Source: Deferrisomatales bacterium (lineage in GTDB: Bacteria > Desulfobacterota > Deferrisomatia > Deferrisomatales > JACRMM01). Taken from it: a stretch of 64,000 nt of DNA. The notes beneath the pieces are model-generated. The model was given only the letters and a program-made list of their open reading frames with translations, made no database searches and was not told the origin of the DNA. Position 1 is the first letter of the stretch, and each line of letters starts with the position of its first letter. The position numbers and the translations under genes are program-made. This document shows positions 1 through 64,000 of this stretch, piece after piece. Where the stretch lies: NCBI GenBank assembly GCA_033551855.1, contig JAWSUI010000006.1, forward strand, positions 43,189 through 107,188. The letters run 5' to 3'.

Positions 1-704
1 AGCAGCTTGAGCCGCGGGAAGTGCGTCCCGCCCCAGAGCGCCACCAGCAGCGCGACCGCCACGTGGGAGCTCGGGAAGGCGGCGCCCGGGTTCTCTCCCT
101 TCTCATAGATGAAATCCACGATCCTTTCGAACAGACCGCTCCCATGAAAAACCAATCCCCTCTCCGCAAGCGGCCCCTCCACGGGGAGAAAGACGTACAC
201 GGCATAGCAGAGGTAGAAGAGCGCCGAGAGCTGGAAGACGAAGCGCTGGAAGAGCCCCGGGCCCTTGCGAAAGAGCAGGAGCGAGACGAAAACGATCGCG
301 GGGTAGTAGCTCAAGTAGGCGAAGTGAAAGAGCTCGTCGGCAAAGGGTCCGCGGAGCGCTTGTTGGAGATAGACCGCGGGGAAGGCGCCGAACACGGCGA
401 CGTCGGCCCGGAGGAAGATGGGGTCCAGGAACTCCGGGACGAGGATACGGTTGAGAAGCCCGGTCTGATAGTAGAGGAAGGTGTACAGCATCAGGGGATG
501 CCACAGGGAAAGGAGGCGGTAGAACCGCTCCGTCGGCCGGGATCGGCGCATCCAGCCGGACCAGAGGACGATCGCGATCACACCGGCGTTGAACGCGGCG
601 TGCGCGGGCGCAGCGGCCACTCGCCCCCAGGATGCGAGCACGAAGGCGAGCACGAACAGGTTGTAGCCGACGGTGAGGGCGTCGGTCGCGACGGCTAGAT
701 CCAC
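1..704 (-). CDS. PAP2-superfamily integral membrane protein (PAP2_3 / Aur1 inositol-phosphorylceramide-synthase-like); 3' end lies outside the window
   Basis: Not in the ORF track. Manual translation from GTG at 704, overlapping the upstream stop: VDLAVATDALTVGYNLFVLAF...FHFAYLSYY...YVFLPVEGP...GAAFPSSHVAVALLV. Multiple hydrophobic helices, a PxxGP motif and the AFPSxH motif. Confidence 0.8.
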   Translation of the reverse strand, partial: MDLAVATDALTVGYNLFVLAFVLASWGRVAAAPAHAAFNAGVIAIVLWSGWMRRSRPTERFYRLLSLWHPLMLYTFLYYQTGLLNRILVPEFLDPIFLRADVAVFGAFPAVYLQQALRGPFADELFHFAYLSYYPAIVFVSLLLFRKGPGLFQRFVFQLSALFYLCYAVYVFLPVEGPLAERGLVFHGSGLFERIVDFIYEKGENPGAAFPSSHVAVALLVALWGGTHFPRLKL

Positions 705-1675
705 CCGTTCTCCCGGTACCAGCCGAAGGTGGCCCGAAAGCCGCTCTCCAGGTCGACACGAGGCGCGAAGCCGAGCTCCTCCCGGATCCTCTCGTTCGAG
801 CAAACCCATCCCTCCTGAAGCGCCTCCCGCGCCTTTTGACTGTTCAGAAGAACCCCCTTTCGGGTGACGGCCGCGGCCAGATCGCCCACGAGCCCGGCGA
901 GCCGCAGCGCCGCAGCAGGGATGGGCACGACGCGTGCGCGACCCGCGAGGTCCCGCAGAATGGCAACCACCTCGCCGCTCGTATGGCTCTCGCCGTCCGA
1001 AACGAAGTACACCCGACCATCGGAGCGCTCGGAGAAGGCTGCCAGGGTCAGCGCCTCCACCAGGTCGGCGACGTGGAGGAGGGAGAGCTCGAGGGTCCCG
1101 CCCCCGAGCAGCGGCACGAACCCCCGCGCCGCCGCGCGGAAGTAGGCATACACGTCTCGGTCGAAAGGCCCGTAGACCACCGCCGGACGCACGACGGCCC
1201 AGGCCACGGCGCCGCAGTGACGGCGCAGGAGTTCCTCGCCGAGGAGCTTGCTCTCGCCGTAGTGCGTGATGGGTCGCGCCGCCTCCTCCTCCCGGGCAGG
1301 GCGGGCCGCGCGGTGGGGTCCCGCTACCGCCAGGGAGCTCACGTAGACGATCTTCCTCACTCTCGAGCCCCGCGCCGCGGCCACCTCGGCGAGCCTGCCC
1401 GTCCCCTCCCCGTTGGTCTCCAGAAATGCGGCGCGCGTCCTTGCTTTCGTGAGGCCCGCGAGGTGGAATACGAGCTCCGACTTCCCGAGCACGGCGCGGT
1501 AGGAACCGGGGACGAGCAGATCCCCGGCCACGGGGGCGAGCCCGGGCCAATCCGCCATCCACCGCGCCTGCCCCGGCTCCCGGACGAGGCAGGAGACCCG
1601 GTGGCCGAGCTGCGACAGCCGCGAGACCAGGTTCCGGCCGATGAACCCGGCGCCGCCGGTGACGAAGATGTCCAT
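695..1675 (-). CDS. NAD-dependent epimerase/dehydratase family (extended SDR); possible 3-oxo-lipid/ceramide reductase
   Basis: TGGAGFIG Rossmann motif, VFHLAG, YVSS, catalytic YGESK (YxxxK), RPAVVYGP. Confidence 0.88.
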   Translation of the reverse strand: MDIFVTGGAGFIGRNLVSRLSQLGHRVSCLVREPGQARWMADWPGLAPVAGDLLVPGSYRAVLGKSELVFHLAGLTKARTRAAFLETNGEGTGRLAEVAAARGSRVRKIVYVSSLAVAGPHRAARPAREEEAARPITHYGESKLLGEELLRRHCGAVAWAVVRPAVVYGPFDRDVYAYFRAAARGFVPLLGGGTLELSLLHVADLVEALTLAAFSERSDGRVYFVSDGESHTSGEVVAILRDLAGRARVVPIPAAALRLAGLVGDLAAAVTRKGVLLNSQKAREALQEGWVCSNERIREELGFAPRVDLESGFRATFGWYRENGWI

Positions 1676-1684
1676 GGGTGACGT

Positions 1685-3037
1685 CTAGGTCTTCTCTGCT
1701 TCGTGGAACGCCCTGGAAAAGGGTTGCGGGTTCCGCAGGCCTTTGAAATAACGGCTGCGGGTCGACAGATTGACCCCGGCGTAGGCCTTGCAACCCAGCA
1801 AGGTCCGCCTCCACGGGGTCATGCCCAGGAACCGCTTGGCCATGGCACCCCAGGAATAGGTCTGTTTGTTCAAGTCGATGAATCCGGAAACCAGATCGTC
1901 CACGGTCATGCCCCTCGGACGAAAGAGAACGGTGTCCGGGGGGTATCCGTGGAGCCACCAGTCTTTGGAAAACAATCTGTCTTCCTCCAAGAGACGACGG
2001 TAGAGCCGGGTTCCAGGATAGGGGGTCAGAATTCGAAGCTGGACCACGTCCATGTGCGACTTCATGATGAACTCGAAGGTCCTGTCAAATACATCCTTGT
2101 TCTCGTAGTCGAACCCGAACACGAACGAGCCGAGTATGCCGAAGCCCTCCCCGTGAAATCGGCGCATCGCCTCGTAGAAGTCGATCTTCAAGTTGCGTAT
2201 CTTCCGCACCTCATCCTGGGTCGTCTTCTGTACCGACTCGAAGCCGACCAGGAGTCCCAGGCACCCGGAACGCTTCATCAAGCCGAGCAGTTCGAGATCC
2301 TCGGCCAACGACGCGGTTCCCTGCGCCAGCCACCGCCGCCGCAGCGGGATCATCTCCGTAAAGAGCTCCTTCGCGGCATTCCGGTTCAATCCAAGAGCAT
2401 CGTCCACGAAGAAGAGGTGGGGGGATTCCATGGACTGAATTTCCGCAATCGCCTCTTGTGTCGATCGGAGTCGATACTGGCTTCCCAGGGTCTGCCCGAT
2501 GCAGCAAAACTCGCAGTCATTCGGGCACCCCCTCGATGTTTCGACTCCCACCGGTACGGGAACACCTCCCTGACGTCTTGGCTTTGGCAGTAGGTCCCTC
2601 CGCGGTGTCGGCAGGCTCTGCAAACTGGTCATTTCGCCGGACCGATAGAGCTTCCGCATGCGGCCGGCCGCCGCATCCGCCACGAGATGTGCCCAGACAC
2701 CCTCCGCCTCACCGACGACGACAGCGTCTGCATGCGCCAAGGCCTCATCAGGCAGAACCGTGGGGTGTATGCCTCCCATCACCACCTTCACGCCCTTCGC
2801 GCGATAGTCGTCCCCGATCCGGTAGGCTCTGAGGGCGAGCTCGGTCAGGACGGTGATGCCGACCAAGTCCACCTCTTGATCCATGTCGTCGGGTGAAAAC
2901 GCTTCTTCCACGATCGTTATCGTGTGACCGGGCGGCGTAAGGGCCGCCAGGAGAGGAAGATTCACCCTCTGTAGCTGGAAGGGGCTGGAAATGGCGTCCT
3001 CACGGTGTTCATGTGGGGCGATCAGTTTGATCTTCAA
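1685..3037 (-). CDS. Cobalamin-binding-domain radical SAM protein
   Basis: N-terminal B12-binding-like domain (DLVGIT...VVMGGIHPT...VVVGEAE), SRGCPNDCEFC (CxxxCxxC), FFVDD, GFES, LTPYPGT. Start re-placed at TTG 3037 behind a GGAGGAG RBS. Confidence 0.9.
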   Translation of the reverse strand: MKIKLIAPHEHREDAISSPFQLQRVNLPLLAALTPPGHTITIVEEAFSPDDMDQEVDLVGITVLTELALRAYRIGDDYRAKGVKVVMGGIHPTVLPDEALAHADAVVVGEAEGVWAHLVADAAAGRMRKLYRSGEMTSLQSLPTPRRDLLPKPRRQGGVPVPVGVETSRGCPNDCEFCCIGQTLGSQYRLRSTQEAIAEIQSMESPHLFFVDDALGLNRNAAKELFTEMIPLRRRWLAQGTASLAEDLELLGLMKRSGCLGLLVGFESVQKTTQDEVRKIRNLKIDFYEAMRRFHGEGFGILGSFVFGFDYENKDVFDRTFEFIMKSHMDVVQLRILTPYPGTRLYRRLLEEDRLFSKDWWLHGYPPDTVLFRPRGMTVDDLVSGFIDLNKQTYSWGAMAKRFLGMTPWRRTLLGCKAYAGVNLSTRSRYFKGLRNPQPFSRAFHEAEKT

Positions 3038-3041
3038 AGAC

Positions 3042-4151
3042 TCACTCCTCCCATCGGGTGGCGATGATGCCCAGGATGAAGATTGCGCCCGCAAAGGCTC
3101 CGATGACCGCGGCGTCACGCAGCGCCGCCATGTTGTCCTCATATACCATCGATGCTCGCAGTCCCTCGTTCACGTAATACAGGGGCAGGAATTTCGCGAG
3201 CGTCGGGAGGAAGCCCGGCATCAGGTCGATGGGGAAGAAGCTCCCCGAGAGGAACATCATGGGAAAACTGATGGCGTTCGCCGCGGCAGCGGCGCTCTGC
3301 GCCTCCTTGACGAAACGGGTGAGGATCATGCCGATCCCGACGAACGCGAAGACGTTGAGCAAGACGAACCCAGGAAGCCAGGCGTTGATCCGCAGGTGGA
3401 CAGGAAACACGGCGTAGCTCACCAGCAGCATCGCCGTCGTGGAGAGGAGGGCGAGGAAGAAGTGGTAGAGGATGTCCGAAAGCAGCCACTCGCTGCGGGT
3501 GATGGGCGTCGTGCAGAGCTTGCGGATGATGCCCTTCTGTCGCAGTTCCGTGTTCAGATACACCGTGCCGAACAGGCTCAGGGTCATCACCGTCATCGCA
3601 ATGATGCCGGGAATGAAGAACTCCATGAACTGGTACTTCTTGGTGAGGATCGACTGCTCCACCGACTGGATGAAAGGCGGAGTCCCGGAGATTTCCAGGT
3701 TTGCTGCGGCCAGCAACCCGTTCAGTATCTTCATCTTCGTGGATACGGAGGGGGAGCCGGGATCGTATATGTAAGTGATCGCGACGGGTGCTTCAAAGTC
3801 TTTACTTTCCATCCTCTGCGTGAGGAGCACTTCGAAACCCTTCGGAATCACGAGGACGAGGTCGATCTTGTGGTCCGTGAGGTACTGCGCCGCGTCGACG
3901 GCCGGGTCGATCGTCGTGGTCTGGAACGTCCCCTTCTTGCCCAGGACCTCGATGGACTCTGCGGACGCCTTCGACTGGTCGAGGTCCTGCACGTAGAGGC
4001 GGAAGCTCACGTCGTCCTGGCCCGCGAAGATGGTGCCGAACACGAGGATCAGGATGATCGGGAACGCCGCCGTGTAGAGCAGGGTGGTCTTCTCGCGGTA
4101 GACGCTCATCAGTTTCACGTAGAGCGTTGCGCCGACGGCGCCCGGGTTCAT
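3042..4151 (-). CDS. ABC-2 type exporter permease
   Basis: N-terminal TM helix, extracytoplasmic domain, then FIPGIIAM, ELRQKGIIRKL..TP and MFLSGSFFPIDLMP motifs; follows the ABC ATPase. Confidence 0.9.
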   Translation of the reverse strand: MNPGAVGATLYVKLMSVYREKTTLLYTAAFPIILILVFGTIFAGQDDVSFRLYVQDLDQSKASAESIEVLGKKGTFQTTTIDPAVDAAQYLTDHKIDLVLVIPKGFEVLLTQRMESKDFEAPVAITYIYDPGSPSVSTKMKILNGLLAAANLEISGTPPFIQSVEQSILTKKYQFMEFFIPGIIAMTVMTLSLFGTVYLNTELRQKGIIRKLCTTPITRSEWLLSDILYHFFLALLSTTAMLLVSYAVFPVHLRINAWLPGFVLLNVFAFVGIGMILTRFVKEAQSAAAAANAISFPMMFLSGSFFPIDLMPGFLPTLAKFLPLYYVNEGLRASMVYEDNMAALRDAAVIGAFAGAIFILGIIATRWEE

Positions 4152-5110
4152 GCCGACCCCTCTTCCCCGACGCGGCGGTTGTGGAGCGTCTCTCCCGTGA
4201 GCTTCAGGAAGACCTCCTCGAGGTTTGGCTTTCGAACGTCCAAGCCAAGATACGACGCGCCGGCACCCTTCAGTGCTGCCAGAATCTGCTGCACGTCTTC
4301 CATGTGTTGGACCCTGACCTTGAGCCTATGGGTGTTGTCTGGAATCGGCTCGAAGCTGAGATCTCGCACGACGGCGCCGGCCCTCTCGTCCGTCGCTTGC
4401 AGGGTGAGGATCAGGTAGTTCGCATTAGCTTCGATGAGCTCCGCTGGAGAGCCCCTGGCAATGATCGTGCCGTTCGAGAGGATCGCCACCGTGTCCGCCA
4501 GGCTCTCCGCTTCCTCCATATAGTGCGTGGTGAGAAATACCGTTTTCCCCTTCTTCTTCAGGCCGAGCAGGACCTCCCACACGTCGCGCCTGGAGCGGGG
4601 GTCGAGCCCCGCGGTCGGCTCGTCGAGAAACACGACCTCGGGATCGTTCACGAGCGCGATGGCGATGCCGAGGCGCTGCTGCAAGCCGCCGGAGAGGTTC
4701 TTGTACTGTTCCTTGCTCTTGTGTCCGAGGTTCACCAGCGCGATCAGCCCGTCCACGTCGCCGTCGCCGCGCCGGAAGAGCCGCGAGTAGTACTGGACGG
4801 TCTCCCGGACCGTGAGCAGGTCGAACGACGTGAACCCCTGGGGGAGGACGCCGATGCGGGGGACGATGTCGTGCTTCCTCGAGACGTCCAGGCCCAGAAC
4901 GCGCACGCTCCCCGACGTGGGCCTGCGGATCGTGTCGAGGATCTCGACGGTCGTGGTCTTTCCTGCGCCATTCGGGCCCAGCAGGGCGAATACCTCGCCC
5001 TTCCTGACGGCGAACGAGACGTCGTTGACCGCTCGCAAGGCGCCGTAACGCTTCGTCAGTCTTTCGACTTCGATGGCGTTTTCCGTTTCTCGCACCCGGA
5101 ACGAGCTCAT
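4148..5110 (-). CDS. ABC exporter ATP-binding protein
   Basis: Walker A GPNGAGKTT, signature LSGG, Walker B VFLDEPTAGLD, H-loop TTH. Confidence 0.95.
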   Translation of the reverse strand: MSSFRVRETENAIEVERLTKRYGALRAVNDVSFAVRKGEVFALLGPNGAGKTTTVEILDTIRRPTSGSVRVLGLDVSRKHDIVPRIGVLPQGFTSFDLLTVRETVQYYSRLFRRGDGDVDGLIALVNLGHKSKEQYKNLSGGLQQRLGIAIALVNDPEVVFLDEPTAGLDPRSRRDVWEVLLGLKKKGKTVFLTTHYMEEAESLADTVAILSNGTIIARGSPAELIEANANYLILTLQATDERAGAVVRDLSFEPIPDNTHRLKVRVQHMEDVQQILAALKGAGASYLGLDVRKPNLEEVFLKLTGETLHNRRVGEEGSA

Positions 5111-6243
5111 TTCGAGGCTGCGTCGGGGGAGACGGGGGGACCGAGCCCGAGGGTTCGGAACATCTTCTCGACGACCGCCGGCTGTTCGAAGAGAAAACGG
5201 TCGAGCCCCGGCCGGCGGTGCTTGAGCAGGAGAAAGCTGGGGACGGGCTTGGCGCCCAGGTGCGCTTTGGTGTTCTGGGCGCCCTGGCCTGCATGGTAGA
5301 GGGGAATCTTGTGCTCTACGCAGTAGCGGATGTTCTCGAGCCAGGACAGGAAGTAGAGGTTGTGCTGCCGGCCGGCCGCATAGTCCATGCAGAAGTACTT
5401 ATCCACAAGCATTTCTTCCCTTGCAACGAGCAGATTGAAGGCGGCAAGCTCTTCCTGTACGAAATAGAGAGCGTACTCGGCCCCCGGAACCCTTTCACAG
5501 ATCTTCTCGAAGAACAGGCGGTTGAGCAGACCCGCTGCCATCGGGACGCGCTCCACCGTTGCCAGATAGAGTCCGTAGATTCTGTCGAGATATGGAGAAA
5601 TATCGCGGTTTCGCGTTACCGTGACCTCGGAAGAGGCGCGCATTTTGCGGCGAAGGTCTTTTCTGGCAGCGCTCGAAAGGAGTCCAAAGTAGTCCTCCAT
5701 GCTGTCGAAAGGAATCGGCAATTTGCCGCCGGGCACCCAGGGTAGTCGGTGGAACCCGCGCAACCCTTCCCCTGAGAGCTCGACCGTATGATTGAAGTTG
5801 TAGAACGTCACGAGGTCGCTCTTTCGTTCAGTGGCGAGCATTTGCAGCGAATCGAGCGCCAGTCTCCATGCCGCTGCGAGGGTTGTTGCATCCAAGGGAC
5901 GGGCAATTCCGATTTCGCTCCATCCCCCTTCCAGCAACCCAACGCCCAACACTCGCGGATGGAAGACCGAGGGAAAGAGTCGGACCGCCCCTCGGAGCGA
6001 CCTGCGCAGCCACCCCCCCGCGAGGGTGGATACATCGAGGCGGCACTCGAACAAGGGCAACAAGAGGATCGGGGCATCCCCCTGGAACACCACGATGCTC
6101 CGCAGGTGAAAACCGGGGACACCCGATTCTTGCAGGAGGGACAGGAGGGGGGCCGTGCTGGAAGGCGGCGGGAAGAGGCGCTCCAGCTCCTGCGCCGACA
6201 CCCCGTCCAACCGGGGCACGCACGTGCACGTGAGGTCGTTCAT
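5107..6243 (-). CDS. GNAT-fold (FemAB/DUF482-like) acyl/aminoacyl-transferase family protein
   Basis: Start re-placed at ATG 6243, overlapping the PPTase stop. Motifs PFDSMEDYFGLLSSAARKDLRRK, DKYFCMDY, HNLYF, YHAGQGA...KAHLG resemble Fem-like double GNATs. Confidence 0.75.
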   Translation of the reverse strand: MNDLTCTCVPRLDGVSAQELERLFPPPSSTAPLLSLLQESGVPGFHLRSIVVFQGDAPILLLPLFECRLDVSTLAGGWLRRSLRGAVRLFPSVFHPRVLGVGLLEGGWSEIGIARPLDATTLAAAWRLALDSLQMLATERKSDLVTFYNFNHTVELSGEGLRGFHRLPWVPGGKLPIPFDSMEDYFGLLSSAARKDLRRKMRASSEVTVTRNRDISPYLDRIYGLYLATVERVPMAAGLLNRLFFEKICERVPGAEYALYFVQEELAAFNLLVAREEMLVDKYFCMDYAAGRQHNLYFLSWLENIRYCVEHKIPLYHAGQGAQNTKAHLGAKPVPSFLLLKHRRPGLDRFLFEQPAVVEKMFRTLGLGPPVSPDAASK

Positions 6244-6995
6244 GCTTGCCGCAGCAAGAGGGCGAGGGAGAGCCACGTATTCCCCTTCGGGAACGCCCGT
6301 ACCGTTAGGGGCCGCTCGGCGGCCCGCGGGAGCCGACGGAGGGCCTTGCCGGACAGGTCGACGGGAAAAGCGTGCCCGGCGTCGTCTCCCACCCCCGGGG
6401 CAATGGTGATGTGCAGGGGATCCGCACCATGGAATCCGCACCCCAAGGCCTTGACGACGGCTTCCTTGATCGACCAGAGGAGCGCTGCGGCCCTTCCCAG
6501 GTCCCCACCCGCCGACCGCAAGGCATGGTGCAGCTCTTCGTCGTGGAAGACCCGGCGAAAGGGGTAGGTTCCGGGGAACTCGTCGCTTCCCGCGACGTCG
6601 ATGCCGACCTCGGCCCCTTCTGCGCAGAGAGCGGCCCAGAGCGAACCTGCGCCCTCGCTGAAGGAGATGCTCGAACCGTGCCCCTCTCCCGCCAGGAGAT
6701 GGGGCCTGCCCAGCGCGTCGTGCACGAGCTGAATCCCGGAAGGGTCGTCCCGGGAGGACCGGGCGCGCGGCTCCGGAGGATTCTCCCGCCCCCAAAGATG
6801 GGCCCAGAGGATGGTGGCGAGGCGGCGCTGGGCTTCCGCACGGCGGGTGGGTGGGGCGGTGGAACCGGGAGAGCCGGAGGAGTCCCCTGGCGCCGAGGCA
6901 AAGAAGACGGCGCCCGCCCCGGGAGCGAGCCGCACGGATCGAACCACGATCTCCTGGCGGACTGGTGCCGCGGCCTCCCGTTCGAACGGCGTCAA
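6240..6995 (-). CDS. 4'-phosphopantetheinyl transferase (Sfp/ACPS superfamily)
   Basis: TTG at 6995 overlaps the PKS TGA (TTGA). Motifs HDALGRP, ISFS, VGIDVA, WSIKEAVVKALG.G. Confidence 0.85.
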   Translation of the reverse strand: MTPFEREAAAPVRQEIVVRSVRLAPGAGAVFFASAPGDSSGSPGSTAPPTRRAEAQRRLATILWAHLWGRENPPEPRARSSRDDPSGIQLVHDALGRPHLLAGEGHGSSISFSEGAGSLWAALCAEGAEVGIDVAGSDEFPGTYPFRRVFHDEELHHALRSAGGDLGRAAALLWSIKEAVVKALGCGFHGADPLHITIAPGVGDDAGHAFPVDLSGKALRRLPRAAERPLTVRAFPKGNTWLSLALLLRQA

Positions 6996-9900
6996 GGCGA
7001 AGCCCGTTGCAGGCGCAGGGTTCGAACCTGCATGAGCGTGTGCCCCTGGGCATCGACCCCCCGGGCATCCCAGGTGAGGGAGTCCTCGGCCGGCGCCCGC
7101 AGACGTGCCTCCAGGGTGATCGGCTCGCCCGGCCGGCACAGGCGCGGGAAGCGCATCTCTCCGATCCCCACGGGCAGCATCGAGCGCCGATCCTGTGGGT
7201 CCATGGCCGGCCCGTGGAAGCCGGCCAACTGCATGAGGGCCTCGAGCAGGTACGGAGAGTATTGGTAGCAGGCGGCTGGCAGTTGCGCGAAATCGCCGGT
7301 CTCCCGGTAGACGGTTCGGCCCCGCACCGTCCTTGGACCGGCGCCGTCCAGCACCTCCAGCACACGATACCTGCCTTGGAGCCCGGTGCGGCGCTCGTAC
7401 CACTGGAGCAGCTCACCGTGGGGGACGGGCGGAGTCCGCAGCTCTTCCGGGCGGACGGGAAAATCCTGGAGCCACTCGGCGAGCTCCGCAGGCCCGCCGC
7501 CGAGGACCACCTGGCCCGTGCAGTACGGGGTGAAGCGCTCGTCCAACCGCCGCGTGGGCAACCGCCCCGTGGGGGAGAGCTCTTGTGCGGACAGGGAGAC
7601 CTCGCACACGACCGCTCCAGGTTCGGCGCCCACGCGGCGGCAGGAGATGCGGGCCGGCCGGGACACCCCGGCGGGGCAGGAGATCGTGTCCAGGAAGCGC
7701 ACCTGGCGCACGCCCCGCACCGGGAGGTGGGGATAGAGGATGCGGGCGGCTTCCAGGAAGGTCTCGACCATCATGGCGGCGGAAACCAGGGGATGCGCGA
7801 GAGACTTCAGCGGCCGGTGATCCGCGAGCCAGAGGTCGTGCGCGTCGAAAAAGGTTCTGGTGGCCTCCAGGTGTCCCCGGCGGAGGTCCAGGCGGGAGAT
7901 GCCGTCGATCAGGGGGAAGTCCCGGTCGCTCAAGGCCACGGGTCCGCCGTCGAGCCGCCCGCGCAGGGGAGGCCGGCCGAAATCGCCCAGCGGCGCCGCC
8001 TTCACGGCCGGCAGGGCCCGCAAGAACAGGACCCGAACGTCCTCGGCCGGGGCGACGAAGAGCTCCCGGCAGAACAGGGCGACGAGCTCCTGGACGTGGA
8101 TGTACGCGACGCCTCGGCGCCGGAGCGCGTGCCGGACCTCCGGGTCCTCGGCCATGCCCGTTCCCTCGATCGGGGGCAGCATCAACGCCTTGAAGTGGAT
8201 GGCGGGGTTCTTGGCGCGCAGGTAGGGGAGCAGTGCCGACATCATGCGGTTGGCGGCAGCGTAGTTTGTCTGGCCGGGGTTTCCCTGGATCGCCGCCACG
8301 GAGGAGAGGCCCACGAAGAACCGCAAGCCCGCCCCCGCCGCCGCCGTGAACAGATTCCAGGCGCCCAGGAACTTGACGTCTGCGACGAGGGAGAGCTCCT
8401 CCGGGGTCAGGTCGGCGAGGAGGCCGTCCCGGAGGACGCCGGCGCCGTGGATGATGCCGTCGATCCGGCCGAAGCGTTCCACCACCTCGCCCAGGGCAGC
8501 GCGAACCGCCTCGGGATCGGTGACGTCGCAGGTCAGGTAGGTGGCCTCGATCCCGGAGGCCCGCAAGTCTGCCAGGGTCTGGGCGATCTCCCGGGCGTGG
8601 GAACCCTCGGGGGCCGATGGAGGAGACGAAGACCCGGGGCGACTCTCCAGGGGACGGGGGCCCGGCCCCGGCCCCGGGGGTGTCCTGCCCAGAAGGACCA
8701 GGCGGGGCGCGAAGGGCGCCAGCCCGCGTGCCAGGCGAGCGCCGATCCCCGAGGCGCCGCCGGACAGGATGACCACGTCGCCCGGGCTCAACTCCAGACT
8801 CGGCGCACCGCCGAAGACCGCGGGGACCGCCTGGGCCCGCGAGGTGAGGAGCCCGCCCTCCCGATGGACCAGCTCCACCGCCGGGCAGCCCCGGTCCAGG
8901 GCGGCGCGCAGCGCCGGGGGCAGATCGGTGTCCCGATCGACTTCCAGCGTGCGAAACTGGGTCGAGGGCTGTTCCTGGGCGGCGCTCAGAAACAGTCCGA
9001 GCAAGCCCTCCGCCAGCAGCCGACCCGGCGTGTCGGGCTCCTCTCGGGTATCATGGATCAGCACGACGAACTTGCGGGCCGGCGGCTGGAGGAAGGCCTG
9101 GACGAGCTGGAAGAGCCCCGCGAGCAGCCGCGCAACCTCGGCCATGTCGGCCAACCCTTGCGGCCGGCCTCGAGGCAGGGTGATGACCAGGCCCGCGCGG
9201 GAGGCGAGGCCCGCGATGCGCTCCGAGAGCCGGGCGACGCCCGCGGCGGTCCGCAGGTCGGGCCCCTCTTCGCCCGGCCCCCCGTGCTCCGGCAGGTAGG
9301 GCAGGGGAACCGTCTCGACGCCGGTGCCCTTGCGGAGGAGCTCGTCCGCGCTCCTGGCCAGCGCGTCCTCCCGATCCGGCGAGAGGAGTACGACGGCATC
9401 GCCGGGGCTCAGGGCCAGGGGTGCCGAAGCGGCCGGCTCCACGGGGGCGAGAGTGAAGACGCAGCGCTTCAAACAGGCGTCCTCCACCCCGTTTGCCCGA
9501 TCCCCCTCTTCCGGCCCCGGCTCCGGCACCGCGCCCGGAGCCGCACCGGGGTCGGCCGCCCGGGCTGCGGGCCCCTCCCCGGGGCCACCTTGGCGGCCGA
9601 TGATCTCGGAGATCCTGTCGGCAATGTCCTGCACCGTGCGGACCTCGATGAAGTCCTCCAACTCGATGGTGATCCCGAACAGGCGTTCCGCGGCATCCAT
9701 GATGATGGGCAGACGGCTGGAGCGGATGGAGAGGTCCCTGCGGAGATCCATCTCGGGCTGGATTTCCTCCCGGGTGTATCCCGTCGCATCCATGATGATG
9801 CGAATGAGCCTCTCCATGAGGCCCTGCGCCTCCGGTGCCTCGGCGGGGAGAGGGGCCGCCGGCTCCGGAATCGCCGGCGCCACGTCGAGAGGCGGGGCTG

Positions 9901-12900
9901 CCGGTCTCTCGGGAGAGACGTGCTGCCGGGCTTCGAACACACCGGGCCCCCCGGGGGGGGGTCCGATCGTGGGGCCCTGTCTGCCTGCAGAGTGGGAAAC
10001 GAGCCTCGGTTCCCGTGGAACCTCCAGGTGCCCTCGAGCGAAGAGCCGGGCAAGGGCGGTCCGGTAGGTCGGGGCCTCTGCGGCGGGAAGGCACGTCTGG
10101 ATGCATTCCGGTTCCGCAAGCGTGTCGGTGATGAGGTCGCTCAGGGTATCGCCGGGGCCCACTTCCACGAAGAGCCGGACTCCGTAATCGTTCCAGAGGG
10201 CCCGGACGTTGCTCATCCAGTGGACGGTGGACTCCAGGTGGGCCATGAGAATGCGCCGGATCTCGGTGGGATCGGATGGATAGGGCGCCATGGTCGTGTT
10301 GGAGAGGACGGGAATCTGCGGGGCATGAAAGGGGATGGAGGAAACGTAGGCCTCGAGCTCCTCGTGGATGACCCGCATGATGGGGGAGTGGAAGGCCATG
10401 CTGACCCGCAGGAGGGTAAAACGGTATCCCCCCTCCTTCAGTTCCACGCCCAGAGCCCGGATGGCGTCGGTCTTGCCGCTCAGGACGACCTGTCGGGGTG
10501 CGTTGATATTGCCGATGTGGACGTCGCTCCGGCCCCGGAGCATCTCCTGCAGCAGCTCCAGGGGGGCGTCCGTGGCCGCCATGACCCCGGGGTCCCCGTG
10601 CAGGGCACCGGCCTTGTCCATGCAGATGGCCCGCTTGTTCACGATCCGAAAGCCGTCCTCCACGCAATAGACGCCGGCCAGGCACAGGGCGGTCAGCTCG
10701 CCCAGGCTGTGGCCGGCCATGGCCACGGGGCGAACGCCGAGGGCGAGGAGGTGTCGCGCCAGGGCGTGCTCCACGGCGAAGAGGGCGGGTTGTTGCCACC
10801 GGGTCTCTTGCAGGTCCCCCTCGCGATCGCGGAACAGGAGGTCGAGGAGGTCGAAGTCCGCGGCCGCTGCCGCCCGATCCATCCACTCCCGGATGACGGA
10901 AGAGGACTCGTAGAGGTCCCGCCCCATTCCCGCGTACTGTGACCCCTGCCCCGGAAACACCAGGGCGAGCGGCAAGGCCGGAGCGTCGTCGCGGCCTAGG
11001 AAGATCCCCTGCCGGGCCAGGGACCGCGCCGCCTTGGGTGAAGCGACGGCGGCTTCGGCAAGGGCGGCGGGGCTCCCGATGGCGGAGAGCGCGTCCTCTT
11101 CGGATGGCGCCACGACCCCAATCCGGAAGTTGCGACCGCCCAGCTGGTCCCGCAAGAAGGAAACACCCGGGAGCACGGAACGGCCGCCCGTCCCCTCCGT
11201 GAGATTCGGGCTGCTGCCGGGTGAGACCAGGATCGTCCCCGCCGGATCCAGGTCCTCTTCCACCTGCACGACGTAGTTGGAACCCCCGAACCCGAAGGCG
11301 TTGACCTGAAGCCTCCGGGGCCGGCCGTCCCTGCGCTTCCAGTCGAGCGGCTCCCGGGGGAGGAGGAGCCCGGAGCCTTCCAGGGCGATGTCCGGGTCCG
11401 GGTGCTCGTAGTTGAGGGTGGGCGGAAAGACCCCCGCGTTCATCGCGCTGACGCCCCGAATGAGGCTGTTGAGGCCCGAGGCGCCCAGGGTGTGTCCGAT
11501 CTGGGATTTGAACGAGGAGATCACGGTGCGCCGGGAGGAGGGGAAGAAGGTCTTGAGGGCGCGGATCTCCTCCACGTCCCCCTGCCGGGTGCTCGTCCCG
11601 TGGCATTCCACCAGGTCCACGGCGTCGGGCCCATAGGGCGTGTCGCGAAACGAGGTGCGCATGGCGAGGGCCTGGGTGGCGCTGGAGGACTCCACCATCC
11701 CGCGGTGGTTGTTGCTCGCTCCCAGGCCGGTAATCACCACGTGGACCGGCGCCCCTCGCGCGCGCGCCACGCTTTCCCGCTCGATGACGATCATGCCCCC
11801 GCCCTCGCCGAGGACCATCCCGTCTCTCTCGGCATCGAACGGCCGGGAGGCCTCCCGGGGGGGTCTCTCCCGCCCCGACAGCCCGTACAGCGCACCCAGG
11901 GCGGAAAACTCCAGGAAATGCAGGTGGGTGAGGGGTTCCTCGCCGCCCCCGACGATCGCCGCGTCGATGATGCCGTTTCGGATCATCTGGACGGCGCTGT
12001 GGAGTGCGACCAGCGAGGTGGCGCAGGCGGCGGAGACGGAGTAGCTGGGCCCCATGAACCCGTACCGGTTGCAGACGAAGCCGCCCGCTGCGCAGTTGAG
12101 TCTGCCCAGCAGGGTGGTGTCGTCCGGAGCCATGCGCCCGGACTTCACCTGCCGTTCGATGGCCCTCAACTGCTCCGGCGTGAGGGGAACGGCCTTCCGG
12201 ATGTCGGCGAGGATGTCGTGAACGTACGCCCGGATGTGCAGGTCGGTGAGGGGACCCGCCGCCTCTCCCGAGTTCTGGGAGATGAGGACTCCGATGCGCT
12301 CGCGGGGGATGCCCGACTCCAGGATGCCCGACGCCCGGATGGCCCCGTCCGCCAGCCACAGGGTGAGCCTGGTGGCTTCGGTCATGGTCCGGAAGTCGTG
12401 GGGAGGGATGCCGAGCCCGTTGCGGGAGACCCGGAAGTCCACGAAGGCCCCCACCTTGCAGTAGGTCTTGTCCGGGGCGTAAGGCTGGGGATCGTAGAAG
12501 CGTTCGTGATCCCACCGCGAAGGCGGAACCGGCGTGATCCCGCTTTGCAGAGCGAGGCTTGCCGCCCACACCTCTTCGGGGCTCTTCCCCAGGGCATTGA
12601 CGAGGCTCATCCCGGTGACGACGACCCGTTCGCGATCGCCCCGGGTGGGGGCGCCCCCCCCTTGCGATGTCCAGTGGCCGACCGCGGGGGATGGAACGCC
12701 TCTCGATCGCGAGGCGTCGGGGGGAGGTTCCGAGAGGCCCGCGTTGGACCCCAGGAACGGCTGGTGCAGCACGAGCGGGCTTTCGGCCAGCTCGCGGTGA
12801 AACGACTCCAGATCCCGGGCCTCTCGGAGGAGGCCGGCGCAGGCCCCGCTCAGGAAGCGCCCGCGCTCCAGGCAGGCCTCCTCATCCAGGGGTGTCCCCC

Positions 12901-14797
12901 CCGGCCGGTCCAGGCCCCGGGCCGCGGTGAAGAGGCTCCCCGCCGTCATCTCCTCGGTCTGGGTCCGGAAGGAACGCTCGTCTTGGCGGCCTGCTGCAAA
13001 CTCCCTCTCCAGGGACAAAATGGCAGCGACGCGCGGAGTCCCCAAAGATCGCACCCGAAGCCCGGTGGCCTGGCCCGAGACGACGGTTCCCCCGAGGGGC
13101 GACTCCAGGATCAGTCGCTGATAGAGCGCGGTCAACGCGCCGGTCTCGATCATCTCCCGGCTGGTGAGATAGGCGGTGCCCATCTGGACGGCGTCGGCGC
13201 CGAGCATGGCGGCGATGAAGGCGGTCTCCCGGTTGAAGATCCCTCCTGCGAGGATCACGCGGCAGCCTTGGAACAGGGATGGCTTGCGCCGCTTCAGCTC
13301 CAGCACCATCTGAGCGAGGGTGAGGGTGCTGTGTGGCCCCACGTGGCCGCCCGCCTCGTAGCCCTCGCAGACCACCCACCGGACGCCCGCCTCGAGGGCC
13401 AGCGTCAACAGCGCCTCGTCGGGAGCGATGTACACGACCGCCAGACCGAGCTCGAGCAGCTCCTTGACGGGGGAGAGGTCACCGCCCGCGACCCAGACGA
13501 GACGGGGCCTGTGTTTCTTGATCCAGGCCAGGTGCGTCTCCCGGCAACGGTTCTCTGCCAGGGCGATGACATTCACGGCGTAAGGGCGCCCTTCCATGGC
13601 CTCCTGCAGCCGTCCGAGCCTCCGGTCCAGGGCCTCCTCGTCCATCAGGCCCAGGGCGATGGTGGGCAGTCCACCGGCAGCGGCAACCCTTGCGGCCAGC
13701 TCGGGGACATCGGTGATGGACGCCATGGCGCCCTGGATGAAGGGGTACCTGGTTCCCAGCTCCCTGGCGACGGGGCTGCGCAAGAAACCATCCCTCTTGG
13801 CGTCAGCCAAGCGGCAGCAAGACCGAATCTCTTCGATGAAGGCCCCTACGGCCCCCTCGGTTCCAGACCCGAAACGCTCCACGAACGACGCCGCAAAGGC
13901 AGCCTCCACCGCCAGTGGGATGACCTCGTCCGGGGCGAAACGGCTCTCCAGGGGGTGAACGGCCCTGCCGTGTACCTGACTCGAGAACGACCGCCGGCTT
14001 TCCTCCGTGACCCCTGCCCTGCACAGCGAGCTCTCGAGCGCCCTGAGCTCCTGGAACGCCAAGGAGTTCCCCTTGTTGAACAGGCGCCAGGGCGTTCGCA
14101 GCTCCAGCCCCACCAGCTCCGTGGAGTCCAACCGGAGGTTGGCGAGCTGCCGGCGCTGGTGCGAATCCACCGCAACCAGGTCCGTCAGCCAGTGGACGCT
14201 CTCGAAGACGATTCCGGCAGCCCCCGTGGACAGGAAGGCCGCGGCCGCCTCAGGAGTGGAGACGCCTCCCCACACAAGGATGTCCGGCACGTTCGAGGAG
14301 CTGCCCCGCATCTCCTTGGCCGCGGAATAGAGCGTCAAGGTCGTCTCGGCACCGACCAACCCAGAGGCCTCGCAACCCTTCAGGACGACGCGCTCGATGC
14401 TTGGGTGATCGTTGATGATGTCCGCCAGGAGAGCCGCGTCACCGATAATCGGGAAGCAATGGCGGCTCGCCGACAACTCCTCCCATCTCCGAAAAACGCT
14501 GGAAGGGTCTCCGGCAAACAGGGATGGGTGAAGCTCCACCCAAATGTTCTTGACCCCGGTTCCCTCGAGGGCCTGGTGCAACGATGGGTCAAGAAACGTA
14601 GTGGCAGAAATCTTGACGTCGAGAACCTTGTCGGAGGAGTCCGATGTTCGAAACAAAGAACATAGCGCGTCGACAGCCATCGTAGAGCAGTCAAATACTG
14701 CCCTGCTTCCTGTTCTTCGGGCCATTTCGATCACCTCTTGCGTGATCTCTTTTGGCCTCCAGACGAAACTGATGAAAGAATCAAAGTGCTGGGCCAC
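6992..14797 (-). CDS. Iterative type I PKS/FAS-like megasynthase: degenerate FabK/NPD barrel - FabK/NPD FMN enoyl-reductase - KS - AT - ACP - KR - DH; no TE
   Basis: FabK motifs PFIQGAM, EGYEAGGH, AGGI, GADAVQMGT; KS triad SAACATS, ECHGTST, KSQIGH; AT FPGQGSQY, GHSLGE, MAFHS; ACP ATGY...DLSIRSSR; KR GGASGIG, GQTNYAAAN; C-terminal DH LADHRP...P and LLEALMQ. Confidence 0.93.
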   Translation of the reverse strand: MAQHFDSFISFVWRPKEITQEVIEMARRTGSRAVFDCSTMAVDALCSLFRTSDSSDKVLDVKISATTFLDPSLHQALEGTGVKNIWVELHPSLFAGDPSSVFRRWEELSASRHCFPIIGDAALLADIINDHPSIERVVLKGCEASGLVGAETTLTLYSAAKEMRGSSSNVPDILVWGGVSTPEAAAAFLSTGAAGIVFESVHWLTDLVAVDSHQRRQLANLRLDSTELVGLELRTPWRLFNKGNSLAFQELRALESSLCRAGVTEESRRSFSSQVHGRAVHPLESRFAPDEVIPLAVEAAFAASFVERFGSGTEGAVGAFIEEIRSCCRLADAKRDGFLRSPVARELGTRYPFIQGAMASITDVPELAARVAAAGGLPTIALGLMDEEALDRRLGRLQEAMEGRPYAVNVIALAENRCRETHLAWIKKHRPRLVWVAGGDLSPVKELLELGLAVVYIAPDEALLTLALEAGVRWVVCEGYEAGGHVGPHSTLTLAQMVLELKRRKPSLFQGCRVILAGGIFNRETAFIAAMLGADAVQMGTAYLTSREMIETGALTALYQRLILESPLGGTVVSGQATGLRVRSLGTPRVAAILSLEREFAAGRQDERSFRTQTEEMTAGSLFTAARGLDRPGGTPLDEEACLERGRFLSGACAGLLREARDLESFHRELAESPLVLHQPFLGSNAGLSEPPPDASRSRGVPSPAVGHWTSQGGGAPTRGDRERVVVTGMSLVNALGKSPEEVWAASLALQSGITPVPPSRWDHERFYDPQPYAPDKTYCKVGAFVDFRVSRNGLGIPPHDFRTMTEATRLTLWLADGAIRASGILESGIPRERIGVLISQNSGEAAGPLTDLHIRAYVHDILADIRKAVPLTPEQLRAIERQVKSGRMAPDDTTLLGRLNCAAGGFVCNRYGFMGPSYSVSAACATSLVALHSAVQMIRNGIIDAAIVGGGEEPLTHLHFLEFSALGALYGLSGRERPPREASRPFDAERDGMVLGEGGGMIVIERESVARARGAPVHVVITGLGASNNHRGMVESSSATQALAMRTSFRDTPYGPDAVDLVECHGTSTRQGDVEEIRALKTFFPSSRRTVISSFKSQIGHTLGASGLNSLIRGVSAMNAGVFPPTLNYEHPDPDIALEGSGLLLPREPLDWKRRDGRPRRLQVNAFGFGGSNYVVQVEEDLDPAGTILVSPGSSPNLTEGTGGRSVLPGVSFLRDQLGGRNFRIGVVAPSEEDALSAIGSPAALAEAAVASPKAARSLARQGIFLGRDDAPALPLALVFPGQGSQYAGMGRDLYESSSVIREWMDRAAAAADFDLLDLLFRDREGDLQETRWQQPALFAVEHALARHLLALGVRPVAMAGHSLGELTALCLAGVYCVEDGFRIVNKRAICMDKAGALHGDPGVMAATDAPLELLQEMLRGRSDVHIGNINAPRQVVLSGKTDAIRALGVELKEGGYRFTLLRVSMAFHSPIMRVIHEELEAYVSSIPFHAPQIPVLSNTTMAPYPSDPTEIRRILMAHLESTVHWMSNVRALWNDYGVRLFVEVGPGDTLSDLITDTLAEPECIQTCLPAAEAPTYRTALARLFARGHLEVPREPRLVSHSAGRQGPTIGPPPGGPGVFEARQHVSPERPAAPPLDVAPAIPEPAAPLPAEAPEAQGLMERLIRIIMDATGYTREEIQPEMDLRRDLSIRSSRLPIIMDAAERLFGITIELEDFIEVRTVQDIADRISEIIGRQGGPGEGPAARAADPGAAPGAVPEPGPEEGDRANGVEDACLKRCVFTLAPVEPAASAPLALSPGDAVVLLSPDREDALARSADELLRKGTGVETVPLPYLPEHGGPGEEGPDLRTAAGVARLSERIAGLASRAGLVITLPRGRPQGLADMAEVARLLAGLFQLVQAFLQPPARKFVVLIHDTREEPDTPGRLLAEGLLGLFLSAAQEQPSTQFRTLEVDRDTDLPPALRAALDRGCPAVELVHREGGLLTSRAQAVPAVFGGAPSLELSPGDVVILSGGASGIGARLARGLAPFAPRLVLLGRTPPGPGPGPRPLESRPGSSSPPSAPEGSHAREIAQTLADLRASGIEATYLTCDVTDPEAVRAALGEVVERFGRIDGIIHGAGVLRDGLLADLTPEELSLVADVKFLGAWNLFTAAAGAGLRFFVGLSSVAAIQGNPGQTNYAAANRMMSALLPYLRAKNPAIHFKALMLPPIEGTGMAEDPEVRHALRRRGVAYIHVQELVALFCRELFVAPAEDVRVLFLRALPAVKAAPLGDFGRPPLRGRLDGGPVALSDRDFPLIDGISRLDLRRGHLEATRTFFDAHDLWLADHRPLKSLAHPLVSAAMMVETFLEAARILYPHLPVRGVRQVRFLDTISCPAGVSRPARISCRRVGAEPGAVVCEVSLSAQELSPTGRLPTRRLDERFTPYCTGQVVLGGGPAELAEWLQDFPVRPEELRTPPVPHGELLQWYERRTGLQGRYRVLEVLDGAGPRTVRGRTVYRETGDFAQLPAACYQYSPYLLEALMQLAGFHGPAMDPQDRRSMLPVGIGEMRFPRLCRPGEPITLEARLRAPAEDSLTWDARGVDAQGHTLMQVRTLRLQRASP

Positions 14798-14896
14798 TAG
14801 GTCACAACTCCAATGAGAAAGCGGTCATTGTCCAGTTGACGACGATGCGCCAGTTGGTTCCGTGCCACCCGATTCGGCGGGCCAACATTACGCGGG

Positions 14897-15742
14897 TCAC
14901 TTCTTCAAAGCAAGATACCATTCGGTCGCATCGCTCCCGATGCCAAGCTCGACAAGGTGGCGCAGGTCCGTTTCCAGAACCTCGGGAGTGCTGTACTCCA
15001 GAATGCGGTATTTCGGATCCGTCCAGACGCGCCGCCTCTGACCCCAGATGCTCACTTCCCGCGGCCCGGTGAGGCGAATGCGGTGGATCAGGTGGATTCC
15101 GGCCAGCGCCGCAACTTCGATCACCATATCGGTGCAGTTGTTGGCCGTCACGCCGAACTGGTCGTACTTCCTTTGCATCACGTATTCATGGATCCGTTGA
15201 TGCCGCCGTCGGGTGATCGGCATGCGCCAGACGAACGTGGGGGGACGATTGGGCCTGCCGGTCTGGAACGTGCCGTCGGACCTCGTCTGCCACAGGTACG
15301 CGATCGCATCGGGATGGCCCTCGCGGGTTCGCTGGAACACACCATCATGGTACCGCGGCCCAACGAGCCCCAGGTCGCCGGTGTGGCCGAACTCCCAGCG
15401 ATTCTCGGGACTCTCCAAGATGAGCCAGCTATGCCCCCAGGGACGCTGCCAGATGGAGAAGAGCAGCGACCGCGTCGTGCTGTAGTCCCAACGGGCAGCT
15501 TCGTTCAGGACATGCAGGAAATACCCCTCGTCTCCGACCGGTGTGTATGTGGCGGGGTCCAGGTCGGCATCGGCGGTGAAACGGCGCACGATTCCGATCG
15601 GCTGGGCACTGTAGCCATCGGGTTGCATCGGAGCGAAGAGCCTGGGGGTTCCGCCGGCACATCGGAGGGCAACCCCCGCCAGCCATCTCATCGCTGCTTG
15701 GACAGGCCCTCGATACCCTTCTTTGCTCGCCGTTTTCGTCAT
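14897..15742 (-). CDS. Hypothetical protein with permuted papain-like His...Cys motifs
   Basis: 281-aa ORF with ATGA overlap to the upstream gene; WGHSW and YDQFGVTANNCTD motifs. Confidence 0.65.
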   Translation of the reverse strand: MTKTASKEGYRGPVQAAMRWLAGVALRCAGGTPRLFAPMQPDGYSAQPIGIVRRFTADADLDPATYTPVGDEGYFLHVLNEAARWDYSTTRSLLFSIWQRPWGHSWLILESPENRWEFGHTGDLGLVGPRYHDGVFQRTREGHPDAIAYLWQTRSDGTFQTGRPNRPPTFVWRMPITRRRHQRIHEYVMQRKYDQFGVTANNCTDMVIEVAALAGIHLIHRIRLTGPREVSIWGQRRRVWTDPKYRILEYSTPEVLETDLRHLVELGIGSDATEWYLALKK

Positions 15743-16860
15743 AGGGTTTTTCTGAAGATTCTATACTTCTTGTGTGGTCTTGCACCCGTTTCCTCGATCA
15801 AGGAGTTGATCGACTCGTTGTCCTCCAGGGTCCAGCCCATCTCCAGCTTTTCAAACTTCTTCTTTTCCCTGGCAATTTCATAGATGTGCCGGAAAGCCAA
15901 TATGGGAAACCCCAGTTGACGGTACTTCTCCTTGACCCCAAACATCAGCAACCTCAACCCGTTGATTTCCCGCCGGTAGAGGAGTGCCTTTGCAATGCCC
16001 AGCAGGCCGATCCGGCCGTTGAGGCGTTTGAGCAAGGGGTTGATGTCGGGAAAGATCACGCAGACCGCCGCTGGTTCCTCTTCATGGTGGATGAAGAACA
16101 CGAGATCCGGGTCCGCGAAGGGCTTCACGCTCTTCTGGATGTCCTTCATTTCGCGATCGCTCAAAGGGACAAAACCCCAATTCCCGGACCAGGACTCATT
16201 GTATATTTCCCGGATCAGGCCGAATTCTGCATCCCGATTCTCCGGGTCTACCTGCCGGATACGGACACCCTTCTTGTTGGCGACCTTTTCAGCAAGACGC
16301 TCCATCCAATCCGGCAGCCGGTACTCTCCTTCTATTTTGAAGGCCAACAGATCCTTTTCTTTGGTGAAACCGTAGGATTCGGCCAGCCGTTGGTAATACG
16401 GCGGGTTGTACGCCATCATCACGGCAGGCGGAACTTCGAAACCTTCGATGAGCAAGCCCGCTTCGTAATTCAACGAAGGGCTGAGCGGACCCCTCAGGAA
16501 CGTCATCCCCTTCTGCCGCGCCCAGGTCTCCACGGAAGAGTAGAGGGCCGCCGCGACCTCCGGGTCGTCCGTGCACTCGAAGAAACCCCAGATGGCCATC
16601 TTCTCGTCGTGGCACTCGTTCGAGCGACGGTCGATGATGCCGGCGATCCTTCCCACCGTCTTCGATCCGCGCCGGGCCAGAAAGAGGATGCGCTCGGAAA
16701 ACTCCCAGAAAGGGTGTGCATCGGGGGTCAACAGGCGGCGAACCTCTTTCCTTAGGGGGGGGACCCAATGGGGGAAGTCGGCATAGATCTTCCAAGGAAG
16801 GTCGATGAAGGCCTGCCAGTCCGATCGGGAGTCGACAGGAAGAATCTCTACGCCGGCCAT
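15739..16860 (-). CDS. GNAT-family acyl-CoA N-acyltransferase, bacterial ceramide synthase (bCerS)/YghO-like
   Basis: Start re-placed at ATG 16860. FIDLPWKIY..PHWVPPL, HPFW, VGRIAGI, GFFEC.DD, RGP.SPS.N.E.GLLIEGF, MAYNPPYY, WSGNWGFVP, PDIN, EMGWTLEDN are hallmarks of this family. Confidence 0.85.
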   Translation of the reverse strand: MAGVEILPVDSRSDWQAFIDLPWKIYADFPHWVPPLRKEVRRLLTPDAHPFWEFSERILFLARRGSKTVGRIAGIIDRRSNECHDEKMAIWGFFECTDDPEVAAALYSSVETWARQKGMTFLRGPLSPSLNYEAGLLIEGFEVPPAVMMAYNPPYYQRLAESYGFTKEKDLLAFKIEGEYRLPDWMERLAEKVANKKGVRIRQVDPENRDAEFGLIREIYNESWSGNWGFVPLSDREMKDIQKSVKPFADPDLVFFIHHEEEPAAVCVIFPDINPLLKRLNGRIGLLGIAKALLYRREINGLRLLMFGVKEKYRQLGFPILAFRHIYEIAREKKKFEKLEMGWTLEDNESINSLIEETGARPHKKYRIFRKTL

Positions 16861-17369
16861 GGTCGCTTCCCTCGATTTGCGGCAGCCCGGGGGCCCCGCG
16901 TTCGTCCGTGTGCCGTGTAGCTGCCAATCCCTGTAGGGGCGAAGTGCGGTTCTTCCGGAAAGGGCCCCCGTCCGCCTACGTGGTCGGGCCCACCCGATCG
17001 TCCCTGGGCACGAGCACCCAGTCATTTCCGGGATGATCCGAAATTCGTTTCTCTTCCAGACCGCCTGGGTAGTCCCGTTGTAGCGGCCTGGCCGCGACGC
17101 GGGACGAGGCCGGTAGAGTGGGCACGGCCCACCGGTTTCCGGTCGTGGCGGTGGTTGCTGAAATTCTTGAGCGCTGCATGCAGGAACGATACCGCCCAAT
17201 GGTGGTCCGTCAAATTTCGAAACCCGGAAGCCCACCGCCCCGCTGGCCCGTCACATGGTGCAGTTCCGTCACATGTGGCGACCGTGGCCGGGGCGGATTT
17301 CCTTGAAAGGCTTTCCGTTTTCCTTGCATTGGCGGTGCGTTACGTGTGCGGCGCGACTCAGGGCGCTGA

Positions 17370-17385
17370 CGGTCCATCGCTTGCA
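17370..17385 (+). promoter_or_regulatory. Putative sigma-54 -24/-12 promoter upstream of csbD
   Basis: CGGTCCATCGCTTGCA (GG-N10-GC); a 10-bp direct repeat CCGTCACATG at 17248 and 17266 lies upstream. Confidence 0.4.
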
Positions 17386-17570
17386 CACTCTCCCTAGCAG
17401 GGCAAGCCGGCGGTGGTGAGCCCTCCACGGGGCGCGCGGGGCGGAGAAAGGGTGGTGACCAGGGGATGGTTCGATGGAGAGCTTCACGATGGAGTGGAAC
17501 CGTGGATATCCGGAGAGGGTGGTTTTCTGGGCGGCTTCCGACGGAACGGCAGACGCGAAGGGAGGACACT

Positions 17571-17750
17571 ATGAAGTCGAGCATTCGCGACAAGACCGAG
17601 GGTACGTTTCACGAGGCGAAGGGGAAGGTGAAGGAGAAGACCGGGGAGCTCATTGACAACCCCGAGCTCGAGGCCGAAGGCACTGCGGAGAAGGTCGCAG
17701 GGAAGATCCAAAAGAAGGTCGGTGACGTCAAGGAGGATCTTGGGAAATAG
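17571..17750 (+). CDS. csbD: CsbD family general stress protein
   Basis: MKSSIRDKTEG...KGKVKEKTGEL.DNPELEAEG.AEK.AGKIQKKVG; GGAGG RBS. Confidence 0.92.
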   Translation: MKSSIRDKTEGTFHEAKGKVKEKTGELIDNPELEAEGTAEKVAGKIQKKVGDVKEDLGK

Positions 17751-17892
17751 GTGAAGCGCTACTTCTGCAAGTTGCCATTTTGTGTGGGCCGGCATTGCAG
17801 GCAACTGGGGGTGGCGAAGCTGGTAGCAGAGTGAGTTTCCGTGCACGCAGGGCGGAACAAGACAAGAAACCACAGAATTGAGGAATCGAGCC

Positions 17893-18648
17893 ATGAAGAC
17901 AGTTTATGCAGCATCTATCGTTGTGGCAGCGGTCGCGCTGCTGGTACTGGGCGGTCTCGCCCGCGCGTCGCAAATGGACACCGACATCGAGACCAGTGCG
18001 AAACAGTCGTATGTCTTCAAAACCTACCTAGAGGGGGATGACGTGAAGGTGCAGTCCAAGGACGGAGTCGTCACGTTGACCGGAACCGTCTCCGAGGAAT
18101 CCAGGAAGTCCTTGGCCGGGGAGACCGTGGCGGCGTTGCCGAATGTGAAGAAGGTGGAAAACAAGATTGAGGTCAAGGGAGAGAGCCCTGCCGAGCGGTC
18201 GGACGCATGGCTCAAGATGAAGGTGAAGACGTCCCTCTTCTTCCATCGCAGCGTGAGCGCCTCGACCGAGGTTGACGTCAACGACGGCGTCGTGACCCTG
18301 CGAGGCGAAGCCGACAGCCAGGCGGAAAAGGACCTTACTGCCGAGTACGCCAAGGATGTGGAAGGGGTCAAGAGCGTAAAGAATGAAATGACCGTGGCAA
18401 AGAAGACCCCCAAAGAGAAGCGGACGGTAGGGGACAAGATCGACGACGCGTCCATCACTGCCCTGGTCAAGACGGCGTTGCTCACGCACAAGTCGACCAG
18501 TGGCCTCAAGACGTCCGTCCAGACCAAGGATGGTGTGGTGACCCTGAGCGGAGAGGCCGCCAACGCAGCCGAGGTGGCCTTGGCCACCAAGCGGGCAAGC
18601 GACGTCAAGGGGGTGAAGTCCGTAGACAACCGGATGACCGTCAAGTAG
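17893..18648 (+). CDS. Periplasmic BON-domain protein (OsmY-like, three BON repeats)
   Basis: Signal peptide; three repeats of D....V....DGVVTL.G......A..V.GVK.V.N. Confidence 0.92.
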   Translation: MKTVYAASIVVAAVALLVLGGLARASQMDTDIETSAKQSYVFKTYLEGDDVKVQSKDGVVTLTGTVSEESRKSLAGETVAALPNVKKVENKIEVKGESPAERSDAWLKMKVKTSLFFHRSVSASTEVDVNDGVVTLRGEADSQAEKDLTAEYAKDVEGVKSVKNEMTVAKKTPKEKRTVGDKIDDASITALVKTALLTHKSTSGLKTSVQTKDGVVTLSGEAANAAEVALATKRASDVKGVKSVDNRMTVK

Positions 18649-18669
18649 TTCGGTCCCGGGCCGAGAATG

Positions 18670-18709
18670 CCAATGCCGGCTATTACGCGGCCCGAATAGC
18701 CGGCATTGG
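18670..18709. terminator. Perfect 15-bp intergenic stem-loop after the BON gene
   Basis: CCAATGCCGGCTATT-N10-AATAGCCGGCATTGG; no clear U-tract. Confidence 0.55.
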
Positions 18710-18736
18710 GCGGGGCAAACACACATGTTTTGCTAC

Positions 18737-18752
18737 TGGGCCAAAAAATGCG
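18737..18752 (+). promoter_or_regulatory. Putative sigma-54 promoter
   Basis: TGGGCCAAAAAATGCG (GG-N10-GC), 30 nt before ATG 18782. Confidence 0.35.
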
Positions 18753-18781
18753 GTGGTTTTCCAAGCCGGAAAGGCAACCTC

Positions 18782-19426
18782 ATGCAAATTCGATTTCAAG
18801 GCGTTCCCGCTCTTGCCACAGCACTACTCGGATTGCTCATCATCCTGCCCGCTTGCGCAACCACCGGGCGGGATCGGGCCACAAAGACAACTGCGTCGAT
18901 AACGGCTGTGGAATCAGACTACAAGGAAGCTTCGAATCAAATTGATGCAACCAATTCATCGTTGCTGGAGCTTATCCAACCTATCCAGCAAAACGTAAAA
19001 AAAGCCTACAGTGATTACGCTGCCAACGTGAATAAGACCGAGAAGCTGGCCACGCAGCTGCACCGCCACACAGAACAGATGACCCTACGACGCGATGCCT
19101 ACTTCACCGAGTGGGAAGGTGAGTACACGAGCCCCGCGATCCGGGAGCTCGGGGAACGGCGCCGTATGGAGCTGAAGGCGGTGTACGCGCAAATCCCCGA
19201 GGCCAGCATTGGACTCAGGGGCGACCTCGCGTCCTATGTCACGGATATCCGGGAGATCGAGATGTATCTCTCGAACGACCTCACGCCCCAGGGAATCCAA
19301 GCCATCCGGCCGATCGCCCAGAGGGCGGTGAAGGACGGCGAGAGCGTGAAGGAGGGGATTCACCGCGTTCTGCTCGCCATCGGCCGCGTCCAAACCGAGA
19401 TGGGTCAAGGCGGAATGAAGCAGTGA
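18782..19426 (+). CDS. Helical lipoprotein, DUF2959-like
   Basis: Lipobox LPAC; YF.EW and YLSNDLTP.GI motifs; coiled-coil character. Confidence 0.7.
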   Translation: MQIRFQGVPALATALLGLLIILPACATTGRDRATKTTASITAVESDYKEASNQIDATNSSLLELIQPIQQNVKKAYSDYAANVNKTEKLATQLHRHTEQMTLRRDAYFTEWEGEYTSPAIRELGERRRMELKAVYAQIPEASIGLRGDLASYVTDIREIEMYLSNDLTPQGIQAIRPIAQRAVKDGESVKEGIHRVLLAIGRVQTEMGQGGMKQ

Positions 19427-19709
19427 CCCCGGTGACGGCGGGGCGGATTCCGCCCGGCGCCCCGCCTGCGGGGTCGACAAGGATTCGAATCTTGCCCCCG
19501 TGGAGAAAGTGCAGACAGGTGTCAATCGGATAGAATTTGTAGCCACTTGGATATATCGATGCAATCCGTCGTTGACCGGGGGCCGATTTGCTGAAGAATC
19601 AAGAGTATCGACTGGTTTTCTCAACAAATCGACGGATGGATCTTTTCTTTGTATGTTTCTTTGATACTCAAGCGCTCCAATGGGTAACGCCACTTGGAAG
19701 GAGAAAACC

Positions 19710-19859
19710 ATGCTGTGGACAATTGTTGTAGTTCTGATCGTTCTGTGGCTTTTGGGCTTGGTGAGCAGCTACACCATGGGAGGCTTAATCCATGTTTTGC
19801 TGGTGATCGCCGTTATTGTGGTGCTGCTCAATCTGATTCAAGGCCGCAGGGTCCGGTAG
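19710..19859 (+). CDS. lmo0937-family small membrane protein, copy 1 (49 aa)
   Basis: Not in the ORF track. MLWTIVVVLIVLWLLGLVSSYTMGGLIHVLLVIAVIVVLLNLIQGRRVR; AAGGAG RBS. Confidence 0.9.
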   Translation: MLWTIVVVLIVLWLLGLVSSYTMGGLIHVLLVIAVIVVLLNLIQGRRVR

Positions 19860-19879
19860 GAGCCAGGAGGAGGGGCAAG

Positions 19880-20026
19880 ATGCTCACGACCATTGCGGTC
19901 GCCTTGGTTGTTCTCTGGTTTCTCGGTCTCGTCACCTCGTACACCATGGGCGGTCTGGTTCACATCTTACTCGTCATAGCAGTCGTCGTGCTCCTGATTC
20001 GTGTCCTTCAAGGACGGCGCCTGTAA
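19880..20026 (+). CDS. lmo0937-family small membrane protein, copy 2 (48 aa)
   Basis: MLTTIAVALVVLWFLGLVTSYTMGGLVHILLVIAVVVLLIRVLQGRRL; GGAGGAGG RBS. Confidence 0.9.
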   Translation: MLTTIAVALVVLWFLGLVTSYTMGGLVHILLVIAVVVLLIRVLQGRRL

Positions 20027-20081
20027 CCGCTCTTGGCGCATTGCACACAGAGAGCGAGGGGCAGAGTATCGATTTGATTGT

Positions 20082-20097
20082 TGGTCGCATTGTTGCG
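20082..20097 (+). promoter_or_regulatory. Putative sigma-54 promoter
   Basis: TGGTCGCATTGTTGCG (GG-N10-GC) upstream of ATG 20161. Confidence 0.4.
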
Positions 20098-20160
20098 GTC
20101 CCTTCTTTGTGTGCCACCCGTTGCGCAGATGAGCACCCTCCTTGAATTGGAGACCGCGAA

Positions 20161-20382
20161 ATGAGCGCAGTCAAGATTGCCGCAATCGCGCTGATCGTGG
20201 CCGGAATCCTTGGATTGGTCTACGGCGGGTTCAGCTATACGAAGGGAACGCACGAGGCGAAGCTGGGACCGATCGAGCTGTCGGTGAAGGACCGCCAGCG
20301 GGTGAACGTCCCGGTTTGGGCCGGGGTCGGGGCCATCGTGGCCGGCGGTGCACTCCTGGTCTTTGGGGGCAGGAAAGGATAG
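20161..20382 (+). CDS. Small two-TM membrane protein (DUF3185-like)
   Basis: LIVAGILGLVYGGFSYTK..HEAKLGPIELSV.....VNVPVWAGVGAIVAG; GGAG RBS. Confidence 0.8.
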   Translation: MSAVKIAAIALIVAGILGLVYGGFSYTKGTHEAKLGPIELSVKDRQRVNVPVWAGVGAIVAGGALLVFGGRKG

Positions 20383-20799
20383 GCACCCCGTGGTTCGCCG
20401 AGTGGTTCGCCCGGCAGAGAGCTCCGGGTTCCCAGTAGCGGGGCAGAGGGCGCCTCGTGGGGCACGTGTGGACCGGAGTTCCGGGTCTGGACCCCCGCGA
20501 AAGCGGGGAGCTGAAAGGGGTTCGTCCGCACAACTTGTGCGCCACGGAGGGCTTCCGTATCCACGCAACACGCCGACATGCCCCGTGTTTTCGCGGCTAA
20601 AGCCGCGTCCGCGCAGCCGGACGTGGTCTTGGATCCGGTAGGGACGCCTCGCCGAGGCGTCCGTCGGGGTCCGTCGGGGTCACCATCCAAGAGCACGGCG
20701 CGTTCGGCGACCGCGCCCTACCCTCCGACGTCATCCGTGAAGGGAAGAGGGACAACCCACAGATTCCGCGGACGAACCCTGAAAGGCGACGTGGGTAGC

Positions 20800-21771
20800 A
20801 TGCGGGAAGGAAAGCTTCTGGCATGGGCACTCCTGGTGGTGGCACTTGGTTTCGGGTGCCTTCGCAGCCCCCAGGAGCTCTCCCGAGAGCACAAGGACCG
20901 GGCGCAGGCCTTGGCCGGCAAGTTCCGGGAAGCCTCCGTGGAATACCAGGCCGCGCTCCAGAGGGACCCGGGTGACGTGGAAGCCCTGTTCGGGCTCTCC
21001 CACGTCCTGGACCTCCTGGGACGCCAGGCGGAGAGCGCCCGAGTTCTCCGCAGGGCGATTGCCGCCGAACCCGACAACACCGCGGCCCGTTTGCGTCTCG
21101 CGGAAATCTCGCTGCGCGCCTGCAACTACGCCGAGGCCCTGGGGCTCGCGAGACAGGTTTCGGCCGTCAACCCCGACGACGCCGTGGCCGTTCGGCTGGA
21201 AGCCAGGGCACTGACTGCCTTGGGAGAGCGAGATCCGGCGCGGCTTCGCTGGGAGGCATTGCTCGCTTCGTCCCGGGCGGACACGGCCGCCTACCTCGAT
21301 GCGGCAGCGATGGAAGTCTCGGCCGGAGAGGCCCATCGGGCCGCGGAGCTCTTGCGGGAGGGGCTGGAGAAGTTCCCCGGTTCGGGGCCCTTGCACGTTG
21401 CGCTCGGGGGCATTCTCGCCGAAACAGAGCCCCAGGAGGCGAGGGCCCTGTTCGCGCGTGCCGAGGCTCTTGCCCCCGACGAGGCTCGGGTCTGGGTGAG
21501 CCACGCTCGGGCCCTGGTGCGCCAAGGTGTTCCAGACGAGGGCGTGGCCCTGCTCGCCCAGGCGCAGCGGGCACAGACCGAGCCGCTCCGGGAGGCGGAG
21601 CTGGCCCGGGAACGGGCCCGACTGCTGCTGGAGTTGGGCGAGGGGAGACAGGCCCAGGCCGTGCTCGACGAGGCCCGGGCGCGGCATCCCGAGCACCCCG
21701 GCCTCGCGGTGACCCTGGCCGACGCCCTCATCCTGCAAGGCCGGACCGCCGAGGCCCGCGAGCTCGTAAGA
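20800..21771 (+). pseudogene. TPR-repeat lipoprotein (PrsT-like), truncated by an IS end
   Basis: Lipobox GFGC and tandem TPRs. The frame runs into the IS terminus at 21772 and stops at 21795; no continuation is seen beyond the IS. Confidence 0.7.
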
Positions 21772-22500
21772 CCCGAGTTTGACAGCCGATGCTGACATGT
21801 GGTCGAAATCCCGAGGCATACCGGTGCCTTGCACGCAGGGGCGTTTCCGGTCGTGTATGTAGGCGGTCAGCCGACCCGGAGGATCTCGGGGGGATTGTGG
21901 ATCGCGAGGGATTTCAGGCGGTTGCGTGCTTCGGAGCGGGCCTCGGTGATCTGCCAGACGCTGCCGTGGGGGCTCGACAATTGAGCAAGCTTGATCTGCT
22001 TGAGGTCGTCGCGGATGTTGCGCCAGGTGTCCTGACAGGCGTGCTCCGCGGCCCGCTCCAGGAGCAGCGACAGAACCGTCAGCGCCACGTGGGCGTGGAT
22101 CCGGTGGGGAGCCCAGTGGAAGACGGGCCGGAGCTTGAGGCCGCTCTTGAGAGTGCGCCAGGCCTCCTCCACCCGCATGAGCTGCTTGTAGCCCAGGGCG
22201 AGATCTTCGGCGTGGAGAGTATCGTCGTTGGAGTGGACGACGAACTTCCCGTCGAGGCGCTCGGCGGCGCGCACCTTGGCCCAGGCGATGGAGAGCTGGC
22301 CCGTCTTGCTCTGCCGGAGGTACTTGCCGTAGCGCCCACTGGCTCGCAGCTCGCAGGCCCGCTTGCTGTGCGGCTGCCCCGCGAGGTGTCGCAGAGAGGA
22401 GAGCTCCGCCTCGAGCGCGCCGAGCACCTTGTCCCGGTGGGCCCGCTGGCGCGCCTCTTCCCGGGGGTTGTGGCACACGACGCAGCGGCGCCGGCGCTCG
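21772..22500 (-). mobile_element. IS1634-family element remnant (right end plus transposase C-terminus)
   Basis: Terminus CCCGAGTTTGACAG at 21772-21785, followed by a transposase fragment; the 5' part is missing. Confidence 0.8.
21867..22500 (-). pseudogene. IS1634-family DDE transposase, C-terminal fragment
   Basis: ERRRRCVVCHNP.EA, LDGKFVV.SN, YKQLMRVEEAWRTLKSGLKLRPVFHW..RI.AHV; only about 210 aa remain. Confidence 0.85.
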
Positions 22501-22702
22501 CAGCTGGGCGCCCCTACGGGTGAAGCGGCCGTATTCCCGAGCTCTCAGCCGCTACGCGAACCCACACGGATCGGAACAGAGCCCGGAAACCTCGTGACTG
22601 CCGCCGAACGGGGGGGCGGAGCCCTTGCCCCCCCGGCATGGCCGACCCCGATGGTCTGACGCGGATGGACTCCGAGATGCTGAGTCACAGAGGGAGGGCA
22701 CC

Positions 22703-24118
22703 ATGGGTCAGAGCAAAGATGTCATCATCATAGGTGCGGGGACCGCGGGGCTTTCCGCGTTGCGCGAGGTGCGCAAACGCACCGATAGTTTTCTCCTGAT
22801 CAATGACGGACCTTACGGAACCACCTGTGCGCGAGTAGGCTGCATGCCGTCCAAGGCGCTCATTGAAGCGGCCAACGCTTTTCATCGGCGCCACGCGTTT
22901 GAGGCCTTCGCCATTCGCGGCAGCGAGCATTTGCAGATGGATGTGCCGGGTGTGTTGCGGCGTGTTCGCGCCTTGCGCGACGAATTCGTGGCCGGGGTAC
23001 TCAAGGGCACGCAAGATCTGGGAGAGAAGAATCTGGCGGGACGTGCGCGTCTGCTTGGACCCAATCGTGTCGAGGTCAACGATCGGCAATTCGACGCCCG
23101 AAGCATCATTGTCGCAACGGGAAGCCGCCCCATCATACCAAAGCCATGGAAAGCGTTCGCAGAAAGAATCCTCACATCGGACAGTCTGTTTGAACAGAGG
23201 GATCTTCCGCGACGAATTGCGGTTATCGGTCTGGGTGTGATCGGTGTTGAAATCGCCCAGGCATTGTCGCGCCTCGGGATAGAGGTCACAGCCTTTGAAG
23301 CCGGCAGGCAGCTTGCCGGTCTGAGCGACCCGCAGGTCAATGCCGCTTTTTCCAAGCATCTCCAGCAGGAGTTTCCCTGCCACCTTGGCTCTGAGGCCCA
23401 GGTCACGGCAACCGCCGATGGTCTCCTGGTCAGAAATCAGGAGCATGAGATCGAGGTGGACAAAATACTGGTGGCGATCGGTCGCCAATCCAACATCGAT
23501 GATCTCGGCCTTGAAAACCTTGGGGTCGCCCTGGATCAGCGAGGGATGCCGCCCTTCGATCCGACGACCATGCGGATCGCAGAGCTGCCGGTCTTTCTTG
23601 CCGGCGACGTCAACGGACAGGTTCCCCTGTTGCACGAAGCTGCGGACGAAGGTCACATCGCCGGACTCAACGCAACCCGAGAGACCTGTCACTGTTTCAC
23701 GCGCCGAACGCCACTGGCCATCGTTTTTTGCGATCCCAATGTGGGGATGGTGGGTCAACGTTTCGAGAAGGTGGATGCGAGCTCCGCAATCACCGGGGAA
23801 GCCGACTTCACAAGGCAGGGCCGGGCACGAACGGCTGAAAGCAATAAAGGGCTGATGCACATCTATGCGGAAAAATCGAGCGGACGTCTGCTGGGTGCCG
23901 AAATGTGCGTGCCGGCCGCTGAGCACATGGTGCACCTGCTGGCCCTGGCGATTGAGCGCAACCTGACCGTATGGGAGCTGCTGCGTCTGCCGTTCTACCA
24001 TCCGGTTCTGGAGGAAGGCCTGCGCGGCGCGCTGCGCCAGCTGGCGCAACAACTGCCGGCGGGCGATGAATCGGACCTGGCAACATGCGGCTCATTTCGT
24101 TGTGAGGCCCTTGACTGA
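22703..24118 (+). CDS. Dihydrolipoyl dehydrogenase-like pyridine nucleotide-disulfide oxidoreductase
   Basis: IIGAGTAG, redox-active CARVGCMPSK, ATGS, GLGVIG.E, AGD, YHPVLEE. Confidence 0.9.
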   Translation: MGQSKDVIIIGAGTAGLSALREVRKRTDSFLLINDGPYGTTCARVGCMPSKALIEAANAFHRRHAFEAFAIRGSEHLQMDVPGVLRRVRALRDEFVAGVLKGTQDLGEKNLAGRARLLGPNRVEVNDRQFDARSIIVATGSRPIIPKPWKAFAERILTSDSLFEQRDLPRRIAVIGLGVIGVEIAQALSRLGIEVTAFEAGRQLAGLSDPQVNAAFSKHLQQEFPCHLGSEAQVTATADGLLVRNQEHEIEVDKILVAIGRQSNIDDLGLENLGVALDQRGMPPFDPTTMRIAELPVFLAGDVNGQVPLLHEAADEGHIAGLNATRETCHCFTRRTPLAIVFCDPNVGMVGQRFEKVDASSAITGEADFTRQGRARTAESNKGLMHIYAEKSSGRLLGAEMCVPAAEHMVHLLALAIERNLTVWELLRLPFYHPVLEEGLRGALRQLAQQLPAGDESDLATCGSFRCEALD

Positions 24119-24278
24119 GCCAAGAAACACCCGGCTATTCAAGAAGACAAGAGCCTCACAAATCTCCAGTCAGCTGATGGGAAGTTGCGTTCGAGCGGTC
24201 TGGTGCGCGAGGGGCCCGGAGAGCCTCACGGGGGCGGGGTGCCCCCCCTTCCCCCTCTTGGGGGCTTCGCTGCCCTTT

Positions 24279-24833
24279 TTACAGACCGGCAATTTCGAGC
24301 GCAATCAACAACAACACCAGTCCAACGGCCGCCGGAACGACCACCACCCAATCGTTGACCTTGAAGAGGCGCGGCAGGGTTAGATCCCCAAAGTCACCTT
24401 TGGTCAGAATGCCTGACTTGAGCCTCGGGTAGCGCGCTGCAAACAGGCCGCTGCCGATGGTGATACCGGCCAAGCCCCCCACAAGGGCATCGAGATAGCC
24501 GTTGCCGACCGCACCGGCAATGGTGCCCGGGCAATAGCCAAGCACGGCAAACCCCACCCCGAAAATCAGACCGCCGACAACGTTTATGCCGAGTGACCCC
24601 GACTTGATGGACAGCTCGATCCAGCCGAGGTTCTTCATGGCATAAACGCCGAGCATGCCTGTCACCACCGCCGACAGCATGATTTTCAGCACGGTAAAAT
24701 CCGTTAGAAGCAATTGGCCCAGAATTACATCGTATTTCGTGGCCCCCCCCTTGTGCAGCAGAAAGCCGAAAACGATGCCGAACAGCAATCCAAACGCCAG
24801 TGGGGCCTTGGCCGATTGTTTTTGTTTCCGCAT
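24279..24833 (-). CDS. YeeE/YedE family sulfur-compound transporter subunit
   Basis: GLLFGIVFGFLL.KGG, DFTVLKIM, GGLIFGVGFAVLGYCPGT; start at ATG 24833. Confidence 0.88.
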   Translation of the reverse strand: MRKQKQSAKAPLAFGLLFGIVFGFLLHKGGATKYDVILGQLLLTDFTVLKIMLSAVVTGMLGVYAMKNLGWIELSIKSGSLGINVVGGLIFGVGFAVLGYCPGTIAGAVGNGYLDALVGGLAGITIGSGLFAARYPRLKSGILTKGDFGDLTLPRLFKVNDWVVVVPAAVGLVLLLIALEIAGL

Positions 24834-24844
24834 CACTCTCACCC

Positions 24845-25363
24845 TCAGCCGATGACGTGAAAGATGAATGTGGCCGTCAGAGTCCCGCCGATAAAGAAGC
24901 AGACAGTGGAAATCCAACTCGACACCGCCAACTGCAAGGTGCCGCTGATGCCGTGGCCGCTGGTGCAGCCGTTGGACCAGCGTGCGCCAAAACCAAGGAC
25001 GATGCCGCCCAGCAACGCCACCATCAGGCGCAGCAGGGCGTTGTCGCCAAAGGTCGCCGCCCACCGATCAGGCACCCATTGCCCCTGAAAATCCCCGGAA
25101 AGCAGCGCCGACAGCAGCGCTCCGAGCACAATGCCGCTCACCAGCATGCCCTGCCAGCCCCAGGAGAGCTTGATTTCCCGATAGTAGAGCTTGTCCTCGA
25201 CCTGCGCGCCCCGCACCAGCCGTTCCAGCAGGCCGCTGGCGCGGGCAAAGGTGGTGGAGCAGGCAATGGGTTGCTTCGAGATCAGAAAAGTAAACCAGCT
25301 CAACACGCCGATACCGATCCCCACGACGTAGGGCGACCAGCGCAGCCCGGTTAGAAATTCCAT
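24845..25363 (-). CDS. YeeE/YedE thiosulfate transporter family subunit
   Basis: WSPY..G, FGARWSNGCTSGHGISG. Confidence 0.88.
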   Translation of the reverse strand: MEFLTGLRWSPYVVGIGIGVLSWFTFLISKQPIACSTTFARASGLLERLVRGAQVEDKLYYREIKLSWGWQGMLVSGIVLGALLSALLSGDFQGQWVPDRWAATFGDNALLRLMVALLGGIVLGFGARWSNGCTSGHGISGTLQLAVSSWISTVCFFIGGTLTATFIFHVIG

Positions 25364-25375
25364 GACACCCCCTTC

Positions 25376-26824
25376 TCAGATCCAATGCGTTTCTTGGTCC
25401 ATCACCCCGGAGTAGAATCGCGATCCGTGCGGATTCTCGCAGGCGCGGCACTGTTTGGCATAACCGGCGGCACTGTAGCCCGTCATGCCGCCGGCGACGT
25501 TGGCGACAGCCTTGAACCCATGCTGCAGCAGGATGCTCACCCCGAGACTCGAACGATTGCCGGAACTGCAGATCAACAAGGTCGGCAGGCTCTTGTCCAG
25601 CTCCCCGGAGCGGGTGCGCAGATCGGCCACCGGGATATTGCGCGCCCCTTCGATATGGCTGTCGTCAAACTCGCTCGGGGCGCGAACGTCCACCAACTGA
25701 AACGCCGCCGCCTCGCTCATTCTTGCATGAAGATCTTCCACGGAAAGCTGCGGCACGGCGCGCGACGGCAGCCCCGCCACGGCCCAGCCCGGAATGCCGC
25801 CGTCGAGATAGCCGACGATGCGGTCGACCCCCACGCGCCGCACCCGGCGATTGGCCTCCAGGGCCTTCTGGTAATCCTCGGCCACGAGCAGGATGTCCTT
25901 GTCGGTGGGCAGCACCCACCCGGCAAAGGTGGGGAAGTTGCCGTTGAGATCGAGGTGCCAGGCATCCGGGATGTGCTGGCTGCCGAAGGCATGATAGCTG
26001 CGCGCATCGAGCACGAGCACATCGGATTGCGCCAGGCGCGCCTTGAACGACTTGGCGTCGAGCTCCTCGAGTACGGGAAGTTCGGCGATCAGACGGGGTC
26101 CCTTGCGGTTGATGTCGCTGCAGCGGCTGAAATGATCTGGCGCGGGCGGCATGTCTTCCGTCAGGGACTTGATGAAAGCGGCCTTGTCCTGAATCTGCAG
26201 GGCCGCATTGAAGTTTCGTTCGTAGCCGATGGTGCTCATCTGCTTGGCGCCCATGGCGCGGCCACACAGGGACCCAGCGCCATGGGCCGGATAGACCTCG
26301 CAGCAATCGGGCAGCTTGAGCAGCTTGTCGCGGAGGCTGTGATAGAGCCTTGCGGCCAGCTCCTGGGCCCTGTCCGGAAACAGGTCGGGCCGCCCGACGT
26401 CACCGACGAACAGCGTATCGCCGACAAACACGCCGACGGGGCTTTCGGAGCGCGAGGTGTCCACCACCACATAGCTCAGATGCTCGGGCGTATGGCCCGG
26501 CGTCTCCAGAACCTGCAGGCGCATATCTTCCAGTTCGATTACGTCTCCTTCCACCAGAGGCACGTGCTCGAAGGTGCATTGCGCCGATTTCGCCACATAG
26601 ATTGTGGCTCCGGTCTTTGCCGCCAGCTCCATGTGCCCTGAGACGAAGTCGGCGTGCAGATGGGTTTGCAGGATGTGGGTTACTTTGACGCCCTGGGCAC
26701 GCGCGGCCTTAGTGTAGACTTCCACGTCGCGTTGCGGATCGATGACCGCGCAGTTCTTGCTGCCGGACAGGATGTAAGAGCTATGGGCGATCTTCTCCAC
26801 GAAAATATGTTTTAACAGCATCAT
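25376..26824 (-). CDS. MBL-fold persulfide dioxygenase with two rhodanese domains (CstB-like)
   Basis: THLHADFVSGH, TPGHTPEH, GDTLFVGDVGRPDL, PAHGAGSLCG; C-terminal rhodanese CSSGNRS. Confidence 0.9.
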   Translation of the reverse strand: MMLLKHIFVEKIAHSSYILSGSKNCAVIDPQRDVEVYTKAARAQGVKVTHILQTHLHADFVSGHMELAAKTGATIYVAKSAQCTFEHVPLVEGDVIELEDMRLQVLETPGHTPEHLSYVVVDTSRSESPVGVFVGDTLFVGDVGRPDLFPDRAQELAARLYHSLRDKLLKLPDCCEVYPAHGAGSLCGRAMGAKQMSTIGYERNFNAALQIQDKAAFIKSLTEDMPPAPDHFSRCSDINRKGPRLIAELPVLEELDAKSFKARLAQSDVLVLDARSYHAFGSQHIPDAWHLDLNGNFPTFAGWVLPTDKDILLVAEDYQKALEANRRVRRVGVDRIVGYLDGGIPGWAVAGLPSRAVPQLSVEDLHARMSEAAAFQLVDVRAPSEFDDSHIEGARNIPVADLRTRSGELDKSLPTLLICSSGNRSSLGVSILLQHGFKAVANVAGGMTGYSAAGYAKQCRACENPHGSRFYSGVMDQETHWI

Positions 26825-26851
26825 GTCCTCCCTTGATGTGTACCTGGCGGC

Positions 26852-28642
26852 TTACAGATAAAAGACATAAAAGACGGTGACGACCACAAGAATAAATAGC
26901 AATGTCATGCCGCTGCCGGCCTTGAGATAGTCGCTGTTGCGATACCCTCCCGCCGAAATGAGCATGGCATTGACTTGATGGGTCGGCAGGATGAACGAAT
27001 TGGCGGTGCACACCGCCGCCATCAGCGCCAGGGCCCGCGGATCGAGCCCGCCCTGGTTCGCCATGCTCATGACCAGCGGCGCCAGCACGACGATGGCACC
27101 CACGTTGGAGATGAGCAGGGAGAAGGCGGTGGAGAGCGTCGCCACGCTCAGCACGAGAAAAACCGGATGGGCGCCCTGTACCAGAGCCATGAGCTGCTCT
27201 GCCAGCAGATCGGCCGTGCCCGTCTTCTGCATGGCCAGGCCCAACGGGATGAGCCCGGCGAGCAGGAAAACCACCTTCCAGTCGATGGCCTGATAGGCCT
27301 CCTGCATGCTGAGCACGCGCAGCAGCACCATGGCCAGGGCCCCGGTCAGAAACGCCACGGAGATGGGGGCGCCAGAAAACGCCAGCGCAATCGCCGCCAC
27401 AAAGCAGGCCGCCGCCGGCAGCGCTTTGGCGGGAGCCTTCTTCTCCGTGGTCAGGGGGGTGACGACCACGAAATCCGGAGTCTCCTTGAGCTCGACGATC
27501 TTTTCCCACAAGCCGTACACAAGGAAGGTATCGCCGGTGAGCACCTGATGATCGGAAAAGTCTCCGCGCAGGCCCTCGCCCTTGCTGAACACCATGACGG
27601 GTTCCACGGCATAGCGTTTGCGCAGGGAGAAAGTGCGGATGGACTGACCGACCATGGCGGACCGCGGGGGAATGACGACCTCGGCAAAGCCCGCCTGGCC
27701 GGGATCGCCGAGCCTGGCAAAACGCGCCGGATGCTCCTGGCGCAGCAACTCGAAATCGGCGGCAAAGCGCTCGACATCGGGGGGATCGCCCAGCAACGCC
27801 AGCAGTTGCCCCCCGGCAAAACGGGTCTCACGCCAAGGGGCGTACTCAACATGTTTGTCGTCGGAAAGCCCAAGGATGTTGAGGCGGTAGTCCCCCCACA
27901 CCCCTGCCTGCTCGGGCGTCTTGCCCTGCAACGGGCTACTGGCCGGAATGCGGTAATGGCAAATGTGATGCGGCAGGCGCAGGGCTTCGATGAGTTTTTC
28001 CTGTTCGGAGAGGCCTTGCCCCTCAGGGTGCGCCGCGGGCAGCACGAAGCGCCCGAACAGCACAAAATAGCCGATGCCCGCCGTCAGCAGGGCCAGCCCC
28101 ACGGGGGTCACGCTCAATAAGCCGAAGGGCTCCAGATCGGCGCCGCGCAGCAGATCGTTCATGAGGATCAGCGGACCCGAGCCCACCATGCTCAAGGTGC
28201 CGCCGAGGATGGCGGCAAAGCCGATGGGCATGATCAGGCCGGAGGCCGCCAGCTTGCGGCGCCGTGCGATATCGAGAACCCCGGGCAGAAAAAGCGCCAC
28301 CGCGCCGATATTCTGGATCAACCCCGACATGAGGCCGACCGGTACGGACACCAGGGCGACGATCTTCGAGCGCCTTTCACCGGCCACTCTGAGGATGGCC
28401 CGCGAAAAGCCGTCCATCAGACCGGTGCGCGCCACCCCTCGCCCCATGATCATGACCGCCATCATGGACACCACGGCATTGCTGGAAAAACCCAACAGGG
28501 CTTCCTGCGGCGCCAGAACCCCCGTCCAGGCGAGCGCCAGCAGACACAGGACGGCCACCACGTCGATGCGCAGCAGATCCAGCACCAGCAACACAACCGT
28601 TGCGGCCAGAATGCTCAACACGATCAGGATGGATGAATCCAT
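26852..28642 (-). CDS. SLC13 family di/tricarboxylate/sulfate permease with TrkA-C domains
   Basis: LRIDVVA, GFSS.AV, ILGGTLSMVGS, central TrkA-C repeats, IDWKVVFLLAG, SFILPTHQVN. Confidence 0.9.
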   Translation of the reverse strand: MDSSILIVLSILAATVVLLVLDLLRIDVVAVLCLLALAWTGVLAPQEALLGFSSNAVVSMMAVMIMGRGVARTGLMDGFSRAILRVAGERRSKIVALVSVPVGLMSGLIQNIGAVALFLPGVLDIARRRKLAASGLIMPIGFAAILGGTLSMVGSGPLILMNDLLRGADLEPFGLLSVTPVGLALLTAGIGYFVLFGRFVLPAAHPEGQGLSEQEKLIEALRLPHHICHYRIPASSPLQGKTPEQAGVWGDYRLNILGLSDDKHVEYAPWRETRFAGGQLLALLGDPPDVERFAADFELLRQEHPARFARLGDPGQAGFAEVVIPPRSAMVGQSIRTFSLRKRYAVEPVMVFSKGEGLRGDFSDHQVLTGDTFLVYGLWEKIVELKETPDFVVVTPLTTEKKAPAKALPAAACFVAAIALAFSGAPISVAFLTGALAMVLLRVLSMQEAYQAIDWKVVFLLAGLIPLGLAMQKTGTADLLAEQLMALVQGAHPVFLVLSVATLSTAFSLLISNVGAIVVLAPLVMSMANQGGLDPRALALMAAVCTANSFILPTHQVNAMLISAGGYRNSDYLKAGSGMTLLFILVVVTVFYVFYL

Positions 28643-28750
28643 GAGAAACCACGTTCTTCCACCTGGTGAGCACACAAGAGCGGCGGCCGCCTGGGGGTTG
28701 GAAGCCCTACTGCGAACCCGAGCTAGCCACCGTGTGATGTGACCCGCCTG

Positions 28751-29077
28751 CTACCCGAATTGGCGCGCGGCGGCGATCGCCTCCACCCCTTCCGTCGAGC
28801 TGATGGTGGCGAACCGGATGAGCGGCTTGCTGTCGAGCAGCTTCATGGCTCCGATCAGAACGCTGAAGTGCACGGACCGCAGATGGTCCTCCAGGGCTGC
28901 CCTGGTCGTCCACTCGTTCTTGAAGAAGAGCGTGTTGTCCGCTTCAGCGTCCACGTAACAGTTGCAGCAGATGCAGCCCTGCTCGCTCCGAATGGGCCCC
29001 ATGAGCGCTTTGAGCGTTTGCAGGATCTCCTTCCACTTCTCCGGCGGCACCGTCATATGGATCGTGGCGTCCATCAT
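28751..29077 (-). CDS. Antibiotic-biosynthesis-monooxygenase (ABM) domain / putative quinol monooxygenase
   Basis: IRSEQGC...Y...EW.....LEDHLRS.HF pattern; AGGAAGGA upstream. Confidence 0.78.
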   Translation of the reverse strand: MMDATIHMTVPPEKWKEILQTLKALMGPIRSEQGCICCNCYVDAEADNTLFFKNEWTTRAALEDHLRSVHFSVLIGAMKLLDSKPLIRFATISSTEGVEAIAAARQFG

Positions 29078-29186
29078 CGGAGTGTTCCTTCCTGCGCGGG
29101 CTGCGGGCGTTCCACGGGAAGCGGCGCTGCCGGTGCCCATGGTCGGCATGTCAGCGGCAATACCCTGTCGCACAGTGGCCTGGAGA

Positions 29187-29747
29187 TCAACGAGCCGCCA
29201 GGTCTCTTTCCAGGGAATCCATCCGACGAACGATCTCTGCTCTCTCCTCGCTGGTGGGGTATCTGCCTCCTTCGATCATCCGGGAGTGGTCCACCCGAAT
29301 GGAGTCCAGCCTGGCTTGGAATTCCTTTCCTTCCTTGGGACGCAGGCGCCCGCTGGCTCTTCCATCGTCAATTTTTCGTTGCAGTCCGAGCATCCTGTCC
29401 CCCGTCCTTTGCTCATCGCCCTTGGGCGCCCTGGCAGCCTCCCTGTCGATCTCCGCCCCGAGCGCATCGAGGCGCCCATGCACGCCCTTCCACTTTTCCT
29501 CGTAGAGCGTCTTGCCCCTGAGCGCCTCGGCGTCGGTTCGGATGCCCTTGAGTGTGGTCAGATACATCTGGGACTGGTCCGGAGTGAGGCTGCCGGTCTT
29601 CAGCCCGTCGCCGATCTTCTCCTGGATGAGAACCATCTTGTCATCCACCCTTCTTTCGTGATCGGGCCATACGCGCATTGTCGCACAACCTGATAGCAGG
29701 GCCAGCGAGAGAATGAGTGACGTAGTGATGCCCATGGAAGCTCTCAT
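29187..29747 (-). CDS. Hypothetical lipoprotein with internal repeat
   Basis: Lipobox LSGC; two similar halves (IQEKIGDGLKTGSLTP / LQRKIDDGRASGRLRP). Confidence 0.75.
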   Translation of the reverse strand: MRASMGITTSLILSLALLSGCATMRVWPDHERRVDDKMVLIQEKIGDGLKTGSLTPDQSQMYLTTLKGIRTDAEALRGKTLYEEKWKGVHGRLDALGAEIDREAARAPKGDEQRTGDRMLGLQRKIDDGRASGRLRPKEGKEFQARLDSIRVDHSRMIEGGRYPTSEERAEIVRRMDSLERDLAAR

Positions 29748-30017
29748 CTCTTTTATCCTTTTCTTCGAGGTCTACCTCATTTGTACAGTCTCTGCCTTCA
29801 CAGTTGGCACGACGCTGCTCGTATTCCCGCAGAAAAACTTGAGAAGGAGCGATCTTCAACAATTCGTCACGTTCTCCTCTAGAGAAAAGGGGGCCCGCTT
29901 CGCTTGACCCATCCTACGGCTCGCCATCGCCTCAAGCGGAACGCTGACGGCTGACCGCTGACAGCCGCGAGGCGGCGCCTCGGCGGTCTGAGGCGGGGCT
30001 TAGCTAGTCCGTCCAAA

Positions 30018-30033
30018 AGCAATCACCGTGCCG
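30018..30033 (-). promoter_or_regulatory. Sigma-54 -24/-12 promoter, near consensus
   Basis: Minus strand reads CGGCACGGTGATTGCT; an inverted repeat GTCGCATTT...AAATGCGAC (30121-30150) lies about 90-120 bp upstream. Confidence 0.7.
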
Positions 30034-30362
30034 GACGGGATTCGGGGGATGCCGAGGTGCCAGGCTTTGACCGGCCGGGACAAGATGGGCGGAGCGCCCG
30101 CTGTGCCGGCATTCCTTCCCGTCGCATTTGGCGGGCCTGCTAAATGCGACGGCAAAGCTTGAAGACTTTCCCGCTCTGTTCCCATCCGGTAAGGCATTGT
30201 CATCCAAATCGCCGGCACGTTGTCCCCGGCACGGTAGTTGCGTCTAGCTCCGGCTGGCACTGAATCTGTCTAGAGCGCTGATGCTTCGAATCACTTCCAC
30301 CTCGAGCCGGAGGCGGCAGTGCCGAGAGGCGGATCGCAAACGGGAATCGAAAGGGTGACCCC

Positions 30363-32042
30363 ATGAGAAGCGTCCGGCGGCTCTGCATCGTCCTGCTCGG
30401 CAGCGGCAGCCTTTTCGCCACTGCGTGCGGGCAGCAGGGCTCGAACGGCGACGGCGAGCCGACCCACTTCGCCGCCCGTGATTTTCGCGCGGTGGCCGGG
30501 ATCAGCATGGGCGCGTACGGGGCCATGAACCTCGGGACGAAGCGGCCGGACCTCTTCGGGACGATCGGGTCTCTCGGAGGCCCGGTCGACATGCAGGAGC
30601 TCCTGGCCCAACTGATCGGTGAGAACCTCGAGGTGAAGCCCCAGGCGGGCGTTCCCGGGCAGGAGGGGGACGACTTCACGTTCGATCACATGAAGCCGTA
30701 CCCAAGCCGCAACACGCGCATCCGCATGATCCAGGACCTGGTGTTGGCTTTCGGGAACCCGTTCCTGCACCACCCGGACCCCTCCAGGCGCTACCTCGCC
30801 TCCGACTCCGAGCCCGCTGCCGTCGGAAGGGACGATCGGTATGGATCGTTTTCGCCTCTCGTCGATCCCCGGGGGTTTCTCGACGGGGGTGACGCGAATG
30901 CCGACGGGCTCCGCCAGGTGGGGGAGGTGCCCGATCGGCCCACCGACGTGCTCCTGCTCGCGCCGGGGTCGCTGGCGTCGGTGTTCGGGCTGGCGGGTAC
31001 CATGGTGGGCGGGCGTGAGCTCGTCGACCTCGACGCCGACGGGATCTATGACGTGGGCGACGGCATCGTGGTGAACTACTCGGAGCCCTTTGTGGACCTG
31101 AACGGCAACTTCGTCTTCGAGCCCGAGCTGGGAGAGACCTTCGAAGACCTGGGACTCGACGGGGTGGCGGGGACTGGCGACTTCGGCGAGGGCAACGGCG
31201 TCTTCGACTACGACCCGGACCGCAGCGCATGGCTGGCGGAGGATCCCCTCTCGCGGTTGGCCGCGCGGCCGGCCGCCGAGATCGCCTCCCAGAGGATCTA
31301 CATGGACGTGGGCACCGGGGACGAGTTCGGGTTTGCGCGCCACTACGACAACGTCGTGGCGATGCTTGACCGCAAGGGGCTCTCGCCGGTGGTGCGAAAC
31401 GGCTTCTCCGGCAACTGCTTCGCCGTGCCGAGACCTTCGGAGCCCTTCCTCCTGATCCGGTACGACGGCGGACACGTGGGAATCCCAGGAGACGACGCGA
31501 TTCGAGACGACCTGCTCAGCGGAGACTTCTGCGGCGCCGTTCCCATCTGGCAGCGCCTGCTGACGCTCATCGGCTACCTGGACCGGAGCTTCCCCGACGG
31601 CTTCTTCGGGGCGGGGGGGCTCCACCTGACCGGGGACGTGATCACGCGGGCGATCCCTTCCCCGGCCCTGGCGACCGGCGGTCAGCCCGCGCCCGGGCGC
31701 GAGGTCGTGGTGTACCGGCCGCCCGCGTTTGCCAACACGAACCGGAGCTTTCCCGTCGTCTACTTCCTGGGAGGGTACGGTCAGGACCCCGAGGACTATC
31801 GGCGGATGGGCAATTTCCTGGACGTGCTGATCGGAGCCGGAGCCGTACAGAACATGTGCTTCGCGTTCCTACCGGGCTCGGGGGGGCACCGGGGCTCCTT
31901 CTTCGTGAACCACCGCGTTCCCGAGTCCCAAGTGCCCGGGCTGGCCACGGTCACGAGCGGCCGCTACGAGGACTCGATCCTCCAGGATCTCATCCCGGAG
32001 ATCGAGAACGGCATCCTGGACGGCCGCGTGCGGGCGCAGTGA
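30363..32042 (+). CDS. Lipoprotein alpha/beta-hydrolase (esterase family), circularly permuted, with a Ca-binding-like insert
   Basis: Lipobox ATAC; GISMG elbow near the N-terminus; IYMDVGTGDEFG; GGH; VYRPPAF...FPVVYFLGG...YEDSILQDLIP at the C-terminus; several DxDxDG-like loops. Confidence 0.75.
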   Translation: MRSVRRLCIVLLGSGSLFATACGQQGSNGDGEPTHFAARDFRAVAGISMGAYGAMNLGTKRPDLFGTIGSLGGPVDMQELLAQLIGENLEVKPQAGVPGQEGDDFTFDHMKPYPSRNTRIRMIQDLVLAFGNPFLHHPDPSRRYLASDSEPAAVGRDDRYGSFSPLVDPRGFLDGGDANADGLRQVGEVPDRPTDVLLLAPGSLASVFGLAGTMVGGRELVDLDADGIYDVGDGIVVNYSEPFVDLNGNFVFEPELGETFEDLGLDGVAGTGDFGEGNGVFDYDPDRSAWLAEDPLSRLAARPAAEIASQRIYMDVGTGDEFGFARHYDNVVAMLDRKGLSPVVRNGFSGNCFAVPRPSEPFLLIRYDGGHVGIPGDDAIRDDLLSGDFCGAVPIWQRLLTLIGYLDRSFPDGFFGAGGLHLTGDVITRAIPSPALATGGQPAPGREVVVYRPPAFANTNRSFPVVYFLGGYGQDPEDYRRMGNFLDVLIGAGAVQNMCFAFLPGSGGHRGSFFVNHRVPESQVPGLATVTSGRYEDSILQDLIPEIENGILDGRVRAQ

Positions 32043-32054
32043 GGCGGATGCACG

Positions 32055-33323
32055 ATGAAAAGTGAAGGTGTGCGACCCGACGGCTTCACCGCGCTGCGCC
32101 GGCGCGCCGAAGCGCGGGCTCGGAAAGGTGCGGCGCAGCCGCCGGAGAACGTCGCGGCGCTGTCGCCCGAGGAAGCGCGACGGACACTCCACGAGCTGCG
32201 GGTGCACCAGATCGAACTGGAGATGCAAAACGAGGAGCTGCGCCGCACGCAGGCGGAGCTGGAGCTCGCGCGGGCGCGCTATTTCGACCTCTACGATCGG
32301 GCGCCGGTAGCGTACTGCACGCTTACGGAGTGGGGCATCATCCGCGAGGTCAACCTCACCGCCGCCACCCTGCTGGGGGTGACCGCGGGGGCGCTGGTCG
32401 GGCAGCCGATCACCCGGTTCATCCTCGGTGAGGACCAGGGTTCCTTCGTCGACCTGCGCGAACGGCTCTTTGCGACCGGCGACCCGCAGGAATGCGAGCT
32501 GCGGATGCTGAGCCGGGCAGGGGACGCCTTCTGGGCGCATCTGGGCGCCACCGCCGCGCGCGACGCCGAAGGCGCCCTCGCGTGCCGCGTGGTGCTGAGC
32601 GACGTCAGCGGGCGCAAGAAAGGGGAGGAGGCCTTGCTCCGATCCCTCGACGAGCTCCGCCAGGTCTCCGCCCTGCTGCTCGCGGCCCAGGAGGAGGAAC
32701 GCGGGCGGTTCTCCCGCGAGCTGCACGACGGCGTCTGCCAGACGATGATCGCCATGAAGATGACACTGGAGGCCGCTCTGGGCACACAGGGACCGGCGCC
32801 AGAGCGGCTGGCCGCCATCGACCTCCTCGTCCCCATGATGCGGGACGCGATCCAGGAAGTGCGCGGGGTTTTCATGGCGCTCCGACCTGCCATCCTGGAC
32901 GACCTGGGGCTCGTGGCCGCGATTCGCTGGTTTGCCCGCGAGTTGCAGACGGCCTACCCGGCGATGCGGATCGTCCTTCGGATCGAGGTGGACGAGCAGG
33001 ACGTTCCCAACCCCCTTCGCACGGTCATCTTCCGGGTGCTGCAAGAGGCGATGACCAATGCCGGCAAACACAGCGGAGCGGACGAAGCGGTCGTCTCGCT
33101 CGCGAAGAGCGGCGGCCTGTTGGAGTTTGGCGTCGAGGACAACGGGCGCGGGTTCGACGCGGACGCGCCACGGGTGGGGGAGGGCGCCCAGTGCGGGGCT
33201 GGCCTCGGCTGCATGCGGGTGCGCGTCGAGCGTGCCGGGGGATCCCTCGAGGTGCAAGCCCGGAAGGGGGAGGGAACGGCAATCCGGGCGCGTCTGCCGC
33301 TCGCCGCCGGGTGTGCCGCTTGA
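32055..33323 (+). CDS. PAS-domain histidine kinase, HisKA_3 (NarX-like)
   Basis: EEERGRFSRELHD H-box, LRPAILDDLGL, QEAMTNAGKH, EDNGRGF. Confidence 0.92.
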   Translation: MKSEGVRPDGFTALRRRAEARARKGAAQPPENVAALSPEEARRTLHELRVHQIELEMQNEELRRTQAELELARARYFDLYDRAPVAYCTLTEWGIIREVNLTAATLLGVTAGALVGQPITRFILGEDQGSFVDLRERLFATGDPQECELRMLSRAGDAFWAHLGATAARDAEGALACRVVLSDVSGRKKGEEALLRSLDELRQVSALLLAAQEEERGRFSRELHDGVCQTMIAMKMTLEAALGTQGPAPERLAAIDLLVPMMRDAIQEVRGVFMALRPAILDDLGLVAAIRWFARELQTAYPAMRIVLRIEVDEQDVPNPLRTVIFRVLQEAMTNAGKHSGADEAVVSLAKSGGLLEFGVEDNGRGFDADAPRVGEGAQCGAGLGCMRVRVERAGGSLEVQARKGEGTAIRARLPLAAGCAA

Positions 33324-33432
33324 CCCGGCCCCTCTCGATCAACTGGAAGATGAAGTTCCCGCGAGATACGACCGGGCCCACGGCACCCCGGAGCAAGGGC
33401 CGGGTCTCGGCGCCGCAACAAGGGGGCGAACC

Positions 33433-34728
33433 ATGAACCCATCCGAGATGCCGGGGGACCTGCGCCGGCGCGCCCAGGGGCGGCTTGGGGAGAGCCCCCG
33501 GGTTGCGGCTCTTCCCCAGACCGAAGAGGGCCTCACGCGGCTCGTGCACGAGCTCCAGGTCCACCAGGTGGAGCTGGAGCTCCAAAACGAGGAGCTCTGC
33601 CGGGCCAAGAATGCGCTCGAGGAGTCGAGCGCGAGGTACGCGGACCTGTACGACTTCGCGCCCGTGGGCTACTTCACGCTCGATCGCGAAGGGCGGCTCC
33701 TCGGGGCGAACCTCCGGGGCGCGGGCCTTCTGGGGCTGGAGAGGCCTCGGCTGGCGGGCCGGCGCTTTGGGGACTTCGTGGCCGCGGACGCGCGCCCCGC
33801 CTTCGCAACATTCCTCGCGGGCGTCTTCGCGGGGAAGCGCCTGGCGACCTGCGAGGTCCCCCTGGCCGCGGGCACCAGGTCCCCGCGCCACGTGCGGATC
33901 GAAGCCGCCCTTTCCCCGTCCGGCGGCGAGTGCCGCTTGGCGGTCAGCGACATCACCGAGCTGAAGCGGGCGGAAGAGGAGCGGGCACGCCTGGAGGGGC
34001 GGCTGCGCGAGGCGCAGAAGATGGAGGCGATCGGAGCCCTGGTGGGGGGGATCGCACACGACTTCAACAACCTGCTCGCCCCCGTGGTGACCCGCGCCGA
34101 GATGGCGCTGCGGACGCTCGGCAGCGAAGACCCCGTTCGGGAGAACATCGCGCAGCTCCTGACCGCGGTGCTGCGTGCCGCCGAACTCGTCCGGCAGATC
34201 CTCCTCATCGGCGGCGGGGAGCAGGAAGGCACCTTCGTGCCCGTGGATCTCGGGCCCCTCGTCCACGAGGCCGCGGCGGGCCTTCGCGCCACCCTGCCCG
34301 CGACGGTCGAGGTCCGGTCGGAGGCCGACCCCGCTTGCGGGCCGGTGCTGGGCGACCCTTCGCGGCTTCGCCAGGTCCTCCGGCACTTGTCCGAGAACGC
34401 CGGGTATGCGCTGGAGGAGACGGGGGGGCTGCTCGCGATCTCTCTGGATCGGGCCGGGGGCGAGCAGGAGGGGGGCCGGGTGAGGCTGCGTGTCCGAGAC
34501 ACGGGACCCGGCATTCCCGGGGAGATCCAGGGCCGCATCTTCGAGCCCTACTTCACCACCAAGCCCGTCGGCAAGGGGTCGGGCCTGGGCCTCTCCGTCG
34601 TGTACGGAATCGTCTCGGCGCTCGGAGGGGAGGTCCGGGTCCGGAGTGGGAACGGGGAGGGCACGACCTTCGAGGTGCTGCTTCCCGAAGCCGCAGAAAG
34701 GGGGGTTCCGCTTGCGCTCGTGTCGTAG
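33433..34728 (+). CDS. PAS-domain sensor histidine kinase
   Basis: QKMEAIG.LVGGIAHDFNNLL H-box, DTGPGI, FEPYFTTK, GSGLGLS; start at ATG 33433. Confidence 0.92.
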   Translation: MNPSEMPGDLRRRAQGRLGESPRVAALPQTEEGLTRLVHELQVHQVELELQNEELCRAKNALEESSARYADLYDFAPVGYFTLDREGRLLGANLRGAGLLGLERPRLAGRRFGDFVAADARPAFATFLAGVFAGKRLATCEVPLAAGTRSPRHVRIEAALSPSGGECRLAVSDITELKRAEEERARLEGRLREAQKMEAIGALVGGIAHDFNNLLAPVVTRAEMALRTLGSEDPVRENIAQLLTAVLRAAELVRQILLIGGGEQEGTFVPVDLGPLVHEAAAGLRATLPATVEVRSEADPACGPVLGDPSRLRQVLRHLSENAGYALEETGGLLAISLDRAGGEQEGGRVRLRVRDTGPGIPGEIQGRIFEPYFTTKPVGKGSGLGLSVVYGIVSALGGEVRVRSGNGEGTTFEVLLPEAAERGVPLALVS

Positions 34729-34854
34729 GATGTCACCGGGGAACCAACGCAGGCGCCGGGATTGCGATTTCGCAGACCCAGGCTAGCATTGCGTGGGCGC
34801 AAACCACCGGGGGACTGCTCCAGCGTGTTTCGCCCCGCCCCAAAGATTTGGTGG

Positions 34855-34870
34855 TGGTTTCTGTATTGCA
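34855..34870 (+). promoter_or_regulatory. Putative sigma-54 promoter upstream of cheBR
   Basis: TGGTTTCTGTATTGCA; a second GG-N10-GC candidate AGGCGCCGGGATTGCG at 34751-34766. Confidence 0.4.
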
Positions 34871-34892
34871 CCTACGAGAAAGGCAAGCGCGC

Positions 34893-37577
34893 GTGACCAG
34901 ACGTGCCAAGCAGAGCGGCCCCGCGAACCCCCCTTCGGCGTCGCCCGAGAGCCCGGTGCCGGGGGATGCGTTCCCCGTCGTCGGCCTCGGCGCCTCGGCC
35001 GGGGGGCTCGAGGCGCTGGAGCAGTTCCTGGACCACGCGCCGGCCGACTCGGGCATGGCGTTCGTGGTGGTGCAGCACCTGGACCCGACCCACAAGGGCG
35101 CCCTGCCCGAGCTCCTCCAGCGCCGCACCCGGATGCAGGTCTCTCAGGTCGAGGAGGGGATGCGGGTGGAGCCCAACCGCGTCTACGTGATCCCTCCCAA
35201 CCGGGACCTGTTCCTGGAGGGCGGCACCCTGCGGCTCCTGGAGCCGGCGGAGCCCCGGGGGCTCCGCCTGCCCATCGACTCCTTTTTCCGCAGCCTGGCC
35301 CGGGACCTGGAGGAACGGGCCATCGGCGTCATCCTCTCCGGCATGGGCTCGGACGGCACCCTGGGGCTGCGGGCGATCAAGGAGAACGCCGGCCTCACCC
35401 TGGTGCAGGACCCGGGCTCCGCCAAGTACGACAGCATGCCCCGCAGCGCCATCGACGCGGGGATCGCCGACTTCGTGGCTCCGGCCCAGGAGCTGCCGGT
35501 CAAGCTGCTGGCCTCGTTCCACGGCACCCTGGTCGCCGAGGTGGAGGACCAGGAGGCCGAAAGGAAGTCGCCGAGCGCCCTGGAGAAGATCGTGGCCCTG
35601 CTGCGCGCCCGCACCGGCCGCGACTTCGCGCCCTACAAGCGCAGCACCATCTCCCGGCGGGTCGAGCGGCGCATGGGCATCCACCAGCTCCGGACGATCG
35701 CCCGGTACGCGGACTTCCTGCACGACAACCCCCAGGAGCTCGCCCTGCTCTCCCGGGAGCTCCTGATCGGGGTGACGAGCTTCTTCCGCGACCCCAAGGC
35801 CTTTGCCGCCTTGCGGGAGAAGGCCCTGCCGGCGCTGCTCGCGAGCCGGCCGGCCGGCCGCGTCTTCCGGGTCTGGGTGCCCGCGTGCGCCACGGGGGAG
35901 GAGGCGTACTCCCTGGCCATGCTCCTGAAGGAGGCCCTGGAGGAGCGGCAGGCGGCGGCGGGGCGGAGCGGCGGCGACCGCGTCCAGGTCTTCGCCACGG
36001 ACCTCGACCCGGACGCCGTCGCCCGGGCCCGGCAGGGGGCCTACCCCGAGGGCATCGCCGCCGACGTCTCGCCGGAGCGCCTGCGGCGCTTCTTCGTCAA
36101 GGAGGGCGGCGCTTACCGGGTGGCCAAGGAGCTTCGTGACACCGTCGTCTTCGCGCCGCACAACGTCATCACCGACCCGCCCTTCACCAAGCTCGACCTG
36201 CTCTCGTGCCGCAACCTCTTGATCTACTTGACCGCCGACGTACAGAAGAAGCTCCTGCCGCTGTTTCACTACAGCCTCAACCCCGAGGGCATCCTCTTCC
36301 TGGGCTCGGCGGAGACCGCCGGAGGCTTCCCCGACCTCTTCTCCCCCATCGACCCCCAGGCGAAGCTCTATCGTCGCCGCCCGTCCTCGGCCGCCGCGAG
36401 GGCCGTGGAGTTCCCCTCCTCCTACGCCCCGTCCGAGGACGACGAACTGGGGGCCGTCCGGGGGGCGCCACGCTCCCCGGGGGCCGGCCTCCAGGAGCTG
36501 GTGGACGGGGTGCTCCTCCGGGAGTTCGGGCCGCCGTGCGTGCTGGTGGACGAGCGGGGCGACCTCCTCTACGTCCACGGCCGCACCGGCAAGTACCTGG
36601 AGCCGGCGGCGGGAAAGGCCAACCTCAACCTCTTCGCCATGGCGCGCGAGGGCCTGCGCCATCCCCTCTGGAGCGCCGTGCAGAAGGCCCAGGAGGGGCA
36701 GGAGCCCGTTCGCTGCAAGGGGCTGCGGGTGAAGACCAACGGCACCCACCAGCGCGTGGACGTCACCGTGAAGCCCCTGGGGGAGCCGCAGGCCCTGCGG
36801 GGGCTCCTGCTGGTGCTGTTCGAGGAGGTGGCCGCTCCCCGCCGGCGAAGCCGCTCCCGCCCGGCGCCTTCCGGGGGGGTCGAGGCGCTGCCGGGAAGGG
36901 TGGAAGAGCTCGAGCGGGAGCTCCAGCAGAGCCGGGAGTACCTGCAGACCACGCAGGAGGAGATGCAGACCTCCCAGGAGGAGCTCAAGAGCGCCAACGA
37001 GGAGCTCCAGTCCACGAACGAGGAGCTCCAGAGCACCAACGAGGAGCTCACCACCTCGAAGGAGGAGATGCAGTCCTTGAACGAAGAGCTTCTCTCGGTC
37101 AACACCGAGATGCAGGCCAAGATCGAAGAGCTCTCCCGCACCTCGAACGACATGAAGAACCTCTTGAACAGCACCGACATCGCCACCCTGTTCCTCGACA
37201 ACGACCTGAACGTGCGCCGCTTTACCGGCCAGACGACCCGCATCATCAAGCTCATCCCGAGCGACGTGGGGCGGCCCATCACCGATATCGTGTCCGACCT
37301 GAGCTACCCCGGCCTGGCCGACGACGTGCGAGACGTGCTGGAAACCCTCGCCTTCCAGGAGCGGGAGGTCGCGACGGTGGACGGGCGCTGGTTCCAGGTG
37401 CGCATCCTGCCCTACCGCACCTACGAGAACCGCATCGACGGCGTGGTGCTCACGTTCTCCGACATCACCGTCGCCAAGCAGCTCGAGCAGGCTCTGCGGG
37501 ATGCGCAGCAGGCGGCGCAGCAGCGGATCGAGACCCTGGAATCCGCGGTGACGACAAAAGGGGAGGGCCGTTCATGA
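34893..37577 (+). CDS. cheBR: CheB methylesterase / CheR methyltransferase fusion with coiled coil and PAS domain
   Basis: CheB GASAGG, VQH, GMGSDG; CheR IGVTSFFRD, CATGEEAYS, ATD, SCRNLLIY; EELQSTNEEL heptads; C-terminal PAS. GTG start inferred. Confidence 0.93.
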   Translation: MTRRAKQSGPANPPSASPESPVPGDAFPVVGLGASAGGLEALEQFLDHAPADSGMAFVVVQHLDPTHKGALPELLQRRTRMQVSQVEEGMRVEPNRVYVIPPNRDLFLEGGTLRLLEPAEPRGLRLPIDSFFRSLARDLEERAIGVILSGMGSDGTLGLRAIKENAGLTLVQDPGSAKYDSMPRSAIDAGIADFVAPAQELPVKLLASFHGTLVAEVEDQEAERKSPSALEKIVALLRARTGRDFAPYKRSTISRRVERRMGIHQLRTIARYADFLHDNPQELALLSRELLIGVTSFFRDPKAFAALREKALPALLASRPAGRVFRVWVPACATGEEAYSLAMLLKEALEERQAAAGRSGGDRVQVFATDLDPDAVARARQGAYPEGIAADVSPERLRRFFVKEGGAYRVAKELRDTVVFAPHNVITDPPFTKLDLLSCRNLLIYLTADVQKKLLPLFHYSLNPEGILFLGSAETAGGFPDLFSPIDPQAKLYRRRPSSAAARAVEFPSSYAPSEDDELGAVRGAPRSPGAGLQELVDGVLLREFGPPCVLVDERGDLLYVHGRTGKYLEPAAGKANLNLFAMAREGLRHPLWSAVQKAQEGQEPVRCKGLRVKTNGTHQRVDVTVKPLGEPQALRGLLLVLFEEVAAPRRRSRSRPAPSGGVEALPGRVEELERELQQSREYLQTTQEEMQTSQEELKSANEELQSTNEELQSTNEELTTSKEEMQSLNEELLSVNTEMQAKIEELSRTSNDMKNLLNSTDIATLFLDNDLNVRRFTGQTTRIIKLIPSDVGRPITDIVSDLSYPGLADDVRDVLETLAFQEREVATVDGRWFQVRILPYRTYENRIDGVVLTFSDITVAKQLEQALRDAQQAAQQRIETLESAVTTKGEGRS

Positions 37578-39427
37578 CCCGTGCGCGGAAGGGGTCAAGA
37601 GACGCCCAACCCCTGCGCCGGCGCGCGGAGAGTTGGCTGCAGGGAAGGCCGCCCGGCCCTGCGGGGGACCCGGCGCCCGCAGACCTCCCGAGGCTCCTCC
37701 ACGAGCTCCAGGTCCACCAGGTGGAGCTCGAGATGCAAAACGAAGAGCTCCGCGGGACCCAGGCGGAGCTCGAGTCCGCGCGCGACGCCGCCCAGGCCGC
37801 CAATCGGGCGAAGAGCGCCTTTCTCGCCAACATGAGCCACGAGATCCGGACCCCCTTGAGCGCCGTCGTCGGGATGCTGCGCCTGCTGCGCGGCACATCG
37901 CTCGACGACACCCAGCGCCGCTATGCCGAGCTGGCGGCAAGCTCTGCCGATCACCTGCTGCACCTCATCGACGACCTCCTGGACTTCTCCAAGATCGAAG
38001 CCGGCAGGCTGGAGCTGGAGTCCGTGGCGTTCAGCCCGAGACTCGTCGTCGAGGACACCGTCAGCAGCCTGGCGCCTCAGGCGAAGGCGAAGGGCATCGG
38101 CCTGACCCACCGGATCGGACCCCTGGTCCCGGGATTTCTCGCGGGCGACCCGCACCGGCTCCGACAGGTGCTGTTGAACCTGACCGGCAACGCCGTGAAG
38201 TTCACCCGGAAGGGCGAGGTGACGGTGTGCGTCGGCATCGACGGGGAGGTGCGCGGTTCCGAGCCGCCGATCCCCGGTTCGAGAGTCCCGAACGGGAACA
38301 GGGATCCGGGAGCCGGCAACGCCGTGCGCGTGCGGTTCACCGTCCGCGATACCGGCATCGGGGTGCCGATCGACTCGCTGGACCGCCTCTTTCGGAGCTT
38401 CAGCCAGGTCGACGGCTCGACCGCACGGGTGCACGGGGGCACGGGCCTCGGGCTCGCCATCTCCAAGCAGCTCGTGGAGCAGATGGGCGGCTCGATCGAC
38501 GTGCAGAGCGCGGAGGGAAAAGGCAGCATCTTCGCGTTCACGGTTCCGTTCGCCCCAGCCCCGATCGATCTCTGGGCGCCCGAGAGCGCGGTCGGCGACG
38601 AGGCTGCGCTGCTCCCCCCGCCATCCCAGGTTCGCATCCTGGTCGCAGAGGACGAGTCGGCCAATCGCGAAGTCGCAGTCGAGTACCTGCGGTGGCGGGG
38701 CTGGCTCGTGACGGCGGTTGCAGACGGCGGGGCGGCGGTGGAAGCCCTGCTCTCCGAGCCCTACGACCTCGTCCTGATGGACGTCCAGATGCCCGGGCTC
38801 GACGGTATACAGGCCACGAGGCGCATCCGGGAGCGGGAAGCGTCCGGCGGAGCCCGCGTGCCGATCATCGGTCTCACGGCGCACGCCCTTCCGGAGGACC
38901 GGGCGCGGTGCCTCGAGGCCGGCATGGACGACTACCTCGCCAAGCCCGTGGAGCCCGAGACGCTGCACGCGGCCGTGGAGCGGTGGCTCGGGAGGCGGCC
39001 CCGTCCGCTGCCCCTGAAGGAAGTCCCGAACCGAGCCGGTCGTGCCCTGCTCCTCGCGAGTCTCCAGAGCGGGAGCGGGCAGGAGGGGAATCTCGGGCGG
39101 GGCTTTCTCGGCACCGTGAACGAGGGCCCCGGGCAAATCCGCAAGGCGTTGTCCCTGGCGGACGCGGAACGGGCCGCCTCCTGGGCCCACCGCCTGCGGG
39201 GAACCCTGCTCATCTTCGGGTTCCCGGTGGCCGCGGCCGTTGCCCGGGAGATCGAGGCGCGGGCCGCGGAGGGCCGGCTCGACGGCGTCACCGAGCTCGT
39301 GGGGCGGCTGGACGAGGAGATCCTTCGGGTCAAGGCCCTGCTTGCGGGGGCCGCGGGCGCCCAGACCGGCACCCCCGGGGAGGGGCCTCCGGGGAAAGAC
39401 CCGTCGGAGAGGAGTGACTTCCCTTGA
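37574..39427 (+). CDS. Hybrid histidine kinase (HisKA-HATPase-REC-HPt)
   Basis: FLANMSHEIRTP, NLTGNAVKFT, GGTGLGL, REC LVAED...LMDVQMP...KP, HPt-like AHRLRG; ATGA overlap with cheBR. Confidence 0.93.
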   Translation: MTRARKGSRDAQPLRRRAESWLQGRPPGPAGDPAPADLPRLLHELQVHQVELEMQNEELRGTQAELESARDAAQAANRAKSAFLANMSHEIRTPLSAVVGMLRLLRGTSLDDTQRRYAELAASSADHLLHLIDDLLDFSKIEAGRLELESVAFSPRLVVEDTVSSLAPQAKAKGIGLTHRIGPLVPGFLAGDPHRLRQVLLNLTGNAVKFTRKGEVTVCVGIDGEVRGSEPPIPGSRVPNGNRDPGAGNAVRVRFTVRDTGIGVPIDSLDRLFRSFSQVDGSTARVHGGTGLGLAISKQLVEQMGGSIDVQSAEGKGSIFAFTVPFAPAPIDLWAPESAVGDEAALLPPPSQVRILVAEDESANREVAVEYLRWRGWLVTAVADGGAAVEALLSEPYDLVLMDVQMPGLDGIQATRRIREREASGGARVPIIGLTAHALPEDRARCLEAGMDDYLAKPVEPETLHAAVERWLGRRPRPLPLKEVPNRAGRALLLASLQSGSGQEGNLGRGFLGTVNEGPGQIRKALSLADAERAASWAHRLRGTLLIFGFPVAAAVAREIEARAAEGRLDGVTELVGRLDEEILRVKALLAGAAGAQTGTPGEGPPGKDPSERSDFP

Positions 39428-41199
39428 GATACCTGTTCATCGAGCCCAAGGCTCCCGGTCAGCACATCTTCAGCCGCATCCCGATACCGCGGCTGGGCAA
39501 CGTTCTTCTCGCCACGATCCTGGCCCGACACGGCTACGAATGCCGGGTGCTGGTGGAGGAGGTCCGCCCGGTGCGCACCGAGGACATCGCCTGGGCGGAC
39601 GTCGTGGGCATCTCCTCGACGACCACCACCGCCCCCGCGGCCTACGCCTGGGCCGACCTGGCCCGCGCGGCCGGCAAGATCGTGGTGATGGGCGGTCCCC
39701 ACGTGAGCTTCCTGGCCGACGAAGCCCTGGAGCACAGCGACTACGTCGTGCGGGGCGAGGGGGACGAGGCCATGCTGGAGCTGGCGCAGGCGCTCGGCGG
39801 CACCCGGGATCCGGCGTCGATCGGTGGGCTCTCCTACCGGGCGGCGGGCGCGGTGCGGCACAACCCCTCCCGGCCCTTCTTGCAAGACCTGGACCCCTTG
39901 CCGACCCCGGATTTCTCGTTGGTGGAAGGGTGGAGCCCGCGGCGGGTGCTTCCGCTCTCCACCAGCCGCGGCTGCCCTTTCCAGTGCCGGTTCTGCTCCG
40001 TCATTCCCATGTTCGGCACCCGCTACCGGTTCCACTCCGTGGGCCGGGTGCTCGACGACCTGGCCCGCGCGGCCGCGTCGTCCCGGCACGTCTTCGTCTG
40101 CGACGACAACTTCGCGGCCGACAAAAAGCGGGCCCGAGCCATCTGCCAGGGGATGCTCGACCGGGGTATCCGGGTTCAGTGGTCCGCTCAGGTCAGGGCC
40201 GACTGCGCCCGGGACACGGAGCTCGTGGACCTCATGGCCCGGGCCGGCTGCTGGTACGTCTACATCGGCTTCGAGTCCCTCAACCCGCACACCCTGGAGT
40301 CCTTCGGCAAGCGCCAGACGGTGGACGACATCCGGCACGCGGTCGAGGCGTTTCGGGGTCGCGGCATCCGAATCCACGGGATGTTCGTGCTCGGGGCCGA
40401 TCAGGACGACCGGCGGTCGATCCGGGAGACGGCCCGCTTCGCCCGCCGAGCCAGGATCGATTCCGTCCAGTTCCTGATCCTCACGCCGACCCCGGGAACG
40501 CCCATCCACGACGAGATGGCGGCGGCGGGGCGCCTGCTCACCCGGGACTGGGCCCTCTACGACGCCCATCACGTGGTGTACGAGCCGCTGCAGCTCACCC
40601 CCGACGAGCTCCAACGGGAGGCGGAGCGCGCCTCGGCCCGGTTCTACAGCCTGGGAAGCGTCCTGCGCGGCGCCGCGCGGCTCGACCTCTTCGACATGGG
40701 CCTGAAGCTCTATGCGTGGGGGGCGGCCCGCCGGCTCCAGCGCGGCAAGGCCCCCTTTCTGCAGAACTTACGAGCCGGCGTCCTCAAGGGCGCCCAGGAC
40801 CTGAGGCAGGTGCTCCCCGCAAGGGCACGGCTCATCGCGCTGCCCACGGCAGGACTCCCGGAGGGGGACCGGCGCTTCCTGGTGAAGTTCATGACAGGGC
40901 TGAACATCCGCCCCATCGAGGTCCCGCTGGCGGCCGAGAGGCTCTGGGAGCATCCTGCGGCGCTGGCCCAGCGCGTCGACGTCGTCCTGCTGCCGCTCTC
41001 GAACGAGCCCGACGGGCACTTTGGCGGCCTCCAGCGTTTCGGGTGGGCATGGGGCGCGCGGGGCGAGGGCCACGCGTTCCTGGGGCTCCCGCTGCATCGC
41101 GACCGGCTCTACCGCGCCTGCATCGAGGCGGGGCTGGCCCTCGGGCGCAGCCTTCGGCGGGTGCGCCGTGCCTATCGCCGGGCGACGGGAGAAGGTTGA
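39424..41199 (+). CDS. B12-binding-domain radical SAM protein with C-terminal extension
   Basis: DVVGIS, MGGPHVS, VRGEG, TSRGCPFQCRFCSV, DDNF, IGFES, TPTPGT; TTG start overlaps the kinase stop. Confidence 0.9.
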   Translation: MRYLFIEPKAPGQHIFSRIPIPRLGNVLLATILARHGYECRVLVEEVRPVRTEDIAWADVVGISSTTTTAPAAYAWADLARAAGKIVVMGGPHVSFLADEALEHSDYVVRGEGDEAMLELAQALGGTRDPASIGGLSYRAAGAVRHNPSRPFLQDLDPLPTPDFSLVEGWSPRRVLPLSTSRGCPFQCRFCSVIPMFGTRYRFHSVGRVLDDLARAAASSRHVFVCDDNFAADKKRARAICQGMLDRGIRVQWSAQVRADCARDTELVDLMARAGCWYVYIGFESLNPHTLESFGKRQTVDDIRHAVEAFRGRGIRIHGMFVLGADQDDRRSIRETARFARRARIDSVQFLILTPTPGTPIHDEMAAAGRLLTRDWALYDAHHVVYEPLQLTPDELQREAERASARFYSLGSVLRGAARLDLFDMGLKLYAWGAARRLQRGKAPFLQNLRAGVLKGAQDLRQVLPARARLIALPTAGLPEGDRRFLVKFMTGLNIRPIEVPLAAERLWEHPAALAQRVDVVLLPLSNEPDGHFGGLQRFGWAWGARGEGHAFLGLPLHRDRLYRACIEAGLALGRSLRRVRRAYRRATGEG

Positions 41200-41220
41200 G
41201 ACGGCAGTCCTCCGCCGGCG

Positions 41221-42285
41221 TCAGAGGGATCTTCCCGACGGAGCCCGCGCTTGGAGGGCAGAGAAACCGACCAGCTCGCGCCGTTCCTCGTCCCAGAGCT
41301 TCAGCCGCGGGGACGCGAGGCTCTTGCGCAGGGTGAGCGGTTCCTTGGCGTGCAGCTCCGGGATGCCGTCGTAACAGCGCTGCAGATTGTAGTTGGGGAT
41401 GCGCGAGGCGAGGTGATGGATGAAGTGGATGCCGATGCTGCCCGAGAACCAGCGCAGCACGGCCGGCAGCCGATAGAAGGAGCTGCCGGCCACCGCGGCG
41501 CGCAGGGGATCCCAGGCGTCTTTCCTCGACCAGTACACACCCTCGAACTGGTGCTGCACGTAGAAGAGCCAGATCCCTCCGGCGCCTCCCAACCACAGCA
41601 CCGGCACCTGGATCAGGAGGTAGGTCCCGAGCCCGATCGCCCAGGAGGCCGATATGGCGACGGCAGCGATGAGGAGGTTGGTGAGCCACACGCTCCTGCG
41701 CGCGATCTTGCTGACCGCCCGGCTCGGCCAGCGCTGCCGGAGCAGGAAGTAGAACAGCGGACCCGCCCCGAAGAGCACCAGGGGGTTCCGGTACAGGCGG
41801 TACTTGAGCCGCCTGGCCCAGGGCAGGCGCAAGTACTCTTCGACGGTGAGCGTCGTGATGTCGCCCACGCCCCTCGCGTCGAGGTTGGCGTAGGTCGCGT
41901 GGTGGCGCAGGTGGGTGAAGCGCCAGTCCTCCAGCGGCGTGAAGGTGAGCGTGCCGCAGAGGTACCCCAGCACGGTGTTGGCCCTCGAGGAAGCGAAGAA
42001 CGAGCTGTGCACGCAGTCGTGGAAGAGGATGAAGAGGCGCACGAGCAGACCCGCCGCGGGCACGGCCAAGAGGAGCGTCAGGATATAGGGATACCCGAGC
42101 TGGATGGACCGGACCATGAGGAACCAGAGCAGGAGATACGGGACGAAGGTGTCGACGAGCTGCCACGCGGCGCGCCTCGCGTCCCGGGTCTCGAACCGCT
42201 TGAGGCTCCGGTGCCAGTCGGGCCACCGGTACGGCGGAGACCCCAGGGGGATCGAATGGGATGTCTGGTAACCGATCTCGGGCAT
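41221..42285 (-). CDS. Membrane fatty acid desaturase (Bacillus Des-like)
   Basis: His boxes HDCVH, HLRHH, HFIHH; FYVQHQFE; IPNYNL. Confidence 0.92.
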   Translation of the reverse strand: MPEIGYQTSHSIPLGSPPYRWPDWHRSLKRFETRDARRAAWQLVDTFVPYLLLWFLMVRSIQLGYPYILTLLLAVPAAGLLVRLFILFHDCVHSSFFASSRANTVLGYLCGTLTFTPLEDWRFTHLRHHATYANLDARGVGDITTLTVEEYLRLPWARRLKYRLYRNPLVLFGAGPLFYFLLRQRWPSRAVSKIARRSVWLTNLLIAAVAISASWAIGLGTYLLIQVPVLWLGGAGGIWLFYVQHQFEGVYWSRKDAWDPLRAAVAGSSFYRLPAVLRWFSGSIGIHFIHHLASRIPNYNLQRCYDGIPELHAKEPLTLRKSLASPRLKLWDEERRELVGFSALQARAPSGRSL

Positions 42286-42575
42286 GCGGCGCCCTTCCTG
42301 CGGACCGTCTTCGGACCCGACACGGCCCCTGTCTGTGGTGGCGAACAACGATTCGAGGGATCCGCGGTCTGGAAAAGTCTACCGCGCACAGGCGCTACCG
42401 GAAGAGGAGCAAAGGCCGCGATCGGGCCTGCCGGGGCCCCGGAAGCGTGGACCTTGTCTTCGTCCGAGCGCACGAGAGCGTCGCTCCCGTCGCCCTGGAA
42501 GGGCACGTGCCGCGGCAGCGGACGCGCAGCATCCGCGATTGTGCCGCACGGTTCCGCAACAGGAGGAGCCCACCC

Positions 42576-43538
42576 ATGTTCCGACACATCCTCGTTCCTC
42601 TCGATGGTTCTCCCCTGGCCGAGTGCGTGCTGCCCCACGTGGCGGCCCTGGGCAAGGCGTTCGGCGCCGACGTGACCCTCCTCCACGTCTTGCCCGAGTC
42701 CTCTTCCGCAGGCCGGATGATGCCCGTCGACCCCCTCGAGTGGCAGGCGAGCCGGGCCGGTGCCTGGATGTATCTGGACGAGAAGGTGGAGCTGCTCGGG
42801 ACGCAGGGGGTCAAGAGCTCCCGCGTGCTCCTGGAGGGGCAACCTCCCCAGCGCATCCTCGAGCACGCCCAGGAGCACGGCGCCGACCTCATCGTCCTCA
42901 GCAGTCACGGGAAGGACGGTTTGAGCGGCTGGAACCTTGCCAGCGTCGCGCAAAAGACCGTTCTTCGGTCGCGGGTCTCCACCCTGGTGATCCGCGCGTA
43001 TCGGGCCGAGACGGCGGGGCCGGACGTGCCGGCCTACCGCAGGGTGCTGGTGCCCCTGGACGGGTCCCAGAGGGCGGAGTGCGCCCTCTCCCCGGCCACG
43101 GCCCTGGCGGGGTTTCTCGGGGCCGAGCTGGTGCTCGCGCACATCCGGGTGCGTCCCCGCCCCTATTTTCCCCAGCAGGGGCCGGTCCGCCCGGAAGATA
43201 CGGAGCTCATCGAGCGGCTCGTCGAGCGCCAGGAGGGGGAAGCGCAGCAGTACTTCGACCGGCTCAAGGCCCGGCTCCCCCTGGCCGTCCGCACCCGAAT
43301 CGCCGTAAGCGAGCAGGCCGCGGTGGCTCTCTACGACGTGATCCGGGAAGAGCAGGCCGACCTGGTCGTCATGAGCGCCCACGGCCACACCGGGACGACG
43401 CGCTGGCCCCACGGGCGGACGACCACCCACTTTCTCCTCTACGGGGCGACGCACGTGCTGATCGTGCAGGATCTTGCGCCCCACCCGTGCGAACTCACCG
43501 AGGCGGAGCAGGCGGCCGCGGAAGTGCCGGGGCACTGA
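42576..43538 (+). CDS. Tandem-domain universal stress protein
   Basis: Two ILVPLDGS..AE and ADL.V.S.HG units; AGGAGG RBS. Confidence 0.93.
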   Translation: MFRHILVPLDGSPLAECVLPHVAALGKAFGADVTLLHVLPESSSAGRMMPVDPLEWQASRAGAWMYLDEKVELLGTQGVKSSRVLLEGQPPQRILEHAQEHGADLIVLSSHGKDGLSGWNLASVAQKTVLRSRVSTLVIRAYRAETAGPDVPAYRRVLVPLDGSQRAECALSPATALAGFLGAELVLAHIRVRPRPYFPQQGPVRPEDTELIERLVERQEGEAQQYFDRLKARLPLAVRTRIAVSEQAAVALYDVIREEQADLVVMSAHGHTGTTRWPHGRTTTHFLLYGATHVLIVQDLAPHPCELTEAEQAAAEVPGH

Positions 43539-43542
43539 CGCG

Positions 43543-46500
43543 ATGGCCCCGAAGAGCCCTGCCGCCGCGGAAGCTCCCCGCGAGCTCACGCGCCGCGACG
43601 ACCCCCTAGCGGACCGCGCTCGGGAACTGGCGCAGCGCCACCATGTGTCGAAGCGCCGGAGCACCGGCTCCCTCACGGCGCGCGTGGCCGAGCTGAAGAA
43701 CGGGATCGATCGGGTGGCGCGCCACTGGTCCCAGGCGTCGATCCAGGCCTCCGATCTCGCCTACGCGGCGGAGTGGCTGCTCGACAACCTCTACGTGGTG
43801 CGGCGGGCGCTGCGGGAAGTCCGGGAAGACATGCCGGCCGGCTACTATCGCAGCCTGCCCCGGTTGACCCTCCCCGAGCTCGGGGAGGAGCCTCGGATCT
43901 ACGCCGTGGCCACCGAGCTCCTCCGCGGGTGCCGTGGGCGGTTCTCGGGCGACGACGCGGAGCACTTCCTCCACGCCTATCAGGAAACCCGGCCTCTCAC
44001 CATGGGCGAGCTCTGGGCGCTCCCCACCATGCTGCGGTTCACGGCGTTGGAAGTCCTCGCCGAAGCGGTGTCCCGTTTGAGCGGGCTGCCCTTCGCCGGG
44101 CGGCCTCTGGCCGGATCCGAGGGCAAGTCCTCCTCGTTCGGCTGGACGGAGGAGCTGTCCAGCGTGGACCGGGTCTCCACCGCGATCGCCAGCTTGCGAG
44201 CCCTGGATGCGATCGACTGGAGCGCGTTTTTCGAGGCGGTGAGCCACGTCGAGCGCGTCCTTCGAGGCGATCTCACGTACGCGTCGATGGATTTCGACAC
44301 CCGCGACCGGTACCGGCGCGAGGTGGAGTCACTGGCGTCCACTTCGCGCAGGGAAGAGGTTCCCGTGGCGGAGGCGGCGCTCGAGTTCGCCTCGCGGATG
44401 CCTTCGAACCGGGGCGATCCGGCCCAGGGGCATGTGGGCTGTGCCCTCCTGGGGGAAGGCCGCCGGGAGCTGGAGAGGGAGCTCGGCTGCCTCCTGCCGC
44501 TGGGCCTCCGGCTCCGTCGCCTGCTCCTGGCCCATCCCACGTTCGTCTATCTGGGGGGGATCGGCTCGCTCGCGGCCGGTCTGTGGCTGCTGGCGGTGGC
44601 CTACGGCGTCTCGCGAGGAGGCGGCGCCGGGCAGGTGGCGGCCGTGGCCGTGTTGACGGCCGTCCCCGCGCTCACGATCGCGGTGGCCCTCGTCAACTGG
44701 CTGCTGACGCTCTCCCTTCCCCCCCGCGTGCTCCCCAAGCTGGACTTCCGAGAAGGAATTCCAGGGGACTGCCGGGCCATGATCGTGGTTCCGGCGCTCT
44801 TTCGGGACGGGCACGACGTCGACTCCCTCCTCGAACAGCTCGAGCTCCATCACCTGAGCAATCCCGACCCCCTGCTGGGCTTCGCGGTGCTGGCCGACTT
44901 CGCAGACGCGCCCCGGGCGCACATGGTGGGCGACGGGCCCATCGTGGAGCGGGCCAAGACGGCCCTGGAGGCGCTCAATCGGCGCTACGGCCGGGACGGC
45001 CCCGGGCCCTTCTACGTGTTTCTCCGGGAGCGCCGCTGGAATCCCTCCGAGGGCGTGTGGATGGGGTGGGAGCGCAAGCGGGGGAAGCTCGAGGAGTTCA
45101 ACCGCTTGCTCCTCGGGGGCGGGCCGACCTCGTTCACGGTGCAGGCAGGAGATCTCTCGGTGCTTCCCGAGTTCCGCTACGTCCTCACCGCGGACGCGGA
45201 CACCGGCCTCCCCCGAGGCAGCGCCGCGCGGCTGGTCGGAACGCTGGCCCACCCGCTCAACCGCCCCCACGTGGACCCTCGGAGCCGCAGGGTCGTCGCC
45301 GGGTACACGATCCTCCAGCCCCGCGTCGAGATTACCGCCGTGAGCGCCAACCAATCGCCCTTTTCCCGGATCTTTTCCGGCGACACCGGGCTCGATCTGT
45401 ACTCCCGCGCCGTCTCCGACGTGTACCAGGATCTGTTCGGGGAGGGCCTGTACGTGGGCAAGGGGCTCTACGACCTCGACGGCTTTCATCGGACGCTGGA
45501 GGGGGTCGTTCCGGAAAACAGCCTGCTGAGCCACGATTTGCTGGAGGGCGTCCACGGTCGGGTGGCCCTGGTGACCGACGTCACCCTCCTGGAGGACTAC
45601 CCGGGTGCCTACCTCCCCTGGGCCAGCCGGCAGCACCGGTGGATCCGCGGAGACTGGCAGCTCCTGCCGTGGCTCTTCCTCGGGCGCTCCCGGCAGGGGG
45701 CGGGGCGCTCCCTGCCGGCCATCCATCGCTGGAAGATCGCCGACAACCTGCGGCGAAGCCTGCTCGCCCCGGCGCTCCTGGCCTGGCTGGCGGCGGCCTG
45801 GCTGTGGCTTCCCGGGTCGGCCCTGCTGTGGACCCTGCTGGCCGCGCTCACCCCGGAGGTTCCCCTCTTGACGTCCGCGGGGCAGGAGGTGGCGGCGCGG
45901 GCCCGTCGAGGGGCCTGGGCGGGACCGGTGCCCGCCCTGCGCCGGCACGCGCTGCGCTGGCTCCTCCAGTTGGCCTTTCTGCCGTACGAGGCGTTTCTCA
46001 CGCTCGACGCCATCGTTCGCACGTTGTTTCGCCTGGGCGTGACCCGGCGAAACCTCCTGGAGTGGACGACCGCCGCGCACACCTCTCGGCTGTTCCAGGA
46101 TGGGGGCGGGCATCTGCGAACCTGGACCCGCATGGCGGCGGCGCCGCTGTCGGCCGGCCTCCTGGCGTGGGCTGTCGCCGCGGTCAACCCCACTGCGCTT
46201 CTCGCTGCCGCTCCGTTTCTGCTGGCCTGGATGCTCGCCCCCCACCTCGCCTGGCGGATCAGCAAGCCGGAGGTCGTCACCGCGAAGCTCGCCACCCCCG
46301 AGCAGCGCTACCGCCTCTCGTGGCTCGCCCGGCGGACCTGGTTCTTCTTCGAGCGGTTCGTGGGGCCCGACGACCACTGGCTTCCCCCGGACCACTTCCA
46401 GGAGTCACCGAAGGGCGTGGTGGCCCACCGCACCTCTCCCACGAACGTGGGGTTGGGACTCCTCTCGACCCTCTCCGCCCACGACTTCGGGTATATCGGC

Positions 46501-49500
46501 AAGCTGCTGCTGGCCTTTCGCGTGTCGCAGGCCTTCGAGAGCCTCGACCGCCTGGAGCGGTACCGGGGCCACTTTCTCAACTGGTACGACACCCGGACCC
46601 TGAAGCCCCTGCACCCGCGGTATGTCTCCACCGTGGACAGCGGCAACCTGGCGGCCAGCCTGGTGGCCCTGCGGGAGGGCTGCCTGGAGGTGCTCGAGGC
46701 GCCCGTGCTGCGCTGGGAGGAGTGGCAGGGCCTCCTGGATACGCTCTCGGTGCTCGCGGAGGAGCTGGAGCGCATGAAGGAACCCGCCCATACGGTCTTC
46801 TCTCCCGTGCGGGCGCATCTGGACGAAGTGCGCCGGCAGATCCTCGCCGTGCGGCACGACCGGCTCCGCTGGCCGCCGCTGTGGGAGACGCTCGCCGAAC
46901 GGCAGGGCCCGGAGCTGGCCCGGTTGCTCGGCGTCCTGCTCGACCAAGGCACCGTGGGCATGTCTGCCGGCGAGCTGGACGGCCTGCGAGACTGGTCGGA
47001 GCGGATTCGGCGGCAGTTGCACAACACCCTACGGGAGCTCCGCACCCTGACTCCGTGGCGCTTCTCGCTGGCGCACGTGCCGGAGTTGCTGCGATCCGGG
47101 CCGGAAAGCGGGCTGCAGCGGGCCTGGCGAGCCCTGCGGGGCCGGCTGGAGGCAACGGAGAGCCTCGTTGCCCTGGCCGGCGCGTACGAGACACACCGGG
47201 AGGGGCTGCGTGATCTGGTACTGCGGACCCGCCGGGCCCCCACCAGCTCGGAAGCAGAACGCGAACGGGCTGCGGGTTGGCTCGAGGATCTCCTGGGGTC
47301 GCTCCGGAGGACCGAGAACGTGGCTCGGGAGCTCGTAAAGCGGTACACAGACATCATGGCACGGGCCGAGCGCACTGTGGCCGCCATGGATTTTCGTTTC
47401 CTGTTCGATTCCCGGCGCAAGCTCTTCACCATCGGCTACAACGTCGACGCCGAGCAGCACGACACGAACCACTACGACCTGCTCAGCTCGGAGGCACGGG
47501 TCGCGAGCCTCCTGGCCATCGCCAAGGGAGATGCGCCCCAGGCTCACTGGCTCCACCTCGGCCGTCCGGTGACGCAGCTGAACGGCTCGCGAGCGCTCCT
47601 GTCCTGGAGCGGAACCCTGTTCGAGTACCTGATGCCCCTGTTGCTCCTCGAGGAGCACCCGGGGACGCTGCTCGCCGAGAGCGACCGGGCGGCGATGAAG
47701 TGGCAGGTCGCGTACGGGCAGCAGAAGGGGGTCCCCTGGGGCGTCTCGGAATCGGGCTACTACCGATTCGACACCCAGCAGAACTACCAGTACAGGGCCT
47801 TCGGGGTGCCGGGCCTCGGGTTGAAGCGCGGGCTGGAAGAGGACCTGGTGGTGGCGCCCTATGCGTGCCTCCTGGCCCTCCCCCTCGATCCCCAGGAGGT
47901 GATGGACAACGTCGAGCGCTTGATCGAAGAAGGGCTGCTCGGGGGGTACGGTCTCTACGAGGCCGTGGATTACACGCCGTCGAGGCTGACCCTGGGCCAG
48001 AAGAAGGCGCTTGTGCGCTCCTACATGGCGCACCACCAGGGCATGATCCTCGTCTCGCTCGGCAACTATCTCCACAAGGGCCCCATGGTGCGCCGTTTTC
48101 ACCGCGACCCCTCGATTCGCAGCGTGGAGATGCTCCTCCAGGAGCGGATCCACCACACGGCCCCCCTCGAGAGACCCCACCCCTCGGTTTCGGAAGGCTC
48201 GCTCAAGGAACGCAGGGCCGCGCGACACGAACCGTGGTCGGCGCCCCTCGATGCGCCGTTCCCGCTCGTGCACTTCCTCTCGAACGGCACCTACGGCGTG
48301 TTGATCACGAGCGGGGGCGGCGGCTACAGCCGGTGGGGAGACGTGGATCTCACGCGCTGGCGCGCCGACACGACAGGGGACGACTGGGGCACCTGGATCT
48401 ACCTTCGGGACGTGGACGCCGACGCCCTCTGGTCGGTCGGCTGTCAGCCCACGGGGACCGGGCTCCAGGGTAGGACGGTCACCTTCTCGGCCCACAAGGC
48501 CGACCTGCGCTGCGAGCTCCACCAGATCGCCGTCTCGACGGAGATCGCCGTCCACCCCGAGGATTCGGTGGAAGTGAGACGGGTCGTGCTCACCAACAAG
48601 AGCTCGAGGCCCCGCCTCCTGCAGGTGACCAGCTACGGGGAGGTCGTGCTCGCCCCCCAGGACACCCGTCACCCCGCCTTCAACAAGCTCTTCATCGAGA
48701 GCCGATTTCTCGAGGACGCCAACGCCCTGCTGTTTTCCCGCCGTGCGCGCGGTCCCGAGGAGAGCCCCGTCCACCTGGCCCACCTGCTGGTCCTGAAAGA
48801 GGGGGCCGCGAAAGGGGATTGTGAAACCGATCGGGCCCGCTTCTTGGGGCGCGGCGGCACGGTGCGCAGACCTGCGGCGCTGGGTGCGGGAGGCGAGGGG
48901 CTCACGGGCACCACGGGCGCGACGCTCGATCCCGTGTTCTCTCTGTCGCAACAGATCATCCTGGAACCGCACGCCACCGTCGAGCTGGCGTTCGTCACCC
49001 TGGCGTCGGAGAGCCGCGAGCAGGCCCTTACCCTGGCCGAGCGCTACCGCCAGTGGAACCAGATCCACCGGGTCTTCGGCGAGGCGCGCACCCACAGCGA
49101 GATCGAGCTGGAGCGCACGGGCCTCACCACGGCGGAGCTCGAGCGGTTTCAGGTGTTGTTGAGCCTGCTCCTCTACCCCCACGAAGCCCTTCGGGCAAAG
49201 CCCCACGTGATCGCCGCCAACCGTTTGGGCCAGCCGGGGCTCTGGCCGTTTGCCATCTCCGGCGATCATCCGATCCTACTGGTCCGGGTCGGGGCCGAGG
49301 ACGAGGCGGGCGTCGTGCTGGACGTCTTGAAGGCCCACGCGTACTGGAGGAGCCGCGGGCTGCGAGTGGACCTGGCGATCCTGAACGAGAAGCAGGCCGG
49401 GTACTCCCAGGAGGTCCAGGGCCACCTCCAGCGGCTGGTCGCCCAGACGGGGGGCGACGCATGGCTGGACCGGCACGGAGGCATCTTCCTGCTCCGGGCG

Positions 49501-52092
49501 GAGTTCATGCAGCCGGAAGAGATCGTCCTGCTCGAGACGGCGGCACGGGTCGTCGTGAACGGGGTCCAGGGAGACCTGGCGTCCCAACTGCGAGGGATCG
49601 TGCGGGACCCGCCGCCCTTGCCGGCACTCTCCCCCTCGCCTACGCACCGGGAACCCCCGAGAGAGATCCCGCCGATCTCCCGCCCGCAGGACCTCGTTTT
49701 CGACAACGGCTGGGGGGGGTTTAGCCCCGACGGACGGGAGTACGCGATCTTTCGAGAGCCCGGCTCCCCTCCCCCCGCCCCCTGGATCAACGTGGTCGCG
49801 AACCCCCACTTCGGGTTCCTGGTCACCGACTCCGGCTCCAGCTGCACGTGGTGCGAGAACAGCGGAGAGAACCGGCTGACCCCCTGGCACAACGACCCGG
49901 TGAGCGACCCCACCGGCGAGGCGTTGTACCTGCGAGACGAGGAGACGGGCGCGGTGTGGACCCCCATGCCCATGCCGGCGGGCGCCGCCGCCCCCTATCT
50001 GGTGCGCCACGGCGTGGGGTACTCCACGTTCGAGCACTCGAGCCACGGGTTGAAACAGCAGGTTCGGGTGTTCGCGGCACAGAGCGACCCGGTCAAGTTC
50101 GTCCAGGTCCGGCTGGAGAACGCGTGGAGTCACACTCGCCGGATCACCGCCACCCACTACGTGGAGTGGGTCCTGGGAACCCATCGGTCCGAGACGCAGC
50201 CGTTCGTGGTGCTGGAACACGACGAAGCCCGAAACGCCATCCTCGCCCGCAACCCGTACCACTCGGAGTTCGGCGCGCGCGTGGCGTTCTCGGCAGCCGA
50301 CCGTCGCCTCCACGGGCTCACGGGGTCGCGCTCGGAGTTTCTCGGCCGGATGGGCAACCCCGAGAGCCCGGCGGGGCTGGGTCGGATCGGGCTCGCCGGG
50401 GCGGTGCGGGCCGGGCTCGACCCCTGTGCGGCGCTGCAGATCCACCTCGACATCCCGGCCGGAACCTCGGTGGAGTTCGTCTTCTTGCTGGGACAGGGGG
50501 GCGACCGGGAGCACGCACTCCGGCTGATCGAGAAGTATCGGGGCGTTCCGGCCGCCGAAGCCGCTCTCGCCCAGGTCCGGTCCGCCTGGGAGCGCCGGTT
50601 GGAGACCGTGCAGGTGCGCACGCCCGACCCGGCGCTGGATCTCCTCCTCAACCGCTGGCTCCCGTACCAGAACCTGTCCTGCCGGTTGTGGGGCCGGTCG
50701 GCGCTCTACCAGTCGAGCGGCGCCTTCGGGTTTCGAGACCAGCTCCAGGACGTGCTGGCGGTCCTCCACGCCGAGCCCGGCCTCGCCCGGGAGCATCTGT
50801 TGCGCGCGGCGGCCCACCAGTTCGAGGGGGGAGACGTGCTCCACTGGTGGCACCCCCCTACCGGCCGCGGCGTGCGGACGCGCATCTCGGACGACCTCCT
50901 CTGGCTGCCCTTCGTCACAGCCGAGTACGTGGCGGTCACCGGCGACGACTCGATCCTGGACGAGAAGATCCCGTTCCTGCAGGGGCCGGAGCTGGAGCCG
51001 GGCGAGCACGAGCGCTACGGCTGGTTTCCTCCCACGGACGAGGCGTTTCCCTTGCTGGAGCACGGCCGCCGCGCCCTCGAACGCGCTTCGACGAAGGGCC
51101 CCCACGAGCTGCCGCTCTTCGGCGGCGGGGACTGGAACGACGGCATGAACCGGGTCGGGGCTGCGGGGGAGGGGGAGAGCGTGTGGCTCGGCTGGTTTCT
51201 CTTCGCCGCACTGGAGAGCTTCGCCCCGCTTTGCGAGAGGCGCGGCGAGGCGCCGGCGGCAGAGGGGTTTCGCCGGCAGGCGCGCGCGCTTCGGGAGAGG
51301 ATCGAGGCCGAAGCGTGGGACGGAGGCTGGTACCTGCGCGGTTTCTACGACGACGGCGCGCCGCTCGGTTCCGCTCGAAACGAGGAGTGCCGGATCGACG
51401 CGGTCGCCCAGTCCTGGGCCGTGCTCTCCGAAGCGGGAGACCCGGTACGCGCCGGAGAGGCGATGGACGCCGTGGCCGAGCGCCTCGTGCGCCCGGAGGA
51501 CGGCCTCGTCCTCCTCTTGTCTCCCCCCTTCGACACGACGAGCCGCGACCCCGGCTACATCAAGGGGTATCCCCCCGGCATTCGCGAAAACGGGGGGCAG
51601 TACACCCACGCCGCCCTCTGGACGGTGTGGGCTTTTGCCCGGCTCGGGCAGGGGTCACGGGCCGGCGAGCTCCTTCGGCTCCTGAACCCCATATACCACG
51701 CCGACACCCCGGGAAAGGCGGCCCTGTACAAGGTCGAGCCCTATGTCGTCGCCGCCGACGTCTACGGGATCGATCCCCACGTGGGACGGGGCGGCTGGAC
51801 GTGGTATACGGGCTCGGCAGGCTGGATGTATCGCCTGGGGGTGGAAGCACTCCTGGGGCTACGACGAAGGGGCGACCGGCTCTTCCTCGAGCCGTGCATC
51901 CCGGCGGACTGGCGAAGTTTCGAGATCACCTACCGAGAGGGCGACACCACCTACCGGTTCGAGGTGCAAAACCCGAGCGGTGTGGAGCAAGGCGTTGCGG
52001 AGCTGCTCCTGGACGGTGAGCCGAGGCTCGACCGCTCGATTCCCCTTCTGCAAGATGGGCGGGAGCATGGAGTGGTGGTCCGGATGGGGTAG
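43543..52092 (+). CDS. ndvB: Cyclic beta-1,2-glucan synthase (Cgs/NdvB/ChvB; GT84 + cyclising domain + C-terminal GH94 phosphorylase)
   Basis: About 2850 aa; EWLLDN, GELWA, MDF.TRD.YR, WERKRGKLEEFN, SHDLLEG, RWIRGDWQ, RTSPTN, YDLL.SEAR, GDWNDGMN, RENGGQYTHA, WYTGSAGW. Confidence 0.95.
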   Translation: MAPKSPAAAEAPRELTRRDDPLADRARELAQRHHVSKRRSTGSLTARVAELKNGIDRVARHWSQASIQASDLAYAAEWLLDNLYVVRRALREVREDMPAGYYRSLPRLTLPELGEEPRIYAVATELLRGCRGRFSGDDAEHFLHAYQETRPLTMGELWALPTMLRFTALEVLAEAVSRLSGLPFAGRPLAGSEGKSSSFGWTEELSSVDRVSTAIASLRALDAIDWSAFFEAVSHVERVLRGDLTYASMDFDTRDRYRREVESLASTSRREEVPVAEAALEFASRMPSNRGDPAQGHVGCALLGEGRRELERELGCLLPLGLRLRRLLLAHPTFVYLGGIGSLAAGLWLLAVAYGVSRGGGAGQVAAVAVLTAVPALTIAVALVNWLLTLSLPPRVLPKLDFREGIPGDCRAMIVVPALFRDGHDVDSLLEQLELHHLSNPDPLLGFAVLADFADAPRAHMVGDGPIVERAKTALEALNRRYGRDGPGPFYVFLRERRWNPSEGVWMGWERKRGKLEEFNRLLLGGGPTSFTVQAGDLSVLPEFRYVLTADADTGLPRGSAARLVGTLAHPLNRPHVDPRSRRVVAGYTILQPRVEITAVSANQSPFSRIFSGDTGLDLYSRAVSDVYQDLFGEGLYVGKGLYDLDGFHRTLEGVVPENSLLSHDLLEGVHGRVALVTDVTLLEDYPGAYLPWASRQHRWIRGDWQLLPWLFLGRSRQGAGRSLPAIHRWKIADNLRRSLLAPALLAWLAAAWLWLPGSALLWTLLAALTPEVPLLTSAGQEVAARARRGAWAGPVPALRRHALRWLLQLAFLPYEAFLTLDAIVRTLFRLGVTRRNLLEWTTAAHTSRLFQDGGGHLRTWTRMAAAPLSAGLLAWAVAAVNPTALLAAAPFLLAWMLAPHLAWRISKPEVVTAKLATPEQRYRLSWLARRTWFFFERFVGPDDHWLPPDHFQESPKGVVAHRTSPTNVGLGLLSTLSAHDFGYIGKLLLAFRVSQAFESLDRLERYRGHFLNWYDTRTLKPLHPRYVSTVDSGNLAASLVALREGCLEVLEAPVLRWEEWQGLLDTLSVLAEELERMKEPAHTVFSPVRAHLDEVRRQILAVRHDRLRWPPLWETLAERQGPELARLLGVLLDQGTVGMSAGELDGLRDWSERIRRQLHNTLRELRTLTPWRFSLAHVPELLRSGPESGLQRAWRALRGRLEATESLVALAGAYETHREGLRDLVLRTRRAPTSSEAERERAAGWLEDLLGSLRRTENVARELVKRYTDIMARAERTVAAMDFRFLFDSRRKLFTIGYNVDAEQHDTNHYDLLSSEARVASLLAIAKGDAPQAHWLHLGRPVTQLNGSRALLSWSGTLFEYLMPLLLLEEHPGTLLAESDRAAMKWQVAYGQQKGVPWGVSESGYYRFDTQQNYQYRAFGVPGLGLKRGLEEDLVVAPYACLLALPLDPQEVMDNVERLIEEGLLGGYGLYEAVDYTPSRLTLGQKKALVRSYMAHHQGMILVSLGNYLHKGPMVRRFHRDPSIRSVEMLLQERIHHTAPLERPHPSVSEGSLKERRAARHEPWSAPLDAPFPLVHFLSNGTYGVLITSGGGGYSRWGDVDLTRWRADTTGDDWGTWIYLRDVDADALWSVGCQPTGTGLQGRTVTFSAHKADLRCELHQIAVSTEIAVHPEDSVEVRRVVLTNKSSRPRLLQVTSYGEVVLAPQDTRHPAFNKLFIESRFLEDANALLFSRRARGPEESPVHLAHLLVLKEGAAKGDCETDRARFLGRGGTVRRPAALGAGGEGLTGTTGATLDPVFSLSQQIILEPHATVELAFVTLASESREQALTLAERYRQWNQIHRVFGEARTHSEIELERTGLTTAELERFQVLLSLLLYPHEALRAKPHVIAANRLGQPGLWPFAISGDHPILLVRVGAEDEAGVVLDVLKAHAYWRSRGLRVDLAILNEKQAGYSQEVQGHLQRLVAQTGGDAWLDRHGGIFLLRAEFMQPEEIVLLETAARVVVNGVQGDLASQLRGIVRDPPPLPALSPSPTHREPPREIPPISRPQDLVFDNGWGGFSPDGREYAIFREPGSPPPAPWINVVANPHFGFLVTDSGSSCTWCENSGENRLTPWHNDPVSDPTGEALYLRDEETGAVWTPMPMPAGAAAPYLVRHGVGYSTFEHSSHGLKQQVRVFAAQSDPVKFVQVRLENAWSHTRRITATHYVEWVLGTHRSETQPFVVLEHDEARNAILARNPYHSEFGARVAFSAADRRLHGLTGSRSEFLGRMGNPESPAGLGRIGLAGAVRAGLDPCAALQIHLDIPAGTSVEFVFLLGQGGDREHALRLIEKYRGVPAAEAALAQVRSAWERRLETVQVRTPDPALDLLLNRWLPYQNLSCRLWGRSALYQSSGAFGFRDQLQDVLAVLHAEPGLAREHLLRAAAHQFEGGDVLHWWHPPTGRGVRTRISDDLLWLPFVTAEYVAVTGDDSILDEKIPFLQGPELEPGEHERYGWFPPTDEAFPLLEHGRRALERASTKGPHELPLFGGGDWNDGMNRVGAAGEGESVWLGWFLFAALESFAPLCERRGEAPAAEGFRRQARALRERIEAEAWDGGWYLRGFYDDGAPLGSARNEECRIDAVAQSWAVLSEAGDPVRAGEAMDAVAERLVRPEDGLVLLLSPPFDTTSRDPGYIKGYPPGIRENGGQYTHAALWTVWAFARLGQGSRAGELLRLLNPIYHADTPGKAALYKVEPYVVAADVYGIDPHVGRGGWTWYTGSAGWMYRLGVEALLGLRRRGDRLFLEPCIPADWRSFEITYREGDTTYRFEVQNPSGVEQGVAELLLDGEPRLDRSIPLLQDGREHGVVVRMG

Positions 52093-52385
52093 TTCGAGCT
52101 TGCCGGGCGATCCGGGGCAAGGAAAGCCCCCCCGGGTTGCGGCAGAGATGTCCGGGAGGGTCGCGCATCCATGGCCGTGGCTCAGGATGAACCCGTACAG
52201 GACGGGCAACAAGAGGGGTTTGCACAGCGAGGCCGGAGGCGTAGGGGCGCACGGCTGTGGGCCCCGGCGCGTAACCCAGCCGTGCCGCCGAGCCCCCAGG
52301 TTCGACGCGCAGGCGCGACCCCAACCCACACAAATCACAACAGAACCGACGATCTGGCCCTTGGGTGCCGGAAGCTCGCCGCCCC

Positions 52386-53012
52386 ATGATGGCGGCACTC
52401 GCCCAAGGGTTCTTGTTCGGCTGGGTCGGTTCCATGCCGATCGTCGGCGCGGTCTCCGTCTTCGTCTGCCAGCGCGGCCTCGCAGGGCAGTTGCGGAATG
52501 GCCTCGCGTTGGCGAGCGGCGCAGCACTCGCCGAGGGTGCGTGGTGCCTCGTCGTGCTCCAGGGCGTCGGCCAACTGTTCACTCGCTGGCCGGCCGCCGC
52601 CACCGTCGCCAAAGCCCTGGGCGGGGTCCTGCTCGTCTGTGTGGGCGTCTACTTCCTGACCCGCCACACGACGCTGCGCAACCAGGGGGCTCCGGTCGGC
52701 GCGCCGGCGCGGCGCCTTCGCGACGAGTTCCTCCTCGGCGCGACTTTGGTCGGCGTCAATCTCGCGATCCCCGTAAACTGGCTGGCGGCGGTGACGGTCG
52801 CGGTCTCGATCGGTCTGGTGCCCACGGTCCCGCCGCCGACGTTCGCCCTGGGGGTCACCTTCGGCGTCGTGGCGTGGTTCGCCCTCCTGCTGCGCCTTCT
52901 CGTCGGGTTTCGTCGGCGATTGAGCGCTTCGGTTCTCGACCGCGTGCTGCACATCCTGGGAATGCTGCTCATCGGGGGGGGATTCGTGGCGCTATGGATG
53001 GCGTGGACCTAG
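52386..53012 (+). CDS. LysE family translocator
   Basis: GFLFG...MPIVGAV......RGL, about six TM helices. Confidence 0.8.
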   Translation: MMAALAQGFLFGWVGSMPIVGAVSVFVCQRGLAGQLRNGLALASGAALAEGAWCLVVLQGVGQLFTRWPAAATVAKALGGVLLVCVGVYFLTRHTTLRNQGAPVGAPARRLRDEFLLGATLVGVNLAIPVNWLAAVTVAVSIGLVPTVPPPTFALGVTFGVVAWFALLLRLLVGFRRRLSASVLDRVLHILGMLLIGGGFVALWMAWT

Positions 53013-53163
53013 CAGGCTGCTGAAAAAGCAGCCTGCGTGCGTCCCATGGATGGGACGGAGAATTGCGGCGCTTGAAAAGCGCAGTGATTCGTGAGGGTTC
53101 GAAGGGGCCGTCTCCGAGAACCCGTAGCTGAAAAACCCAGGGAGGGGGTTTTTCAGCATCCTG
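53013..53163. mobile_element. MITE-like non-autonomous element, 151 bp, flanked by CTAG
   Basis: TIRs CAGGCTGCTGAAAAA / TTTTTCAGCATCCTG (14/15 match); CTAG at 53009-53012 and 53164-53167; no coding capacity. Confidence 0.8.
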
Positions 53164-53238
53164 CTAGATCGCACACAGAAGCGCTCCAGGATTGTTGGAG
53201 CCATCCTCTCGTCCTCGCTGGGTGTGGTCACCTTCAGC

Positions 53239-54081
53239 TCAAGGCTGGGCCTGCACCAGCTTCTTCGATTCCGCGAACACCCACGAAAGACCGAGTCCTG
53301 CCATCCAGACGTGACGGGTCCTCATGAGCGGGCTGTCTTCAAATACCGCGCCCGCCAAGTTATCGTAACTGACAAATGAACCGAGCCACATGTGGCGAAA
53401 ACGCTTGGTCGTCGTCAGCATAAGGAACGCACCGCTGTATCCGCCGCGTGCATCGTAGGCTGGACGAGAATCGGGAATGGCATGTTCTGGCGCGACCTCG
53501 TAGTAGTAGTCGTGGTACCGCTCAGAGGCGAAATACGTGCCGGCGGTTCCCCGGAGATCCAAGCCCGCGCCGGGCCCGATGTTGCGAAGAGCGAGTGTGA
53601 GCTGGGGATTGACGACAAAGCCGATGGCCTTCCAGGTGGAAAGATCCGTGGCAATGACGGCGCGGACCGGAAGACGAAAGAGCACTTCGCGCTCCGACTG
53701 GGTGTCCCTGGCAAGGCAGATCTCCAGTGCAGGTCCCACCTGGAACGTGAGATCGAGGTCCGGCATGCCCCTCCGGGCCCGGTTCTTGTCGCTCTTGGTC
53801 GGCATGGTGGCTTCGCCGCTCAGCTTCAACCGCACTCGCTCCGAGCGGAAGAGCAAGCCCGTGATCCCCTCGCTGTCCATCCTCAGAAGATCTCCGCGAT
53901 ACACCAGATACGGCAGCGGCAGCACATAGAGGCGCTGTTGGTCGGAACCGCGGTAGTCGGGAAGGCTCAATGCCGCAGCTCCCAGTCCCATCTCCCACAG
54001 GGGCAGTTCCTCGGAACGGCCGATGTTCGTGGAGGAGACAGCCAGCAGGAGGCCCACCAGACAGGAAATCCGTGGCCTCAT
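53239..54081 (-). CDS. MipA/OmpV family outer-membrane scaffold protein
   Basis: Signal peptide; LWEMGLG, PDYRGSD, PLPYLVYRG, GMPDLD...GP, YYYEV, FEDSPL. Confidence 0.85.
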   Translation of the reverse strand: MRPRISCLVGLLLAVSSTNIGRSEELPLWEMGLGAAALSLPDYRGSDQQRLYVLPLPYLVYRGDLLRMDSEGITGLLFRSERVRLKLSGEATMPTKSDKNRARRGMPDLDLTFQVGPALEICLARDTQSEREVLFRLPVRAVIATDLSTWKAIGFVVNPQLTLALRNIGPGAGLDLRGTAGTYFASERYHDYYYEVAPEHAIPDSRPAYDARGGYSGAFLMLTTTKRFRHMWLGSFVSYDNLAGAVFEDSPLMRTRHVWMAGLGLSWVFAESKKLVQAQP

Positions 54082-54208
54082 GGTCCCGACTCCCTGACCG
54101 CGACCTTGGAGGAACTCTTTGCTGCTGCGTGATTCGGCTCCCCCTCCCCGGGGCGAACTGCAGGCCGCGTTGCAACGGCGTGCTGGTACGAACCGCGCAC
54201 GGCCCGGG

Positions 54209-55072
54209 TCAGGGCCGAAAGCCTTCGAAGATTTCCCCGATCGCCTCGGCACCGAGCGGTGGGAGTTCGGCCAGGGGCCGGTCCGAGATCTCCTCCCGGA
54301 AACGGCTCCCGAAGGTGGGGCGCGGGTTCGCGCGGTAGAGGACGCCGATGGGCAAACGGTCGCCCCACTCCCGGGTCCGGGCCAGAGCAGCCTCCGGGTT
54401 TCCGGGGTCGTGGTCTGCCCCCAGCTTGACCACCCGCTCCTTGTACCAGCCGACCGGATGCCGGTCCCAGGTGATGCACGGCTGGATCACGTCCACGACC
54501 GAGAACCCCGGGTGCTGGATCGCCTGCACCAGGAGGTCGGTCAGGTGGTCGGGGTCTGCCGCGAACCCGCGGGCCACGAAGGTGCAGCCGTGGAGGACCG
54601 CGATGCCGAGCGGGTTGAGAGGATCGGCCTCCGTGCCCTGGAACTGGATGCTGCGGGGCTCCCCTCGCGGGGTGGTGGGGGAGCCCTGTCCCTTGGTGAG
54701 GGCATAGATCCGGTTGTCGTGAACCACCATGGTCAGGTTGGGGTTGCGCCGCAGCGCGTGCAGAAAGTGGTTGCCGCCCTCGCCGTAGCAGTCTCCCTCC
54801 CCCGAGACCACCACGGTGGTCAGGCCCGGGTTGGCCGCGGCGATGGCCGTGGCCACGGGCAGGGCGCGGCCGTGGAGGCCGTTGAAGAAGTTGGCCTTGA
54901 CGTAGTGGGGAAGCTTGGCGGCCTGACCGATCCCCGAGACCAGGCAAAGCCGGTGGGGCTCGACTTCGAGCCGTTCCAGGGCCGAGCAAAAGGCCTTGAG
55001 AATGGAAAAGTTCGGGCATCCGGGGCACCACTGAACCTCGGCGTCGGTTCGGAACCGGTCGGCGTCAGCCAT
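54209..55072 (-). CDS. korB: 2-oxoacid:ferredoxin oxidoreductase beta subunit (TPP-binding)
   Basis: WCPGCPNF, SGIG, LHGR, GEGD...EGGNH, N.IYALTKGQ.SPT, QPCIT. Substrate specificity cannot be determined. Confidence 0.9.
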   Translation of the reverse strand: MADADRFRTDAEVQWCPGCPNFSILKAFCSALERLEVEPHRLCLVSGIGQAAKLPHYVKANFFNGLHGRALPVATAIAAANPGLTTVVVSGEGDCYGEGGNHFLHALRRNPNLTMVVHDNRIYALTKGQGSPTTPRGEPRSIQFQGTEADPLNPLGIAVLHGCTFVARGFAADPDHLTDLLVQAIQHPGFSVVDVIQPCITWDRHPVGWYKERVVKLGADHDPGNPEAALARTREWGDRLPIGVLYRANPRPTFGSRFREEISDRPLAELPPLGAEAIGEIFEGFRP

Positions 55073-56735
55073 GGAACTGGCTCCGAATGACCTCGGCAGT
55101 GAGCGGCAGGCCATCGTACCGGCTCACCCGGCCCTGGAACTCCACCGGGTACTCCGAGCGCAGCAGCCGGGCAAGCTGACCTGTCGCGTTGCTCTCCACC
55201 GTCCAGTAGCGCTTTCCCTCTGGAAACCGGTACTCGGGGAGCGGCCAGAGCTCGGTGAAGTGGATCCGACCGGCGGCCACGCCGTCTCGCCGGAGAAGCT
55301 CCACGGCCTCCCGAACGGCCTCCCGGCTCGAACCCCAACCCACCAACACGTGCTCCGCCGCCTCCACGCCGACCTCTTCGGGCCGTCGGACCGCGCTCCG
55401 CAGGCCGTCGAGCTTGGCCAGCCGCTTTTCCATCATGGGCAGCGCCGTGCCCGCGAGGTCCTCGGTGATGTGCCCGGCTTCGTCGTGCTCGTCGCTGTCC
55501 GCGGCCACCAGGTGCTCGCTCTGCCCCGGGTAGAGCCGCGGGGAGACCCCACCAGCGGCAAAGCGGTAGCGCCGGTAGTCTTCGAACTCCGCCGGGTCGG
55601 CCAGGTGGGACTCCGGTGAGGACCGGCCGAGTTCCAAATCTTCCACCGAGAACAGGGACTCGGCGAGGAGTTGATCGGTGAGGAGGATCACCGGAACCTG
55701 GAAGCGGTCTGCCAGATTGAAGGCCCGCACGGTCTGGTGGAAGGCGTCCACCGGGTCCGAAGGAGCCAGCACGACCTTGGGGAACTCCCCGTGGCCCGCG
55801 TGGACGGCGAAGAGGAGGTCGCCTTGGGAGGTGCGGGTGGGCAGGCCGGTGGCAGGGCCCGGCCGCTGGGCCAGGGTCACCACCAAGGGCGTCTCGGTCA
55901 TCCCCGCCAGGCTCAGAGCCTCGACCATCAGGGCAAACCCGCCTCCCGAGGTGGCGGTCATGGACCGAGCCCCCGCGTAGCTCGCGCCAATGGCCATGTT
56001 CACGGCGGCGATCTCGTCCTCGGCCTGCTCCACGAACACTCCCAGCCGCTCCTGCTCCCGAGCGAGGTACGTGATGATGCTGGTGGAAGGGCTCATGGGG
56101 TAGGCGCTCAGGAACCGACACCCGGCTCGCGCGGCTCCCAGGGCCAGGGAGGTATGCCCATCCACGAGGAAATAGCGATCTTTCCGCCGGGGGAGCTCCC
56201 AGGGGCAGCGGTCCCCGCAACGCTCCTGCGCAAGCCGTCGGCCCGCCTCGACCGCTTCCCGATTGGCCTGGAGCACCTCTTCTCCCTTGCTGCCGAAGCG
56301 TCGCTCCAGCGCGCGGTCCAGGCACTCCGAGGCCAAACCGACCGCGGCTGCCAGAAAGCCCACGGCCACGGTATTGGCGTAGAGCTTCTTCCCCAGTTCC
56401 TCCTCCGCGATCTGGGCGAAGGGTACGGCAAGGGCTCCGCCTTCGCCCTCCGTGGGGGTCACGAGTAGGCCCCCCTCCCTGACGAGGGGGCGATATTTGC
56501 CGGCCGCGTCGTCGTTGAGGGCGAGCAGGAGGTCGGCCTGCTCGAGCGGTGCGTTTCGGGCCCGCTCGCCGATGCGAAGGGAGAAGCGGCTGTGACCTCC
56601 GCGGATCCGCGACTCGAGCTCCTGCCAGGCGAAGACCGCGTACCCCTGGGCTGCCACCGCCTCGGCCAGCAGGCCGCCGATCACCTGGATGCCTTCGCCA
56701 GCCGCGCCGACCAACACCAGGTTGATGTCCTCCAC
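55065..56735 (-). CDS. korA: 2-oxoacid:acceptor oxidoreductase alpha subunit (gamma-alpha fusion)
   Basis: G.AGEGI, SRIRGGH, AYPMSPST, QAEDEIAA, ATSGGGF, QRPGPATGLPTR; GTG start behind AGAGGAG. Confidence 0.92.
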   Translation of the reverse strand: MEDINLVLVGAAGEGIQVIGGLLAEAVAAQGYAVFAWQELESRIRGGHSRFSLRIGERARNAPLEQADLLLALNDDAAGKYRPLVREGGLLVTPTEGEGGALAVPFAQIAEEELGKKLYANTVAVGFLAAAVGLASECLDRALERRFGSKGEEVLQANREAVEAGRRLAQERCGDRCPWELPRRKDRYFLVDGHTSLALGAARAGCRFLSAYPMSPSTSIITYLAREQERLGVFVEQAEDEIAAVNMAIGASYAGARSMTATSGGGFALMVEALSLAGMTETPLVVTLAQRPGPATGLPTRTSQGDLLFAVHAGHGEFPKVVLAPSDPVDAFHQTVRAFNLADRFQVPVILLTDQLLAESLFSVEDLELGRSSPESHLADPAEFEDYRRYRFAAGGVSPRLYPGQSEHLVAADSDEHDEAGHITEDLAGTALPMMEKRLAKLDGLRSAVRRPEEVGVEAAEHVLVGWGSSREAVREAVELLRRDGVAAGRIHFTELWPLPEYRFPEGKRYWTVESNATGQLARLLRSEYPVEFQGRVSRYDGLPLTAEVIRSQFHG

Positions 56736-56930
56736 GGTGCTCCTCTGCTTTACCTCCTTGGTCCTTCGCCGCAGCTCACCCGCCCCATCCTGGCCCGGCC
56801 CAGCCCATGCACCTACCAGTGGTGGCAGGTCTTCCCCGTCCAGCCGACCCGGCGGGATGACCATCCCCGAGGAGGGGTGGGGGTGGGCGTGGCGCGGATC
56901 CTGGGTCCGACGCCCCGGCAATCAGGCCCC

Positions 56931-57047
56931 TCACTGCTTCTTCATGGGTTCCCCGCAACAGACCAGCTCTCCGTCGCCGGCCTCCAGAACCTTGACCTTG
57001 TTTCCGCAGATCTCGCACAGATAGGTTTCGCCTACCTTCGTAGCCAT
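56931..57047 (-). CDS. Desulforedoxin (stand-alone FeS4 domain, 38 aa)
   Basis: Not in the ORF track. [38 protein letters not shown]: CxxC...CC ligands; GAGGAG RBS. Confidence 0.92.
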
Positions 57048-57130
57048 GGATCTTCTCCTCTGCCTCGCTGGTCGAGGGGTACGGGCGGCCAGTTCGTGGC
57101 CGCGCATTCTCTTCGCGGATGGGATCTCCG

Positions 57131-57418
57131 CTACGTTCTCGATCGCTCCTGCGCCCGCAGGTGGTCGACTTCGGCCTCCGCCTCGAGCCAGTCCTGCTCG
57201 GGGCTGCCCCCGACAAAACCACGGCTCTCGGCCCGAACGTACGCGGCCTGGCGAATCAGCGCCTCCCGGTCCGCCGGCTGGGTTCCCGCCGGGGCTGGGG
57301 CAGGCCGGACCTCCGTTCCTCCTCGGCTCCCGACGGATTTTCGCGCCCGCGTAGCCCGCTTTCTCCTCGCCGGGGCTTCAGCCTCCTCCGGCCCGATCCT
57401 TCTCTTTGCCGCTGTCAT
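57131..57418 (-). CDS. DUF2934-domain protein
   Basis: [15 protein letters not shown]...[10 protein letters not shown]; basic low-complexity N-terminus; start at ATG 57418. Confidence 0.85.
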
Positions 57419-57877
57419 ATTCCACTCCGCTGAGGGAAGGTGTGATTGGTGGACGGGAGCCGACACCGGGGACCAGGGTCGGTGCGAGAGGGTCGGACCG
57501 CGGCGATGGTCAGCCTGCCCTCCCGTGGCCCCGTTCGGCCTCCCATCCGCTGGAGACCCTACACCCAGCCGCTGCATTGTCCACCTTCTCCGACGAAAAA
57601 TCACCGAGAAGGCAGGTAAAATACCTGACCGGCCCCTCCGCACGACGGGAGCTACGAAGGTCGGGGCTGCGACGGGCCGATTCATCGTCTCGGAACAGCC
57701 AGGGCGCCGGGTGCCACTTTGAGGACGGTCAGCGGGCCGAAATGGAGCTGCGCCGGGGTGGGGCCGGGTCGAGCAGCGCTCCTGACCGTGTTTGGCTGCC
57801 GAGGGGAAGGAGTGAAGGGTTGTCCTCCGGCGGGCGGGCACGGATCCGTCCGGGGGGCCAGGGCCCGAGGGACGGTG

Positions 57878-57905
57878 TTGACACCCCCTTCGATCTTGCT
57901 AGCCT
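57878..57905 (+). promoter_or_regulatory. Putative sigma-70 promoter
   Basis: TTGACA-16 bp-TAGCCT with a TGn extension, about 40 nt upstream of ATG 57946. Confidence 0.55.
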
Positions 57906-57945
57906 CACCTGCGTTGGTTTTCCGCTCAGCAACCGAGGAGGCCAC

Positions 57946-58368
57946 ATGCGCGACAAGCGAAATCTCCACCTGAAGGTCCAGGAACTGGCCGACTGCTACA
58001 AGGGCACCGACCCGCTCAAGGAGATGTGTCTCGTGGCCAAGGATGCAGACCCCGACGAGGCCGCCCTCAAGTGGATCGCCCTGGCCGTGCTCCACGGGGT
58101 CAACAGCAACGCCAAGAGGCTCTGTCTCCAGGTCGGCGCCGATGGCGAAGCCGCGGTCACCGCCGAGTACCGCAAGGGGAGGCTGCCCTCCCCCGGTGGC
58201 ACGGTGGCGAAGAAGGCCGTGGAGGCACTGCGGCAGATCACCCACTTCGAGAAGGACAAGGAGAGCGGCCCCCTGGCCGTTGGATGGGGCAACGAGAGCC
58301 TGGAGCTGCGGGTGAAGGTAAGGCGCAACGACAAGCGCGATATCGTGGAGATCGAGTTCCCTAGATAG
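57946..58368 (+). CDS. Hypothetical protein (140 aa)
   Basis: GAGGAGG RBS, GC-rich third codon positions, globular-looking sequence (LKVQELADCY..TDPLKEM...ALKWIALAVLHG). Confidence 0.75.
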   Translation: MRDKRNLHLKVQELADCYKGTDPLKEMCLVAKDADPDEAALKWIALAVLHGVNSNAKRLCLQVGADGEAAVTAEYRKGRLPSPGGTVAKKAVEALRQITHFEKDKESGPLAVGWGNESLELRVKVRRNDKRDIVEIEFPR

Positions 58369-58574
58369 GCTCGGGCACCGCCAGGGACGGCCCAGCACCC
58401 CCGGACGCGTGTTGAGCGATTTTGTCCGAGAGGAACTCTGCCTGGCAGGTCTTGAACAGGTCGGGGAGGAGGTCGTCGATCCGCTGGCGGTCCCGCTCTC
58501 GGAAGGCGAGAGTCATGACGTAGGACGCCGGGAGCAGGACCCGCTCCCCGACGGCGTGACCACCGTGCATCCGC

Positions 58575-58796
58575 AGGGCCACCTCCCGCTTGCGCGCCAC
58601 GCTCCAGCGCTGCCCCGGTGCCAGGGGAACCACCACCGCCGCGCCGCTCGCCGGGGTCACTCCGGTCGGCCTACGGCCTCCCTGCGTTCCCCCGGCGCCC
58701 CCTTCCTCAGGCTTGCTCTCTTCTCTCATGTCGTCCGCCTCCTTGGTCACAGTTCCTTACCGGAAATCCGTGTCCAAGAAAACCGGCGCCGCCGCA
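58575..58796 (-). mobile_element. IS3-family remnant: left end and truncated orfA
   Basis: The minus strand begins TGCGGCGGCGCCGGTTTTCTTGGACAC (TG terminus); the peptide GGRRPTG...GQRWSVARKREVALR matches IS3-type orfA N-termini; similarity ends near 58575. Confidence 0.65.
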
Positions 58797-58864
58797 GCAC
58801 TTGCACCAGCCCACCGGCAAACCGTGCCCGGTGGTACGGGGACACGATGGTGCGCTCGGCCAGA

Positions 58865-58892
58865 TCCGCGAACCATCGCACGGGTTCGCGGA
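58865..58892. terminator. Stem-loop downstream of ackA
   Basis: TCCGCGAACC-N8-GGTTCGCGGA perfect 10-bp stem; no U-tract. Confidence 0.4.
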
Positions 58893-58936
58893 GTCGAGAA
58901 AGGACTCGTCTTGATCGGCAAGCACAGGATCGGAGC

Positions 58937-60064
58937 TCATGAGGACCCCTCGACCTTCTCATCCACGCGGCCCCGAAGGCGGAGCACCTCCTTCAGGATC
59001 GTGAGATCTTCTCGAGCCCGAACGACGAGGACGCGAACCCGAGACGCCGGTGCGGCGACGTCGTGGTCGGCGTTGCTCGGCGCGTGCGCATCTTCGGGGA
59101 GCTCGAGTCCAGCAAACCGGAGGGCGCGCGTTGCATCCCGGCGAACGCGAGCGCTGTTCTCTCCGATACCTCCCGTGAACACGACCGCGTCCACACCTCC
59201 GAGAACGGCCGCCATCGCGCCCAGGGCCCGACGAAGGGAAAGGACGAAGCGCTCATAGGCGAGCTGCGCGCGCGACGAGCCTCCATCCGCGGCCTCGAGG
59301 ACCTCCCTCAGATCTCCGGAGATGCCGGACACTCCGCGAAGTCCGGAACGCTTCGTCAGAGTTTTGCGGAGCTCGTCAACGCCCACTTCGCAATGCTGCT
59401 GGAGGTAGAGAAGGACTCCCGGATCGACCGAGCCCGAGCGCGTGGCCATCATCAAGCCCTCGAGCGGTGAAAACCCCATGGTGGTGTCGACCGACCGGCC
59501 GGCTTCGACCGCCGTGACCGAGCAGCCGCCGCCAAGATGACAGACGATGAGGCGCGAGGGAGGGGCGCCGAGAAGGTCGGTCGTTCGCTCGACCGCGTAT
59601 GCCACGCTGAGCCCGTGGAAGCCGAAGCGGCGAAGGCCCCACCGCTCCGCCCATTCGAACGGCAGGCCGTAGCCGGCTGCTGCCTCCGGCAGGGTCGCGT
59701 GAAACGCGGTGTCGAACGCCGCGACTTGCGGAACCGTGGGAAAAGCGGCACTGACCGCGTCGATTCCCGCGAGCGAGGCATGCATGTGCTCGGGGTCGAG
59801 ATCGGAAAGTGCCGTGAGCCCTTCACGAATGCTCTCGTCGATGACGACGGCCTCGCGGAAGCGCGTGCCCCCGTGCACCACCCGGTGACCCGCGGCGTCG
59901 AACGTGGGCGCTTGTTCGAGCGCGGCCCGGAGCTGATCCGCGCGGGCGGCGCTGTCCTCCGCCGCCCACGGCTCGCTCCCGCCGGCGAGGACCGTCTTGT
60001 CGGCAGCAAGCACCGTCCACTTCACGCTGCTCGATCCGGTGTTGAGGACCAACACGCGCGTCAT
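58937..60064 (-). CDS. ackA: Acetate/propionate kinase
   Basis: LVLNTGSSSVK, GHRVVHGG, FDTAFH, RRFGFHGLS, HLGGGCS, DTTMGFSPLEGL, FTGGIGEN; alternative ATG at 60115. Confidence 0.95.
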   Translation of the reverse strand: MTRVLVLNTGSSSVKWTVLAADKTVLAGGSEPWAAEDSAARADQLRAALEQAPTFDAAGHRVVHGGTRFREAVVIDESIREGLTALSDLDPEHMHASLAGIDAVSAAFPTVPQVAAFDTAFHATLPEAAAGYGLPFEWAERWGLRRFGFHGLSVAYAVERTTDLLGAPPSRLIVCHLGGGCSVTAVEAGRSVDTTMGFSPLEGLMMATRSGSVDPGVLLYLQQHCEVGVDELRKTLTKRSGLRGVSGISGDLREVLEAADGGSSRAQLAYERFVLSLRRALGAMAAVLGGVDAVVFTGGIGENSARVRRDATRALRFAGLELPEDAHAPSNADHDVAAPASRVRVLVVRAREDLTILKEVLRLRGRVDEKVEGSS

Positions 60065-60098
60065 GGCGTGCCCGCACTCGCGTGACCTGCTCGCGTGC

Positions 60099-61433
60099 TC
60101 ATAGCCAACCTCCATGAAACCCCGCGGCCCGAAGTCCGCCCGCGATGTACTGGCATTTTCGCGTGAGCTGCCACAGCAAGCCGCTGCGATAATTTTCGAT
60201 CATCAAAATGATCGGTCCCTGGTTGAGCCCATAGTGCCACGGTGAGACCCACCAGCCGTAGGGATTGCCGACCGGTCCGGGGTGGGTCGGATTGAAGGAC
60301 GCCTTGAATCCGTACGAGTTGAATAAGGCCAACTTGGCCTGATGAATACAGTGGTGTAGAGCGGGCAACACGAGCTCGGGTGCAAATGGCAGTGATGCCA
60401 CCAACGCCCACGGCGCAAGGGTGCCGTCGTCGGGGCCGTACGGCACCCCGCGCGCCAGGTAATTGAAGAACTGGCGCTCGATGCCGTCTATCGCCATGGT
60501 GTCCGGACCGGGGCCGTCGCTAGCGGTAATGCCCCAGCAATGAGGGCCGTAGTCCTTGAAGTCGAGCGGGTTATCGATCGCGTACTGTTGTTGCACGTAG
60601 GTGGCACGGCGGCTGTTCTCGAAATAGTCGATGCCTTTGTCACGCATGAAAGCGTCCTGGATTCCACGAAAGTCAATCCAGACAGGGGAGAGCTGATGGG
60701 TAAATAGCGGGCCAGCGTACAGATACTCCTGTCCGTAATGGCGTTCCCACCGGTACGTGGAGGTCCACACCGCGTAGCTCTCTTCGGGCAGCGGATACGT
60801 CGGCGAGCCGAGCCCCAGGACATACAGCAGCAGCGCTTCGTCGTAGCCTTCCCACCGAGAGTCGAGGAAGCCGCTCTCTGGCCTCCAACCGTGCGTCACC
60901 GTCGCCCCATGGTTTTGCGCCCACTGCCAATCGGCGCGGCGATACAGCGCATCGCCGAGGTCGCGGATTTCGCGCTCGGCGGGCGTCTCGGCATCGAAAT
61001 ACGTCCCGGCCGTCAACGCGCCGGCCAGCAAGAAGGCGCTATCCACCGTCGACAGCTCGCACTGCCAGGCGCGACGGCCGGTCTGCATGTCGAGAAAGTG
61101 ATAGTAGAAGCCGTGGTAGCCGGTGGCGTCGGGCTCGGGGCCTTGCCGGCTGTTCCAGAAGAATCGCAACGTCGCGAGCGTGCGTTCCTCTGCGGCGGAG
61201 CGCGAGATGAAGCCGCGCTCCACGCCGACCGGATACGCCGCCAAGGCAAGGCCGGTAGCCGCGATACTCGCTGGCCAATCCTCCGCGGTCTTGTCGATCA
61301 CCAGGCCGTTGGCGGGATTCGTCTCATGTAAGAAGTATCCAAAGGTGTCACGCTGCAGTTTGTCCAGGTCGGCATCGATCCCCGGTGTCTCGTCGCTCAT
61401 GGCCGCTTGCGGCTTGCTGACCTGTTCAATCAC
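60099..61433 (-). CDS. GH144-like ('glucoamylase family') beta-1,2-glucanase, no signal peptide
   Basis: NGLVID, SIAATG, GFYYHF, ELSTVDS, WEGYDE, GPLFTHQ, DYFENS, WGITASDGP, DDGTLAP, MIENYRSG. Confidence 0.85.
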   Translation of the reverse strand: MIEQVSKPQAAMSDETPGIDADLDKLQRDTFGYFLHETNPANGLVIDKTAEDWPASIAATGLALAAYPVGVERGFISRSAAEERTLATLRFFWNSRQGPEPDATGYHGFYYHFLDMQTGRRAWQCELSTVDSAFLLAGALTAGTYFDAETPAEREIRDLGDALYRRADWQWAQNHGATVTHGWRPESGFLDSRWEGYDEALLLYVLGLGSPTYPLPEESYAVWTSTYRWERHYGQEYLYAGPLFTHQLSPVWIDFRGIQDAFMRDKGIDYFENSRRATYVQQQYAIDNPLDFKDYGPHCWGITASDGPGPDTMAIDGIERQFFNYLARGVPYGPDDGTLAPWALVASLPFAPELVLPALHHCIHQAKLALFNSYGFKASFNPTHPGPVGNPYGWWVSPWHYGLNQGPIILMIENYRSGLLWQLTRKCQYIAGGLRAAGFHGGWL

Positions 61434-62035
61434 TTCGCACCCGCGGTCGCCGCGACGCGGCCATTCCAGACGTGGATGACAGGCTCGGTGAGATCGTGAT
61501 CGTATCCAAGGACGCTCAGCGACGCGGTCGCGAGCAGCAGGCGGCGCCCTTCGATCGGCGCAAGCCCGATCCAGCGGGCGCCAAGAATCCGCAGGGCTTC
61601 ACGATGGCCGAAGAGGAGGACATTGCCGCCGCGTGCGCGAAGGCGACCGATGACGCGGTCGGCACGCGCGCCGACGGCCGCGAGCGTCTCGCCGCCCGGG
61701 CTGCCGTCGCGGAGAAGGCGCCAGCCGGGGCGCTCGACCTCGATATCGACCGTACGTCTACCCTCGTAGGCGCCGTGGTCCCATTCCAGCAGATCGTCGT
61801 CCTCCTCGACGTGAGCATGCGGCATCGCCAGCTCGGCCGTGCGCCATGCGCGCCGCAGCGGACTGGAGAATATGCGATCGAAGCTCAGCGCGGTGAGGCT
61901 CGGCCCGAGCTCGCGCGCCTGCCGCTCGCCTTCCTCGGTCAGTGGAAGATCGGTGCGGCCGGTGTGCTGTTCTGTCAGCGTCCACGCGGTCTCGCCGTGG
62001 CGCACGATGTATACCATCGGCAGCGCCTGGTTCAT
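61430..62035 (-). CDS. Histidine phosphatase (phosphoglycerate mutase family)
   Basis: [35 protein letters not shown] 62035 overlaps the xfp stop. Confidence 0.92.
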
Positions 62036-64000
62036 GTCGCTCTCCCGTCTGCGGCGCGTCTCGCGTCCCAGCGCCAGTCGCGGATTTCCGGCATGTCCTG
62101 ACCGTATTGGTCGATGTATCGCTTGTGCTCGATCCGCTTGTCCTTGAGCGCCTGCTTCAGGGCGATGCCTCTGGTCCCGGTCTGCGGCACGCGGTCGATG
62201 ACGTCCATGACGAGATGGAAGCGGTCCATGTCGTTGAGCACCGTCATGTCGAAGGGCGTGGTGATGGTGCCCTCCTCTTTGTAGCCGCGGACGTGGATGT
62301 TCTCGTGGTTGGTGCGGCGGTAGGTCAGCCGGTGGATCAACCACGGGTAGGCGTGGAAGGCGAAGATGACCGGCCTGTCCTTGGTGAAGAGCTCGTCGAA
62401 GTCGGTGTCGCTGAGCCCGTGCGGGTGCTCGGATTGCGGCTGGAGTCTCATGAGGTCGACGACGTTGACCACGCGGATTTTCAGGTCCGGAAGGTGCTCG
62501 CGCATGATGGAGACGGCGGCGAGCGTCTCCAGCGTGGGTACATCGCCGCAGCAGACCATGACCACGTCGGGCAGAGTTCCCTGGTCGTTGCTGGCCCACT
62601 GCCAGATGCCGATGCCGGCGGTGCAGTGCTTGACGGCGGCGTCCATCGTCAGCCACTGCGGGGCCGGGTGCTTGCCCGCGATCACGAGGTTCACGTAGTG
62701 GCGGCTGCGCAGGCAGTGGTCCATCACCGAGAGCAGACAGTTTGCGTCCGGCGGAAAGTAGGCTCGCACCACCTCCGCCTTCTTGTTCACGACGAGGTCG
62801 ACGAAGCCGGGATCTTGGTGCGTGAACCCGTTGTGGTCCTGACGCCAGACGTGCGAAGCCAGGAGGTAGTTCAACGAGGCGATCTTGCTCCGCCACGGCA
62901 GATCGGCCGTGACCGTCAGCCACTTGGCGTGCTGGTTGAACATCGAATCGACGATGTGGATGAACGCCTCGTAGGAGTTGAAGACCCCGTGCCGCCCCGT
63001 GAGCAGGTAGCCCTCGAGCCAGCCCTCGCATTGGTGCTCGCTGAGCATCGAGTCGAGCACGCGTCCGGTCGGCGCGAGAAACTCGTCGTTCGGCAAGGTC
63101 GCGGCGTCCCATTGACGATTGGTCACCTCGAAGACGGCTCCGAGGCCGTTGGAGACCGTCTCGTCCGGCCCGAAGATCCGAAAGTTTCGCTGCTCACTGT
63201 TGAGCTTCGCCACATCGCGCAGGAAAGGCCCAAGCACGCGCGTGTCGCCGATGCCGTGCTCCCCGGGTGTGGGCACGTCGGCCGCGTACTCGCGGAAATC
63301 CGGCATCCGCAGATCCTGGAGCAGCACGCCGCCGTTGGCGTGCGGATTCTTGCCCATGCGTCGCTGCCCCTCGGGCGCGAGCTCGGCCAGCTCCGGCTTC
63401 AGGCGGCCCCGCTCGTCGAAGAGCTCCTCTGGCCTGTAGCTCCTCAGCCAAGCATCGAGCAGCTCGAGGTGTTCGGGATGGGCGCGTGGGTGGAGCGGAA
63501 CCTGATGCGCACGGAAGGTGCCTTCCACCTGCAAGCCATCAACTACCTTGGGCCCCGTCCAGCCCTTGGGTGAGTTGAGGATGATCATCGGCCAGCGCGG
63601 ACGGCTGAGGTTGCCGCGAACCCGGGCGTCCTCCCGGATCGCCTTGATGTGCTCGACGGCGGTGTCGAGCGCCCCTGCCATCGCCTCGTGCATCAGCTCG
63701 GGCTCGTCTCCTTCGACGAAGAGAGGCGTCCATCCGTAGCCGCGGAAGAGCTGCTCCAACTCCTCTCGCGTGATGCGGGCGAGGAGCGTCGGGTTGGCGA
63801 TCTTGTAGCCGTTGAGGTGCAGGATCGGCAGCACGGCGCCGTCGGTGGCCGGGTCGAGAAACTTGTTGGAATGCCACGCCGTCGCGAGCGGCCCCGTCTC
63901 CGCCTCGCCGTCGCCGACGACGCAGGCGACGACGAGCTCCGGGTTGTCGAACACGGCCCCGAACGAGTGGCTGAGCGAATAGCCCAGCTCGCCGCCCTCG
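62032..64000 (-). CDS. xfp: Xylulose-5-P/fructose-6-P phosphoketolase; 5' end lies outside the window
   Basis: [71 protein letters not shown]. Confidence 0.97.

Follow-up and report, generated by a model that had tools for sequence, protein, structure and literature searches.

A polyketide synthase in a widely shared, operon-like gene cluster with ceramide-type lipid genes from a Deferrisomatales bacterium

Among the closest described systems are the ceramide genes of Caulobacter and E. coli BL21. There, AasR, AcpR, Spt, CerR and CerS are encoded by CC_1165, CC_1163, CC_1162, CC_1164 and CC_1154, respectively, in Caulobacter, and by ECD_02851, ECD_02853, ECD_02854, ECD_02852 and yghO in E. 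coli BL21 (PMC9386255, PMC11324152), with YghO being the counterpart of the Caulobacter ceramide synthase CC_1154 (PMC9386255). A polyketide synthase (PKS)-derived sphingolipid route, SgaA/SgaB/SgaC of Pseudomonas fluorescens MYb115, was published in 2025, and the products it is described as making are sphinganines and sphingolipids with phospho head groups (PMC12134224). According to the initial annotation of the locus analyzed here, no described pathway is known to have its combination of genes. That statement has to be narrowed, given that PKS-derived sphingolipids are already known, but the Sga genes, as far as the source describes them, differ in architecture from those reported below (PMC12134224).

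The window is a 64,000-nucleotide stretch of a Deferrisomatales assembly of 4.24 Mb, which is 100% complete as judged by marker genes. ORF and domain analysis confirmed all ten of the co-directional genes proposed at positions 1-16860 and placed every one of them on the minus strand, which had previously been left unstated. As had also been described, most junctions overlap or nearly abut. ATGA overlaps join the genes for an N-acyltransferase-like GNAT (GNAT1) and a His/Cys protein, a 4'-phosphopantetheinyl transferase (PPTase) and a Fem-like protein, the latter and an ABC ATPase, and the ATPase and its permease. The PKS/PPTase junction is a TTGA overlap, in which the TTG start of the PPTase gene lies over the PKS stop. 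A B12-binding radical SAM (rSAM) gene starts with TTG 5 nt past the permease stop and is separated by 9 nt from an SDR gene, whose stop is overlapped by the GTG start of a PAP2_3 gene. The His/Cys and PKS genes are 99 nt apart. The cluster continues past base 1, where the PAP2_3 gene extends 144 nt over the left edge and is followed on the same strand by a gene for a fused FAAL-ACP-AOS protein. The locus is an operon-like cluster of 11 genes, spanning ~21 kb.

The fused gene settles a point that the initial annotation had raised, namely that an Spt or other alpha-oxoamine synthase (AOS) might lie beyond the left edge. Leftward extension located it ~640 bases out (L001:14175-17552; roughly -637 to -4014 by window numbering). 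Pfam domains in the 1125-aa protein are AMP-binding (E 1.1e-70), PP-binding (5.6e-13) and Aminotran_1_2 (1.3e-44). Ceramide-gene comparisons were made against the E. coli BL21 counterparts of the Caulobacter proteins; the AOS domain is 34% identical to Spt (E 2e-55), the FAAL domain is 36% identical to AasR (E 6e-83), and an Spt query against this genome matched the fused synthase only. In a 24-sequence tree, the fused AOS fell outside the Spt clade, and it scores below both family cut-offs (294 versus 640 for Spt; 346 versus 426 for BioF). Since it lies outside the Spt clade, the amino acid that it uses need not be the one used by Spt. One relative of the fused AOS, from a myxobacterium and 48% identical, carries fused KS and ACP domains.

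GNAT1 (373 aa; 15739..16860, minus strand) had no Pfam or NCBIfam match at E <= 0.01, but its suggested likeness to bacterial ceramide synthases was borne out by YghO, to which it is 33% identical over the full length (E 7e-72) and which is the described counterpart of CC_1154 (PMC9386255). A YghO query found GNAT1 as its sole match in this genome. Homologues 73-97% identical to GNAT1 occur across taxa and form a distinct, long-stemmed clade, sister to the GNATs of SDR-Spt-GNAT triads, which are paralogues 36-43% identical to it. Given that GNAT1 belongs to a long-stemmed clade of its own, it may act on another acceptor than the characterized ceramide synthases do. The extended SDR (326 aa; 695..1675, minus strand; Epimerase, 1.1e-31) had been read as a CerR-type reductase, and it is indeed the best match in the genome to the CerR counterpart ECD_02852 (110 bits versus 63 bits for the next; 29% identity over 317 aa, E 6e-33), which makes it a candidate 3-keto reductase.

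The PKS (6992..14797, minus strand) is an iterative type I PKS/FAS-like megasynthase of 2601 aa. Pfam places an NMO/FabK-like ER at residues 348-595, KS at 723-1131, AT at 1280-1568, ACP at 1662-1729, KR at 2009-2196 and PS-DH at 2471-2600; both hot-dog halves of the DH were found. A Pfam domain search of the whole protein gave no thioesterase match, in line with the original description. Weak FabK/NMO similarity (E 0.012-0.03) over the N-terminal 345 aa suggests a degenerate FabK-like domain. The best NCBIfam matches are PKS_plus_SDR and PfaA, each far under its cut-off, and FabK scores 128 bits. Because the enzyme is one iterative module with all the reducing domains, its product should be fatty-acid-like. 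The adjacent gene (6240..6995, minus strand) encodes the PPTase (ACPS, PF01648, 3.8e-11).

The His/Cys protein (281 aa; 14897..15742, minus strand) had no Pfam or NCBIfam match at E <= 0.01 and no sequence match in the PDB. Across 25 sequences, H104, H120, C203 and D205 are invariant, and most of the 25 carry a LAGC-type lipobox. In the protein of this genome, Arg rather than Gly, Ala or Ser precedes the conserved Cys, which makes lipoprotein processing uncertain here. Foldseek returned no match for its structure model (mean pLDDT 68.8), but VIA-align gave TseH (Z 8.8), YiiX (6.2) and the cysteine peptidase 3kw0 (5.7), followed by DUF862 (5.2), MARTX RID (5.2), CLN5 (4.0) and PLAAT4 (3.6). Based on this model, the protein is probably a permuted papain-like enzyme of the NlpC/P60-LRAT-PPPDE type, the fold matches being middling, with a best Z of 8.8. 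The Fem-like protein (378 aa; 5107..6243, minus strand) is a FemAB-like/BioF2-like GNAT-fold protein (PF04339, 30.7 bits; cut-off 27) with homologues 63-85% identical in many taxa; its structure model is of low confidence (pLDDT 45.9). Fem-family proteins typically use amino-acid donors.

The exporter genes encode a DrrA/NodI-like ATPase (4148..5110, minus strand; PF00005, 1.7e-29), which matches TIGR01188 drrA at 257 bits, under the cut-off, and an ABC-2 type permease (3042..4151, minus strand; PF12698, 1.3e-35). The rSAM protein (1685..3037, minus strand) combines B12-binding, Radical_SAM and DUF4070 domains in one chain, and its NCBIfam matches (HpnJ, BchE and TIGR04072) are all far under their cut-offs. 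Its reading frame is open up to an ATG at 3142, although the likely start is the TTG at 3037. The PAP2_3 membrane protein (5' part of the gene at 1..702, minus strand) scores 8.3e-13 for the part in the window and 1e-21 for the full gene, and its PSSH and HYxxD motifs are invariant in 8 sequences. An EptA-like (Sulfatase-family) gene is found in 21 related loci, in most of which PAP2 was undetected.

A synteny search anchored on the Fem-like gene revealed a core of fixed order (GNAT, His/Cys, PKS, PPTase, Fem-like, ABC, ABC, rSAM) in MAGs with ~10 phylum labels, among which the proteins are 60-80% identical. The PPTase is kept in 51 of 58 loci, the ACP-KR-DH part of the PKS in 46 of 51, and KS-AT upstream of Fem in 33 of 37; the ABC ATPase and the permease are each present in 51/56 loci, and rSAM lies downstream in 30/46. 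The anticipated conservation of synteny was therefore found, and as the order recurs in dozens of other genomes, the arrangement is not due to chance. Within its own phylum, the cluster is patchy (3/301 genomes). We conclude that it is real and widely shared among uncultured anaerobic bacteria. AOS, SDR and PAP2 genes accompany the core in three different layouts: directly after the core, here and in L003; as a convergent downstream KS-ACP-PAP2-Spt-SDR set in six loci (L008, L027, L028, L034, L063, L066); and as SDR-Spt directly upstream of the core in a Geobacter MAG (L083), where the Spt is free-standing, has neither ACP nor FAAL of its own and immediately precedes GNAT1-His/Cys-PKS. An AOS, fused or free, is present in 14 of the 64 core-bearing flanks. 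In PKS-less variants (e.g., L018), Fem, His/Cys, GNAT, SDR, PAP2, FAAL-ACP-AOS and ABC genes are kept, and a discrete KS, two SDRs, an ACP and a FabA-like dehydratase stand in place of the PKS. Besides the carrier fused to the AOS, a second carrier arm is thus present in every case.

Gene presence, the homologies and the conserved linkage are directly established. Together with the synteny, the AOS, the YghO-like GNAT and the CerR-like SDR support the earlier suggestion of a PKS-fed, ceramide-type cluster, and on these sequence grounds we think it fairly likely that the cluster makes and exports a ceramide-type (sphingolipid-like) envelope lipid via two carrier-protein arms. In the first, FAAL-ACP-AOS would do the work that Caulobacter and E. 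coli BL21 divide among AasR, AcpR and Spt: it would activate a free fatty acid, hold the acyl group on its own carrier domain and form a 3-keto long-chain base by condensing that group with an amino acid. In the second, the PPTase-activated, PfaA/PfaD-like PKS, with its complete KS-AT-ACP-KR-DH-ER set, would build a fatty acyl chain on its own ACP, a candidate acyl donor, and the CerS-like GNAT encoded two genes upstream would then N-acylate the base with this chain. Reduction of the 3-keto group would fall to the CerR-like SDR. More speculatively, the ABC-2 pair may carry the lipid across the inner membrane, and PAP2_3, with its intact His-His-Asp motif, may add a phospho head group, its place being taken in many relatives by the EptA-like, phosphoethanolamine-transferase-type protein. 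Equally speculatively, the His/Cys lipoprotein and the Fem-like protein might attach or remodel another group, acyl or aminoacyl, and the B12 rSAM enzyme might modify the lipid tail, most likely by methylation.

The PKS could instead feed the long-chain base, as in SgaAB, with its chain reaching the AOS directly or via release and re-activation by the FAAL, to give a very-long-chain sphingoid base that GNAT1 would acylate from acyl-CoA. The iterative PKS SgaA and the SPT SgaB provide a precedent, as they are described as yielding C24-C28 sphinganines (PMC12134224), and both the free-standing Spt of the Geobacter MAG and the KS and ACP domains of the myxobacterial AOS relative are in keeping with this idea. 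We nevertheless consider it unlikely. Here the AOS comes with a loading enzyme and a carrier in the same chain, and thus has no need of the PKS, which itself has no thioesterase to free an acid for the FAAL. Furthermore, two genomes (G002, G003) contain a separate SDR-Spt-GNAT triad plus a core with its own GNAT paralogue, which is easier to reconcile with a second N-acyl donor than with a second base, and the PKS-less variants retain a second ACP beside the fused one.

It is also conceivable, though decidedly improbable in our view, that two unrelated modules are mere neighbors, with the core making a non-sphingoid N-acyl amino lipid or lipo-amino acid. This would explain why 50 of the 64 core-bearing loci are without an AOS in the fetched flanks, why the SDR/PAP2/AOS part varies between genomes in position and strand, and why the GNAT1 clade is separate from the triad-associated GNATs; the usual amino-acid donors of the Fem family fit as well. 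On the other hand, the one relative of GNAT1 that has a name, YghO, is the counterpart of a ceramide synthase, the AOS/SDR linkage recurs in three independent arrangements and in the PKS-less variants, and the rSAM-SDR-PAP2 junctions abut or overlap in this genome. An Spt-like gene was found elsewhere in 4 of 5 core-bearing genomes without a flanking AOS, against 49/301 sampled from the phylum; the fifth, whose completeness was not established, gave none. An ordinary secondary-metabolite cluster, making a polyketide antibiotic or surfactant with a self-resistance exporter, would account for the type I PKS, PPTase and DrrA/DrrB-like ABC-2 pair and for the patchiness within the phylum. We regard it as very improbable, given the single, fully reducing iterative module, the sequence identity and fixed order across phylum labels, and the membrane-lipid enzymes (CerS-like GNAT, CerR-like SDR, PAP2_3, EptA-like) that accompany the PKS.

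Compared with PUFA synthases, the PKS shares the KS-AT-ACP-KR-DH order of PfaA (TIGR02813, 421 bits, far under the 1010 cut-off) and a FabK/PfaD (NMO)-type ER. However, it has a single ACP, and the ER is fused N-terminally, behind the second, degenerate FabK-like domain. There is no PfaC-type KS/CLF or FabA-type dehydratase here, and hence no route to cis double bonds. PAP2 proteins of the Aur1/sphingomyelin-synthase type are head-group transferases; the PAP2_3 domain here, with its invariant Ser-His and His-Tyr-x-x-Asp, resembles them at the family level, and its gene adjoins ceramide genes.

Like Sga, the locus genetically couples an iterative type I PKS to an AOS and a reductase. The Sga system, in the available part of its description, has a two-gene core and a eukaryote-like KDSR, with no bCerS-type GNAT mentioned in the cluster (PMC12134224). 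Here, in a comparison by description only, FAAL and ACP domains belong to the AOS protein itself, and the reductase resembles CerR. A CerS-like GNAT gene is conserved as well, separated from the downstream PKS gene by the His/Cys gene alone, and six further conserved genes are attached. All five functions of AasR-AcpR-Spt-CerR-CerS are matched (29-36% identity to E. coli BL21; E 6e-33 to 6e-83) by homologues that are the best or only such genes in the genome. In contrast to Caulobacter and E. coli, the ligase, carrier and synthase are united in a chain of 1125 aa, the synthase domain falls outside the Spt clade, the GNAT belongs to a distinct, PKS-associated subclade, and the LptF/G-type and Cpg-type genes described beside the ceramide genes of those species are absent from this cluster. 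Beyond the five ceramide functions, it carries the PKS, PPTase, Fem-like, His/Cys, ABC-2 exporter, B12-rSAM and PAP2_3 genes. Known ceramide genes in the company of a fatty-acid-type megasynthase, a radical enzyme, an exporter and two additional proteins resembling acyltransferases point to what is probably an undescribed envelope sphingolipid.

The ten genes named in the initial annotation of the region between positions 1 and 16860 were all recovered, with Pfam and NCBIfam in agreement, and the minus strand holds all of the real genes in this interval. Two of the ten products, the CerS-like GNAT (GNAT1; 15739..16860, 373 aa) and the His/Cys protein (14897..15742, 281 aa), have no match in either library. 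The PKS (6992..14797) comprises 2601 aa and carries a FabK/NMO-type ER, KS, AT, ACP, KR, and DH domains, whilst no thioesterase was found in it by the Pfam and NCBIfam domain search; its residues 1-345 form a second, degenerate FabK-like domain (FabK 2z6i, E 0.012; NMO, E 0.028). The library searches also identified the PPTase, a DrrA/NodI-like ATPase paired with an ABC-2 permease, a B12-binding radical SAM protein with a DUF4070 domain (rSAM), an extended SDR, and a PAP2_3 protein whose gene crosses the left window edge. The rSAM matched no curated NCBIfam family. ATGA or TTGA overlaps occur at five gene junctions, the GTG start of PAP2 overlaps the SDR stop codon, the most probable start of the rSAM is a TTG located 5 nt past the permease stop, and a 99-nt gap separates the His/Cys gene from the PKS.

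Several other genes in the window were noted. A three-BON-domain protein is encoded divergently from the cluster at 17878-18648 (+), preceded by a small ORF at ~17570-17760 (+) that is CsbD-like by eye. BON homologues are found near the cluster in four of the loci compared (L015, L017, L024, L065), and the protein may be a periplasmic lipid-binding partner or its position may be a coincidence. A second B12-binding radical SAM gene, at 39424-41199 (+), is 31% identical to the cluster rSAM and lies just after a sensor kinase run (32055-39427). The 2872-aa ORF at 43474-52092 (+) combines a glucoamylase domain with GH94 supersandwich and catalytic domains and resembles proteins of the cyclic beta-1,2-glucan synthase type; another glucoamylase-domain gene is located at 60099-61433 (-). 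At 24279-28675 (-) lies a sulfur-related trio that has no relation to the lipid cluster and encodes a Sulf_transp membrane protein, a metallo-beta-lactamase-rhodanese fusion, and a CitMHS-family transporter.

The assembly comprises 4.24 Mb in 132 contigs and is, by marker genes, 100% complete with 4.16% contamination. As the window corresponds to G000:C6:43189-107188 of this genome, its contig extends a further 43 kb leftward, where the initial annotation had suggested that an oxoamine synthase might lie and where one was indeed found. The PAP2 stop lies 144 nt beyond the left edge and is followed by a ~490-nt spacer and then by a same-strand gene of 1125 aa, which contains AMP-binding (1.1e-70), PP-binding (5.6e-13), and class I/II aminotransferase (1.3e-44) domains. 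By NCBIfam, its N-terminal part is a fatty acyl-AMP ligase (FAAL), and its C-terminal part is an alpha-oxoamine synthase (AOS) that scores below every cut-off. We treated a 163-aa ORF between PAP2 and this FAAL-ACP-AOS gene as non-coding spacer, as it had no Pfam or NCBIfam match and no tblastn match even in L003, a related locus that is 85-91% identical. A PAS and sigma-54 activator gene (12423-14171, + strand, of L001, the DNA left of the window) is convergent with FAAL-ACP-AOS, and therefore the cluster ends there; homologues of the activator lie near the cluster in L023, L024, and L061. No match to a sigma-54 promoter consensus was found upstream of the cluster, and the window as a whole contains 4 one-mismatch matches, compared with 3.96 expected.

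To place these genes relative to known ceramide genes, we used the proteins of the E. coli BL21 region as the reference, standing in for the Caulobacter sequences. According to the source paper, E. coli BL21(DE3) encodes aasR (ECD_02851), epi/cerR (ECD_02852), acpR (ECD_02853), spt (ECD_02854), and yghO (ECD_02850), which are the counterparts of CC_1165, CC_1164, CC_1163, CC_1162, and CC_1154, respectively, with yghO and CC_1154 paired in the legend to its Figure 9 (PMC9386255). GNAT1 aligned with YghO over its full length (33% over 373/380 aa, E 7e-72), the SDR with the CerR counterpart (29% over 317 aa, E 6e-33), the FAAL domain with AasR (36% over 559 aa, E 6e-83), and the AOS domain with Spt (34% over 350 aa, E 2e-55), including the GT(L/F)SKSLAS lysine motif. 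When the whole genome was searched, GNAT1 was the sole match to YghO, and the fused AOS the sole match to Spt, with no other oxoamine synthase at E <= 1e-5. The cluster SDR was the best match to CerR, at 110 bits versus 63 for the next gene. These searches thus single out the cluster as the one ceramide-type gene set in the genome. The AasR query matched a gene on contig C2 at 321 bits and the fusion at 263 bits. GNAT1 is thus encoded in the same cluster as an AOS and a CerR-like SDR, in line with the association with spt and cerR expected of a bacterial ceramide synthase. The CerR assignment is only moderately specific, because every NCBIfam match of the SDR (HpnA, OleD) falls under its cut-off. 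The fusion can be read from its homologies as AasR, AcpR, and a Spt-like synthase in one protein.

The fused AOS scored 294.5 bits on the Spt model NF047600 (cut-off 640), which does not qualify it as Spt, and higher, 346 bits, on BioF (cut-off 426), whilst its match to PF00155 (1.3e-44) assigns it to the alpha-oxoamine synthase family. In a tree of 24 sequences, the seven fused AOS domains group together in a separate clade (100/100), outside the clade that unites E. coli Spt with free-standing Spt-like genes (100/99) and outside the BioF/Kbl group. The protein is accordingly an alpha-oxoamine synthase at family level, and because it falls outside both groups, its amino-acid substrate is not fixed by sequence. 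The fused-AOS family is abundant in metagenomes, with 76-97% identity in the AOS domain and the labels Deferrisomatales, Lentisphaerae, and Sedimentisphaerales. Two loci labelled Propionibacteriaceae (L013) and Limnocylindria (L018) have nearly identical fused AOS (branch lengths of 0.045 and 0.037), reflecting either mis-binning or recent transfer. In a tree of 17 GNATs with YghO as the sole named member, the GNAT1 proteins associated with a PKS group tightly (100/100) at the end of a long stem, and their sister group consists of the GNATs of SDR-Spt-GNAT triads. YghO is 31-38% identical to all of these GNATs, and its position is weakly supported (63/18).

The cluster is not confined to this genome, and two of its proteins show unusually strong conservation. 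The best 120 of 2492 matches to GNAT1 are 73-97% identical, and the best 120 of 677 matches to the Fem-like protein are 63-85% identical, many of them with PF04339 or PF13480. A pattern scan with the Fem alignment, keeping one genome per species, yielded 80 loci with 10-kb flanks, of which we counted 64 (L003-L066; Fem 53-85% identical) and left out 16 (L067-L082) with Fem 28-35% identical and a different context. Gene presence was scored by tblastn among loci with sufficient flank. The initial annotation had treated the genes as one unit, and their co-occurrence held up, with PPTase, PKS, ABC, and rSAM genes recurring with Fem across the 64 loci: PPTase in 51/58, PKS ACP-KR-DH in 46/51, KS-AT in 33/37, ER in 30/35, the PKS N-terminal domain in 30/35, the ABC ATPase and the ABC-2 permease each in 51/56, rSAM downstream in 30/46, and His/Cys upstream in 25/35 (37/64 anywhere in the locus). 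The record titles bear about ten phylum labels (Thermodesulfobacteriota, Nitrospirota, Methylomirabilota/Rokubacteria, Verrucomicrobiota, Planctomycetota, Chloroflexota, Actinomycetota, Bacteroidota, Binatia, and Acidobacteriota), some of which may reflect mis-binning, since nearly all of the records are MAGs or uncultured. More than 50 MAGs at species level, recovered from peat, soil, groundwater, and sediment, keep the cluster, and no cultured isolate is plainly named among the 80 record titles. Among 301 sampled genomes of the window's phylum, only three, this one included, carry the Fem gene (0/2 from the same family and 0/7 from the same order). That the cassette is rare, patchy, and highly conserved suggests that it has spread horizontally. 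Composition offers no clear sign of recent transfer, with per-gene GC of 0.56-0.71 (0.696 for the genome) and a high GC3 of 0.74-0.89.

The core, from GNAT1 through rSAM, is linked to sphingoid genes in three arrangements. In this genome and in L003, rSAM is followed directly by SDR, PAP2, and FAAL-ACP-AOS. In a second arrangement (L008, L027, L028, L034, L063, L066), convergent KS, ACP, PAP2_3, Spt-like, and SDR genes lie a few kb downstream, the Spt-like gene scoring 551 bits on the Spt model (cut-off 640). A 361-aa ORF beside the Spt cluster of L028 was considered as a ceramide synthase and dropped as probably spurious, having no similarity to GNAT1 or Fem; sequence comparison also detected no similarity between GNAT1 and the Fem-like protein. 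The third arrangement, in a Geobacter MAG (L083), places SDR and Spt-like genes directly upstream of GNAT1, His/Cys, and PKS. An AOS gene lies within the flanks of 14/64 loci (6 fused, 8 free), and four of five core-bearing genomes with no AOS in the flank have a Spt-like gene elsewhere (556-590 bits). In genomes G002 and G003 this gene belongs to an SDR-Spt-GNAT triad, the GNAT of which shares 36-43% identity with GNAT1; the loci with GNAT1 paralogues in such triads are L084 and L085. At the same stringency, 49 of the 301 sampled phylum genomes have Spt-like genes, and in one of these genomes (G251) a single contig carries Fem and Spt at a distance of ~6 kb. Four PKS-less loci (L006, L013, L018, L064) keep Fem, His/Cys, and FAAL-ACP-AOS; the GNAT1 paralogue and the ABC genes are also kept in L006, L018, and L064, and the SDR in L006 and L018. 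L018 has a discrete KS, two SDR-type reductases, an ACP, and a FabA-like dehydratase in place of the PKS. Every version with a fused AOS, whether with the PKS (this genome, L003, and L021) or without it, thus has a second carrier-protein arm. In PKS-less L016, Fem and His/Cys are kept, and no AOS was seen within the locus.

The remaining accessory proteins were examined by motif and structure. In the His/Cys protein, H104, H120, C203, and D205 are invariant, and its relatives mostly have an LAGC-type lipobox; in this genome, Arg precedes the Cys. Its structure model (pLDDT 68.8) gave no Foldseek match at E <= 0.001, and PDB profile searches with the His/Cys and Fem alignments gave no match. 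Only VIA-align returned a coherent set, with middling Z scores of 3.6-8.8: TseH (8.8), YiiX (6.2), a Bacillus cysteine peptidase (5.7), the DUF862 deSUMOylase (5.2), the MARTX RID acyltransferase domain (5.2), and also Aichivirus 2A, CLN5, and PLAAT4 (3.6). Eight of the nine top matches belong to the permuted papain-like (NlpC/P60, LRAT, PPPDE) superfamily, and several of these matches act on lipids. Three loci (L017:18228-19046, L031:18424-19269, and L047:15244-16131, all on the minus strand) have a second His/Cys copy, 55-58% identical, a few kb downstream on the opposite strand. The Fem-like protein passes the PF04339 gathering cut-off (30.7 bits versus 27, E 2.4e-07) over residues 181-339 only, and its structure model (mean pLDDT 45.9) was too poor to use. 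The PAP2_3 protein (PF14378, 78 bits versus 27) retains the Ser-His and His-Tyr-x-x-Asp motifs, with S224, H226, H265, and D269 invariant in 8 sequences. A ~590-aa EptA-like membrane protein of the Sulfatase family is encoded between the permease and rSAM in 21 related loci, including L004, L012, L014, L015, L019, L020, L027, L031, L042 (6821-8599), L044, L048, L055, L056, L058, L059, and L065, and is absent from this genome. Its best family matches are phosphoethanolamine transferases (76 bits, far under the cut-off), and PAP2_3 may perform its job here.

From gene presence, homology, and linkage, we propose a two-armed ceramide pathway. FAAL-ACP-AOS would load a free fatty acid and condense it with an amino acid to give a keto base, whilst the PKS, a complete iterative reducing module with no release domain, would assemble the other chain while it is attached to the module's ACP. 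This chain would then be moved to the amine by the CerS-like GNAT, whose gene lies two upstream of the PKS, and the SDR would reduce the ketone. The lipid would be exported by the ABC-2 pair, a phospho head group added by PAP2_3, a further acyl or aminoacyl group added or remodeled by the His/Cys and Fem proteins, and a tail modified by rSAM.

The main rival is that the PKS instead feeds the base. This is the logic described for Pseudomonas fluorescens MYb115, in which the iterative PKS SgaA and the SPT SgaB produce C24-C28 sphinganines and phosphoglycerol sphingolipids (PMC12134224). The free-standing Spt beside the core in L083 fits such a route. In the cluster described here, however, the AOS has fused loading and carrier domains of its own, the PKS is missing a thioesterase, and a GNAT paralogue is co-inherited, and for these reasons we prefer an N-acyl role for the PKS over a role in base synthesis. 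Taking the N-acyl role further, the cluster might be a horizontally spread cassette that produces a multi-acylated, phospho- or phosphoethanolamine-decorated ceramide that serves as a lipid-A-like outer-membrane anchor in uncultured anaerobes of many phyla. Its N-acyl chain would come from a dedicated PfaA/PfaD-type synthase via the PKS-specific ceramide-synthase paralogue, a third chain or amino acid from a periplasmic LRAT-like lipoprotein or the Fem-like enzyme, and the B12 rSAM would carry out an oxygen-independent methylation of its tail. We consider this scenario unlikely.

Bacterial sphingolipids were deemed uncommon before the genes for Spt, bCerS, and CerR had been defined. Predictions now extend to dozens of phyla, and many bacterial sphingolipids occur in anoxic waters with no known producer or pathway (PMC11334938). 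To this picture, the cluster would add a dedicated megasynthase arm together with a ceramide-synthase paralogue specific to the PKS, a single protein in place of the three starting enzymes, and candidate genes for poorly known bacterial steps, namely export (ABC-2), head group addition (PAP2_3 or the EptA-like protein), further acylation, and oxygen-independent tail modification. Its presence across so many MAGs, with no cultured isolate plainly named in the record titles, makes the cluster a concrete target for heterologous expression and for linking orphan lipids of the environment to their genes.

Our search of the literature (main texts of open-access papers and bioRxiv preprints) yielded canonical ceramide-pathway papers and the SgaAB paper; within it, we found no described cluster combining a PKS, a CerS-like GNAT, a Fem-like protein, ABC-2, and a B12 rSAM, and no described FAAL-ACP-AOS fusion. 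The PKS scores 421 bits on the PUFA synthase PfaA model TIGR02813, below its cut-off of 1010. SgaAB, which we compared with the present cluster by described gene content, is according to its authors the first PKS cluster with a demonstrated role in sphingolipid synthesis (PMC12134224). The present cluster stands out for its size, the degree to which it is conserved, and its proposed two-arm logic.
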